Shown one piece after another: positions 1 to 64,000 of a stretch of 64,000 nt of DNA. Below the pieces are notes generated by a model, which was not told the origin of the DNA, ran no database searches, and saw only the letters and a list, made by a program, of their open reading frames with translations. Position 1 is the first letter of the stretch, and each line of letters begins with the position of its first letter. The stretch covers positions 2,069-66,068 of the forward strand of contig CAVQLY010000016.1 of assembly GCA_963713475.1 (NCBI GenBank), in the 5' to 3' direction. The position numbers and the translations under genes were made by a program. Source of the stretch: an uncultured Thermoleophilia bacterium (lineage in GTDB: Bacteria > Actinomycetota > Thermoleophilia > UBA2241).

Positions 1-180
1 CGTTCCTGGTGCGCACCGCGCTGGTGCCGGGCCTCACGTTGTGGGTCGGCCCGAAGGCCGGCTGGCCGGGGCCGCGGTGGACGAAGAAGGGCGCGGAGCC
101 GGGGAGAGCCGGCAGCCGAGCCGCAGCCGTTCGCGGTCGGCGGCGAGCCGCTCGGGGACGAAGCCTGACCGCGGGAGCCT

Positions 181-828
181 CTACCGGGCCAGCGTGACGG
201 TCCAGGCCAGCAGGAGCTGGGCGACGTAGTACAGCGGCAGGCCCCACAGCCTGTTGGCGACGCTCGGCGCCACGAACCGGTCCCGGGCGACCGCTACATC
301 GGACGCCATGAAGCACGCGGCGCCGACCGCCGGGATCAGAGAGCCGACGGCGCCCGAGGAGCCGGTCGCCGCGGCGCACATCACGACGATGACGAGGATG
401 TAGGCGACGACCGGCGGGCGGTCGCCGGCGGACAGGTGCGGCCAGAGCCAGCGAAGCGTGATCACGCCGGCGGCGCCGAAACCCAGCAGCGCGAACAGGA
501 CCACGAGGTGCGGCGGGCCGGTCACCCAGAAGGCGACCGTGTACGCGACGTGAGCGAGGAGGAAGGCGGCGAGCCCTCCGAAGAACACCCGCTCGGCGCT
601 CGAGAGCAGCAGCGCGTCCCCCACCCAGCTCAGGAGCAGCGCGATCAGGACGAGCGTGCCGTAGGTCGTCGTGGCGGCCCCGAGCGAGAGAGCGAACACC
701 ACGAAGGCGGAGCTCGCGCCGAGCTTGCACACCGCTCTTGCGACGCCCGCCCGCCGGTGCTCGGCGAGGAGCAGGCCGCTCACGAAGACGGCGCACGCGG
801 CCACGGCGAGGATGGAGACGGTGCCCAT
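181..828 (-). CDS. YhhN-family (lysoplasmalogenase-like) integral membrane protein
   Basis: C-terminal 215 aa of track ORF 181..1950, starting at ATG 826-828 (MGTVSILAVAAC...). It is multi-helix and hydrophobic, with GDALLL, HVAYTVAF and FMASDVAVARDRF patterns typical of YhhN/TMEM86. The upstream part of the track ORF is an alternate-frame shadow of lysS. Confidence 0.6.
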   Translation of the reverse strand: MGTVSILAVAACAVFVSGLLLAEHRRAGVARAVCKLGASSAFVVFALSLGAATTTYGTLVLIALLLSWVGDALLLSSAERVFFGGLAAFLLAHVAYTVAFWVTGPPHLVVLFALLGFGAAGVITLRWLWPHLSAGDRPPVVAYILVIVVMCAAATGSSGAVGSLIPAVGAACFMASDVAVARDRFVAPSVANRLWGLPLYYVAQLLLAWTVTLAR

Positions 829-857
829 CGGCAGGGGCGACGCCCGGCGCCTGGCCT

Positions 858-2345
858 CTAGCTGCGGAGCGCCGGGAAGAGGATGACGTCGCGGATGCTG
901 GGCGCGCCGGTGAGGATCATCACCAGGCGGTCGATGCCCATGCCGAGGCCGCCGGTGGGCGGCATGCCGTGCTCCATGGCCTCGAGGAAGTCCTCGTCGA
1001 GCCGGTGCGCGGTCTCGTCGCCGTCGGCGAGGTCCTGGAGTTGCTGCTCGAAGCGCTCGCGCTGGTCGTCGGGGTCGTTGAGCTCGCTGAAGGCGTTGCT
1101 CAGCTCCATGCCGGCGATGAACCCCTCGAAGCGCTCGACGAAGCGTGGGTCGTGCGGAGTCTTCTTGGCGAACGGACTGGTCTCGAGCGGGTGCTCGGTG
1201 ATGAAGACCGGCTGGATGAGCTTCGGCTCGACGCACTCGCTGAAGAGCTCGTCGACCTGGGCGCCCCAGGCCGGAGCGAGCGGCACGATGGCTTCGAGCC
1301 CCTTCTCCTTGATGCGCGCCTGAAGGTCGCCGACCGTGCGCGCGTCGTCGGCGCCGATGTCGATGCCGGTCTCGCCCTCGATCGCCTTGCGCATCGTGAG
1401 CCGCGGCCACGGCGGCGTCAGGTCGATCTCGTGCTCGCGGAAGCTGACCTGGAGGCCGCCGACGGCGCGAGCCGCCTCGGCGGTCATCTCCTCGACCATC
1501 GTCATGACGTGGTTGTAGTCGACGTAGGCCTCGTAGGTCTCGAGCATCGTGAACTCGGGGTTGTGCTTGAAGCTCACGCCCTCGTTGCGGAAGTCCTTGC
1601 CCATCTCGTAGACGCGGTCGATGCCGCCGATGATGCAGCGCTTGAGGTACAGCTCGGTGGCGATGCGCAGGTAGAGGTCGCGCTCGAGCTCGTTGTGGTG
1701 CGTGACGAACGGCTTGGCCAGGGCGCCGCCGTAGAGGGGCTGCAGCACCGGCGTCTCCACCTCGACGAAGCCGCGATCGTCCAGGAACCTGCGGATCGCG
1801 GCGACGATGCGGGCGCGCTTGACGAACACCTCGCGCGAATCGTCGTTGGCGGCGAGGTCGAGGTAGCGCTTGCGGTAGCGGGTCTCGACGTTGGTGAGCC
1901 CGTGGTACTTCTCGGGCATGGGGCGCAGCGACTTGCTGAGGAGCTGCCACGAGGTGACGCGCAGGCTGAGCTCGCCGCGCCGGGTGCGCATCATGGCGCC
2001 CTCGGCGCCGACGAAGTCCCCGAGGTCGACGTGCTCGAGCGCCGCGTAGCGCTCGTCGCCGAGCGCGTCGAGCTGGCAGAAGAGCTGCAGCTCGCCGCTC
2101 AGGTCCTTGAGGACGACGAAGGTGAGCTTGCCGTGCACGCGCCGCGCGACGACGCGGCCGGCGATGCGGCGCACGTCGGGCGAGTCCTGGCCGGCCTCGA
2201 GCGACTCGTAGGCGGCCTGCAGCGACCCGATCTCGTCGCGCGGCTGGTACTTGGTGGGATACGCGGCGCCGCTCTCGCGCCAGGCGGCGAGCCGCTCACG
2301 CCGCTCGGCGAAGACGTCGCCGTGCTCAGCGTGCTGCTCGTCCAC
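858..2345 (-). CDS. lysS: lysine--tRNA ligase (class II)
   Basis: 495 aa with a GTG start. It has an OB-fold N-domain (GRVVARRVHGKLTFVVLKD) and class II motifs (FVEVETPVLQ, YLRIATELYLKR, FRNEG, GGLGMGIDRLVM). Confidence 0.95.
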   Translation of the reverse strand: MDEQHAEHGDVFAERRERLAAWRESGAAYPTKYQPRDEIGSLQAAYESLEAGQDSPDVRRIAGRVVARRVHGKLTFVVLKDLSGELQLFCQLDALGDERYAALEHVDLGDFVGAEGAMMRTRRGELSLRVTSWQLLSKSLRPMPEKYHGLTNVETRYRKRYLDLAANDDSREVFVKRARIVAAIRRFLDDRGFVEVETPVLQPLYGGALAKPFVTHHNELERDLYLRIATELYLKRCIIGGIDRVYEMGKDFRNEGVSFKHNPEFTMLETYEAYVDYNHVMTMVEEMTAEAARAVGGLQVSFREHEIDLTPPWPRLTMRKAIEGETGIDIGADDARTVGDLQARIKEKGLEAIVPLAPAWGAQVDELFSECVEPKLIQPVFITEHPLETSPFAKKTPHDPRFVERFEGFIAGMELSNAFSELNDPDDQRERFEQQLQDLADGDETAHRLDEDFLEAMEHGMPPTGGLGMGIDRLVMILTGAPSIRDVILFPALRS

Positions 2346-2353
2346 GGCGGGAG

Positions 2354-2833
2354 TCAGGCCTTCTCTATGGCCAGGACCTTGAACTTCTTTGAGCCCTGGG
2401 GCACGGCGACGGTGACCTTGTCGCCGGGCTTGTGACCGATGATCGCCCGGCCGACCGGCGACTCGTTGGACAGCTTGTGCGCGCCCGGGTCGGCTTCGGC
2501 CGAACCGACGATGGCGTACTGCACCACGTCGCCGCGCTGCATGTCCTGCAGCGTGACCTTGGTGCCCACGCCGACGGCGTCGGTGCTGATGTTGTCTGAG
2601 TCGATGACGATGGCGCTGCGCAGACGCTCTTCCAGCGAGAAGATGCGCGCCTCGAGCATGGCCTGCTCGTTCTTGGCGTCGTCGTACTCGGAGTTCTCCG
2701 AGATGTCGCCGAAATCGCGCGCCGCACGGATACGCTCCGCGACCTCGTCGCGCTTGACGGACGAGAGATACTCGACCTCTTCCTTCAGGCGCTGGAAGCC
2801 CTCAGGCGTGAGGATGATCTCACGATCGACCAC
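2354..2833 (-). CDS. greA: transcription elongation factor GreA
   Basis: Start re-picked to GTG at 2831-2833, preceded by GAGGAGGAATCA (RBS). The product VVDREIILTPEGFQRLKEEVEYL...DISENSEYDDAK is a typical GreA of about 160 aa. Confidence 0.9.
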   Translation of the reverse strand: MVDREIILTPEGFQRLKEEVEYLSSVKRDEVAERIRAARDFGDISENSEYDDAKNEQAMLEARIFSLEERLRSAIVIDSDNISTDAVGVGTKVTLQDMQRGDVVQYAIVGSAEADPGAHKLSNESPVGRAIIGHKPGDKVTVAVPQGSKKFKVLAIEKA

Positions 2834-2957
2834 TGATTCCTCCTCTTCAACGCGGCAACGCGGCCCCGTTTGAGGCCGCGTGCCGAAGTGGCGAGCAAGT
2901 ATAGGGCATGCCCGGCGATTGCGCAAACGGAGCCCAAACGCCGTCGGCGGGAGGGTG

Positions 2958-3860
2958 TCAGAGGCCGAGCAACGTGCGCAGCTCGGCCTCGTCCCGCGCC
3001 CTCATCAGCTCCAGCGACAGCGGCTTGTCCAGCGCGCCGTGGCGGCGGAACTTCGGCCAGAACTGGCGCAGGTGGCCGACGGCGCGGCCGCCGAGGTCGG
3101 CGATGGCGGCGGCCGCGAAGCGGCGGACCTCCTCGAGCTTCTCGGCGGCCGAAGGCTCGGCCGCTCCGAGCACCTGAGCGAAGAGCCACGGCGCGCCCAC
3201 GGCGCCGCGCGCGAGCATCACCGCCGCGGCGCCGCCGTCCAGCAGCCGCAGCGCCGCCTCCCGGCCGTCCACGTCGCCTGAGGCGACGACGGGGACGTCA
3301 AGGTCCTCGGCGAGCGCGAACGTCACCGTGTGGTCGGCGCGGCCGCGATACAGCTGCGCCGCCGTCCGCGGGTGGATGCAGACGGCGGCTGCGCCGGCGG
3401 CGACGAGCCGGGGCGCCGTCAGGCGCCCGAGCTCGTCGCCGTCCCGCAGCCCCGCACGGATCTTGACCGTCACCGGCAGGCCGCGCCCCGGCGCGGCGTC
3501 CTCCACCGCCTTCACCACGGCGGCGACGATGCCGGCGGCGCGGTCCGGATCCGCAAGCAGCGCCGCGCCGGCTCCCGTCTTGACGACCTTACGCACGGGG
3601 CAGGCCATGTTGAGGTCGACCAGGTCGGCGCCGGCCGCCACCGCCCTCCCCGCCGCGTCCGCCAGCACGTCGGCGTCGGCGCCGAACAGCTGGAACCCGA
3701 GCGGGTGCTCATCCTCGCCGTGGGCGAAGTAGTCGAGCGTGCGCCGGTTGTCGTAGTGCACGCCGTAGGCCGAGATCATCTCGGTGAACACGAGGCCCGC
3801 GCCCCAGCGGCGCACGCTGCGCCGGAATGCGGTCGTGGTGAGGCCGGCCATGGGCGCCAT
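2958..3860 (-). CDS. dus: tRNA-dihydrouridine synthase (N-terminus probably disrupted by a frame problem, see findings)
   Basis: MAPMAGLTTTAFR...LVDLNMACPVRKV...VTVKIR...IHPRTAAQ are Dus TIM-barrel motifs. The first in-frame start is ATG 3858-3860, but the conserved N-terminal piece lies in another frame upstream. Confidence 0.85.
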   Translation of the reverse strand: MAPMAGLTTTAFRRSVRRWGAGLVFTEMISAYGVHYDNRRTLDYFAHGEDEHPLGFQLFGADADVLADAAGRAVAAGADLVDLNMACPVRKVVKTGAGAALLADPDRAAGIVAAVVKAVEDAAPGRGLPVTVKIRAGLRDGDELGRLTAPRLVAAGAAAVCIHPRTAAQLYRGRADHTVTFALAEDLDVPVVASGDVDGREAALRLLDGGAAAVMLARGAVGAPWLFAQVLGAAEPSAAEKLEEVRRFAAAAIADLGGRAVGHLRQFWPKFRRHGALDKPLSLELMRARDEAELRTLLGL

Positions 3861-3974
3861 GAAGAGCCGCCGGTCGAGTTGGAGAGGCCGCCGATGGCGA
3901 GCGGCCGCAGCAGCGGATCCTGCGCCGGGACGGTCTCGGCGGGCCCCGGGCCGGGCGTCGTCACGCCCGCAGCC

Positions 3975-4748
<774 letters not shown>

Positions 4749-4750
4749 GG

Positions 4751-5593
4751 TCAGACCTCCAGGTCGAGGGCCAGGTCGATCCACGGCGCGCGCGTGGTGA
4801 GCGCGCCGGCGGAGATCACGTCCACGCCTGCGTCGGCGAGCTCGCGCACGCGCTCGAGCCGCACGCCGCCGGAGACCTCGACGATAGCCCGGCCGGCGAC
4901 ACGCAAGACGGCCCGCCGGACCGTCGCCGTGTCCATGTTGTCGAGCAGCACGATGGTCGCCCCGCAGGCGATGGCCTCGTCCAGCTGCTCGATCGTGTCC
5001 ACCTCGACCTCGAGCGCGTGCAGGTGCGCCGCGCCGGCGCGCACGAGCGACACCGCCGCGGCGACGCCGCCGGCCGCCGCGATGTGATTGTCTTTGATCA
5101 TCGCGCCGTCGAAGAGCCCGAAGCGGTGCGGCGTGCCGCCGCCGTGCACCACGGCCTGCTTCTCGAGGGCACGCAGGCCGGGTGTGGTCTTGCGCGTCGC
5201 GGCGATGCGCGCGGTCGTGCCGGCCGTCTCGGCGACGTAGGCGGCCGTCAAGGTCGCCACGCCGCTCAGCCGGCAGAGGAAGTTGAGCGCGGTGCGCTCG
5301 GCGGCGAGGATCGCCGCCAGCGGGCCGCGCAGCTCGGCGATCACGTCACCGGGAGCGAAGCGCTCGCCGTCGTGGATGAAGACTTCCACGGCGAGCCCGG
5401 CGTCGACCTGCTGAACCGTCTGCTCGAGCGCGGCGACGCCGGAGAGCACGCCCTCCTCGCGCGCTACCACACGGGCCACACCGTCGCCGGTGAAGGCCGA
5501 CCCGGTGAGGTCGCCGTAGCCGGCGAGGTCTTCGCGCAGGGCGCGGCGCACGGCCATCCGCGCGGCCTGACGGTACCCGCGACCACTGTTCAT
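4751..5593 (-). CDS. nadC: nicotinate-nucleotide diphosphorylase (carboxylating)
   Basis: ATG 5591-5593 overlaps the nadB stop (ATGA). The protein shows LREDLAGYGDLT...TRKTTPGLR...HRFGLFDGAMIKDNH...LLDNM. Confidence 0.9.
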   Translation of the reverse strand: MNSGRGYRQAARMAVRRALREDLAGYGDLTGSAFTGDGVARVVAREEGVLSGVAALEQTVQQVDAGLAVEVFIHDGERFAPGDVIAELRGPLAAILAAERTALNFLCRLSGVATLTAAYVAETAGTTARIAATRKTTPGLRALEKQAVVHGGGTPHRFGLFDGAMIKDNHIAAAGGVAAAVSLVRAGAAHLHALEVEVDTIEQLDEAIACGATIVLLDNMDTATVRRAVLRVAGRAIVEVSGGVRLERVRELADAGVDVISAGALTTRAPWIDLALDLEV

Positions 5594-7230
5594 GCCGGCC
5601 CCACCTTGCCGACGCCCTCGCTGCGTTCGTGCTCCGGCAGACGAAGCGTGATGTGTTTGCGCCACTCGGCGTCGTCCACCGCGGGGAAGTCGTCACGCAG
5701 ATGCACGCCGCGCGATTCCTCGCGCAGCAGCGCGCACTTGGCGATCTGCGTCCCCAGCGTGAGCATGTTCAGGACCTCGTACTCGGCCTCTCCCATCTGC
5801 GAGAAGCGCAGCTCGGAGGTGAGGCCGCTCAGCTCGTCCAGCGCCGCCTGCAGGTCGGGCCCGCGGCGCAGCACGCCGACCTTGTGCTGCATGATGCCGG
5901 TGAGGCGGGTGCGCGCCGACGCGGCGTGGCTGTCTCCCCCGCCCGACGCGCCTTCGGGGATGTCGAAGCTGAGCCGGCGCACGTCTTCGCCGAGCCGGCC
6001 GATGTAGCGGTCGAGGTCGCGCACGACGCGGTCGGAGAACACGAGGCCCTCGAGCAGCGAGTTGCTGGCGAGCCGGTTCGCGCCGTGGACGCCGGTGCTG
6101 GCTACTTCCCCACTGGCGTAGAGGCCGGGCACCGTGGTGCGGCCCCACACGTCGGTGACCACGCCGCCGATGAAGTAGTGGCAGACCGGCGCGACCGGGA
6201 CGAGCTGGGTGGCGAGGTCGAGGCCGTGCTCGCGCAGGCCCGCGGTGACGCTGGGGAACCGTTCGGCCAGCCAGGCTGCGTCCAGGTGCGTCGCGTCGAG
6301 GTAGACGTGCTCCGTCCCCTCCCGGCGCATCTCGGCGACCATGCCGCGCACGACGATGTCGCGCGAGGCCAGCTCGGCGCGGGAGTCGTACTCCGTCATG
6401 AAGCGCTCGCCGGCGGCGTTGCGCAGGTAGGCGCCCTCGCCGCGGAGCGCCTCGGTGATGAGCTGCACGGTCTGCTGGCCGGGCACGGCCAGACCCGTGG
6501 GGTGGAACTGCACGAACTCGAGGTCGCGGATGGCGGCGCCGGCGCGGTAGGCCATGGCGACGCCGTCGCCGGTGGCGACCGGCGGGTTGGTGGTGCGGCC
6601 GTACACCTGACCGGCGCCGCCCGTGGCGAGCACGGTCACCATGGCGACGTTGAGCGTGAGCCCGCCGTCGGCGAGGTTGAGCGTGAGCGCGCCGACGCAG
6701 CGGCCGTCCACCGTGAGCAGGTCGATGACGAACTCGTCCTCGTAAAGCTGCACGCGGCTGCCGACGCGGGCCGCCTCGGCGAGCGCACTCGAGACCTCGC
6801 TGCCGGTGGCGTCGCCGCCGGCGTGCACGATGCGGGGCAGCGAGTGGGCGCCCTCGCGCCCGAGCACGATCTGGCCGTCGACCTTGTCGAACCGCGGGCA
6901 GATCTCCATGAGCTCACGCACGCGGTCCGGGCCCTCGTTCACCAGGACGCGCACGGCCTCCTCGTCGCAGAGCCCGGCGCCGGCGCCCATGGTGTCCTGG
7001 AAGTGCAGTTCCGGCGAGTCTTCCTCGCCGATGGCCGCCGCGATGCCGCCCTGGGCGAGGAAGGTGGTGGTCTCCTCGAACGTCGACTTGGTGAGCAGCC
7101 CGACGCGCCAGCGGCGGGCGGCGCCGATGGCGGCGGTGAGGCCGGCGATGCCGCCGCCGAGCACCAGCACATCGAAGCTGCGCCGGTGCAGCGGCTCGCC
7201 GGAACGGATCGCGACGTAGGGACGCGTCAT
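5590..7230 (-). CDS. nadB: L-aspartate oxidase
   Basis: Start is ATG 7228-7230 (MTRPYVAIR...). It has the FAD fold DVLVLGGGIAGLTAA and the fumarate-reductase/NadB motifs HAGGDATG, RGEGAYL and HGANRLASNSLLEG. The upstream part of the track ORF is a shadow. Confidence 0.9.
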   Translation of the reverse strand: MTRPYVAIRSGEPLHRRSFDVLVLGGGIAGLTAAIGAARRWRVGLLTKSTFEETTTFLAQGGIAAAIGEEDSPELHFQDTMGAGAGLCDEEAVRVLVNEGPDRVRELMEICPRFDKVDGQIVLGREGAHSLPRIVHAGGDATGSEVSSALAEAARVGSRVQLYEDEFVIDLLTVDGRCVGALTLNLADGGLTLNVAMVTVLATGGAGQVYGRTTNPPVATGDGVAMAYRAGAAIRDLEFVQFHPTGLAVPGQQTVQLITEALRGEGAYLRNAAGERFMTEYDSRAELASRDIVVRGMVAEMRREGTEHVYLDATHLDAAWLAERFPSVTAGLREHGLDLATQLVPVAPVCHYFIGGVVTDVWGRTTVPGLYASGEVASTGVHGANRLASNSLLEGLVFSDRVVRDLDRYIGRLGEDVRRLSFDIPEGASGGGDSHAASARTRLTGIMQHKVGVLRRGPDLQAALDELSGLTSELRFSQMGEAEYEVLNMLTLGTQIAKCALLREESRGVHLRDDFPAVDDAEWRKHITLRLPEHERSEGVGKVGPA

Positions 7231-7268
7231 CGCTCCCTCGTCAGCGCCGGCTCGTGATCGGTCACCGC

Positions 7269-7778
7269 TCACCCTTCCGTGGCGTCGTACAGCCTCACCT
7301 GCTGGGTGCGGGTGGTCGCCCGGCCCAGCCCGGCGACGTCCAAGTCCGGCATGCCTTGCGCGTACTCCCAGACCTCTGCGAGCGGCACGAGCACGAAGGC
7401 TCGCTTGACCATGCGCGGGTGCGGGAGCGTGAGCTCGGGATCGTCGGACTCGGCGTCTTGGAAGAGCAGTATATCGATATCGAGCGTACGCGGGCCAAAG
7501 CGCAGCGAACGGACGCGGCCGTGCTCGCGCTCGATGCGCTGGCACTCGCGCAGGAGGTCGAGCGGCTGCAGCGCCGTCTCGAGGCACACGACCTGATTGA
7601 GGAAGGCGTCCTGGTCCGGCAGGTCCTGGGGCGCCGTCTCGTAGACCCGGGACGCGGCGACGAGCGTGGTCGCAGGCAGCACCGCGAGGGCCTCGCGCGC
7701 GGCATCGAGATAGGCGGCCCGGTCGCCGAGATTGGAGCCGAGCGAAACGAACGCGCGCCTGCCCGACGAAGCGATCAT
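7269..7778 (-). CDS. folK: 2-amino-4-hydroxy-6-hydroxymethyldihydropteridine diphosphokinase
   Basis: ATG 7776-7778 overlaps the folB stop (ATGA). The protein shows AFVSLGSNLGDR...YETAP...GPRTLDIDILL...LPHPRM..RAFVL.PL. Confidence 0.9.
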   Translation of the reverse strand: MIASSGRRAFVSLGSNLGDRAAYLDAAREALAVLPATTLVAASRVYETAPQDLPDQDAFLNQVVCLETALQPLDLLRECQRIEREHGRVRSLRFGPRTLDIDILLFQDAESDDPELTLPHPRMVKRAFVLVPLAEVWEYAQGMPDLDVAGLGRATTRTQQVRLYDATEG

Positions 7779-8140
7779 GCCGTGCGCACCACCTCGACAC
7801 GCGCCGCGTGGATGGGCAGGGACACCGGCGGCGCGATCTTGCTCACCGCGACCTCGACCAGCACAGGGTCGAACTCCTCCCAAAGGCCGTCGCACAGGAT
7901 GGTGGCGAGGCGTTCGAGGAGGTTGAACTCGCTGCCCTCGACCACCCCGCGCACGTAGTTCACTATCTGGCTGTAGTTGACCGTGTCCTGGAGGTCGTCA
8001 CTCTGGCCGGCGCCTCGCGCCTGCGGGTCGAGGCGCACGTCGATCTCGAGGGTCTGGCCGATCGCGCGTTCCTCCGCGGTCACGCCGCAGCGCCCCCGCA
8101 ACTGGATGCCTTCGAGGATGATGGACAGGCTTCGGGTCAT
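7775..8140 (-). CDS. folB: dihydroneopterin aldolase
   Basis: 121 aa, with GIQLRGRCGVTAEERAIGQTLEIDV...DTVNYSQI; it sits between folP and folK. Confidence 0.9.
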   Translation of the reverse strand: MTRSLSIILEGIQLRGRCGVTAEERAIGQTLEIDVRLDPQARGAGQSDDLQDTVNYSQIVNYVRGVVEGSEFNLLERLATILCDGLWEEFDPVLVEVAVSKIAPPVSLPIHAARVEVVRTA

Positions 8141-8176
8141 GGTGGCGGCCTCCTTGCCTCCCCGGCCGGCAGCCGG

Positions 8177-9019
8177 TCAGGGAGCGGTGACGCCCTCGCG
8201 CACGGCGAGAGCGACCCGCAGCGCTTCGAAGTTGGGCTTGACGTCGTGGACGCGGAAGACGTGCGCGCCGGCGAGATAGCCGATCACGGTGGTCGCCACG
8301 GTCCCGATGACGCGGTCGGCGGGCTCAGCGCCGAGGACACTGCCGAGGAAGCGCTTGCGCGAGGCGCCGAGCAGCACCGGCCGCCCCAGGGTGGTGAAGC
8401 GCTCGAGGCCGTCGAGCAGGGCGAGATTGTGAGCCACGGTCTTGCCGAAGCCGACCCCGGGGTCGACCATGATCTGGTCTTCGCGCACGCCGCGGGCGAG
8501 CGCGAACGTCATGCGCTCCTCCAGAAAGCGAAGGACCTCGTCGACGACGTCGTCGTAGCGCGGGTCGTCCTGCATCGTCTTGGGCTGCCCCTTCATGTGC
8601 ATCAGGCACACGGGGCAGCCGGACTCGGCCACCAGGGAGACCATCTCGTCGTCGAAGCGCAACGCGCTCACGTCGTTGATGATCGTCGCGCCGGCGGCCA
8701 GCGAGCGGCGGGCGACCTCGGCCTTCATCGTGTCGACGGAGATGGGGACGCCGACACTGCCGGCGAGCGCCTCGATCACGGGAAGCACGCGGCGCAGCTC
8801 CTCGTCGGCGGAGACCGTCTCGGAGCCCGGCCGCGTGGACTCGCCGCCGATATCGACGATGGAGGCGCCCTCACGCACCAGCGTGAGGGCCTGCTCCAGC
8901 GCGGCGTCGGCGGCGAGGAACCTGCCGCCGTCCGAGAACGAGTCGGGTGTGACGTTGACCACACCCATGATGGCGGGGAACGGCAGGTCGAGCGAAAAGG
9001 TCGGCACGGCCGGCAGCAT
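8177..9019 (-). CDS. folP: dihydropteroate synthase
   Basis: Start re-picked to ATG 9017-9019. The protein shows IMGVVNVTPDSFSDGG...IVDIGGESTRPG...ISVDT...INDVS...DPGVGFGKT. Confidence 0.9.
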   Translation of the reverse strand: MLPAVPTFSLDLPFPAIMGVVNVTPDSFSDGGRFLAADAALEQALTLVREGASIVDIGGESTRPGSETVSADEELRRVLPVIEALAGSVGVPISVDTMKAEVARRSLAAGATIINDVSALRFDDEMVSLVAESGCPVCLMHMKGQPKTMQDDPRYDDVVDEVLRFLEERMTFALARGVREDQIMVDPGVGFGKTVAHNLALLDGLERFTTLGRPVLLGASRKRFLGSVLGAEPADRVIGTVATTVIGYLAGAHVFRVHDVKPNFEALRVALAVREGVTAP

Positions 9020-9030
9020 GGCGGGACGCG

Positions 9031-9600
9031 TCAGTGCGGCGCGTTGATGAGGGCGAAGACCTCGGCGCGCGTGGCTTCGCTGGTCTGGATGAGCCCGCGC
9101 ACGGCACTGGTGACGGTCTTGGAGCCCGGCGTGCGCACCCCGCGCATGCTCATGCACAGGTGCTCGGCTTCGATGAGCACGAGCGCGCCGGTCGGGTGAA
9201 GGGACGTCTCGATGGCGTCGGCGACCTCGCTCGTGATCCGCTCCTGCAGTTGCGGACGCGCCGCCACCTGGCGCACCACGCGCGCCAGCTTGCTCAGCCC
9301 TGCGATGTGGCCGTGGTCGCTGGGGATGTAGGCCACGTGCGCGCGCCCGTGGAAGGGCAGCAGGTGGTGCTCGCAGATCGAGTAGAAGTCGATGTCCTTG
9401 ATGAGCACCATCTCGCGATGGTGGTCACCCGGGATCGCCGTGAGCAGCTCGGCCGGGTCGGGCGCGCCGATGCCCGAGAAGATGTCCACGTACATGTCGG
9501 CGACGCGCTGCGGCGTCTTCTGGAGGCCCGGACGGTCAGGGTCCTCGCCGATGCCCTCGAGGATGAGACGTACGCCGGCCTTTATCTTCTCGCTGTCCAA
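9031..9600 (-). CDS. folE: GTP cyclohydrolase I
   Basis: 189 aa with a TTG start as in the track. The protein shows [15 protein letters not shown]-type motifs ([14 protein letters not shown]), [12 protein letters not shown] and LQERIT. Confidence 0.92.
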
Positions 9601-9623
9601 GTGGCGGGAGCCGTCGCCGGCGC

Positions 9624-11825
<2,202 letters not shown>

Positions 11826-11921
11826 GGTGACCCTTCTGGACGGGTGCCGACACCCGGGCCGGTCCTACGCCTCGATATGCCTGCAAATCGACCGTCCGGT
11901 GACGGTAACATACCCTCCTGA

Positions 11922-12488
11922 CTACAGCAAAGAACCCGCCTGATCGAGGATCTCGTCGGCGGCCTCGGGGGTCAGGACCCCGATGTAGTCGAGCGTGCGG
12001 AAGCGGTCGGCCAGGTCGAGACCGTAGCCGACGACGAACTTGTCGGGGATCTCGAAACCGACGTAGCGACAGGGGATCTCGGTGCGGCGCCGCGAGGGCT
12101 TGGTGAGCAGCGCGCAGATCTCCAGCGACGCCGGCTTGCGGCTGCGCAGGTTCTTGAGGAGGTAGCTCAGCGTGAGCCCCGAGTCGATGATGTCTTCGAC
12201 GATGAGGACGTCCCGGCCGGCGATCTCCAGGTCCAGGTCCTTGAGGATGCGGACCACTCCCGACGAGTCGGTGGACGAGCCGTAGCTCGAGACGGCCATG
12301 AAGTCGAGCGCCACGGGCACGTCGATGCGCCGCGCGAGGTCGGCCATGAAGAACACCGCTCCCTTGAGCACGCCGACGAGCAGGATCTCCTTGCCCGCGT
12401 AGTCTCGGGTGATCTGGGTAGCCAGTTCGTCGACGCGGGACGCCAGCGTCTCACGGTCGACGAGCACCTCAGCGATCGGCACGTTCAC
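11922..12488 (-). CDS. hpt: hypoxanthine phosphoribosyltransferase
   Basis: The GTG start overlaps the tilS stop (GTGA) and follows GGAGGG. The PRPP loop is VLIVEDIIDSGLTL, and FVVGYGLD is also present. Confidence 0.9.
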   Translation of the reverse strand: MNVPIAEVLVDRETLASRVDELATQITRDYAGKEILLVGVLKGAVFFMADLARRIDVPVALDFMAVSSYGSSTDSSGVVRILKDLDLEIAGRDVLIVEDIIDSGLTLSYLLKNLRSRKPASLEICALLTKPSRRRTEIPCRYVGFEIPDKFVVGYGLDLADRFRTLDYIGVLTPEAADEILDQAGSLL

Positions 12489-13918
12489 GATCCCTCCTGG
12501 ACGACGTGGAGTGTCTGAGCACTACTCTGGGCTACCCGGAAGGACTGCGCAACCCTGCCGGGCTCGCTGCCGACCCAGGCGGCGCGGCCGTCGAGGTCGA
12601 GCAGCGGCGTCAGCAGGCGCTGCTCGACAGGCACGCGCGCCGCCGCCAGATAGCGGGCGACGGTCGTCTCGCCGCCCAGTCCGAGCGGGTCGAAGCGTTC
12701 GCCGCGGCGCGGGTGGCGGAGCACGACTCGCCGCGGTGCGCCGGCGAGGCCGACGAAGGCCTCGCCGGCGAGCGCGGCGTCGCGGTCGAGGACCGCGCCC
12801 GGAAGCAGGCGCAGCCGCCACGTGCGTCCGCAGAAGACCACTCTGAGACCGGCCTCGCCGGCCGCGACCAGGGCCGCGCCCTCCACGACCGCCGGAGAGC
12901 ACGAGTGGGCCGTGGAGACGGCGCGGATCCGCAGCGCGCCGCGGCCGCGCACCGCCTCGAGGCCGCGGCCGAGGCTCACGCGGCCGGCGTCGTCCGTGCG
13001 CTGCACGAGGCTCAGAAGCGCGTCGACGAGGTGACGCTCCACCAGCGCATCGCCGCCCATCGCCTCGCGGAGGAGGTCGTGCAGGACGAGCGCGCGCAGG
13101 CCGGCCGGCTCGGCGCGGAGCGCGGCGAGGTCGACGGCCGCGAGATCGCCGGGGGCCGGCCTCAGGAGCACTCGCCGGCCCGCCTCGGCGGAGGCGGCGG
13201 CCAGCACCTCCGTCTCGGCCGCCGCCTGCTCCGCCGCCGCCGCAAGCGTCTCGGCGACGCGCGGATTGAGCGCCTCGAGCCGGGGCAGGACCTCGAGGCG
13301 CAGGACGTTCCGCGCGTACAGCGGCGCGGCGTTGGTGAGGTCCTCGCCGTAGTCGATGCCGGCCGCACGGCAGTACTCCCTGATCTCGGCGGCGCCGAGG
13401 CCCAGAAGGGGCCGCGACAGATCCCCGTCGCGCGGCCGCATGCCGGCGAGGCCGCGCGGCGACGCGTACTTGGTCAGGCGGTACAGGATCGTCTCCGCCT
13501 GGTCGTCGCGGTTGTGCGCCGTGACCAGCACGTCGTAGGCGTGCACGGCGGCGAGCTCTCGAGCGAGCCCGTAGCGCTGCGCGCGGGCTCGCGCCTGGAA
13601 GTCCCGGCCGGCCAGCCGCCCGCGCAAGCGCTCGACGTGCAACGGCAGGCCGGCCTCACGGCAGGCGCGCTCGACGATACGCCGGTCGCGGTCGGAGTCG
13701 GCGCCGCGCAGGCCGTAGTCCACGTGCAGCGCGGCGAACCGCAGGCCGAGGTCCAGCCGGCGGTCGGCGGCGCGCACGCACGAGAGCAGCGCCATGGAGT
13801 CGGCGCCGCCGGAGAGCAGCAGCAGCGCCCGCTCGCCGGCACGGAGCGCGCCGGTCGCGGCGACGGCGTCGGCCACGCGGCGCTGGAGCCGGAGACACGC
13901 GGCGGGCAGGCGCGCCAC
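12485..13918 (-). CDS. tilS: tRNA(Ile)-lysidine synthetase
   Basis: It has the PP-loop LLLLSGGADSMALL and TAHNRDDQAETILYRL. I prefer GTG 13916-13918, 8 nt after the upstream gene's stop, over the track start at 13969, which overlaps that gene by 44 nt. Confidence 0.8.
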   Translation of the reverse strand: MARLPAACLRLQRRVADAVAATGALRAGERALLLLSGGADSMALLSCVRAADRRLDLGLRFAALHVDYGLRGADSDRDRRIVERACREAGLPLHVERLRGRLAGRDFQARARAQRYGLARELAAVHAYDVLVTAHNRDDQAETILYRLTKYASPRGLAGMRPRDGDLSRPLLGLGAAEIREYCRAAGIDYGEDLTNAAPLYARNVLRLEVLPRLEALNPRVAETLAAAAEQAAAETEVLAAASAEAGRRVLLRPAPGDLAAVDLAALRAEPAGLRALVLHDLLREAMGGDALVERHLVDALLSLVQRTDDAGRVSLGRGLEAVRGRGALRIRAVSTAHSCSPAVVEGAALVAAGEAGLRVVFCGRTWRLRLLPGAVLDRDAALAGEAFVGLAGAPRRVVLRHPRRGERFDPLGLGGETTVARYLAAARVPVEQRLLTPLLDLDGRAAWVGSEPGRVAQSFRVAQSSAQTLHVVQEGS

Positions 13919-13925
13919 GGCCGCC

Positions 13926-14273
13926 TCAGAACGAGACGACGCGGTCGTTGCGAGCGGTCGCCTCGGCAAGATCGTGGATGGTGGCCACGCGCGCGTGCGC
14001 GACGAGCTGGTCCTCGGTGAGCCCTCGGGTCGCGCAGCAGGTACCGCAGCAGCTCACGTCGACGCCCTTCTCCAGGAGGCCGGCGAGCATCTGCTCGAGT
14101 GACGCGTGCGCCCCGCGCGGATCCTGGCCGGCACGCGCCGCACCGACGGCGTCGCCCATGAGGAACACCTCGACGTGCTCGCCGCGCAGCGTCAGCGCGT
14201 CGGCGAGCCTGAAGGCGTTGTACGGGCCTTCGCTGCCGTAGGCGGAGGTGTTGACGACCAGCAGGACGGACAT
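13926..14273 (-). CDS. DsrE/DsrF-like sulfur-relay family protein
   Basis: 115 aa, MSVLLVVNTSAYGSEGPYNAFRLA...VEVFLMGDAV...VDVSCCGTCCATRGL. The size, fold pattern and conserved Cys region fit the DsrE/TusD family. Confidence 0.55.
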   Translation of the reverse strand: MSVLLVVNTSAYGSEGPYNAFRLADALTLRGEHVEVFLMGDAVGAARAGQDPRGAHASLEQMLAGLLEKGVDVSCCGTCCATRGLTEDQLVAHARVATIHDLAEATARNDRVVSF

Positions 14274-14322
14274 GTGGCCTCCTCAGCGGGACGGTCGGAT
14301 GGAAGCTGCGACGAGCATAGCA

Positions 14323-14380
14323 GAGGGCCGGGGCGCCGGAGCGGCCGCCTTGCGGCGGCCCGGCCGGCGCCCCGGCCCTC
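14323..14380 (-). terminator. long compound GC hairpin downstream of the aquaporin gene
   Basis: The outer arms gagggccggggcgccgg (14323-14339) and ccggcgccccggccctc (14364-14380) are perfectly complementary. They enclose an inner hairpin, ggccgcc-ttgc-ggcggcc. The hairpin starts 31 nt after the aqpZ stop on the minus strand. Confidence 0.5.
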
Positions 14381-14410
14381 AGGCCGTGCAGGCAAGCAGA
14401 AGGGCGAGCT

Positions 14411-15151
14411 CTACTCCGTCGCCTCGCCCGGTCCCTCGATCTTGTCACGCTCGCCGGCAGGCACCTCGAGCACGTACCGATAGAGGAGGCCGCCAACGAC
14501 GCCACCGACGATCGGGAAGACGATGAACACCCAGAGCTGGCTGAGCGCCCAGCCGCCGACGAACAGCGCCGGAGCGAGCGAGCGGGCCGGGTTCACCGAG
14601 GTGTTGTCCACCGGGATGGCGATCAAGTGGATGAGCGTCAGGGTGAGGCCGATGGCCAGCGGCGCAAGACCGACGGGCGCACGGCGGTCCGTGACCCCGT
14701 GGATGACGAGCACGAAGACCAGCGTGAGCAGGATCTCGATGACGATCGCCGCCGTGAGGTTGTAGCCGGCCGGCGAGTGGGCGCCGTAGCCATTGGCGGC
14801 GAAGCCGTCGGAAAGGCTGAAGCCGGCCTTGCCGCTGGCGATCACGTACAGCACCGCGCTGGCGCAGATGGCGCCGATCACCTGGGCGACCACGTAGATC
14901 GCGACTTTCGCGCCGGGGAACCGTCCCCCCGCCCAGAGGCCGATGGTGATCGCCGGATTGAAGTGCGCCCCGGAGATGTGGCCGACGGCATAGGCCATGG
15001 TCACGACCGTCAGCCCGAACGCGAGAGCGACGCCGAGCCAGCCGATGCCGCTGTTGCCGACCGAGGCGGCAAGCACGGCCGCACCGGTTCCTCCGAAGAC
15101 CAGCCAGAAGGTGCCGAAGAACTCGGCGACCGCGGCTTTCCCAGTATTCAT
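14411..15151 (-). CDS. aqpZ: aquaporin Z / MIP-family channel
   Basis: Start re-picked to ATG 15149-15151 ([15 protein letters not shown]...). It has two NPA boxes ([14 protein letters not shown] and [13 protein letters not shown]). Confidence 0.88.
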
Positions 15152-15265
15152 ATGCTCCACCACCACGTCAGGGTTTTCCTACTGTCCGGCCGGTGGTTAC
15201 CCGCCGCGCCGTGATTCTATCCCAGAGGCCGCGCATGGCCGGCGACAACGTGGGAGGAGGCATCA

Positions 15266-15295
15266 AGGCAAAAAGAAAGGCGCCCGAACGGGCGC
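15266..15295 (-). terminator. rho-independent terminator of tRNA-fMet
   Basis: The minus strand reads ggcgcccgttcgggcgcc followed by TTTCTTTTTG, 13 nt downstream of the tRNA 3' end. Confidence 0.8.
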
Positions 15296-15307
15296 CCAGG
15301 AAGGTGA

Positions 15308-15384
<77 letters not shown>

Positions 15385-15476
15385 ACGTTGGACGACAGAT
15401 TGTATACGTAGAGACACTCGAATGTAAAGTTACCCGGCAGGGACTCCCCTCACGCGCGACGTAAAGAGCAGGCGGG

Positions 15477-16598
15477 ATGTTCCGATACACTTCTTCGGAG
15501 ATGGCGAGGCTCAGGACGACAGGCAGGCGGCATGTGACACGCGCGGCGGCACTCGCGGCAGGATCCTTCCTGCCACTGTTGGCGCTGCTGCTCGTCGCCG
15601 GCCTTCTGCCCACCGCGGCGCTCGCTTCTCCATCGGTCGCCGACCTCGAAGCCCAGGCGCGCGACGTGCGCCGCGAGGCCGCGCGCCTCGACGCCCGCGC
15701 CGAGATCCTCACCGAGAAGTACAACGTCGCGCGCGCGGCGCTCGACGTGGTCAACGTCCGCCTGCAGGAGGCTCGTCGCGACCTCGAGCGCACGCGCGTC
15801 CAGCTCGACGCCGCGCAGGCGCTGCGCGGCGACCGGCTCAGCGCCATGTACAAGAGCGACGGCTACAGCGTGCTCGACGTCCTCTTCAACCTGAGCGACA
15901 TCGGCGAAGCCGACACCCAGCTCGGCTACTTCCGCTCCATCGACGAGGCCGACCAGGACACGGTCACCCGGATCTCGGCGATGGAGCAACAGGTCGAGGA
16001 GCTCGAGCAGCAGATCGACAAGGACCGGGCCGACGCGCTGGACCGCGAGATGGGGCTGCGCGAGCAGCAGGCGGCGATCGAGGATCAGCTGGCCGCTCGC
16101 GAGCAGCTCCTGGCGGACCTCGACGCGCGCGTCAAGAAGCTGCTCTCCGAGCAGGCGCGGCTGGACGCCGAGGCATCGGAGCGCCTCGCCAGGGCCGCCG
16201 GCGTCGACCTCGCGACCATCTCCGGGACGCCGGCACAGATCGCCGTCGTCAAGGAGACCATGAAGTACCTGGGCATCCCCTATGTCTGGGCCGGAGCGAC
16301 GCCCTCGGGCGGCTTCGACTGCTCGGGCCTCGTCCTCTACGTCTACGCCAAGTTCGGCGTGCAGTTCCCGCACGGAGCCACCATGCAGGCGCACATGGGA
16401 GACCCCGTGTCGCTGTCGCAGGCCCAGCCGGCCGACCTGGTCTTCTTCGGCTACCCGGCCTTCTACCACCACGTGGGCATCTACATCGGCAACGGCCTGT
16501 TCATCGAGGCGCCGCACACCGGCGACGTCGTCAAGGTGAGCCGGCTGGCGGGACGAGGCTGCGCCCTCATCTGCCGGTACGACCTCGAGCTGCCCTGA
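15477..16598 (+). CDS. secreted NlpC/P60 peptidoglycan endopeptidase with N-terminal coiled coil (RipA/CwlO-like)
   Basis: It has a signal-like segment (AAALAAGSFLPLLALLLVAGLL) and a long heptad, Ala/Glu/Arg-rich region. The C-terminal catalytic domain reads GGFDCSGLVLYVYAKFG...HHVGIYIGNGLFIEAPHTGDVV. The real start may be the internal ATG (MARLRTTG). Confidence 0.85.
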   Translation: MFRYTSSEMARLRTTGRRHVTRAAALAAGSFLPLLALLLVAGLLPTAALASPSVADLEAQARDVRREAARLDARAEILTEKYNVARAALDVVNVRLQEARRDLERTRVQLDAAQALRGDRLSAMYKSDGYSVLDVLFNLSDIGEADTQLGYFRSIDEADQDTVTRISAMEQQVEELEQQIDKDRADALDREMGLREQQAAIEDQLAAREQLLADLDARVKKLLSEQARLDAEASERLARAAGVDLATISGTPAQIAVVKETMKYLGIPYVWAGATPSGGFDCSGLVLYVYAKFGVQFPHGATMQAHMGDPVSLSQAQPADLVFFGYPAFYHHVGIYIGNGLFIEAPHTGDVVKVSRLAGRGCALICRYDLELP

Positions 16599-16652
16599 CC
16601 ACCCGGGCCGGGCGCACTGTCGCCGTCCGGCGCGACGGGGTACACTCCGCAC

Positions 16653-17024
16653 ATGCCTTGGTACGTACTCCTCATCGTCGCGCTCGTCAGCCTGGCGGTC
16701 ATCATCGGAGCCCTCGTCTACGTCGCCCTGAAGGGATGGCGCCTTGCCAAGCACGGCATGGCCGTCTCCCGGCGCATCACGCCGCTTGCCGACGGGCTCA
16801 GCCACAGGGTGGACGAGATCTCGGTCGCGGCGGAGCACCTCTCCGCCGACGGCGAGTCGCTCACGGTGAGCATCTCGCAGCTGCAGCTCTCTTTGGCCAG
16901 GCTGCAGGTCGTCTTCAACACCCTCAACGAGGCCATGGAGCCGTTCTATCTCCTCACGGGGTGGCTGGCCGGCGACAAGGGCTACAACGACTGGCGCCGC
17001 TGGAGCCGCGAGCACCCGCGCTGA
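16653..17024 (+). CDS. hypothetical single-pass membrane protein (DUF948-like topology)
   Basis: 123 aa with an N-terminal TM helix (WYVLLIVALVSLAVIIGALVYV) followed by a helical region. GC3 bias supports coding; the family assignment is tentative. Confidence 0.5.
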   Translation: MPWYVLLIVALVSLAVIIGALVYVALKGWRLAKHGMAVSRRITPLADGLSHRVDEISVAAEHLSADGESLTVSISQLQLSLARLQVVFNTLNEAMEPFYLLTGWLAGDKGYNDWRRWSREHPR

Positions 17025-17043
17025 GCCTCCACGCGTTCTGATA

Positions 17044-17092
17044 CGCGAACGGGCCCGGGACCCTCTCGTCGAGAGTCCCGGGCCCGTTCGCG
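17044..17092. terminator. bidirectional hairpin between convergent genes
   Basis: The arm cgcgaacgggcccggga (17044-17060) pairs with tcccgggcccgttcgcg (17076-17092) as a perfect 17-bp stem. It lies between the + gene ending at 17024 and the - gene ending at 17108. Confidence 0.7.
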
Positions 17093-17107
17093 TGCGCGCC
17101 GCTCAGC

Positions 17108-18853
17108 TCACTGTTCGAGCGGCGGCAACTCCCCCCAGCCACGCAGCGTGTAGTAGTCCTGGAGCATGGAGACCATTTCTTCCTGCGGGAAGGTGAGGGC
17201 TCCCTCGTCCTCCATGGGCTTGTCGGTGACCCACTCGGGCAGCTTCTCCGACTGCCGGCCGATGCCGCGCGCCGCGTTGAAGTCATGCGTCATGGTGATG
17301 ATGCGGTTGGCGATGCGGTGCAGGTCCTCTTCGGTGTAATCGGTGCCGATGACGGCGTTGACGACGGCGGTGATGTACGGCCACTGCACCATGTCGCGGT
17401 AGAAGCGGCAGTAGACGAGCGTATCCATGATGGTCAGGCGGTCTTCCCAGTCCACGTAGACCGGGGCCTTGTCGTTGATCTCACCGTAGGTGGTGACCCC
17501 CATGAGCTCGGGCTTGTACATGGTGGCGCGCAGGTGGCAGGCGCCGCGCGCGGTGGTCGCGAACCCGAGACCCATGCCCTTCATCTTGCGCGGCTCGTAG
17601 CCGGGGGGCGCCATGCCCTTGGCATGCACGGCCACGTCCTCGAGGCCGTACTCCTCGGCGACCGCCGAGAGGCCTTCCGCCCAGAGATCGCCGATGCCTT
17701 CGCGCAGGCACAGCTTCTCGAGGAAGGCGCCGACGCCGACGGGGTCGTTCCAGGTGAGCTTCTCGTCGATGAGGCCGCGCTCGGCGCACTCGATGGCGAG
17801 AGCGCACAGGTTGCCGGCGTCCATGGTGTCGACGCCGAGGCGGTCGCACACGTCGTTCAGCCACATGATCTCGGCGAAATCGTCGATCTCGCAGAGGCCG
17901 CCGAACACGTAGGCGGTCTCGTACTCCGGGCCCTCGACCACGAGACCTTCGTGGCGACCCTTGAAGACCGTGTTGCGCTTGACGCACTTGAACACGCACG
18001 GCGGGCAGGTCTGGTTGACCGTGCCGTGCTCGGCGAGCATGGTCTCGACGGTGATGCGCTCGAAGTTCTCGAGCGTGCCCTTGCGCCAGTAGCGCGTGGG
18101 GAACGCATTGGCGCCGTTCATGATGCGCACCATGTTGAGTGTGCCGCCGCGCTGGTAGGCCGCCACGCCGGCGTCGTCCTTGGTGCGCTCGATGAGGTCG
18201 CGCACGACCGCCTTGTAGTCGTCGGGGCGCGCGACCTCGACCTTCTTCTCGCCGTGCCAGACGATGCCCTTGAGGTTCTTGGAGCCGTAGACCGCTCCGG
18301 GGCCGCCGCGGCCGAGCTGGTGCCAGTAGTTGTTGTTGACGCAGGCGAACTTCACGAGCTTCTCGCCGGCCGGGCCGATGACACAGGCCTGGGCCTTCTT
18401 GTGGTCGGTGCGCTCGAGGATCGCATCCTCAGCCTTGAAGGCGTCCATGCCCCACAGGTCGGAGGCGTCGTGGAACTGCGCGCCCTCCTCGCTGATCTCC
18501 AGGTAGGTCGGCCCGTCGGCCTTACCCTCGACGATGACCACCTTGTAGCCCGTCTTGGCGAACTGGGGCGTGAGGTTGCCGCCCGAGTAGCACTCGCCGT
18601 AGCCGCCGGTGAGCGGCGAGGCGAAGTACAGGGCGTAGCGGTTGCTGCCCAGCATCGTCGTGCCGCCCATGGGGCCGACGACGAAGATGAGCTTGTTGCC
18701 GGGGCTCAGCGGGTCGACCTCAGGCGCTACCTCTTCGATGAGGTAGTGCGTCCCGATGCCCTTCGCCCCGATGAGCTCCTTGATGAGCTCCGGAGGCACG
18801 GTCTCTTCGGACGTGGTGCGTGTGGTGAGGTCGATGCGGAGAAGGTCGCCCAT
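17108..18853 (-). CDS. aldehyde:ferredoxin oxidoreductase family (tungstopterin) enzyme
   Basis: 581 aa, MGDLLRIDLTTRTTSEETVPPELIKELIGAKGIGTHYL...GPMGGT...NNYWHQLGRGG...CPPCVFKCVKR...GACHLRATMYKPE. The length and motifs fit the AOR family. Confidence 0.85.
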   Translation of the reverse strand: MGDLLRIDLTTRTTSEETVPPELIKELIGAKGIGTHYLIEEVAPEVDPLSPGNKLIFVVGPMGGTTMLGSNRYALYFASPLTGGYGECYSGGNLTPQFAKTGYKVVIVEGKADGPTYLEISEEGAQFHDASDLWGMDAFKAEDAILERTDHKKAQACVIGPAGEKLVKFACVNNNYWHQLGRGGPGAVYGSKNLKGIVWHGEKKVEVARPDDYKAVVRDLIERTKDDAGVAAYQRGGTLNMVRIMNGANAFPTRYWRKGTLENFERITVETMLAEHGTVNQTCPPCVFKCVKRNTVFKGRHEGLVVEGPEYETAYVFGGLCEIDDFAEIMWLNDVCDRLGVDTMDAGNLCALAIECAERGLIDEKLTWNDPVGVGAFLEKLCLREGIGDLWAEGLSAVAEEYGLEDVAVHAKGMAPPGYEPRKMKGMGLGFATTARGACHLRATMYKPELMGVTTYGEINDKAPVYVDWEDRLTIMDTLVYCRFYRDMVQWPYITAVVNAVIGTDYTEEDLHRIANRIITMTHDFNAARGIGRQSEKLPEWVTDKPMEDEGALTFPQEEMVSMLQDYYTLRGWGELPPLEQ

Positions 18854-18967
18854 TCATGCTCCTTTGTGCCGTGAAAGCCACACCCCTTGGCCTTCCTTCC
18901 GCTGCGCCGCGGCCACCCCTGGTCGGCGGAGCCTGCCGTGGCGAGGTGCGTGCGCCCCCGAACGGAA

Positions 18968-19003
18968 GGAGCCGCGTTCGGACGTGCGTCCGAACGCGGC
19001 TCC
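18968..19003 (-). terminator. hairpin downstream of ald
   Basis: The arms ggagccgcgttcggacg and cgtccgaacgcggctcc are complementary. On the minus strand the hairpin lies about 57 nt after the ald stop. Confidence 0.55.
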
Positions 19004-19059
19004 ATTCAATCAGCTTGGCTCAGCCGCAGCCAGTGGCCGCAGCGTAGCCGAATGCTGTC

Positions 19060-20181
<1,122 letters not shown>

Positions 20182-20225
20182 GACTCCTCCTCGCTCCATC
20201 CCATGGTTGGGCTCAAAACTCGGAT

Positions 20226-20243
20226 GTGCACACGACTGTGCAC
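20226..20243. promoter_or_regulatory. candidate operator: GTGCAC-N6-GTGCAC dyad in the ald / beta-lactamase-like divergent region
   Basis: Two palindromic GTGCAC hexamers sit at 20226-20231 and 20238-20243, 45-60 nt upstream of the ald start, in the most AT-rich stretch of the window. No factor can be assigned. Confidence 0.3.
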
Positions 20244-20468
20244 GATTTGGCAGTCTACCAACAACGCAGCGCGCAGAAAACCCCAAAACACAAGAAAAGC
20301 GCCCACTACTGAACTACCGATGTGTAGCGACCAGTATCAACAAACGATATCTCAATATCAAGGAGGTCCCGCCCCGCCATCCCCCCGGCGGCGCACATGC
20401 TCTGGCCCATACCAGCCGCGCTCGTATATCGTAGAGCCGGGTCGCTGGAGAGAGGGGGGTGTCGGCAC

Positions 20469-21479
20469 ATGACCGATCCGAGGGGTGTCCACGACGACGT
20501 CGCGACGATCGCCGCGCGGCTGGGGGGCACCGTCGGCGTGGCCGCCCACAACCTGGCGAGCGGCGCCGAGATCCACGTCGCCGCCGACGAGCTCTTCCCC
20601 ATGGCGAGCTGCTTCAAGATCCCGATCATGGTCGAGGTCATGCGACAGGTCGACGCCGGCGCACTGCGACTCGACGACCGCCTCACGCTGACCGAGGCGG
20701 ACAAGAGCCCCGGCAGCACGCTCATCCACTGCCACGAAGGGCTGCGGCCCAGCGTGCGCGACCTCCTCTACCTGATGATCACCCTGAGCGACAACACCGC
20801 CACCGACATGCTGTGGCGGCTCGTGGGGCTCGCGTCCGTGAACGAGACCATGCGGTGTCTCGGCCTGGAGACGATCGACTGCTTCATGCCGAACCGGGAG
20901 TACTTCCTCATCGAATCCGGCGTCGGCGAGGAGTGGGCCGGGCTGAGCGGCCCCGAGATCGTCGAGCGCTGGCGCGGACTCGAGGCGCGCGGGGAGCACG
21001 AGGAGGCGTTCCGTCGCATCCTCGAGGAGAACGCGCGCCTCAGCGGCGCCGGGTTCCTCCACCTCTACGAGCGCCGCTGGGGGCGCGACGAGTCGCTCGG
21101 GTACGACGACTCGTTCGCCGTCGACCAGGCGCTGGACAACATGTGCTCGCCGCGCGACATGGCCGACCTCCTGGCGATGGTCGTCCGGGCCCAGTGCGCG
21201 TCCGCGCCCTCGTGTCGCCTGATGGTCGAGGTGATGGCGCAGCAGGAGTGGCGCGAGAAGATCCCGGCCGGGCTGCCCGAGGGGCTGCGCATCGCCAACA
21301 AGACCGGCGGCGTCAGCGGCACCAGCAACGACGCCGCGATCGTCTACACGCCGGCGGGAGCGCCCATGGTCATGGTCGTGTTCTGGAAGGGTCTGGACCA
21401 TCGAGCCAAGGGGCAGGCAGACGCGGCCATCGCCGAGATCGCCGGCGTGCTCTACGACCACCTCGGGGAGCCGGCGTGA
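20469..21479 (+). CDS. class A beta-lactamase-like serine hydrolase, no signal peptide
   Basis: ATG 20469 follows GAGAGGGGGG. The class A motifs are present: SxxK (MASCFK), SDN (LSDNTATD) and KTG (NKTGGVSG). The N-terminus runs straight into the mature-domain-like sequence. Confidence 0.75.
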   Translation: MTDPRGVHDDVATIAARLGGTVGVAAHNLASGAEIHVAADELFPMASCFKIPIMVEVMRQVDAGALRLDDRLTLTEADKSPGSTLIHCHEGLRPSVRDLLYLMITLSDNTATDMLWRLVGLASVNETMRCLGLETIDCFMPNREYFLIESGVGEEWAGLSGPEIVERWRGLEARGEHEEAFRRILEENARLSGAGFLHLYERRWGRDESLGYDDSFAVDQALDNMCSPRDMADLLAMVVRAQCASAPSCRLMVEVMAQQEWREKIPAGLPEGLRIANKTGGVSGTSNDAAIVYTPAGAPMVMVVFWKGLDHRAKGQADAAIAEIAGVLYDHLGEPA

Positions 21480-22213
21480 AGGTCGCCGGCGCCAGAGTGC
21501 TCGTGATCGGCGGCGTGCGCCGCCTCGGCCGGGCCATCGCGCTCGACCTGGCCGGCCACGGCGCCGCCGTGGCCGTCTCCACGCGCGCGCACTCGCCGGC
21601 GGCCGACGCGCAGCTGGCCGCGCTGACGGCGGCCGGAGCGCCGGCGGCGGCCCTCGTCGAGGGCGACGCCGCCCGGCCGGCCGGCGCGACGGGCCTGGTC
21701 GCCGCCGCCGAGACGGCGCTCGGCGGGCTCGACGCCCTGGTGTACGCGGCCAGCGGCCCGTTCGTGCCCCAGCAGCCGCAGGCGATCTCCGAGGAGGCGT
21801 GGGACGCCTCGATGGACACGATCGCCAAAGGCTTCTTCTTCAGCGCCTGCGCCGCCCGCGACCGGCTCTCCCCGGGCGGCGCGATCGTCGCCATCACCGA
21901 CTATCTCGGGCTGCAGCCCTGGGCGACCTTCGCCGCGCACGGCGCCGCCAAGGCGGCCGAGATCCACCTGGTCAAGGAGCTCGCCCGCGCCTGGGCGCCC
22001 GACGGCCTGCGCGTCTGCGGCGTCGCCCCGGGGCCCGTGGACCTGGACGACGACGAGCACCGCGCCGCGACCCTCCGCGCAGCGGCCAGGGTCGCGACGG
22101 AGCGGCTCGTCGCGCCGGGCGACATCGGCGCGGCCGTCCGCTTCTGTCTGGAGACGGAGGGGCTGACCGGCGCCAACATCGCCGTGGACAACGGCTCGCT
22201 GGTCACGTCGTGA
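21476..22213 (+). CDS. short-chain dehydrogenase/reductase (SDR)
   Basis: GTG 21476 overlaps the upstream stop (GTGA). The protein has the Rossmann motif VLVIGGVRRLGRAIA and the catalytic-region pattern FAAHGAAKAAEIHL. Confidence 0.75.
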   Translation: MKVAGARVLVIGGVRRLGRAIALDLAGHGAAVAVSTRAHSPAADAQLAALTAAGAPAAALVEGDAARPAGATGLVAAAETALGGLDALVYAASGPFVPQQPQAISEEAWDASMDTIAKGFFFSACAARDRLSPGGAIVAITDYLGLQPWATFAAHGAAKAAEIHLVKELARAWAPDGLRVCGVAPGPVDLDDDEHRAATLRAAARVATERLVAPGDIGAAVRFCLETEGLTGANIAVDNGSLVTS

Positions 22214-22258
22214 GCTGAGAGGGGCCGGCCGGCGAAGCGGGGCCGGCGGCGGGGCAGG

Positions 22259-23905
22259 TCAGGCGGAGGCCGGCTTGCCCTTCTTGGACTGATCGATGAG
22301 CTCCTTGGCCTTGAGCGCCAGCCAGAACTCCATGCGGTCCTGCGACTGGTTGAGGTCGCGGCCGGTGATCTCCTCGACGCGCTTCATGCGGTACCGCAGC
22401 GTGTGGCGGTGTACGTACAGCTTCTCGGCGGCGTCGCCCCAGTGGCCGTTGGCCTCGAGGAAGCAGGCCAGGCTCTTGACCAGGTCGCTCGAGTTCTGCT
22501 CGTCGTAGTCCTGGAGCTTGCCGAGGACGCTGTCGTAGAAGACCTCCAGCGACAGCGTGTCCTGCAGGCCCAGCAGCAGCCCGTAGGAGCCGAGGTCGTC
22601 GAAGCTGGCGATGACCCTCGGCTCTCCCTTGAGCTTGCGGATCTTGATGGCGTAGCTCGCCTCGTAGTAGCTCTGGCGAAGGTCGATGAGCTTCCGGTGC
22701 GGCCGGCCGATGCCGATGGACACGGAGATCTCGGGCAGCATCTCGGTGATCACGGTCTGGAGCTCCCCGGCAAGTCGGATGATCTCTCTGGCGTCGACCT
22801 TGCCCGGTTGAACCAGGATGACGACGGAGTCGCTGCGCGACGCGCTGATGCACAGCACGTCGCGCCTGGCCATGAACTCGTCGACGGTCCAGTGCAGGCG
22901 CTCCTTGACGTCCGCGGCGGCGGCGTCGGTGCGCTCCGCCGCTTCGTCCTCCTGCGCGTCGATGTCGACGAGCACGATGAGGTGGGGCGACTGCGGCTCG
23001 AGCCCGAAGAAGGCGAGCCGCCGGGCGATCTCCTCTTCGTAGAGGTCGCTGGCGATGAGCTCGTCGAAGAAGTCGCCGGCGAGGCGCTTCTCGGTCTCGG
23101 CCACGGCCTTCTTCTTGACCAGTTCGAGCGCCGTCACGGTGACGACGTTGTGGAGGATGATGCGGTCGTACTCGCTGAAGTCGCCGCTGTCCTTGACGAC
23201 GGCGAGGAACGCGCCGATGCGGTGCGACGCGACCACCGGGTAGACCTGCACGCCCGAGCCCACGCCCTCCATGCTGAGGGCGAAGTTCTGGCGGTCGGCG
23301 CGGCGGTCGCCGATCATGCGCCAGAGGTCGGCGATGAGCTCGGCGCCCAGGTGGCGGCGGTACGCCGCCTCGCAGAGCACCACGCCGTGGAAGTCGAAGA
23401 GCACGGCCGAGCAGCCGACGAGGGCCGAGAGCGTGGAGAGGATCGCCTCGAGGCCCTTCTCCTCCAGCACGATCTTGGTGAGCTTCTCGTGGACGGCGAG
23501 GCTGCGCTGCAGCAGCGAGTACTGCTCGTTGACGATCTTGGAGGCGACGGCCTCGGTGATCGCGAGGAACGGTACGTGGTACGGGACCTCGAACAGCGGG
23601 AAGCCGTACTCCTCGGCGACGGCGACGATCGCCGGCGGGACCTTGTCGAAGCTGAAGCCGGTGCCGAAGCCGAGTCCGGAGATGTTGTGGTCGATGAGGC
23701 GCTTGATCTGCGCGACCTGCTGCTCCTCGCTGCCGACGAAGCTGTAGCCGGTGGTGAGCAGCAGTTCACCGCCCTTGAGCCACTTGGTGGGGTCGGGGAC
23801 TTCGGTGATGTGGACCCACCGTACCGGGTTGCTCGTGGACTTGTGCCCGGCCAGCAGGCGCAGGTTGAGCTCGGGGATCTCAAGGATGTCCTGTACGGTG
23901 ATCAT
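22259..23905 (-). CDS. PucR-family transcriptional regulator
   Basis: 548 aa. The N-terminal purine-catabolism-regulator-like domain reads MITVQDILEIPELNLRLLAG...WVHITEV.DPTKWLKGGELLLTTGY. The C-terminal HTH reads LYVHRHTLRYRMKRVEEITG. Confidence 0.85.
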   Translation of the reverse strand: MITVQDILEIPELNLRLLAGHKSTSNPVRWVHITEVPDPTKWLKGGELLLTTGYSFVGSEEQQVAQIKRLIDHNISGLGFGTGFSFDKVPPAIVAVAEEYGFPLFEVPYHVPFLAITEAVASKIVNEQYSLLQRSLAVHEKLTKIVLEEKGLEAILSTLSALVGCSAVLFDFHGVVLCEAAYRRHLGAELIADLWRMIGDRRADRQNFALSMEGVGSGVQVYPVVASHRIGAFLAVVKDSGDFSEYDRIILHNVVTVTALELVKKKAVAETEKRLAGDFFDELIASDLYEEEIARRLAFFGLEPQSPHLIVLVDIDAQEDEAAERTDAAAADVKERLHWTVDEFMARRDVLCISASRSDSVVILVQPGKVDAREIIRLAGELQTVITEMLPEISVSIGIGRPHRKLIDLRQSYYEASYAIKIRKLKGEPRVIASFDDLGSYGLLLGLQDTLSLEVFYDSVLGKLQDYDEQNSSDLVKSLACFLEANGHWGDAAEKLYVHRHTLRYRMKRVEEITGRDLNQSQDRMEFWLALKAKELIDQSKKGKPASA

Positions 23906-23986
23906 CGCCGGGATTCTACACGATGTCCTAGTACAGCGCGAGGGTGTCGAACGTCAGGATGTGTGCAGGTTTGTACGTTCTGGCAG

Positions 23987-25636
23987 TCAGCGGCGGCGCA
24001 GCACCCGTCCCGGGAGCGCGCCGGTGTGCACGCCCTCCTCGAGGACCGGCTCGCCGTTCACGAGCACCCAGTCGATGCCCTCCGGCGCGGCGTGCGGGAT
24101 GTTCTCGAAGGGGAACGCGTGCGGATAGAGGTTCGTCGCCCGGTCGCGCACGCGGTCCAGGTCGAACACCACGAGGTCCGCCCGCAGACCCGGCCGCAGG
24201 ACGCCACGGTCGAAGAGACGGAAGCGCTGCGCCGGGAACGAGGTCATCTTGCGGATGGCCTCCTCGAGGCGCAGCACGGGCTCCTCGCGCACGTAGCGCT
24301 CGAGCACGCCCGGGTACTCCCCGTAGCTGCACGGCCAGTACAGCGACGGGTCGTCGAGCTCTTCCGGCGGCGCCATCACGAGCCCGTCGGACGAGATCAT
24401 CGCGATCGGGCTCTGCAGCAGGGCGCGGATGTTCTTCTCCTCGATGTAGTCGAAGAGGCCGATGAGGTCGTCGTCCTCCTCGACGATGAGGTCGAGGAAG
24501 GTGTCGAAGCCGTCGGCGCCGCGCTCGGCGGCGATGTCGGCGACGGAGCGGCCGCGCAGCTCCGGGTGGCGGCCGGCGTGGTACACGACCACCCGGTCGA
24601 AGCGGCCGTGCCGGACCACACCGGCGTAGCCGGCGCCCGGGAGCGAGTCCTCCATCACCTCGCGACGCAGCGCGGCGCGGGCGCCGGGGTCCGAGAGCAG
24701 CGCGATGAGCGCATCGTGGTCCAGATCGAGCACGGGCTGCGGCAGCGCCCGGGAGAAGCGCGGCGCAAGGTCGGTGTGGACGTCGTTGTCGGTGGTGGCG
24801 TCGAGGCCGCCGCGCCGGGCATCCTCGATGAGGCCGAGGTTGGCCGACGCGTCCTCGGGGGCGCCCCACTTGGGCGCGTTGTGCGAGACCTCCACAGGGC
24901 AGCCGGCGGCGCGCCCGAGCTCGAGCGCCTCCGCCACCGCGGCGAGGATGGTCTCCCGCTCGCCGCGCACGTGGCTCGTGTAGATGCCCTGATGGCGCGC
25001 CACGACCTTGCACAGGTTCAGGAGCTCATCGGTGCCCGCGAAGCAGCCCGGCGGGTAGACGAGCCCGCTGGACATCCCGTGCGCGCCCGCGCGCAGGGAG
25101 GCGTCCAGGAGCCGCTCCATGCGCGCCAGCTCGCGCGCGGTGACGGCTCGCTCGGCGAAGCCGACGACGGCGAGCCGCAGCGCGCCGTGTCCGACGAGCG
25201 GCGCGATGTTGATCGCGTGGCCGCCGCGGCGCACCGCGTCGAGGTACTGGCGGAAGGTGCGCCAGTCCCAGGCCACGGCGTCCAGCCCCCAGGCGTAGTG
25301 CGCCCAGTTCTGGACGGCGTCGTCCCGGTGCGCGGCCGTCAGCGGCGCCGCCGACATCCCGCAGTTGCCGGTGACGTGCGTCGTGACGCCCTGGCGTATC
25401 GCGGTCTCCGCGCGGGGATGCAGCAGGATCGTCAGATCCGAGTGCGTGTGCGGGTCGATGAAGCCCGGGGTGACGTAGCGATCGGCGGCGTCGATGACGC
25501 GCCGGCCGCGCAGCGTGCCCGGCGCCCCGATGGCCGCGACCCGGTCGCCGCGCACGGCGACATCCCCGCGGTACCAGGGGTTGCCGCAGCCGTCGACGAT
25601 GCGGCCGCCGGCGATCACCAGGTCGTGCTGGATCAC
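23987..25636 (-). CDS. D-aminoacylase-type (N-acyl-D-amino-acid deacylase family) amidohydrolase
   Basis: GTG 25634-25636 overlaps the upstream stop (GTGA). The protein shows DLVIAGGRIVDGCGNPWYRGDVAVRGDRVAAIG...TPGFIDPHTHSD plus later metal-ligand-like H/D positions. Confidence 0.8.
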   Translation of the reverse strand: MIQHDLVIAGGRIVDGCGNPWYRGDVAVRGDRVAAIGAPGTLRGRRVIDAADRYVTPGFIDPHTHSDLTILLHPRAETAIRQGVTTHVTGNCGMSAAPLTAAHRDDAVQNWAHYAWGLDAVAWDWRTFRQYLDAVRRGGHAINIAPLVGHGALRLAVVGFAERAVTARELARMERLLDASLRAGAHGMSSGLVYPPGCFAGTDELLNLCKVVARHQGIYTSHVRGERETILAAVAEALELGRAAGCPVEVSHNAPKWGAPEDASANLGLIEDARRGGLDATTDNDVHTDLAPRFSRALPQPVLDLDHDALIALLSDPGARAALRREVMEDSLPGAGYAGVVRHGRFDRVVVYHAGRHPELRGRSVADIAAERGADGFDTFLDLIVEEDDDLIGLFDYIEEKNIRALLQSPIAMISSDGLVMAPPEELDDPSLYWPCSYGEYPGVLERYVREEPVLRLEEAIRKMTSFPAQRFRLFDRGVLRPGLRADLVVFDLDRVRDRATNLYPHAFPFENIPHAAPEGIDWVLVNGEPVLEEGVHTGALPGRVLRRR

Positions 25637-26739
25637 GCCTCCCCCATCTCGAACACCTGGTACTTGTTCTCGCACGGCGGGCCGGCGCAGGCGTAGAGCC
25701 GGCGCTGGTCCAGGTCGCAGATCATGCTCCCGACGGTCATGCCCTGGTCCGCCGGCGCCTCGTCCGGCTCCGGGTGGCCGCAGATGCAGTCGTCCAGCGA
25801 CGGCACGTGCGTGCGCAGGACCCGGGCCACGAGGTCCACCGGGTCCTCGCCGGCGGCGATGCCTTCCGCGAGAAGCCGTTCCGCGGTCGAGAGCCTGACG
25901 CTGGACTCCCCGCCGCCGTAGCCCTCGTACGGCTGCATCGCCGGCGAGACGTAATGGTTGGAGTGCGCCATGAGCCCCGCCCCGGTGTGGTCCATGAGAG
26001 CGTGCGCCGTGGCGGACGTCTCGAGGTCCCAGAGGCGGCCGCCGGTGTCGGCGAAGAACTGGTTGGTGCCGCGTGCGCGGGCGGCCAGCAGCCCCCGGTC
26101 CCGCGCCTCCTCCAGCGTCCGCGCCTCGAGCGTCGACCGGCGCACGAACACGTTAGGGACGCCGATGCGGTTGTCGTTGGAGTGCACCGAGTTGCTCACG
26201 TTGCCGATGCCGTGGTTGTTCATGCCCAGCATGAGCAAGTATGGCGCTCCGGCGAGGCCCATGATGCGGGTCCCGTCCGGGCCGGTGAGGTCGAAGAGGA
26301 CGTTGTTGACCGCATCGATGACGTACCAGTCCATGTTGTGCCCCACGATGTGGCGCCCGCCGGCGACGACGGCGACGGCGGTGCAGTGGTCGCCGGACCG
26401 GGGCGAGCCGGGCGGAGGCGGCACGGCAGGCTGCTCCTTCGCAGTGAACTCCTCGCCGCAGTTGAGGACGAGCAGGCGTTGGAACGGGACCTGCGCGCCT
26501 TCGGCCAGGCCCTCGAGCTCCTCCACGTAGTGGGGAAGCCAGCGACGCGCCTGCTCGGCATAGGCGCCAGCCTGGAGCTCCGCCTCGTCGAATGTGAGGC
26601 GGCCGGCCGTCATGGACGTGAAGTTCTCACGGAAGAAGTCGACCGAGGCCTGCACCTGCTCGCGAGCCGCCTCTCCGACGGCGCGACCGAGCTCGCGGTG
26701 CGAGCCTTTGGCCTGGACGTGGACGAACGGGATGGCCAT
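25633..26739 (-). CDS. C45-family Ntn acyltransferase/hydrolase (acyl-CoA:6-APA acyltransferase-like)
   Basis: 368 aa, MAIPFVHVQAKGSHRELGRAVGEA..., with a putative self-processing site GDH/CTAVAV and HNMDW...MLGMNNHGIG. Confidence 0.7.
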   Translation of the reverse strand: MAIPFVHVQAKGSHRELGRAVGEAAREQVQASVDFFRENFTSMTAGRLTFDEAELQAGAYAEQARRWLPHYVEELEGLAEGAQVPFQRLLVLNCGEEFTAKEQPAVPPPPGSPRSGDHCTAVAVVAGGRHIVGHNMDWYVIDAVNNVLFDLTGPDGTRIMGLAGAPYLLMLGMNNHGIGNVSNSVHSNDNRIGVPNVFVRRSTLEARTLEEARDRGLLAARARGTNQFFADTGGRLWDLETSATAHALMDHTGAGLMAHSNHYVSPAMQPYEGYGGGESSVRLSTAERLLAEGIAAGEDPVDLVARVLRTHVPSLDDCICGHPEPDEAPADQGMTVGSMICDLDQRRLYACAGPPCENKYQVFEMGEA

Positions 26740-26748
26740 GACGTCAGT

Positions 26749-28224
26749 CTACAGCCCGAGCACGTGGCGCGGGTCGGGATGGCCGGATACGCCGAGTTCC
26801 GCGGCGCAGCGCCCGATGAGCGCGACGAGCTCGCCCAGGACGTCGTCGGGAAGGCCGACGGGATCGCGGTCGGCGAGGTCCGCGGCCTTGTCCGAGGCGA
26901 GGTCGACGAGCCCCGCACGCCCCGAGGCGAGCCAGTCGCCGAGCCCGCCGCGATAGCTCAGGAGCGGGCTGACGAACTCGCCGCGGATGTAGCGCCGCGT
27001 GTGCTTGGTGCCGAGGAACCCGCGCCCGGAGAGCACGCCGTCGACCATCGCGTCGATGTCGAGTGCGCCCTCATCCCACGGTCGAGGCGTGAGCGCGTAG
27101 CGGACGTTGTTGAGCACCTCGTCGTCGATGACCAGGACCTCGAGGCAGCTGGCCACACCGGCCTGGATCTCGCCGATGCCGGAGAGCAGGCGCGGCTTGG
27201 GCGCCAGGCCCAGCAGCGCGTTGACGGCGCGCTCGTAGCCGAACTGCGCGTCGACGACCTTGCTGTCGCTGCACGGGCCGTAGCAGTCACAGGCGAGGCC
27301 GCAGCGACGTGCGAGCAGCACCGCCGCCGCGGAGGCGACGCCGGTCTCCGGAGTGCCGCTCACGACGACACCGCTGCGCGGGTCGACGGCGCTGAGGCGC
27401 GGCCCGTAGTAGACCGGCGTGCCGGGCGCGGCCGCCTGCGTGAGCACGACGCCGGCGAGCACCTCGGCGTGCTGCTGCGCGAGCGCCGCCGAGAGAGCGC
27501 CGGGCGCCGTGGTGGCCGCAGCCGGACACGGCAGGATCTCCACGGCCACGCCACCGCGACGGACCTGCTCCACCAGCGCGTCCGTGACGTCGCCGCCGAG
27601 GATGAGAGGGCTCACCGGCGAGAACGCGAGGTCGATCGGATACACGCCGTCCGCCCCGTCGGCGCCGGTGACGGCCAGCGCCATCTCCTGCAGGTATCGA
27701 GCCTGGAACGGATGCGAGATGCCGGGGCCGCCGATGGCCTTGTCGGTCTCGAAGGCGAGGATCAGGTACGAGTAGAGCGGCTCGAGCAGGTCGGGGACGT
27801 CCTCCGGCTGCCAGAGCGACGTGACCTGCTGCTGGTGCACGAGGTTGTGCATGACGCGGGTCGCCAGGACCTGGTCGCGCAGCGTCGCCCGGCGGAGTGC
27901 GCCGGTGCGCGGATCGGCCACGTCCGCGGCGCCGCCCAGGTTGTGCACGTAGGTAACGCCGGGGTCCGGGTCCATGGAGAGCGAGCGCTCCGGGTCGCGC
28001 GCGGCGAGCACGTACTCGCGCGGGCAGGCGGCCAGCGCCTCCTCCACAGCCCGGCGCGGGACCGCCAGGCGGTCCTCACCGACCGGGCTGCAGCCGGCCG
28101 CGAGCAGAAGTTCCCGCGCGGCCTGCGACTCCACGCGCACGCCCGCCCGTTCCAGGAGGGCGAGTGCGGCCAGGTGCATCGCCTCGATCGCTTCGTCGGG
28201 CCAGACGGCGGCGGGCTCGGTCAT
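26749..28224 (-). CDS. MttB-superfamily methyltransferase (non-pyrrolysine)
   Basis: 491 aa with no in-frame stop. The N-terminus reads ...AIEAMHLAALALLERAGVRVESQAARELLLAAGC. The overall length and pattern fit trimethylamine methyltransferase family members such as the betaine methyltransferases. Confidence 0.75.
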   Translation of the reverse strand: MTEPAAVWPDEAIEAMHLAALALLERAGVRVESQAARELLLAAGCSPVGEDRLAVPRRAVEEALAACPREYVLAARDPERSLSMDPDPGVTYVHNLGGAADVADPRTGALRRATLRDQVLATRVMHNLVHQQQVTSLWQPEDVPDLLEPLYSYLILAFETDKAIGGPGISHPFQARYLQEMALAVTGADGADGVYPIDLAFSPVSPLILGGDVTDALVEQVRRGGVAVEILPCPAAATTAPGALSAALAQQHAEVLAGVVLTQAAAPGTPVYYGPRLSAVDPRSGVVVSGTPETGVASAAAVLLARRCGLACDCYGPCSDSKVVDAQFGYERAVNALLGLAPKPRLLSGIGEIQAGVASCLEVLVIDDEVLNNVRYALTPRPWDEGALDIDAMVDGVLSGRGFLGTKHTRRYIRGEFVSPLLSYRGGLGDWLASGRAGLVDLASDKAADLADRDPVGLPDDVLGELVALIGRCAAELGVSGHPDPRHVLGL

Positions 28225-28264
28225 GCGGCGTCATCCTCTCGTGTAGGTCGTGCGTTGAGCTTCA

Positions 28265-30127
28265 TCATGCGTCCTCCGGCGTCGTCCGGCGCCGGCGAAG
28301 GACCGCAAAGACCAGCGCGCCGGCGGCGACCGCCGTGATGACCAGCGCCCACACCCACCCCCTGGATGCCTCCGGCGCGGGCGCCGGCGCCCGCAGCGGC
28401 CGCAGGGCGATGTAGGTCGCGCGCAGCTGGTTCCGGAAGGGGGCGCCGTCTCCGGCGGGCGCCAGGGCGTAGCCGGTCCAGCGGTCGGTCCGGTACGCCT
28501 GCAGGTTCACGTTGTACCAGAGGACCACATACGGGTCGTCACGGTACAGGATCTTCTGCAGCGAGTCGGTGTAGGCCTTGCGCTGGGTGATGTCCTCGGG
28601 GTGAGCGGGATCGAGCGCCTCCGCCTGCCTGACGAAGAGGCGGTCGTAGTCCTTGTTCGAGTACTGGCTGTCGCTCCATCCCATGATCTGCGAGGTGGTG
28701 AACGTGCTCAGGATGAACCCCGGGTCGATGTCGCCGCCCCAGCTCCAGACGAAGAGGTCGTAGTCGGCGTCGTCGAAGATGGCGTCGCTGAAGGCCTGCT
28801 CGTCCATGCGCTCGAGTCGCAGGCGGATGCCGACGTCGCGGCACCAGCCGACGATCATGCGCGCCGCCACCTGGTCCTCCGGATACCCGTCGAGGGCGAC
28901 CAGGCGGAACGAGAGCTCCGCGCCGGCGGCGTCCTCGCGCACGCCGTCCCCGTCCTGATCGGAGTACCCGGCGTCCTCGAGGATCCGCTTGGCGCGCTGG
29001 GGGTCGTAGCGGTACTGCGCGGCCTCCGGAACCTCCCAGCGCCAGTCCGCCTGCGCCGGTGAGAGCAGGGATGTGGCGGGCTCCGCCAGCCCGGCCATGG
29101 CCGTCGCCGCGATCTGGCGCGCGTCGATGGCCCAGTGGACGGCGCGACGGATGGACGGGTCGCGCAGCAGCGGGTTCCCCTGGCTGCGCGGGCTCTCCCA
29201 GCAGTTGAAGCCGAGCTCGTGGAAGCCGATCGCAGGGGAAGCCACCGTGTCGGTGCCCGACATCCCGGCGTAGAGTCGCTCGTAGGTCGCCGGGAAGTCG
29301 ACCACGGCGTCGAGCGTGCCCGATCGGTACGCGCCGGCGAGAGCGTCCGCGCTCTCGCCGGCGGCGAAGGTGACGGACCCGAGGTGTGGGGCGCCGCCGA
29401 GCTCGGACGGGTATGCAGGGTTGGCCTCGAGCCGGACGCTCCGGCCCTGCCCGAGGCTCACCACGCGGAAGGGCCCCGAGCCGACGAAGGGCAGGTTCTC
29501 GTACTCGCCCAGGTGGTCGGGATCGACCTTCGCCCAGACGTGCTCCGGCAGGATCGGGATGGCGAGGGCCAGCATCCCGGTGTTCGGCCGCCGGGTCGTG
29601 ATCACCAGCGTCGCGTCGTCCGTGGCGGTGACGTCCGTGACACCGGTGAGGTACTGGATGTACGCCGGCTGGCGGGTCTGGAGGATCAGGTCGTAAGTGA
29701 AGGCGACGTCGCGGGCGGTGAGCGGGACGCCGTCCTGCCACTCCATGCCCTCCCTGATGTGGAACGTCCAGGTCAGGCCGTCCTCGGAGGTCTCCCAGCT
29801 CGTGGCGAGGTCGGGCGCGGGCCGGTAGTCGGCGTCATACCAGGTGAGGAAGTCGTAGCCGAGGCGGAAGCACTCCCAGGAGACGGAGCTCCAGGAGCTG
29901 AACGGGTTCACGCCGTCACACTCCTGCGAGATCCCGATCCGGTACGCGAGCGCTTCGGCGGACGCAGCCGGGGACGGAGATGGTGACGCCGCCGCGAGGC
30001 CGGCGCCGGCCAGCAGCGCCACGGCGACCAGCGCCAGCAGCGCGAGAGCCGGCGCGGCGGCGCGCGGCGCGCGCGGGACCCGCGCCGCCTCACCGTCGCT
30101 GTGTCTGATGTACTGGTTTCTCCGCAT
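28265..30127 (-). CDS. ABC transporter substrate-binding protein, family 5 (peptide/nickel type), with C-terminal TM anchor
   Basis: Start is ATG 30125-30127 (MRRNQYIRH...), followed by the signal-like ALALLALVAVALLAGAGLAAA. SBP_bac_5 motifs are present (WTFHIREGMEWQDGVPLTARDV, VGSGPF). The C-terminus is WVWALVITAVAAGALVFAVLRRRR. Confidence 0.85.
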   Translation of the reverse strand: MRRNQYIRHSDGEAARVPRAPRAAAPALALLALVAVALLAGAGLAAASPSPSPAASAEALAYRIGISQECDGVNPFSSWSSVSWECFRLGYDFLTWYDADYRPAPDLATSWETSEDGLTWTFHIREGMEWQDGVPLTARDVAFTYDLILQTRQPAYIQYLTGVTDVTATDDATLVITTRRPNTGMLALAIPILPEHVWAKVDPDHLGEYENLPFVGSGPFRVVSLGQGRSVRLEANPAYPSELGGAPHLGSVTFAAGESADALAGAYRSGTLDAVVDFPATYERLYAGMSGTDTVASPAIGFHELGFNCWESPRSQGNPLLRDPSIRRAVHWAIDARQIAATAMAGLAEPATSLLSPAQADWRWEVPEAAQYRYDPQRAKRILEDAGYSDQDGDGVREDAAGAELSFRLVALDGYPEDQVAARMIVGWCRDVGIRLRLERMDEQAFSDAIFDDADYDLFVWSWGGDIDPGFILSTFTTSQIMGWSDSQYSNKDYDRLFVRQAEALDPAHPEDITQRKAYTDSLQKILYRDDPYVVLWYNVNLQAYRTDRWTGYALAPAGDGAPFRNQLRATYIALRPLRAPAPAPEASRGWVWALVITAVAAGALVFAVLRRRRTTPEDA

Positions 30128-30192
30128 GCTCGAACGCGGGCCGGCCGGGGCGGTGTGCGCCTCGCGGCACCGCCCCGGCCGGCCCTCCTCCG

Positions 30193-31236
30193 CTACTTGA
30201 TCCTGATACAGGCGGCGTAGTGGTCGCCGCCGATGTGGACGTCCTCCGGGTCGATCTCGCTGCAGGCGTCGATCGCCTCCGGGCAGCGCGGGTGGAAGCG
30301 GCAGCCGGAGGGGATGTCGACCGGGTTCGGGGTCTCCCCCTTGAGGATGACGTGCTCGCGCTTGGCCAGCGGGTCCGGCACCGGGATGACGCTGATCAGC
30401 GCCTTGGTGTACGGGTGCTTGGGGTTGGCCACGACCTCCTCGGTCTCGCCGATCTCGACGATACGGCCGAGGTACATGACGGCGATCCTGTCGCTGATGA
30501 CCCACGCGAGCGAGAGGTCGTGGGTGATGAAGATGTAGGTGACCCCGAGCTTCTCCTTCTCCTCGACCATCAGCTTGAGGATGTCGTTGCGGATGGAGAC
30601 GTCGAGGGAGGCGACCGGCTCGTCGGCGACGATCACGTCGGGGTCGAGCACGGTGGCGCCGGCGATGCAGACGCGCTGCCGCTGCCCGCCGGAGAGCTCG
30701 TGCGGGTAGCGGTAGAGGTACTCGGTCGCCGGCCGCAGGCCGGCCTCCGAGATCGCGGTGATGACCCGTTCTTCCTTCTCACGCTCGCTCGAGCAGACGC
30801 TGTTGACCTCGAGCGGCTCGGCGACGATGTCGAAGATCGTCTGCTTGGGATTGATCGAGTTGTAGGGGTCCTGGAAGATGATCTGCGCCTTCTTGCGGTA
30901 CTCGCGCAGCTCCTTGCCGCTGAACTTCTGGACCGGCTTGCCCTTGTAGATGATCTCGCCGCCGGTCGCGTCCTCCAGGCGAAGCAGGGTGCGGCCGGTC
31001 GTCGTCTTGCCGCACCCGGACTCTCCGACCAGGGCGAGGATCTCGCCCTTCTTGATCTGGAACGTGATGTGGTCGACCGCCTTCACGTACTTCTTCTCGG
31101 TGGCGACCATGCTCTTGAAGAAGCCCTGCTGGATCGGGAAGTAGACCTCGAGGTCCTTGATGTCGAAGAGGACGTCGCCGGTCTCCGGTGCGAGCTTGAG
31201 ATCTGGGCGTTCGGACTGGTCCGTGGCCATCGTCAC
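30193..31236 (-). CDS. oligopeptide/dipeptide ABC transporter ATP-binding protein (OppF/DppF-like)
   Basis: It has Walker A GESGCGKTT, signature LSGGQRQR, Walker B VIVADEPV and a C-terminal Cys-containing Opp extension. The GTG start overlaps the upstream stop. Confidence 0.9.
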   Translation of the reverse strand: MTMATDQSERPDLKLAPETGDVLFDIKDLEVYFPIQQGFFKSMVATEKKYVKAVDHITFQIKKGEILALVGESGCGKTTTGRTLLRLEDATGGEIIYKGKPVQKFSGKELREYRKKAQIIFQDPYNSINPKQTIFDIVAEPLEVNSVCSSEREKEERVITAISEAGLRPATEYLYRYPHELSGGQRQRVCIAGATVLDPDVIVADEPVASLDVSIRNDILKLMVEEKEKLGVTYIFITHDLSLAWVISDRIAVMYLGRIVEIGETEEVVANPKHPYTKALISVIPVPDPLAKREHVILKGETPNPVDIPSGCRFHPRCPEAIDACSEIDPEDVHIGGDHYAACIRIK

Positions 31237-32315
31237 ACCCCTTCCTGGTCCGGTGCCGCTTCGTCGACCTCGACGAAGGCGTCGCTACGGAAGCTTCTCG
31301 CGTGGACGCAGCGCACGAAGTGCCCGCGCTCGACCTCGGTGAGGCCCGGGTGCTCCGTCTCGCAGGCCGCGATCTTCTCGTCGCAGCGCGGACAGAAGGC
31401 GCAGCCCGCCGGCGGGTTGATGAGGTTGGGCGGGTCGCCCTTGATGGAGCTCACCATCTCGCGCTTCTCGTGGATGTTCGGGAAGGCCTTGATGAGCTGC
31501 CTCGTGTACGGGTGCGTCGCGTTGTTGAAGATATCGGCGGTGGTGCCGCTCTCGACCACCTCGCCGGCGTACATGACGACGCCCTTGTCGCAGGTCTCGG
31601 CCATCACCGAGAGGTCGTGGCTGATGAGGATGAACGAGAGGTCGAGCTCCTTGCGCAGGCGATGGATGAGCTCGAGGATCTGCGCCTGCACCATGACGTC
31701 GAGCGCCGTAGTGGGCTCGTCGCCGATGACCAGCTTGGGGTTGCAGGCCAGCGACATCGCGATCATGGCGCGCTGGCGCATGCCGCCGGAGAGCTGGTGC
31801 GGGAAGTCCATCACCCGCTTCGGGTTGATGCCGACCAGGTCGTAGAGCTCGCGCACGCGGACCATGGCCGCCTTCTCGCTGAGCCCTTCGTGCAGCTGGA
31901 TCGGCTCGGCGATCTGCTTGCCGGTCTCCTTGACCGGGTTCAGCGCGTTCATCGCCCCCTGGAAGATGATGCTGATCTCCTTCCAGCGGATCCTGCTCAT
32001 GCCGTACTCGGTGCGCTTGGCGAGGTTGCGGCCGTCGAAGAGCACGTCGCCGCTCACGATGCGGCCGTTCTCCGGCAGCAACTTGAGCAGGCTGAGCGCC
32101 GCGGTGGTCTTGCCGCAGCCCGACTCGCCGGCGAGGCCGAGACTCTCGCCACGCTTGAGCACGAAGCTCACGTCCTGGACGGCCTTGACGTCGCCGACGC
32201 CGAGCTTGAAGTAGGTGGTGAGATTGCGGACGTCGAGGAGGCCTTCGTGCTCGATGCGCTCGATGGTCTTCTTGTCGGAGGAGGGCTTCGCTTTGGTCGC
32301 TGACCTGGCCATCAC
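31233..32315 (-). CDS. oligopeptide/dipeptide ABC transporter ATP-binding protein (OppD/DppD-like)
   Basis: It has Walker A GESGCGKTT, signature LSGGMRQR, Walker B LVIGDEPTTALD and the C-terminal PPAGCAFCPRC. Confidence 0.9.
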   Translation of the reverse strand: MMARSATKAKPSSDKKTIERIEHEGLLDVRNLTTYFKLGVGDVKAVQDVSFVLKRGESLGLAGESGCGKTTAALSLLKLLPENGRIVSGDVLFDGRNLAKRTEYGMSRIRWKEISIIFQGAMNALNPVKETGKQIAEPIQLHEGLSEKAAMVRVRELYDLVGINPKRVMDFPHQLSGGMRQRAMIAMSLACNPKLVIGDEPTTALDVMVQAQILELIHRLRKELDLSFILISHDLSVMAETCDKGVVMYAGEVVESGTTADIFNNATHPYTRQLIKAFPNIHEKREMVSSIKGDPPNLINPPAGCAFCPRCDEKIAACETEHPGLTEVERGHFVRCVHARSFRSDAFVEVDEAAPDQEGV

Positions 32316-33850
32316 TTGCCTCCCTTCTCGTCGTCCTGGATGTGGCCGCCGACCCAGCCGCCGCCCTCGGGGCGGTTGATGGTGCCGCCGGCCGGCTTGT
32401 TGAAGTCGGGCATGGCGTCGTCGGTCTGCTGGCCGGGCGTGAAGATGCCCGCCCCGCCGCCGACGCCGGCGCCGCCGGCTACCGCGACGGACGGCTCACC
32501 GCGAGCCGTGAACCGGCTCTCGCTCGAGCTGTCCTCGCGCTTGCGGAGCTTGGGATCGAGGACTTCGTCGTACGCCGTGCCGATGAAGGTGAAGGCGAGC
32601 ACGACGAGGATGATGGCGATGCCCGGCGGGAGCAGGTACCACCACGCCGGGAGACCGGCGGCGCCGTTCACCCAGGCGTAGTGGAGCATGGTGCCCCAGC
32701 TGAAGTTGAGCGGGTCGCCGAGGCCGAGGAACGAGAGCGTCGTCTCCGAGAGGATGGCGATGGCCACGACGAGCACGAGGTTGGCGAAGATGAGCGGCAT
32801 CACGTTGGGCAGCACGTGCTTGGTCATGATGTGCCGGTTGCTCGAACCGATCGCCTTGGCGCGCTCGATGAAGCTCAGCTCGCGCACGCGCAGCACGTCC
32901 GAGCGTACGACGCGCGCCGTGCCGGGCCAGCTGGTGATACCGATGATCAGGATGATCATCCAGTAGTTCTGGCCCCAGGCGGCGGCGAGCACCATCGCCA
33001 GCGGCAGCCACGGGATGACCAGGAATGCGTCTGTTAAGCGCATCCATCCTTCGCCTTGCCAGCCTCCGTAGAAGCCGGCCGCGATGCCGATGCCGGCGCC
33101 GAGGACGGTGGACATGAAGGCGGCCAGGAGGCCGACCATGAGCGAGATGCGCGCGCTCCAGATGAACTGGGCAAGCACGCTCTGCCCCACCTGGTCGGTG
33201 CCGAACCAGTTGTAGTAGTAGAACGTCGGCGGGTGGTAGGCGAGGAAGAACTCACCCGTGTTCGGGTCCTTGATCTGCGCGTTCGGGTCGAGCAACGCGT
33301 GATCGGCCAGGAACGGGGCGAACAGGGCGATGGCGATGAACACCACGAGGATCCCGAGGCCCACCATGCCCTGCCAGTTGGCGCGGTAGAGCTTCCAGAC
33401 CTGGTGCGTGTTCCAGGTGGTGAGCTCGGCGCGCTCCGGGTTGCCGACGGCCCAGAGCCAGACGCAGACGCCGCCAAGGATCACGACGACGGTCTGGATG
33501 GCCCAGTTGTACGAGATGTCGTTCGAGCTGCCGGAGAAGCCGCTGAAGCCGCCGCCGGCCAGCACGCCCCACACGAGGAGCACGACGCCCTCGACCAGGA
33601 GCATGACGTTGAACGCCTTGGCCTTGCTCCTGCGCAGGAGGCCGATGGCGCCGGCGATGAAGAAGACGACCGCCAGCAGGAGCAGGACCCACGCCGGGTA
33701 CGCGCCGACGCTGGCGGAGAAGAAGCCCTTGATCACCTCGGAGAAGCCGCTGGTGATGGGCACTGTCTTCGGATACGTGAGCAACTCCAGGACGCACCAC
33801 ACGATGATCGTCCAGAAGATGACCCAGTTCCGGAAGCGACGGGGGATCAT
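32312..33850 (-). CDS. ABC peptide transporter permease (DppC/OppC-like) with extra N-terminal TM bundle and Gly-rich C-tail
   Basis: ATG 33848-33850 overlaps the dppB-like stop (ATGA). The BPD core (FAPFLA...FGTDQVGQSV...ITSWPGTARVVRS) begins only near residue 160. Confidence 0.85.
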   Translation of the reverse strand: MIPRRFRNWVIFWTIIVWCVLELLTYPKTVPITSGFSEVIKGFFSASVGAYPAWVLLLLAVVFFIAGAIGLLRRSKAKAFNVMLLVEGVVLLVWGVLAGGGFSGFSGSSNDISYNWAIQTVVVILGGVCVWLWAVGNPERAELTTWNTHQVWKLYRANWQGMVGLGILVVFIAIALFAPFLADHALLDPNAQIKDPNTGEFFLAYHPPTFYYYNWFGTDQVGQSVLAQFIWSARISLMVGLLAAFMSTVLGAGIGIAAGFYGGWQGEGWMRLTDAFLVIPWLPLAMVLAAAWGQNYWMIILIIGITSWPGTARVVRSDVLRVRELSFIERAKAIGSSNRHIMTKHVLPNVMPLIFANLVLVVAIAILSETTLSFLGLGDPLNFSWGTMLHYAWVNGAAGLPAWWYLLPPGIAIILVVLAFTFIGTAYDEVLDPKLRKREDSSSESRFTARGEPSVAVAGGAGVGGGAGIFTPGQQTDDAMPDFNKPAGGTINRPEGGGWVGGHIQDDEKGGK

Positions 33851-34815
33851 GCCTGCACCCTTGGGTCGAGGTAGTAGTACATGATGTCGGCGATGAGGTT
33901 GGCGACGATCACGGCGATGCTCGCGATGAGGAACACCGCCTGCATCACCGGATAGTCGCGCTTCTGCATCGAGTCGTAGGAGAGCAACCCCAGGCCGGGC
34001 CAGTTGAACACGCTCTCGGCGAGGATCGCTCCCGACATCACGAAGCCGAGGTTCATCATCACGATGGTGACCGTCGGGAGCATCGCGTTGGGCACGACGT
34101 GGCGCCACAGGACGGCGTTCTCACTGAGCCCCTTGGCGCGGGCCGTGAGCGCGAAGTCCTCCTTCATGACGCCGGTGATGGAGCTGCGCATGATGAGGTG
34201 GTACTCCCCGACGTAGGCGATGGCGAAGGTGAACGCCGGCAGGAACAGGTGCTTCATCAGCGACTGGAAGGAGGCGAAGCCGCTGAGCTCGACACCCGGT
34301 TCCTCCATGCGCCCCGTCGGGAACCAGCGGAGCTTGGTGGCGAACAGCATGATCATCAGGAGGCCGAACCAGAACGTCGGCATGGCGTACAGGACCATCC
34401 CTAAGTTCGTACTTACCACGTCATAGGTACCGTTGCGTCTCCACCCGGCGAACACCCCCATGATCATGCCTACAACCGTGGCGAAGACCGTCCCCACCCC
34501 CACGAGCAGGACGGTGGGCCAGATGCGCTCGGCGACGACTTCCGTGACCGGGCGCTTTTCGGAGAACGACATGCCGAACTTGCCCTGCACGGTGTCGCGC
34601 CAGTAGTAGACGAACTGCTCCCACATGGGCTTGTCGAGGTTGAACGTCTTGCGCTGACGCTCGATGACCGATGGGTCGGTCTTCCCCTTGGGGAGAAGGA
34701 GCCGGGCGGGATCGCCCGGGAGGATGCGGAAGAGCGCGAAGTTGAACGAAGCCACGAGGATGATCGTGAGTACCGCGTTCAGCACCTTGCGAATGAAGTA
34801 GCGACGTTTGTCCAC
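33847..34815 (-). CDS. ABC peptide transporter permease (DppB/OppB-like)
   Basis: The protein shows YFIRKVLNAVLTIILVASFNFALFRILPGDP...EDFALTARAKGL. The start is tentatively GTG 34813-34815. A strong GAAGGAGG at about 34868 has no canonical start nearby, so the 5' end is uncertain. Confidence 0.8.
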   Translation of the reverse strand: MDKRRYFIRKVLNAVLTIILVASFNFALFRILPGDPARLLLPKGKTDPSVIERQRKTFNLDKPMWEQFVYYWRDTVQGKFGMSFSEKRPVTEVVAERIWPTVLLVGVGTVFATVVGMIMGVFAGWRRNGTYDVVSTNLGMVLYAMPTFWFGLLMIMLFATKLRWFPTGRMEEPGVELSGFASFQSLMKHLFLPAFTFAIAYVGEYHLIMRSSITGVMKEDFALTARAKGLSENAVLWRHVVPNAMLPTVTIVMMNLGFVMSGAILAESVFNWPGLGLLSYDSMQKRDYPVMQAVFLIASIAVIVANLIADIMYYYLDPRVQA

Positions 34816-35138
34816 TGCTCTGCGGATCCGCCCCGCGCCCGGCCCCGAACGCCGGCGGACCCTTGCCTCCTTCTCACTTCCGCGGTTGCCGGACCCCTGA
34901 TGGCTGCTGTGCTGGCACGCTTGTGGAAGACCCCGGACGGGGTCTCGGGAGGTTAGACGACAGCGGCGCGACGTTCCGTCGGCCGCCTGCGCGATCGGCG
35001 CCCGCAATGGTGACGACGGCCCAGCCTGTTGGACGTCTCGCCGTGTGCTACCCCCCTGGCGGCCCGGCGGCCCGCAGAGCGCGAGGCCGGGCTAGGGGGT
35101 CAGAATAGACGCAGCGGGGAGGCGCGGCAAGGCGGGGC

Positions 35139-36251
35139 TCACGCCCCGGGCAGCCGCGCCTCGCGTCCGGCGCGCCGCAGGACGCCGACGAGGCGGTCGA
35201 GCGGCAGCTCGTAGGCGGTGTTGCCGGAGCGCCCGACCGTGGTGGTCGCGGCGGTCAGCGCGTTGCAGACGCTCTCGGCGGTGGCGTCGACCGCCGCCTC
35301 GAAGAGCTCCGCCATGTGGTCGTTGGCGACCGCCGCGAGGGCGAGAAGCTCCGGTGCGCTGCGCGGCACGCGGTGCGCCGTGGTGAACGCCAGCATGATC
35401 TCGCCGCTGCCGTCCGAGGCGTACGATCCCGTCGCCGCGAGGCCCAACGCGCAGCGCTTGGCCATGCGCTCGCACTGCCGCGCGCTGAGCGGCGCGTCGG
35501 TCGCCAGGACGACGATGCAGGAGCCCTCCCGGTTCTCGAGAGGCATGAGATCGGTGATCTCGCGCCCGACGGGGACGCCGTCGATGCTGAGGCGGTGGCG
35601 CACGCCGAAGTTGGTCAGCGCCAGCACGCCCACCACGTAGTCACGTCCGTGGGCGGAGACGATCCGCGAGGACGTCCCGATGCCGGCCTTGAAGTCGAAG
35701 CACGACATCCCGGTGCCGGCCCCGACACAGCCCTCTGCCACGGGACCCTCCGAAGCACCGTCCAGCGCGGCGCGCACGTGCTCCTCCTTGACGTGCATGC
35801 CGCGCAGGTCGTTGAGGAACCCGTCGTCGCACTCGCCGACCACGGGCATCACGGCGTCCTCGAGGCCGGCCTGCGGCTGGTGGTCCATGATCCAGCGCAC
35901 CGTGGCGTCGTAGACGGCGCCGGCGCTCTGGGAGTTGGTGAGCAGGACCGGTGTCTCGACCAGGCCCCACTCGCGCACGGCGCTGATGCCGATGAGCTCG
36001 CCGACGCCGTTCGCAGCGTGCGCGCCGGCGACGACGCGCCCGTGCCAGATGTCGCCGCCGTGCGGGAAGACCGCGGTGACGCCCGTGCGGGCGGGCCCGC
36101 TGCCGTGCGGCAGTCCGGGCCCGCCCCACGAGACGGTGCAGTGGCCGACGCGCACGCCGGGCACGTCGGTGATCGCGTTGAGCGGCCCGGCCGGCAGCCT
36201 GCCGACGGCGACACCGAGGTCGCGCAGGCGGCAGCGCTCCGGCAGGGACAT
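35139..36251 (-). CDS. DmpA/S58 (P1) family aminopeptidase (L-aminopeptidase/D-esterase, beta-aminopeptidase type)
   Basis: 370 aa, with GPLNAITDVPGVRVGHCTV...GAGTGMSCFDFKAGIGTSSR...VLATDAPL. Confidence 0.8.
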   Translation of the reverse strand: MSLPERCRLRDLGVAVGRLPAGPLNAITDVPGVRVGHCTVSWGGPGLPHGSGPARTGVTAVFPHGGDIWHGRVVAGAHAANGVGELIGISAVREWGLVETPVLLTNSQSAGAVYDATVRWIMDHQPQAGLEDAVMPVVGECDDGFLNDLRGMHVKEEHVRAALDGASEGPVAEGCVGAGTGMSCFDFKAGIGTSSRIVSAHGRDYVVGVLALTNFGVRHRLSIDGVPVGREITDLMPLENREGSCIVVLATDAPLSARQCERMAKRCALGLAATGSYASDGSGEIMLAFTTAHRVPRSAPELLALAAVANDHMAELFEAAVDATAESVCNALTAATTTVGRSGNTAYELPLDRLVGVLRRAGREARLPGA

Positions 36252-36255
36252 GCTG

Positions 36256-37059
36256 CTACTCCAGGATGCCGGCGCGGTGAGCCTTGAGGTACGAGCCGCA
36301 GAAGTTGTCCTCGCCGCGGAGCGCCTCGACGGACTTGATGGTGGCCATCATCTGCTTGTTGCGCACGTCGACGATCAGGCCGTCGAGGCCGAGGCCCGCG
36401 CACATGGCGACGAAGGTGCGGTTGAGCAGGGCGCGGTTCGGCAGGCCGAAGCTGACGTTACTGAGGCCGCCGGTGGTGCGCACGGGGAGGCGCTCCTTGA
36501 CCAGCTTGAGCGTCTCCATGGTGATGCCGGGCGCGCTCGGGTCGGCCGAGACGGCCATGACCAGCGGGTCGATCCACAGGTCCTCGGCCGGCAGGCCGGC
36601 GCCGATGCAGAGGTCGTAGATCTGCTTCGCGACGGCGAAGCGGTCCTCGGCGGTCGGCGGGATGCCCTCATCGCTCAGGCACAGGCCGACGACGGGGCAC
36701 TTGTACTTCTCGATCATGGGCAGCACGGCGTCGATGCGCGGCTGCTCACCGCTGATCGAGTTGATGAACGGCACCTTGCCGCCCCTGTCGACGATCGCCT
36801 GCACGCCGGCGTCGAGCGCCTTGGGGTTGGCGGAGTCGACCATGAGCTGCATGTCGGTGACGCCCATGACGATGTCGATGAGCCACAGAAGGTCGGCCAC
36901 TTCGTCGCCGCCGGCGACGCCGCCGTTGACGTCGATCAGACCGGCGCCCGCGTCGATCTGATCCTTGGCCAGGGTCTTGATGAACTCGGCATCACGCGCC
37001 TGGATCGCCTCGGCGACCTGCTTGCGCGTCCCGTTGATCGATTCACCCATCAACAGCAT
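36256..37059 (-). CDS. pterin-binding methyltransferase, AcsE/MtgA-like (methylcorrinoid:tetrahydrofolate methyltransferase family)
   Basis: ATG 37057-37059 follows GGAGG. The product MLLMGESINGTRKQVAEAI...DVNGG...MVDSANPKALDAG...INSISGE...LWIDPLV...TTGGLSNVSFGLPNRALLNRTF aligns by eye along its whole length with AcsE-type MeTr proteins. Confidence 0.8.
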   Translation of the reverse strand: MLLMGESINGTRKQVAEAIQARDAEFIKTLAKDQIDAGAGLIDVNGGVAGGDEVADLLWLIDIVMGVTDMQLMVDSANPKALDAGVQAIVDRGGKVPFINSISGEQPRIDAVLPMIEKYKCPVVGLCLSDEGIPPTAEDRFAVAKQIYDLCIGAGLPAEDLWIDPLVMAVSADPSAPGITMETLKLVKERLPVRTTGGLSNVSFGLPNRALLNRTFVAMCAGLGLDGLIVDVRNKQMMATIKSVEALRGEDNFCGSYLKAHRAGILE

Positions 37060-37258
37060 CTCAACAACCTCCACGACGATTACCCGGGACGGACGACTGA
37101 AGAGTATATAGGCGGTGTGCCTGTGGCGCACCGCCTCCTGACCCGGCTGCGTCGGTGATCGCGGACCCTTGTGAACCAGGGAACCGGAACGGGCACGACA
37201 GCAGTCACGACGGAGTGGGGGAGGCGGCGCCGGGCGGCGCCCGTCGTCGCTCAGGCGG

Positions 37259-37495
37259 TCAGACGCCTTCGGGAGGCGGGACGATCCAGTCGGGACGCCG
37301 CCGGCGACGGTCGCCGCTGCGCCGCTCACGGACGGTGGAGCCCGGCAGTTCCCGGCGCCGCTCGGAGACCCGGCGGTCGATCCTGACCACGACGTCTCGC
37401 CCGTCGAACAGCGAGGCGAACCGGCGGTACAGCCGATCGCGCACCGGTCCTGTCACGAAGAGCACGTAGCGGTCAGATCCCGTGTCTGCAGCCAT
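37259..37495 (-). CDS. hypothetical small Arg-rich protein
   Basis: 78 aa from the internal ATG 37493-37495: MAADTGSDRYVLFVTGPVRDRLYRRFASLFDGRDVVVRIDRRVSERRRELPGSTVRERRSGDRRRRRPDWIVPPPEGV. Coding is supported only by GC3 bias. Confidence 0.4.
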   Translation of the reverse strand: MAADTGSDRYVLFVTGPVRDRLYRRFASLFDGRDVVVRIDRRVSERRRELPGSTVRERRSGDRRRRRPDWIVPPPEGV

Positions 37496-37565
37496 GCTCT
37501 CATGGTACCCCGCCGAGGGGGCCGCCGACACGACTCCGGCGTAGCCGGAGCTGGCCACGGCGGAC

Positions 37566-39008
37566 TCAGCCGTAGGTGATGTAGACCGTCTTGGTGCGCG
37601 TGTAGAAGTCGACCGCCGCCGGGCCCTGCTCCTTGAAGGTGTTGGCGCTCGACTGCTTGAAGCCGCCGAACGGCGCCTGCAGGGCGAGACCGGTGGTCGG
37701 CTCGTTCACCTTGACCACGCCGGCCTCGATGCGGTCGACGAAGCTCATGGCGCGGCGCAGGTCGTTGGTGCAGATGCTCGCCGCGAGGCCGTAGCCGACG
37801 GCGTTGGCCTTGTAGATCGCGTCGTCCAGGTCCCGGGCGCGGACGATGCCGATCACCGGGCCGAAGATCTCCTCCTGGGCCAGCCGGCTGTGGACGTCCA
37901 CCCCGTCGAAGACGGTGGGCCGCAGGAAGTGGCCGCCCTCGCCGGCCCTGCCGCCGCCGGCGAGGAGCTCGGCGCCCTCCTCGCGGCCGATGCGCACGTA
38001 GTCGAGGTCGGTCTCGAGCTGCTCCTCGCTCACGGCGGGGCCCATCTGGATGCCGCTCTCGAGGCCGTCGCCCACGTTGAGCGCGTTGGCGGCCTCGGCG
38101 AGCGCCGCGGCGAACCGGTCGGCGATGCCCTCCTCGACGATGACGCGGCTGGTGGCCGTGCAGCTCTGGCCGGTGAGGGAGAATCCGCCCATCACCGCGA
38201 GCTTCACGGCCAGCCCGAGGTCGGCGTCGTCGAGCACGATCGTCGGGTTCTTGCCGCCCATCTCGAGCTGGACGCGCGCGTAGTGCTCCGTCGCGCGCGC
38301 GTAGATGCTCGAGCCGGTGTCGTGCGAGCCCGTGAAGGTCAGGCCGCGAACCACGGGATCGCCGGCCAGCGCCCCGCCCACGACGGAGCCCGAGCCGGTG
38401 ACGAGACTGAGGACGCCGGCGGGCACGCCGGCGTCGACGAGGCACTCGACCAGGCGCAAGGCCGTGAGCGGCGTCGCCGACGCCGGCTTGAAGACGACGG
38501 CGTTGCCGTAGACGAGCGCCGGAGCGATCTTCCAGGCGGGGATGGCGATAGGGAAGTTCCACGGTGTGATCGCCGCGACCACGCCGAGCGGCTCGCGGCG
38601 GCTGTACAGCATCGCGTTGGGCGCGTTGGCGGGCAGGACGTCGCCGCCGATCCGCCAGCCCTCGCCGCCGTAGTACCTCAGGATGTCGCGCGCCCGCACG
38701 ACCTCGCCGGTGGCCTCCGCGAGCGTCTTGCCCTCCTCGCGAGTGAGCGTCCGCGCGACCTCATCGAGCCGCTCGGTGAGCAGTTCGGCCGCCTGGAAGA
38801 GGATGGCTCCGCGCGCCGGCGCCGGCGTGGCCGCCCAGGCCGGGAACGCCTCGGCTGCGGCGGCGACCGCCTGCGCCGTGTCCGCCGCGGTCAAGCTCGG
38901 GAAGACGGCGAGCACCTCGTCGGCGCGCGCCGGGTTCCTCGTCTCGAGACTGGCGTGGTCGCTCGCGCCGACCCACTCGCCGCCGACCAGGTTCTTGCAG
39001 CTCTCCAT
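37566..39008 (-). CDS. NAD(P)-dependent aldehyde dehydrogenase
   Basis: 480 aa, with the ALDH motifs FTGSHDTG, the Glu site LEMGGKNP and the Cys site GQSCTATSR. Confidence 0.88.
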   Translation of the reverse strand: MESCKNLVGGEWVGASDHASLETRNPARADEVLAVFPSLTAADTAQAVAAAAEAFPAWAATPAPARGAILFQAAELLTERLDEVARTLTREEGKTLAEATGEVVRARDILRYYGGEGWRIGGDVLPANAPNAMLYSRREPLGVVAAITPWNFPIAIPAWKIAPALVYGNAVVFKPASATPLTALRLVECLVDAGVPAGVLSLVTGSGSVVGGALAGDPVVRGLTFTGSHDTGSSIYARATEHYARVQLEMGGKNPTIVLDDADLGLAVKLAVMGGFSLTGQSCTATSRVIVEEGIADRFAAALAEAANALNVGDGLESGIQMGPAVSEEQLETDLDYVRIGREEGAELLAGGGRAGEGGHFLRPTVFDGVDVHSRLAQEEIFGPVIGIVRARDLDDAIYKANAVGYGLAASICTNDLRRAMSFVDRIEAGVVKVNEPTTGLALQAPFGGFKQSSANTFKEQGPAAVDFYTRTKTVYITYG

Positions 39009-39133
39009 CGTCCACCCCGCGGTCGCGATGTCTTCGGCCCACCTCGTCGCAACGATACTACGGACGGCTACGGTCGCGGCCGCTGCGCTCGCTGGAGGAA
39101 GGTCAGGCGAAGGGCGGCGATCCCCTCGGGACC

Positions 39134-39976
39134 TCAGCCGACCTCGGGAAGCGGCACCAGGACGCGATCCGAGAGGCGCAGCGTCTCGCGATACCCGGCC
39201 TCACGCGCGACCGTGATGGCCTCGTCCCACAGGCGACCGACGTGCTCGGCCTCGTGCGCGTCGGAGTCGATCACCAGTGGGATGCCGCGCCTGTGCGCGG
39301 CGCGCAGGATGGCCGGCGACGGATACATGACGCCGGCCGGGTCGCTGATGCGGTCGGTGTTGAGCTCGAGCGCGGCGCTCGACGCAGCCAGCGCGTCCAG
39401 CGCGGCCTCTATCTCCGGCTGGGCGGCCGGACCCGGGCGATCACCCCACAGGCTGATCCAGTCCATGTGGGCGAGCACGTCGAAGCGTCCCCACTCCGCC
39501 GCCCGGCGGACAGTCCGGTAGTAGGCGGCGAGCAGCGTGTCCGGATGGTCCCAGCGGGGGTCCGCACGCAAGGACGGGTCGTCGAAGGGGAACCCGTCCA
39601 CGACGTGGACGCCCAGCACGACGACGTCGAAGGGCCGGTCGTCCAGGAGCCGCCCGAGCTCCGCCTCCTGCCCCACGACGTACTCGGCCTCGATGCCGAC
39701 CAGCACGCGGATGTCCTCGTGCCGTGCCGCTGCCGCTTGGATCTCCTCGGCGTAGGCGTCGATACGCTCGAGCGGAACCCACCAGTCCTCGCCCGGGCCC
39801 GGGCTCGGCGAGATGTGGTCGGCGATGGCGATCTCGGGAAGGCCGAGCTCCACGGCCCGTGCCACGCAGTCCTCGACGCTCCCCGTGCCGTCCGACCAGC
39901 TCGTGTGGATGTGGTAGTCGCCGGGGAGGGCCGGGCTCGCGCCCGGGTCGCCCGGCCCGTCGCCCGCCGCCGTCAT
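39134..39976 (-). CDS. PHP-family phosphoesterase (histidinol-phosphatase HisJ-like)
   Basis: ATG 39974-39976 follows GGAGGA and overlaps the SBP stop (ATGA). The protein shows GDYHIHTSWSDG...IADHISP...GIEAEY...HMDW...DSDAH. Confidence 0.75.
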   Translation of the reverse strand: MTAAGDGPGDPGASPALPGDYHIHTSWSDGTGSVEDCVARAVELGLPEIAIADHISPSPGPGEDWWVPLERIDAYAEEIQAAAARHEDIRVLVGIEAEYVVGQEAELGRLLDDRPFDVVVLGVHVVDGFPFDDPSLRADPRWDHPDTLLAAYYRTVRRAAEWGRFDVLAHMDWISLWGDRPGPAAQPEIEAALDALAASSAALELNTDRISDPAGVMYPSPAILRAAHRRGIPLVIDSDAHEAEHVGRLWDEAITVAREAGYRETLRLSDRVLVPLPEVG

Positions 39977-49690: not shown

Positions 49691-50128
49691 ATGAGAGTGC
49701 TGCTGCAGCGGGTGAGCCGCGCCGCGGTCGCCGTGGACGGCGTCCGGGTCGGCGCGGTGGGCCGCGGCTTCCTCGCCCTCGTGGGCGTCACCCACGAGGA
49801 CGACGCGGACGCGGCCCGCAGACTGGCCGCCAAGACGGCGCGCCTGCGCGTCTTCGCCGACGACGCCGGGCACATGAACCTGGCGCTCGGCGACGTCGGC
49901 GGCGGCGTGCTCGCCGTCTCGCAGTTCACGCTGTACGCCGACACCCGGCGCGGCAACCGCCCGAGCTTCACGGACGCGGCGGCGCCCGAGCAGGGCGAGG
50001 CCGTCTACGAGGCCTACGTGGAGGCGCTCCGCGCCGCGGGCGTGCCGGTAGAGACCGGCGTGTTCGGCGCGCACATGCAGGTCGACCTGGTCAACGACGG
50101 ACCTGTCACGATCCTGCTGGAGGCGTGA
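49691..50128 (+). CDS. dtd: D-aminoacyl-tRNA deacylase
   Basis: ATG 49691. The product is [17 protein letters not shown]...GFLALVGV...[18 protein letters not shown]...[20 protein letters not shown] (145 aa). Confidence 0.92.
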
Positions 50129-50200
50129 GGCTCACCGCGTCCTCGCCCCGACCGTCACCCCCCGGGGCGCGCCTGCAGGGGGGCCAGCAGGCGCAGAGAC

Positions 50201-50240
50201 GACAACGCCGGGGCCGCCTCGCGGCGGCCCCGGCGTTGTC
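50201..50240. terminator. bidirectional hairpin between convergent dtd and membrane-protein gene
   Basis: The arms gacaacgccggggccgcc and ggcggccccggcgttgtc form a perfect 18-bp stem around the loop tcgc. Confidence 0.7.
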
Positions 50241-50266
50241 TCCTATAAGGCACATGTGACGCGCGC

Positions 50267-50704
50267 TCAGACTTCGTAGCCCTCCGCGTGCCGCGCGTCG
50301 GTGAGCTTCTCGCTGCTCTGCGGCACGTTCCTGAAGGCAGCGTAGCCCGCGAATATGCCGCAGATCCAGGCGAACAACCAAGGGCCCCACCAGTAGTAGA
50401 GGTACGGGGTCCAGCGGTACTGACCGCGGTTGTAGGTGTAGATGAGACCGATCATTGCGGCGACGCAGACGATGACCCCGCCGACGCTCGGCCATTTGAA
50501 GCTGAGCAGCCCGCCGACGACCATGACGATCCCGAGGCCGACCAGCACGTGCACGCCCGAGAGGTAGTCGGAGTAGATGCCGAAGAACTGCGGGATGCCG
50601 AAGACCGGCTCGATGGAGCGCGCGTACAGCCCGCCACCGATCGCGAACGCCCCTGCGATGATGCCCGCGATGGCGGTGAGGTTGGCCCACTTCTGACCCT
50701 TCAT
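50267..50704 (-). CDS. hypothetical 4-TM membrane protein
   Basis: 145 aa and strongly hydrophobic. Its ATG overlaps the stop of the upstream APC permease (ATGA), which suggests co-translation with it. Confidence 0.55.
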   Translation of the reverse strand: MKGQKWANLTAIAGIIAGAFAIGGGLYARSIEPVFGIPQFFGIYSDYLSGVHVLVGLGIVMVVGGLLSFKWPSVGGVIVCVAAMIGLIYTYNRGQYRWTPYLYYWWGPWLFAWICGIFAGYAAFRNVPQSSEKLTDARHAEGYEV

Positions 50705-52125
50705 GATCCGGCTCCTTCCACTATGGCGCCGAATTCCGTGAGCTCACCCGCGGGCGTGATCGTCGAACCCTCGAGCGCCTCGTCCGTGGTGCCCTTGTAG
50801 ATGTTCTTGAAGATGAGATAGGCGATGGGGCCGGTGAGGATGCCGGCGAGGCCGCCGATCATCCAGTCCATGCCGTTCACGAACAGAGCGATGATGGCGA
50901 TGGCGATGGGGAACGCGACCCAGAAGCCGAGCGCCCAGGTCGGGAGCGGGACCCTGAAGGCCCTCGGCGTGTCAGGCTCCCGCACCCGCATGATGATCAC
51001 CGTCAGGAAGATGAGCACGTAGGGGAACATGAGCAGGAAGACGTCGATCGTGATCAGCGCGTCGAAGTTGAAGTTGATCAGTACCGCGTTGACGACGCCC
51101 ATGAGCAGGATGGCGACCCAGGGAGTGCCCCAGCTCCCGTGCGTGCGGCCCAGGAAGCGCGGCAACAGGCGGTCCCGCGACATCTGGAACTGCGGCCTCG
51201 CGCCCGTCGCCAGGTAGCCCGCGTACAGGCCGATGTTGGAAAGGATGGCCGACATCAGCATCAGGTAGCCGAAGAAGGCGCCGCCGACGACCTCGGCCAG
51301 TTGCACGAAGTCCTCGCCGCCGCCGCCCGTCCACATGTTGAGGTAGTTGTCCGGGCCCCCGACGTTGGCGATGCGGATGGAGGCCCACACCGTCACGAAG
51401 TAGGTGGCGATGACCAGCGGCGTGCCGATCATCAGGGCCTTGGGGATGACCTTCTGCGGGTTCTGGATCTCACCCGCGAGCGTGGACATGGACTCCCACC
51501 CCGAGTACATCCACATCATGATCGCCAACCCCAGGTTCAGCGAGGTGAGGAAGCTCTCGCCCTCCGGCAGCATTGGGCTGAAGCCGCTGCCGGTGCCCTT
51601 GGTGATGCCGTAGACGGTGAAGATGAGCAGCGGGACCATGACGAGGACCTGGATGACCGTGAGCGTCCAGCCCGTGAGCTCCAGGCCCCGGATGTTGATG
51701 AACGTGAACACGGCCACGATGGCGATACCGATCGCCGCTCGCTCGGCCGAGCCGAACCCCCACTGGTTCTGCATGTAGTCGAGGGCCAGGGCCACATAGA
51801 CGGCGGAGTCGACGTAGAGGGAGAGCGTCCACCACCAGCCGGCCTGGAAGCTCCAGTACTCGCCCATGCCGCGGCGGATCCAGCGGTAGAGGCCGCCTGC
51901 CTCGGGCACCATGGACCCGAGCTCAGAAGCGACGAACGCCATCGGGACGCTCCAGACGAGCGGCAGGATGAGGATCATCAGGAGCGTCATCCCGGGGCCG
52001 GAAGACGAGACGACGTCCTCCATGCCGAATGAACCAGAGCAGGTCAGCGTGAACACGAACACGACTGCGGTGATCAGCCGCATCCGAACGCGCTTCAGCC
52101 CCTCGTTGCGAAGCATCTCTGTCAT
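50701..52125 (-). CDS. APC-superfamily amino acid/polyamine permease
   Basis: 474 aa with about 12 TM helices. The N-terminal pattern is ...GSFGMEDVVSSSGPG...ASELGSMVPEAGGLYRWIRR. Confidence 0.8.
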   Translation of the reverse strand: MTEMLRNEGLKRVRMRLITAVVFVFTLTCSGSFGMEDVVSSSGPGMTLLMILILPLVWSVPMAFVASELGSMVPEAGGLYRWIRRGMGEYWSFQAGWWWTLSLYVDSAVYVALALDYMQNQWGFGSAERAAIGIAIVAVFTFINIRGLELTGWTLTVIQVLVMVPLLIFTVYGITKGTGSGFSPMLPEGESFLTSLNLGLAIMMWMYSGWESMSTLAGEIQNPQKVIPKALMIGTPLVIATYFVTVWASIRIANVGGPDNYLNMWTGGGGEDFVQLAEVVGGAFFGYLMLMSAILSNIGLYAGYLATGARPQFQMSRDRLLPRFLGRTHGSWGTPWVAILLMGVVNAVLINFNFDALITIDVFLLMFPYVLIFLTVIIMRVREPDTPRAFRVPLPTWALGFWVAFPIAIAIIALFVNGMDWMIGGLAGILTGPIAYLIFKNIYKGTTDEALEGSTITPAGELTEFGAIVEGAGS

Positions 52126-52157
52126 CCGGACCCCCCCAGACTACGTTTGACCAAGTT

Positions 52158-53861
52158 CTACGACAGCGCCTCAGGAGCGAGTTGCCAGAGGTCGACCGCC
52201 AGCTTGTCGTTCTCACCGTAATCTATCGGTACGTCGATGACAACGGGTCCCGGGTGCCGCAGGGCGCGGGCGAGGAGGGGCTTGACGTCGCCCGCCTTCT
52301 CGGCGCGGAACCCCTCCACGCCGAACGAACGCGCGAGCGCCACGAGATCGGGATTGTCGAAGCGCGTGCCGGCGATGCGGCCGAACTTGCGCCGCTGGTG
52401 CATCTCGATGAGGCCGTAGCCGCCGTCGCTCCAGACGAGGATCACGAAGGGCAGGCCGAGACGGTGCGCGGTCTCCAGTTCCTGGACGTTCATGAGGAAC
52501 CCGCCGTCGCCGCAGATGCAGACGACCTTGTTGCGGCCGCGGCGCGCCAGCGCCGCGGCGATGCTCGCCGGCAGGCCGAAGCCCATGGCGGCGAACCCGT
52601 TGCTGATGAGCACGGTGTTGGGCTCGCGCGCCTCCCAGAAGCGCGCCACCCAGAGTTTGTGGGCACCGACGTCGCTGACCAGCACGTCCTCCGGCGCGAG
52701 CAGCTCGCGCAGGTCGCGGAGCACGCGCTGCGGCTTGATCGGGAAGTCGTCGTCGGTGCCGGCGTCGAGGACGCGGCGGAAGGCGCGCCGGTACGGACGT
52801 TCCTCGACGCTCGAGACGGCCTTGCCCTCGAGGAGGCCGGTGAGCTGGAACAGGATGCGTGAGAGGTCGCCGATCAGCTCGACCTCGGGGATGAACTGGG
52901 CGTCGATCTCCGGCGGCACGGTGTCGATGCAGACGATGCGCTGGCGCCCCTCCGGGTTCCAGGCGGAGGGCGGCCACTCGATCATGTCGTAGCCGACGGC
53001 GACGACGAGGTCGGCCCGGCCGAGCATGCCCTGCGGGTAGTCCTGCCGGGCCAGTCCGGCGGTGAACAGGAAGTGCGGGTCGGAGGCGTCGAGCACGCCC
53101 TTGCCCATGAAGGTCGTGATGACGTGAAGGCCGGTCTGCTCGCAGAACGAGCGCAGCGCCGGCGCGGCCTCCTGGCGCACGACCCCGTTGCCGGCCAGCA
53201 CCACGGGCCGCTTCGCGCCCTGGATGACCTCCGCGGCGCGCAGCAGGCTGACCGGGTCGGCCTCCATGATGGCCTCGGGACCCCGCGGCAGCGGCGCTCC
53301 GATCGCCGGCGACTCCATGATGTCCTCGGGCAGTTCCAGGTGCGTCGCGCCGGGCTTCTCGGCGGCGGCGATGCTGAACGCCTTGCGTACCGCCTCGGCC
53401 ACCATGCGCGGGTGGTGCAGGCGCGTGTTCCACTTGGTCATGGGGCGCAGCATCTCGACGGTGTCGATGAACTGGTGGGTGGTGTCCTTGTGCATGCCGG
53501 CGAGGCCCGTCTGGCCCGTGAGCGCCACCAGCGGCGCGTGATCCAAGGTAGCGTCGCCGACGCCGGTGGCCAGGTTGCTCGCCCCCGGACCGAGGGTGGC
53601 GAGACACACGCCGGGCTTGCCGGTGAGCCGCCCATACGCGTCGGCCATGAAGGCGGCGCCCTGCTCGTGTCTCGTCGGCACGAAGGTGATGAGCTGCGAG
53701 CGATCGAGCGACTCGCTGATGTCCAGTGTCTCCTCGCCGGGGATGCCGAAGACGAACTCCACGCCCTCGTTCTCGAGACAGTCGACGAAGAGGTCGGCGG
53801 CGGTGCGCTGGGAATCGCCTGCCGGCGCGGGTGGGAAGACGGAGTCGGGACGGTGAGTCAT
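52158..53861 (-). CDS. thiamine-diphosphate enzyme of the acetolactate synthase family
   Basis: ATG 53859-53861. The protein shows AADLFVDCLENEGVEFVFGIPGEE...RHEQGAAFMADAY...and the ThDP motif GDGGFLMNVQELET. The upstream part of the track ORF is a shadow. Confidence 0.85.
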   Translation of the reverse strand: MTHRPDSVFPPAPAGDSQRTAADLFVDCLENEGVEFVFGIPGEETLDISESLDRSQLITFVPTRHEQGAAFMADAYGRLTGKPGVCLATLGPGASNLATGVGDATLDHAPLVALTGQTGLAGMHKDTTHQFIDTVEMLRPMTKWNTRLHHPRMVAEAVRKAFSIAAAEKPGATHLELPEDIMESPAIGAPLPRGPEAIMEADPVSLLRAAEVIQGAKRPVVLAGNGVVRQEAAPALRSFCEQTGLHVITTFMGKGVLDASDPHFLFTAGLARQDYPQGMLGRADLVVAVGYDMIEWPPSAWNPEGRQRIVCIDTVPPEIDAQFIPEVELIGDLSRILFQLTGLLEGKAVSSVEERPYRRAFRRVLDAGTDDDFPIKPQRVLRDLRELLAPEDVLVSDVGAHKLWVARFWEAREPNTVLISNGFAAMGFGLPASIAAALARRGRNKVVCICGDGGFLMNVQELETAHRLGLPFVILVWSDGGYGLIEMHQRRKFGRIAGTRFDNPDLVALARSFGVEGFRAEKAGDVKPLLARALRHPGPVVIDVPIDYGENDKLAVDLWQLAPEALS

Positions 53862-53988
53862 GCTGTGCTCGAGTCTAGCATTCGAGTACGGTTCCCCGTT
53901 GCGGCCGAGCGGCCAAGTCCGAGCTGTTCGGACAGACAGGATGTCGAGGCGGCGGCGCGGGGGGAGCGCCGCGGCCGCGAGGCGAAGG

Positions 53989-55056
53989 CTAGGCGCGGCG
54001 GGCGGAGCCCTTCCGCGGTCTGGCCGCTTTGGCCTCGGCGTCGCTGGCGAAGGCGTCGAGGCCGAGGTAGTCCGGCCACTCGAGCGCCGGCAAGAAGCCG
54101 GCCGCAAGGCCGATCATGCCGGCGTTGTCGGTGCACAGGCTGAGCGGCGGCAGCGAGAGGTGCAGACCCTCGGCCTCGCACGCCGCACTCAGAGCGCGGC
54201 GCAGCCCTGAGTTGGCGGCCACGCCGCCGGCGACGGCGACGCGGCGCAGGCCCTCGGCGGCGGCGCCGGCCATCGTCTTCTCCACGAGCTGCCGGACGAT
54301 GGCCGCCTGGTAGGACGCGGCGATGTCGGCGCGGTGCGCTTCGATCTCGGCCTCGTCGCGGTCCCTGAGGTCGTAGAGCAGCGCCGTCTTCAGGCCGCTG
54401 AAGCTGAAGCCCCGGCCTCTGGGCACGGCGCGCGGGAACCGGGCGAAACCAGGGTCGCCACGCCCCGCCAGCTCGTCCAGTTCCTTGCCGCCCGGGTAGC
54501 CGAGCCCCAGCAGCCGGGCGCCCTTGTCGAACGCCTCGCCGGCCGCGTCGTCCATGGTCTTGGCGGCGACGCGGTAGCGCACGCCCTCCTCCACCACGGC
54601 GAGCAGCGTGTGCCCGCCGCTGGCGACCAGACACAGGAACGGGGCCTCCACGCCGAGGGCGTAGTTGGCGGCGATGTGCCCCTGCAGGTGGTTCACCGGG
54701 ATCAGGGGCAGCCCCCGCCGGTAGGCGAACGACTTTCCCGTCGCGAGGCCGACGAGCAGGGCGCCGATGAGGCCCGGGCCTTGCGTCACGGCGACGGCGC
54801 TGAGATCGTCCCAGCGGGCCCCGGCCTGGCTCATGGCCTCGGCGACGACCTCGTTCACCAGCTCCGTGTGACGGCGTGAAGCGACTTCCGGCACCACGCC
54901 GCCGAACTGCGCGTGCAGCTCGTTCTGCGACGAGACGATCGACGAGAGCACCTCGCGCCCGCGGACGACGGCGGCGCTGGTGTCGTCGCAGGAGGTCTCG
55001 ACGGCAAGGACGAGGCCGGCGGATGGGGCCAGCCCAGCCCTTTCCGCTGCGGTCAC
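53989..55056 (-). CDS. tsaD: tRNA N6-adenosine threonylcarbamoyltransferase
   Basis: GTG 55054-55056 overlaps the rimI stop (GTGA). The protein shows [17 protein letters not shown]...[11 protein letters not shown]...[14 protein letters not shown]...NHLQGHI...SGGHT...GGVAAN. Confidence 0.92.
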
Positions 55057-55541
55057 GCCGAGTCTCCTTCCCAGTCCTTCCACATGATGACCGCGTCTTC
55101 GCGGTCGTCGCTGTAGTAGCCGGGGCGGATGCCGGTGGAGACGAACCCGAAGCTGCGGTAGAGCTCGATCGCCGGGGCATTCGACACCCTGACCTCCAGC
55201 GTGTGTCCGCGGTGTCCTTTGCGCTCGGTGATGGCGAAGTAGGCCTCGAGCAAGACCGACGCCACGTGCCCCCGGCGGATCTCCTCCGCGACACAGAGGT
55301 TCATGAGGTGCCAGACGTCGACGAACATGTCGGCGATGAGGTAGGCGACGACGCGGCCGTCGTCCTCGCAGACGAGGCAGATCCCGGTCTCGCGAGCGAG
55401 CTGGCCGCTGAAGATGGCCAGCGACCAGGGGAGCGTGAACGTGCGCGCCTCGAGCGCCGCGACGGCCTCGAGGTCGGTGAAGTGCATCTGGCGCACGACG
55501 CGCTCGTGCCTTGTGGGATCGGGAACGGCCTGGAGGCTCAC
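55053..55541 (-). CDS. rimI: ribosomal-protein-alanine N-acetyltransferase (GNAT)
   Basis: GTG 55539-55541. The protein shows the GNAT motifs ...[20 protein letters not shown]...[20 protein letters not shown]...[19 protein letters not shown]. Confidence 0.8.
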
Positions 55542-56271
55542 GCCGCGCCCCCGGAAGGGGAGCCGGCGGGGCCGCACCGGGCTGGGCCGCACGAGGCGTG
55601 GCGTCGGGAGCGCGGCCGTAGACCGGCAGCACGGCGTCCGGGCCGCGGACGACGCCGGGCGCGCCGCAGGCGACCGCCCGGCCGACCATGGCGGCCGTGG
55701 GCGCCACAACGCCCACGGCCTGTCGCGCGGACGCGGGCAGGAGTCCGCGGTAGAGCACGGCGCCGTCGCCGCCCGTGATCACGTCGCCGCGAGCGGCCAG
55801 CCAGGCGGAGAGGCCGTCGGCAGGCACCACCGCGACGTCGTCGACCTGCCGCACGCCGCCCCCGTCCAGCAGTTCGAAGACGGCCGCGAACACCTCGCGG
55901 CGGCGGCCGTCGATGAGCGGCACGAGGCGCGTGCCGGCAGCAGCCTCCGGCGCGTCCGAAAGCGCGAGCGCCAGCGCCGCGAGCGTGGGCACGCCGGCGA
56001 GTCCGGCGCGGCCGTCCGCCTGCGCCAGCGCGCGCGCCGTGGCGATACCGATGCGGAGGCCGGTGAAGGCGCCGGGACCGAGGCCGACGGCGACGGTGTC
56101 GATGTCGCCCCAGCCGGCCGCCTGCCCGGCCACGAGCTCGTGCACGAACGGCAGCAGCCGCTGCGAGTGCGCCGGGCCGTCGAGCGACACGCGCTCGGCG
56201 ACGACGGAGCCGTCGGCGGCGCAGAGCGCCGCCGAGCAGGCCGTCGTCGCCGTCTCCAGTGCGAGGATCAC
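55538..56271 (-). CDS. tsaB: tRNA threonylcarbamoyladenosine biosynthesis protein TsaB, with no in-frame stop as assembled (apparent 1-nt frame problem)
   Basis: GTG 56269-56271 overlaps the tsaE stop (GTGA). The protein shows [16 protein letters not shown]...[16 protein letters not shown]...PVYGRAPDA. The frame then runs on to 53989. The span to the expected GTGA stop at 55538 is 734 nt, one base short of a multiple of three. Confidence 0.7.
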
Positions 56272-56759
56272 GACGGCGCTCCCTCGGTCACGGCGAGGCC
56301 GGCTTCTGCCGCAGCGCCGGCCACGTCCCGCTCGAGCGCCGCGCCGGAGATCCGCGCCGTGCGGCTGCTCCGCGTCCGATGCTCGAGCTCGATGCGCACG
56401 TCGGGCTCCGGCAGCGCCTCGCTGCCCGCCGCAGGCCACTCGACGAAGGTGATCGCGTCCGGCCCCAGGTAGTCGTCCCATGCGAACAGCTCGGCGTCGG
56501 CGCCGCGGCTGAGCCGGTACAGGTCCAGGTGGTGCAACTGCTCGCCCTCGCGACCGTGGTAGCTCTGCGCGAGGGTGAACGACGGACTGGTGATGGCGCC
56601 ACGCACGCCGCGAGCCCGCAGCACCGCGCGGACCAGCGTCGTCTTGCCGGTGCCGAGGTCGCCCTCGACGGTGACGAGCGCCGGCGGGCGCAGGCGAACG
56701 GCCAGCGCGCGCGCGAGCTTCCGCGTCTGGGCCGGAGAGGCGAGGGTGAGCGAGATCAT
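56268..56759 (-). CDS. tsaE: tRNA threonylcarbamoyladenosine biosynthesis ATPase TsaE
   Basis: 163 aa, with the P-loop VEGDLGTGKTTLVRA and SPSFTL...HLDLYRL. Confidence 0.9.
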   Translation of the reverse strand: MISLTLASPAQTRKLARALAVRLRPPALVTVEGDLGTGKTTLVRAVLRARGVRGAITSPSFTLAQSYHGREGEQLHHLDLYRLSRGADAELFAWDDYLGPDAITFVEWPAAGSEALPEPDVRIELEHRTRSSRTARISGAALERDVAGAAAEAGLAVTEGAPS

Positions 56760-57710
56760 CTAGAAGAGGCCGAGCTGCTCCGGTTCGGCGGGCGGGCCGG
56801 CCGCGGGTGCAGACGGACTCGCCGGCACGGGGTCGTCCGCGACGGGGGCGACGACGGGAGCCGGAGCGGAGGCAGGCGCAGGATCCGGCGCCTGGGCCGG
56901 AGCGCGAGAGGGTGCGAGATCCGGCGCCTGGACCGGAGAGACCGCGGGCGAGGCCTGCGCCTCGGACGCCGCGGGAGCGTCGTCGAACGCGAGCGCCGAC
57001 GCGGGCGATCCGTCGGCCGGCGCGGCGACAGGAGCGGCGACCTGCGCCCGCAGGCGCTCGGGCGGCTGCCAGGCCGGTCGCTCCGCGGCTGTCGGCGGGG
57101 CCGCCTCTTCCCCGGCCTGCGGCGCGGCGTGCGCGAGCAGATCGGGCAGCCGCAGGAAGTCGTCCTTGAGCGTCGCCAGATTGGCCGGCGTGTACAGCGC
57201 CGCGGCCGGATGGAAGATGGGGTACAGGTACAGCCGGTGTCCCCCGATCTCGGTGGCGCGCGGCTGGCCGTGCACCTTGGTGATGCCGCGCGGGTCACCG
57301 CTCAGCAGCTTGGTCGCGAAGTTGCCCAGCGTGCAGATCACCTTGGGCCGGATGATCTCGATCTGGCGCCAGAGGTATGGACGGCAAGCGTCGATCTCTT
57401 CGGGACGCGGGTCGCGGTTGTTGGGCGGGCGACTCTTGAGGACGTTGGCGATGTAGACCTGCTCGCGGGTCATGCCGATGGACGCGAGCAGCTGCTCGAG
57501 CAGCTTGCCGGCCTGGCCTACGAACGGCCGGCCCTGCTGGTCCTCGTGGTAGCCCGGCGCTTCGCCGACGAACATGAGGTCGGCGCCGGGGTCGCCCTCG
57601 CCGAACACAGCCTGGGTGCGCGTCTCCGCGAGCACGCAGCCGGCGCAGCGCTCGACCTCCCCCCGAAGGGCGTCGAGCGCGGCGATGACGTCGTCAGTGG
57701 CAGGTGGCAC
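56760..57710 (-). CDS. family 4 uracil-DNA glycosylase with long Pro/Ala-rich C-terminal tail
   Basis: Start tentatively GTG 57708-57710. The protein has CAGCVL (an Fe-S Cys pair), GEGDPGADLMFVGEAPG, FVGQAG and HPAAAL. About 120 aa of P/A-rich sequence follows, ending ...PEQLGLF. A TAG stop directly abuts the tsaE ATG. Confidence 0.8.
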   Translation of the reverse strand: MPPATDDVIAALDALRGEVERCAGCVLAETRTQAVFGEGDPGADLMFVGEAPGYHEDQQGRPFVGQAGKLLEQLLASIGMTREQVYIANVLKSRPPNNRDPRPEEIDACRPYLWRQIEIIRPKVICTLGNFATKLLSGDPRGITKVHGQPRATEIGGHRLYLYPIFHPAAALYTPANLATLKDDFLRLPDLLAHAAPQAGEEAAPPTAAERPAWQPPERLRAQVAAPVAAPADGSPASALAFDDAPAASEAQASPAVSPVQAPDLAPSRAPAQAPDPAPASAPAPVVAPVADDPVPASPSAPAAGPPAEPEQLGLF

Positions 57711-57912
57711 AGGAGGAGCTGGCGCAGGAGGAGCAGCTCTTGGTCGCTCCCTTGCCGCCGAGGTTGGATGAGGATGAGTGGACGGCGAACGTGGACAACA
57801 GTCGGCAGACGTCGCCGGAGTGGCACGACGGGCACTCGGGCTTCGTGCCGTTGCGGACCAGCTCCTCGAAGGCGGTTCCGCACTGGTTGCAGCAGAATTC
57901 ATAGATAGGCAT
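57694..57912 (-). CDS. FmdB-family zinc-ribbon protein
   Basis: 72 aa, MPIYEFCCNQCGTAFEELV....CPSC, followed by a Cys/Ser-rich tail. This is the classic FmdB-family pattern. Confidence 0.8.
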   Translation of the reverse strand: MPIYEFCCNQCGTAFEELVRNGTKPECPSCHSGDVCRLLSTFAVHSSSSNLGGKGATKSCSSCASSSCATCH

Positions 57913-58149
57913 GGGCGTAGTCTACCACCGGGCCCGGCGGGAGGGCCTCAGCGGTGAGCTCCCGGCGAGTCATCCGGCGGGTGTTCCAACGAGTGTCCGA
58001 TTGACACGCGCGCACGCGAGGCCCTACGCTCAACCTGGCCCGGCGCCGAGCCCTCGGCAGGCGACCGGGACACCGCCTGTGTTGCACAGGCCTGCGACAG
58101 GCGCGGTACCTCCCTCACCGGGCGGACCGCAGCCGGAGAGGTCCTAGGC

Positions 58150-59037
58150 TTGACGATCGACCAGCATCGCTTCTGCGTGATCGGTCCCGGACGCCTCGGA
58201 TCGACCGTGCTCGCCGGCCTGCTCGAGGCCCGGCTCACCGTGACCGCCGTCGGCGTCCACGCGGACGACGACACCAGCCTCTTCGACTTCGTGCCGCACG
58301 TGCGCGTACGCGACGCCGCGCTCGAGGCCGACGCCTGGTGGCTGGCGGTGCCGGACGACGAGATCTACGGCGTGGCCGGCAGGCTCGCAGAGGCTCTGCC
58401 GGCCGTGCGCCGCGCCGGGGCCTCCCAGCCGCTCGCCATCCACTCCAGCGGCCTGGGCTCCGTACACCTGCTCAAGCCGCTCCTTGAGCAGGGCGTGCGC
58501 GTCCTGTGCCTGCACCCCTTGCAGACGTTCGCCGGCGAGCCGGATGCCAAGCTGTTGCAGGGCGTCCCCTGCGCGGTCACCGCGCTCGAGGAACGCGACC
58601 TGCAGCTCGGCGAGGAGCTCGCCGCCCGCCTCGGCATGCGGCCCTTCCGTCTGGCCGACGAGCAGAAGACCCTGTATCACCTCTCCGCCGTGGTCGGCTG
58701 CAACCTGCTGGTGGCGCTCGAGAGCGAGGCCAAGCGCCTGATGGACGCCGCCACCGGCGAGACGCACGGTCTGGACCACCTCTCGGTGCTGCTGGAGACG
58801 ACGATGAAGAACCTGCTGCAGGGCGGCGAGCCGGCCTTCGCGCTGACGGGCCCCGTCGCGCGCGGCGACATCGGCACCGTGCGCGCGCACCTGCGCCTGC
58901 TCGACCGCGAGAGCCCGAGGCTGGCGCGGACGTACCGCGCCCTGAGCCTCGAGGCGCTCACGCTGGCGGCGCCACGCCTCGACGACGAGCAGGTCGCCAC
59001 GCTCCAGGAACTGCTCGGGGCGGGAGAACAGGCGTGA
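58150..59037 (+). CDS. Rossmann-like DUF2520 protein (putative ketopantoate-reductase-like, panC-linked)
   Basis: TTG start as in the track. The protein has FCVIGPGRLGS and a DUF2520-like C-terminal region (LTGPVARGD). Its stop overlaps the panC GTG (GTGA). Confidence 0.65.
   Translation: MTIDQHRFCVIGPGRLGSTVLAGLLEARLTVTAVGVHADDDTSLFDFVPHVRVRDAALEADAWWLAVPDDEIYGVAGRLAEALPAVRRAGASQPLAIHSSGLGSVHLLKPLLEQGVRVLCLHPLQTFAGEPDAKLLQGVPCAVTALEERDLQLGEELAARLGMRPFRLADEQKTLYHLSAVVGCNLLVALESEAKRLMDAATGETHGLDHLSVLLETTMKNLLQGGEPAFALTGPVARGDIGTVRAHLRLLDRESPRLARTYRALSLEALTLAAPRLDDEQVATLQELLGAGEQA

Positions 59038-64000: not shown

What the first reader, a model, noticed from the sequence alone, without database searches (positions are those of the whole stretch)
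22259..37059. Same-strand cluster joining MttB-type and AcsE/MtgA-type methyltransferases to a peptide importer and three unusual amidohydrolases
All genes are on the minus strand with short gaps or 4-nt overlaps. In order they are: a MeTr-like gene (36256-37059), DmpA/S58 (35139-36251), a 323-nt gap, DppB/C/D/F-type importer genes (30193-34815) and a family-5 SBP (28265-30127). These are followed by a non-Pyl MttB-superfamily methyltransferase (26749-28224), a C45 Ntn acyltransferase/hydrolase (25633-26739), a GTGA-coupled D-aminoacylase-type amidohydrolase (23987-25636) and a PucR regulator (22259-23905). Characterised non-Pyl MttB members demethylate quaternary amines (glycine betaine, proline betaine, carnitine, gamma-butyrobetaine). 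As far as I know they are not paired with Opp/Dpp-type peptide uptake or with D-/beta-aminopeptidase, C45 and D-aminoacylase enzymes. The mix suggests three steps: import of an N-methylated and/or D- or beta-amino-acid-containing small peptide or acyl-amino acid, hydrolytic unmasking, then methyl transfer to THF. I do not recognise this as a described pathway.
Basis: partly seen in the sequence, partly recalled or inferred. Interest (0 to 1): 0.72.

Follow-up and report, generated by a model that had tools for sequence, protein, structure and literature searches.

The report
MttB methyltransferase cluster with peptide-processing genes
A conserved gene cluster in an uncultured soil/sediment actinobacterium (class Thermoleophilia) joins a vitamin-B12-type N-methyl-transfer enzyme pair to a peptide-type importer and three amide-cutting enzymes; a similar partnership recurs in a second phylum, which points to an undescribed way of consuming methylated, peptide-like compounds.

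Summary
All genes lie on the minus strand at the stated coordinates and every family call holds. They are PucR, D-aminoacylase-type amidohydrolase, C45, non-Pyl MttB, family-5 SBP, DppFDCB, DmpA/S58 and a MeTr-type methyltransferase. Catalytic residues are intact, and gaps of 9 and 40 nt plus a GTGA overlap suggest coupled expression. The window comes from a Thermoleophilia MAG.

The cluster is kept in about 45 related species-level MAGs. Their flanking genes are syntenic too, so that conservation alone is weak evidence.

The decisive evidence is independent. In Anaerolineae (Chloroflexota), the MttB clade closest to this one (35-39% identity, shared motifs) lies next to an Opp/Dpp-type importer in 6 of 6 independent contexts. 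In several it sits between peptidase genes (C45-S9-MttB-S33, creatininase, AstE/AspA). A corrinoid protein is usually present.

Counter-evidence also exists. One MAG keeps only MeTr-SBP-MttB-PucR. SBP-MttB pairs occur alone. Chloroflexia/Limnocylindrales orthologues have none of these neighbours.

No corrinoid protein or activase is in the window. The glycine-betaine-binding residues of MtgB are not conserved.

Best reading: a catabolic locus for an amide-linked, peptide-like methylammonium compound. The substrate is unknown. This is a new variant of a known kind.

The parts
22259..23905 (-). PucR-family transcriptional regulator (PucR N-domain, GGDEF-like domain, C-terminal HTH); last gene of the array
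   Evidence: Pfam PF07905 126.9, PF17853 65.8 and PF13556 78.7 bits. The closest NCBIfam is PmfR, far below its cut-off. Found downstream of MttB in 39 of 43 Thermoleophilia-type loci, and retained in the minimal cassette L042.
23987..25636 (-). D-aminoacylase-type metallo-amidohydrolase (Amidohydro_3), with a ~90-aa insertion relative to 1m7j
   Evidence: Pfam PF07969 105 bits. PDB 1m7j D-aminoacylase 256.6 bits and 3gip N-acyl-D-glutamate deacylase 236.6 bits. The motifs I recall from memory as holding the metal ligands (HTH, TGNCG, SHVR, SH, SSDG) are conserved in the alignment. The start codon overlaps the C45 stop as GTGA. Present in 39 of 46 loci.
25633..26739 (-). C45-family Ntn (self-processing) acyltransferase/hydrolase
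   Evidence: Pfam PF03417 47.6 bits. NCBIfam NF040521 180 bits against a cut-off of 85. PDB 2x1d isopenicillin-N acyltransferase 42.7 bits. Cys119 in a C-T motif is invariant across paralogues down to 43% identity. Present in 43 of 46 loci. Distant homologues (33-36%) again lie beside MttB.
26749..28224 (-). Non-pyrrolysine MttB-superfamily methyltransferase (presumed substrate:corrinoid methyltransferase, MT1)
   Evidence: Pfam PF06253 208.6 bits. PDB MtgB 9yce/2qne 146 bits. Uninterrupted ORF, with Cys318 at the Pyl-aligned position. The MtgB glycine-betaine ligands Y97, R312, H348 and F356 align with G, D313, S348 and G356.
28265..30127 (-). Family-5 (Opp/Dpp/Nik-type) extracytoplasmic solute-binding protein with an N-terminal hydrophobic signal/anchor
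   Evidence: Pfam PF00496 266.8 bits. The best solved relative is B. subtilis AppA 1xoc, at only 118 bits. The N-terminus was read. An SBP (SBP1- or SBP2-like) lies upstream of MttB in 35 of 47 loci. SBP-MttB pairs also occur alone (L061, L069, L056, L016/L020).
30193..32315 (-). Two Opp/Dpp-type ABC ATPases (DppF-like 30193-31236, DppD-like 31233-32315)
   Evidence: ABC_tran plus oligo_HPY in both. They overlap by 4 nt. DppF is present in 45 of 47 loci.
32312..34815 (-). Two Opp/Dpp-type permeases (DppC-like 32312-33850, with a long N-terminal extension; DppB-like 33847-34815)
   Evidence: OppC_N + BPD_transp_1 and BPD_transp_1_N + BPD_transp_1. DppB is present in 36 of 38 loci.
34816..35138 (-). 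323-nt intergenic gap; a likely internal promoter or regulatory region that splits the array into MeTr-S58 and DppB...amidohydrolase units
   Evidence: Gap length varies from 218 to 699 nt among relatives, and the sequence is poorly conserved except near the ribosome-binding site. No Rfam family matches. No consensus promoter or terminator was found.
35139..36251 (-). DmpA/BapA-type (S58) self-processing aminopeptidase
   Evidence: Pfam PF03576 384 bits. PDB 2drh 320 bits, DmpA 1b65 244 bits and BapA 3n2w 239 bits. The Gly-Ser pair aligned with the pair in DmpA 1b65 is conserved (EGSCIVVLATD). That this pair is the self-cleavage site is from memory. Present in 35 of 38 loci.
36256..37059 (-). 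MeTr/AcsE/MtgA-type pterin-binding methyltransferase (presumed methyl-corrinoid:tetrahydrofolate methyltransferase, MT2)
   Evidence: Pfam PF00809 72.8 bits. NCBIfam PRK07535 289.9 bits against a cut-off of 259. PDB 4o0q, 2yci and 2e7f at 152-159 bits. Present in 36 of 38 loci and kept in the minimal cassette L042.
37259..37558 (-). Small Arg-rich conserved ORF of unknown function, just upstream of MeTr (the true start is probably the internal Met, giving ~78 aa)
   Evidence: ORF seen. tblastn gave 35 hits in just over 30 Thermoleophilia loci, including L042, at the same position. No Pfam match for the L002 copy. Membership of the system is uncertain.
37566..39008 (-). NAD(P)-aldehyde dehydrogenase; a possible peripheral member (same strand, conserved neighbour)
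   Evidence: Pfam PF00171 552 bits. Nearest NCBIfam models are 2,5-dioxovalerate / alpha-ketoglutarate-semialdehyde dehydrogenase, below their cut-offs. Adjacent in relatives, including L042. A role in this system was not tested.

Best explanation
This is one catabolic locus for a small, amide-linked (peptide-like or N-acyl-amino-acid-like) compound that carries an N-methylammonium group.

Proposed mechanism:
1. A family-5 binding protein and a DppBCDF-type ABC importer take the compound up.
2. Self-processing and metallo-amidases (DmpA/S58, C45, D-aminoacylase type) cut its amide bonds.
3. The non-Pyl MttB homologue transfers an N-methyl group to a corrinoid protein.
4. The MeTr-type enzyme passes the methyl group to tetrahydrofolate.
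5. A PucR-family regulator controls the array.

What is shown: gene families, intact catalytic motifs, tight same-strand packing, and recurrence of the MttB + Dpp importer + amidase partnership in two phyla.

What is inferred: that all parts act on one substrate, the order of hydrolysis and demethylation, cobalamin dependence, and that the corrinoid protein and activase are encoded elsewhere in this genome.

My preferred, low-confidence guess for the substrate class is a peptide or conjugate whose N-terminal residue is N-methylated. Such a group blocks ordinary aminopeptidases. Hydrolysis would release a betaine-type acid that MttB can use.
For: Families and catalytic residues:
-.

Operon-like packing:
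- SBP-40 nt-MttB-9 nt-C45-GTGA overlap-amidohydrolase, plus 4-nt overlaps among the Dpp genes.

Conservation in Thermoleophilia-type loci:
- C45 43/46, amidohydrolase 39/46, DppF 45/47, DppB 36/38, MeTr 36/38, S58 35/38, PucR 39/43.

Independent recurrence:
- A metagenome scan seeded with C45 found distant C45 genes (33-36% identity) next to MttB genes in L108, L112, L114, L121 and L137.
- Those MttBs form one clade, MttB_c, labelled Anaerolineae/Anaerolineales by the sources.
- MttB_c is 35-39% identical to the window MttB. Both are only 25-33% identical to two co-resident MttB paralogues (25-31%) and to DhMtgB (27-29%).
- The two clades share the motifs HN[LM]GGARD, x-x-YG and LSG[IV]G.
- L137 and L160 read C45-4 nt-S9 peptidase-16 nt-MttB_c-overlap-S33/TAP hydrolase, with creatininase, two more MttBs, a corrinoid protein and DppCDF alongside.
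- L114 reads Amidohydro_3-C45-S9-MttB.
- L108 carries an amidohydrolase 56% identical to the window's, beside C45 and MttB.
- All seven look-ups of MttB_c homologues show an adjacent Opp/Dpp-type importer. P0343's L158/L159 closely resemble P0338's L156/L157 (same CODH/ACS-Dpp-SBP-MttB layout), so independent contexts are about six and possibly five. Six of the seven look-ups have a corrinoid protein. One has a RACo activase and an AstE/AspA deacylase directly upstream of MttB.

Corrinoid link within Thermoleophilia:
- One deep Thermoleophilia contig (L062) starts with the C-terminus of a corrinoid protein ~275 nt upstream of DppBCDF-SBP-MttB.

Precedents:
- Corrinoid proteins can be unlinked and shared (Ruegeria MtgBCD, PMC12478193).
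- An accessory enzyme in an MttB cluster can convert a precursor into the true, acidic substrate (MthK and phosphocholine, PMC12155760).
Against: - Conservation inside Thermoleophilia includes unrelated flanking genes (SDR, class A beta-lactamase, alanine dehydrogenase, AFOR). It therefore reflects shared ancestry as much as selection.
- Orthologues at 62-67% identity in Chloroflexia/Limnocylindrales have none of these neighbours (0 of 6). One sits beside an MFS transporter.
- L042 keeps only ALDH-small ORF-MeTr-SBP-MttB-PucR. L061 has SBP-MttB alone among DNA-repair genes. L034 and L059 lack the amidohydrolase.
- The SBP between DppF and MttB is missing in about a quarter of loci.
- No corrinoid protein or activase lies in the 64-kb window or within 10 kb in 70 of the 71 genome-scan loci.
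- A 323-nt, poorly conserved gap separates MeTr-S58 from the rest.
- Apart from C45 (and an amidohydrolase in L108/L114), the hydrolase families differ between the two phyla.
- Mid-distance C45 paralogues (43-45%) lie in unrelated contexts.
- No expression or biochemical data exist.
Confidence: 0.55

Rival explanations
1. The array is a mosaic of two independent modules that are neighbours by descent.
- Module (a): a compact methyl-transfer module (MeTr, family-5 SBP, MttB, PucR) for a free small quaternary amine or other methylated solute.
- Module (b): a Dpp importer with D-stereospecific peptidases (DmpA, D-aminoacylase, C45) for scavenging D-amino-acid peptides such as cell-wall fragments.
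The two share a chromosomal neighbourhood, and possibly a regulator, but not a substrate.
For: - L042 retains exactly MeTr-SBP-MttB-PucR without permeases, ATPases or hydrolases.
- SBP-MttB pairs travel alone (L061, L069, L056, and the second pair in L016/L020).
- Chloroflexia/Limnocylindrales orthologues have none of these neighbours.
- Flanking synteny shows vertical inheritance.
- L001 adds an M55 (DppA-type D-aminopeptidase) gene beside an SBP. This fits a D-peptide theme. Dpp transporter plus D-aminopeptidase operons are known from Bacillus subtilis (my own knowledge).
Against: - MttB sits inside the array, not at its edge. It lies 9 nt before C45, which overlaps the amidohydrolase.
- In Anaerolineae, the related MttB clade is wedged between peptidase genes with 16-nt and overlapping junctions, in a different order.
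- The same MttB clade, not random paralogues, is the one found next to C45/S9 each time.
- A Dpp-type importer lies beside that clade in all seven look-ups (about six independent contexts), even where no peptidase is present.
Confidence: 0.3
2. The MttB homologue in this lineage is not a corrinoid-dependent methyltransferase. It could be an MttB-fold (TIM-barrel) protein recruited as a binding or hydrolytic accessory. Alternatively, it could work directly with MeTr without a corrinoid protein. In either case the cluster is simply a peptide or D-amino-acid catabolic locus.
For: - No corrinoid protein or activase is in the window or in 70 of the 71 genome-scan loci.
- The substrate-binding residues of MtgB are replaced by Gly, Asp, Ser and Gly.
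- Chloroflexia/Limnocylindrales orthologues also lack methyl-transfer partners nearby.
Against: - A MeTr-type MT2 that passes its NCBIfam cut-off is kept with MttB in 36 of 38 loci and in the minimal cassette.
- The sister clade in Anaerolineae sits next to classical corrinoid proteins and a RACo activase.
- L062 shows a corrinoid-protein C-terminus in the Thermoleophilia version.
- Unlinked corrinoid proteins have an experimental precedent (PMC12478193).
Confidence: 0.08
3. The cluster is biosynthetic or acts in export and modification rather than catabolism. The C45 acyltransferase and the methyltransferases would build or tailor a methylated peptide-like metabolite.
For: The founding C45 member, isopenicillin-N acyltransferase, is biosynthetic (PDB 2x1d is the only solved relative). 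Methyl transfer through MeTr is reversible in principle (PMC12478193).
Against: - No NRPS, ligase, ATP-grasp or exporter genes are present.
- The transporter is a binding-protein-dependent importer.
- The partners are hydrolases (S58, D-aminoacylase, S9, S33, creatininase).
- Some Anaerolineae loci adjoin CODH/ACS, which fits with methyl groups being consumed.
Confidence: 0.03

Closest known systems
Cobalamin-dependent quaternary-amine:THF methyltransferase systems of anaerobes (MtgB/MtgC/MtgA of Desulfitobacterium hafniense; MtpB, MtcB, MtyB with MtqC/MtqA and MthB/MthC/MthA/MthK of Eubacterium limosum)
   Same: A non-Pyl MttB-superfamily MT1 together with a MeTr/AcsE-type pterin-binding MT2. 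The related Anaerolineae loci also carry the corrinoid protein and a RACo-type activase. As with MthK, accessory enzymes in the cluster may convert a precursor into the real substrate (PMC12155760).
   Different: - No corrinoid protein or activase is in the window.
- The importer is an Opp/Dpp-type ABC system with a family-5 binding protein. For comparison, the mth cluster uses an EamA-type carrier (PMC12155760); other characterised systems use BCCT- or ProU-type carriers as far as I recall (not checked here).
- Three amide hydrolases are interleaved with the methyltransferase genes.
- The MtgB glycine-betaine ligands are not conserved, and identity to MtgB is only ~27%.
- The six known substrates are free small quaternary amines (PMC12155760).
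MtgBCD of aerobic marine bacteria (Ruegeria pomeroyi; PMC12478193)
   Same: An MttB-type MT1 and a pterin-binding MT2 work with a corrinoid protein and activase encoded at separate loci. This gives a tested precedent for a cluster that lacks its corrinoid protein.
   Different: That system demethylates free glycine betaine, is tied to methionine synthesis, and has no peptide importer or peptidases. Whether the Thermoleophilia organism has a comparable shared corrinoid protein could not be checked.
Dipeptide permease operons with a D-aminopeptidase (Bacillus subtilis dppABCDE, where DppA is an M55 D-aminopeptidase) and DmpA/BapA-type aminopeptidases
   Same: A Dpp-type ABC importer is encoded together with peptidases specific for unusual (D- or beta-) N-terminal residues. 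L001 even carries an M55 gene. This comparison rests on my own knowledge of the B. subtilis operon.
   Different: Those operons contain no methyltransferases. Here MttB lies between the binding protein and C45, and MeTr directly precedes DmpA.
Anaerolineae MttB_a/MttB_b/MttB_c-corrinoid-Dpp-peptidase loci found here (L137, L154, L156-L163)
   Same: An MttB of the same superclade, an Opp/Dpp-type importer, a C45 homologue and further amide hydrolases lie on one strand with short gaps.
   Different: - These loci carry three MttB paralogues, a corrinoid protein and sometimes RACo, but no MeTr and no PucR.
- Their hydrolases are S9, S33/TAP, creatininase or AstE/AspA rather than DmpA and D-aminoacylase (except in L108 and L114).
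- They are undescribed in the literature I could search.

Membership tests
MttB superfamily (PF06253), non-pyrrolysine branch | Full-length match to the MTTB profile | tested here: met
   208.6 bits against a cut-off of 25, covering residues 5-477. PDB MtgB/MttB 146 bits.
MttB superfamily (PF06253), non-pyrrolysine branch | No in-frame UAG; an ordinary residue at the pyrrolysine position | tested here: met
   Uninterrupted 491-aa ORF. The position aligned with X (Pyl) of 7xcl is Cys318; it is Leu in DhMtgB.
MttB-type three-component methyltransferase system | Cognate corrinoid (B12-binding) protein encoded with MT1 | tested here: not met
   No B12-binding domain was found in the Pfam scans of the GC3-selected window ORFs. 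The motif scan and tblastn with five corrinoid proteins found none in the window or in 70 of the 71 genome-scan loci. The positive control worked. L062 has a C-terminal fragment. The protein may be encoded elsewhere.
MttB-type three-component methyltransferase system | Methyl-corrinoid:THF methyltransferase (MT2) encoded with MT1 | tested here: met
   MeTr at 36256-37059 scores 289.9 bits on NCBIfam PRK07535 against a cut-off of 259. It co-occurs in 36 of 38 loci.
MttB-type three-component methyltransferase system | Reductive activase (RamA/RACo) | tested here: not met
   None was found in the window by Pfam, or by tblastn with the L161 RACo.
MttB-type three-component methyltransferase system | Substrate-dependent methylation of cob(I)alamin or a corrinoid protein | not testable with these tools
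   Needs an enzyme assay.
MtgB (glycine betaine methyltransferase) | Betaine-binding residues Y97, F356 (cation-pi) and R312, H348 (carboxylate), as defined in PMC13080624 | tested here: not met
   The aligned residues are Gly, Gly356, Asp313 and Ser348. Overall identity is 27%. It should not be filed as MtgB.
DmpA/BapA aminopeptidases (peptidase S58) | Profile match and a conserved Gly-Ser pair at the position aligned with DmpA 1b65 (its role as self-cleavage site / nucleophile is from memory) | tested here: met
   384 bits. EGS-CIVVLATD aligns with RGS-IIVVLATD of DmpA 1b65. D- versus beta-specificity is not testable here.
Peptidase C45 (self-processing Ntn acyltransferase/hydrolase) | Profile match above cut-off and a conserved nucleophile Cys | tested here: met
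   NF040521 scores 180 bits against a cut-off of 85. Cys119-Thr120 is invariant in 7 paralogues down to 43% identity. Self-cleavage itself was not tested.
D-aminoacylase / N-acyl-D-amino-acid deacylase (Amidohydro_3) | Close similarity to characterised enzymes, with the motifs holding the metal ligands conserved (ligand identities from memory) | tested here: met
   256.6 bits to 1m7j. The HTH, TGNCG, SHVR, SH and SSDG motifs are conserved. However, it is below the NCBIfam PRK09061 cut-off (154.7 vs 340) and has a ~90-aa insertion, so substrate and stereospecificity are unknown.
Opp/Dpp-type ABC importer | Family-5 binding protein, two permeases, and two ATPases with the oligo_HPY C-terminal region | tested here: met
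   Signal/anchor segment read. No equivalog-level match to any binding protein of known ligand.
PucR-family regulators | PucR N-domain, GGDEF-like domain and PucR-type HTH | tested here: met
   All three domains are above their cut-offs. Effector and targets were not tested.

The most novel reading that the evidence does not exclude
A whole superclade of non-pyrrolysine MttB enzymes works on methylammonium groups carried by, or released from, peptide-like amides. Candidates include N-terminally methylated (blocked) peptides or betaine-amino-acid conjugates. The superclade comprises this Thermoleophilia clade plus the Anaerolineae MttB_c clade. The compounds would be imported by Opp/Dpp-type systems and processed by dedicated C45, S9, S33, DmpA or aminoacylase hydrolases. 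This would be a substrate class, and a link between proteolysis and C1 metabolism, that has not been described for the MttB superfamily.
Probability: 0.35. Interest if true: 0.8.

Novelty: new variant of a known kind. Interest (0 to 1): 0.62.

Why it matters
Only six physiological substrates are known for the very large MttB superfamily, and all are free small quaternary amines (PMC12155760). What the many other non-pyrrolysine members do is an acknowledged open question.

This locus and its Anaerolineae counterparts give a concrete, testable lead. One MttB superclade is consistently tied to peptide-type importers and amide hydrolases. That would widen the substrate range to peptide-like or conjugated methylamines.

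It would also connect peptide scavenging to folate-linked C1 metabolism in Thermoleophilia and Anaerolineae MAGs recovered from environmental metagenomes (I recall both lineages as common in soil, sediment and sludge, but did not check this).

It further gives a candidate role for C45 and DmpA-type enzymes, whose natural substrates in bacteria are, as far as I know, mostly unknown.

Tried and rejected
- **Riboswitch in the 323-nt gap or elsewhere.** The Rfam gathering scan of the whole window found only a tRNA.
- **Promoter and terminator consensus scan of 21.5-39.5 kb.** No more sites than in shuffled sequence.
- **Alignment of the S58-DppB gap across 30 loci.** No conserved element except the RBS region.
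- **Homologue search with C45.** The 120 listed hits were all from the same lineage (67-92% identity), so it gave no independent contexts. The metagenome scan with a C45 alignment was needed instead.
- **Chloroflexia/Limnocylindrales orthologue neighbourhoods.** No recurrent partner apart from an MFS transporter in two loci.
- **Mid-distance C45 paralogues (43-45%).** They lie in unrelated contexts.
- **Binding-protein ligand inference from solved structures.** The best hit, AppA, scores only 118 bits, which is uninformative.
- **L073 as a natural cassette swap.** Rejected, because the sequence looks frameshift-ridden.
- **Glycine-betaine specificity.** Rejected from the active-site residues.
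- **Folate biosynthesis role (FolP) for the pterin-binding gene.** Rejected. It matches AcsE/MT2 and passes the PRK07535 cut-off. The window's folE and folB lie elsewhere, at about 7.8-9.8 kb.
- **Literature searches for MttB with Opp/Dpp, peptidases, Thermoleophilia or Anaerolineae.** No description found.

Full report
**1. What is there**

The window is ~70% G+C. Gene calls based on third-position G+C and Pfam scans show an ordinary chromosomal region:
- lysyl/aspartyl-type tRNA synthetase, dus, nadC, nadB, folB, folE, ftsH, hpt and tilS;
- an aquaporin, an NlpC/P60 protein, tungsten-type aldehyde:ferredoxin oxidoreductase (AFOR), alanine dehydrogenase, a class A beta-lactamase and an SDR;
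- then the cluster;
- then an aldehyde dehydrogenase, a HisJ-type PHP phosphatase, a second family-5 binding protein, cyclic-nucleotide genes and GroEL.

Exact and near-exact copies of the MttB protein come from Thermoleophilia MAGs.

All genes are on the minus strand:
- PucR regulator (22259-23905)
- Amidohydro_3 (23987-25636)
- C45 (25633-26739)
- MttB (26749-28224)
- family-5 binding protein (28265-30127)
- DppF, DppD, DppC and DppB (30193-34815)
- a 323-nt gap
- DmpA/S58 (35139-36251)
- MeTr (36256-37059)

**2. Family checks**

- **MttB.** It scores 208.6 bits on PF06253. It is ~27% identical to D. hafniense MtgB. The ORF is uninterrupted, and Cys318 occupies the position of pyrrolysine in 7xcl.
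- **MtgB ligands.** The four residues that bind glycine betaine in MtgB (Y97, R312, H348, F356; PMC13080624) align with Gly, Asp313, Ser348 and Gly356. This is not an MtgB, and homology gives no substrate.
- **MeTr.** It passes the NCBIfam cut-off for methyl-THF:corrinoid methyltransferases. Its best solved relatives are AcsE and a D. hafniense entry (4o0q) that I recall as a methylcobalamin:THF methyltransferase, although it is deposited as dihydropteroate synthase.
- **Amidohydrolase.** It is closest to Alcaligenes D-aminoacylase and N-acyl-D-glutamate deacylase. The motifs that, from memory, hold the metal ligands are conserved.
- **S58.** It keeps the Gly-Ser pair aligned with that of DmpA, which I recall as the self-cleavage site.
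- **C45.** It passes NF040521 and keeps an invariant Cys-Thr.
- **Binding protein.** It has a signal/anchor segment but no close relative of known ligand.
- **Junctions.** The GTGA overlap and the 9-nt and 40-nt gaps with Shine-Dalgarno-like sequences were read directly.

**3. A missing part**

Every characterised MttB system needs a corrinoid protein and a reductive activase. Neither is in the 64-kb window, nor within 10 kb of MttB in 70 of the 71 related loci from the genome scan. The motif scan found every annotated corrinoid protein in the control loci.

The exception is L062. That contig begins with the last 33 residues of a corrinoid protein (…GADGYAEDA…), ~275 nt upstream of DppBCDF-SBP-MttB.

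Unlinked, shared corrinoid proteins have been demonstrated in Ruegeria (PMC12478193). The absence therefore weakens the methyl-transfer reading but does not exclude it.

**4. Is the neighbourhood conserved?**

*Within Thermoleophilia.* Across MAGs with MttB at 65-94% identity, the order MeTr-S58-DppBCDF-(SBP)-MttB-C45-amidohydrolase-PucR is kept. Counts are C45 43/46, amidohydrolase 39/46, DppF 45/47, MeTr 36/38, S58 35/38 and PucR 39/43.

The unrelated genes beyond PucR (SDR, beta-lactamase, alanine dehydrogenase, AFOR) are kept too. This is therefore vertical synteny and, taken alone, weak evidence of function.

*Informative variants:*
- L042 has only ALDH-small ORF-MeTr-SBP-MttB-PucR.
- L061 has SBP-MttB alone, overlapping by 4 nt, among DNA-repair genes.
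- L016 and L020 carry a second SBP-MttB pair.
- L046 and L095 have two C45 copies followed by the amidohydrolase. L059 has two C45 copies and no amidohydrolase.
- About a quarter of loci lack the SBP between DppF and MttB.

*Outside Thermoleophilia.* Orthologues at 62-67% identity in Chloroflexia/Limnocylindrales have none of the partners (0 of 6). One lies next to an MFS transporter.

**5. Independent recurrence**

A metagenome scan seeded with an alignment of C45 paralogues returned a second C45 clade, 33-36% identical to the window's. In L108, L112, L114, L121 and L137 it lies beside an MttB gene.

Those MttBs form one clade, MttB_c:
- Sources label it Anaerolineae/Anaerolineales.
- It is 35-39% identical to the window protein.
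- It shares the motifs HN[LM]GGARD, x-x-YG and LSG[IV]G with it.
- Both clades are only 25-33% identical to co-resident MttB paralogues (25-31%) and to MtgB (27-29%).

The gene order differs from the window's:
- L137 and L160: DppCDF, MttB_a, MttB_b, corrinoid protein, creatininase (opposite strand), C45-4 nt-S9 peptidase-16 nt-MttB_c-overlap-S33/TAP hydrolase.
- L114: Amidohydro_3-C45-S9-MttB.
- L108: an amidohydrolase 56% identical to the window's, next to two C45 genes and MttB.

Seven look-ups of MttB_c homologues at 55-87% identity gave the following:
- All seven show an adjacent Opp/Dpp-type importer. P0343's L158/L159 closely resemble P0338's L156/L157 (same CODH/ACS-Dpp-SBP-MttB layout), so the independent contexts number about six and possibly five.
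- Six have a corrinoid protein and extra MttB paralogues.
- One has RACo and an AstE/AspA-type deacylase immediately upstream of MttB.
- Some lie beside CODH/ACS or cobalamin salvage genes.

Three features argue for a functional link between this MttB superclade, peptide-type uptake and amide hydrolysis:
- The same MttB clade is involved every time.
- It is embedded between peptidase genes.
- The pattern appears in a second phylum and a different order.

**6. Mechanism**

*Shown:*
- an importer of the Opp/Dpp type;
- three amidases with conserved catalytic motifs;
- an MT1-MT2 pair;
- a PucR regulator;
- operon-like packing;
- cross-phylum recurrence.

*Inferred:*
- One amide-linked methylammonium compound is taken up, hydrolysed and demethylated to THF through a corrinoid protein encoded elsewhere.

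Known MttB substrates are quaternary amines with an acidic group. E. limosum uses a cluster-encoded kinase to turn choline into an acceptable acidic substrate (PMC12155760). By analogy, the hydrolases here could liberate the carboxylate of a betaine-type residue.

Many partner peptidases belong to families that, from my own knowledge, include enzymes acting on N-termini or blocked N-termini (DmpA, S33/TAP, S9 acylaminoacyl/DPP-type, aminoacylases). That makes N-terminally methylated peptides an attractive guess. Nothing here tests it.

Gly, Ser and Asp replace the aromatic and basic MtgB ligands. This fits a larger or different pocket, but it is only suggestive.

**7. Rivals**

The main rival is a mosaic of two modules. 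One is a compact methyl-transfer module (MeTr-SBP-MttB-PucR, as in L042). The other is a D-peptide scavenging module.
- For it: the separable variants, and the Chloroflexia/Limnocylindrales orthologues that lack these neighbours.
- Against it: the interleaving of the genes, and the Anaerolineae loci.

A non-methyltransferase role for MttB and a biosynthetic role for the cluster are both unlikely. The retained MeTr, the corrinoid proteins in the sister clade and the importer/hydrolase content all argue against them.

**8. Novelty**

The components and the MT1/corrinoid/MT2 logic are known. The following were not found in any paper in the held library:
- the combination with an Opp/Dpp-type importer and C45, DmpA and aminoacylase hydrolases;
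- the existence of an MttB superclade that carries this association in two phyla.

The search covers open-access papers only, so an existing description cannot be excluded.

I rate it a new variant of a known kind. Interest is moderate to high, because it offers a testable lead on the unknown substrates of non-Pyl MttB proteins.

Noticed in passing
window 37259-37558 (-): A small Arg-rich ORF lies between the aldehyde dehydrogenase and MeTr. Its conserved core reads YVLFVTGPxRxRLYxxFxxLFxGRDDVxVxxDRRVxERRR…RRRRPDWIVPP. It is conserved at this position in just over 30 Thermoleophilia loci (35 tblastn hits), including the minimal cassette L042. It has no Pfam match.
   Followed up: partly
L062 2-103 (+): This contig starts with the C-terminal 33 residues of a corrinoid (B12-binding) protein, ~275 nt upstream of DppBCDF-SBP-MttB. 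It is the only trace of a corrinoid protein in the 71 loci from the genome scan.
   Followed up: partly
L137, L156-L163 (Anaerolineae loci): A recurring set of three divergent MttB paralogues (a, b, c; 25-31% identical to each other) occurs with one corrinoid protein and a Dpp-type importer. Some sets sit next to CODH/ACS (L156, L158) or cobalamin salvage genes (L163). L161 adds a RACo activase and an AstE/AspA deacylase.
   Followed up: partly
window 32312-33850 (-): The DppC-like permease is unusually long: 512 aa here, and 473-529 aa in the Thermoleophilia relatives where a gene call was available. It has an N-terminal extension of about 150 aa. The Anaerolineae counterparts are 314-322 aa.
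   Followed up: no
window 39973-41820 (-): A second, orphan family-5 binding protein (~34-36% identity to SBP1-type proteins, judged from cross-hits in L042 and L061; not compared directly) lies upstream of the PHP phosphatase. It is absent from this position in relatives such as L002, where PHP follows GroEL directly. Similar SBP2-like genes appear between the amidohydrolase and PucR in other MAGs (L030, L037, L045, L050, L063).
   Followed up: partly
window 60423-61778 (+): A fusion of an OMP-decarboxylase/hexulose-phosphate-synthase-like domain with an RraA-like aldolase domain. It may be relevant to C1 (formaldehyde) metabolism.
   Followed up: no
window 43121-47293 (+): A protein with two cyclic-nucleotide-binding domains is followed by two tandem alpha/beta-hydrolase-adenylate/guanylate cyclase fusion genes.
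   Followed up: no
window 17108-18853 (-): A tungsten-type aldehyde:ferredoxin oxidoreductase is conserved a few genes from the cluster in most relatives. This hints at an anaerobic or facultative lifestyle.
   Followed up: no
L073 8000-14400: This locus from a close relative shows fragmented reading frames and only 49-58% apparent MttB identity. Assembly frameshifts are a more likely cause than a real cassette swap.
   Followed up: partly
L001 3500-4342 (+): One Thermoleophilia variant carries an M55 (DppA-type D-aminopeptidase) gene and a TetR regulator between S58 and the Dpp permeases. This adds another D-specific peptidase to the locus.
   Followed up: no
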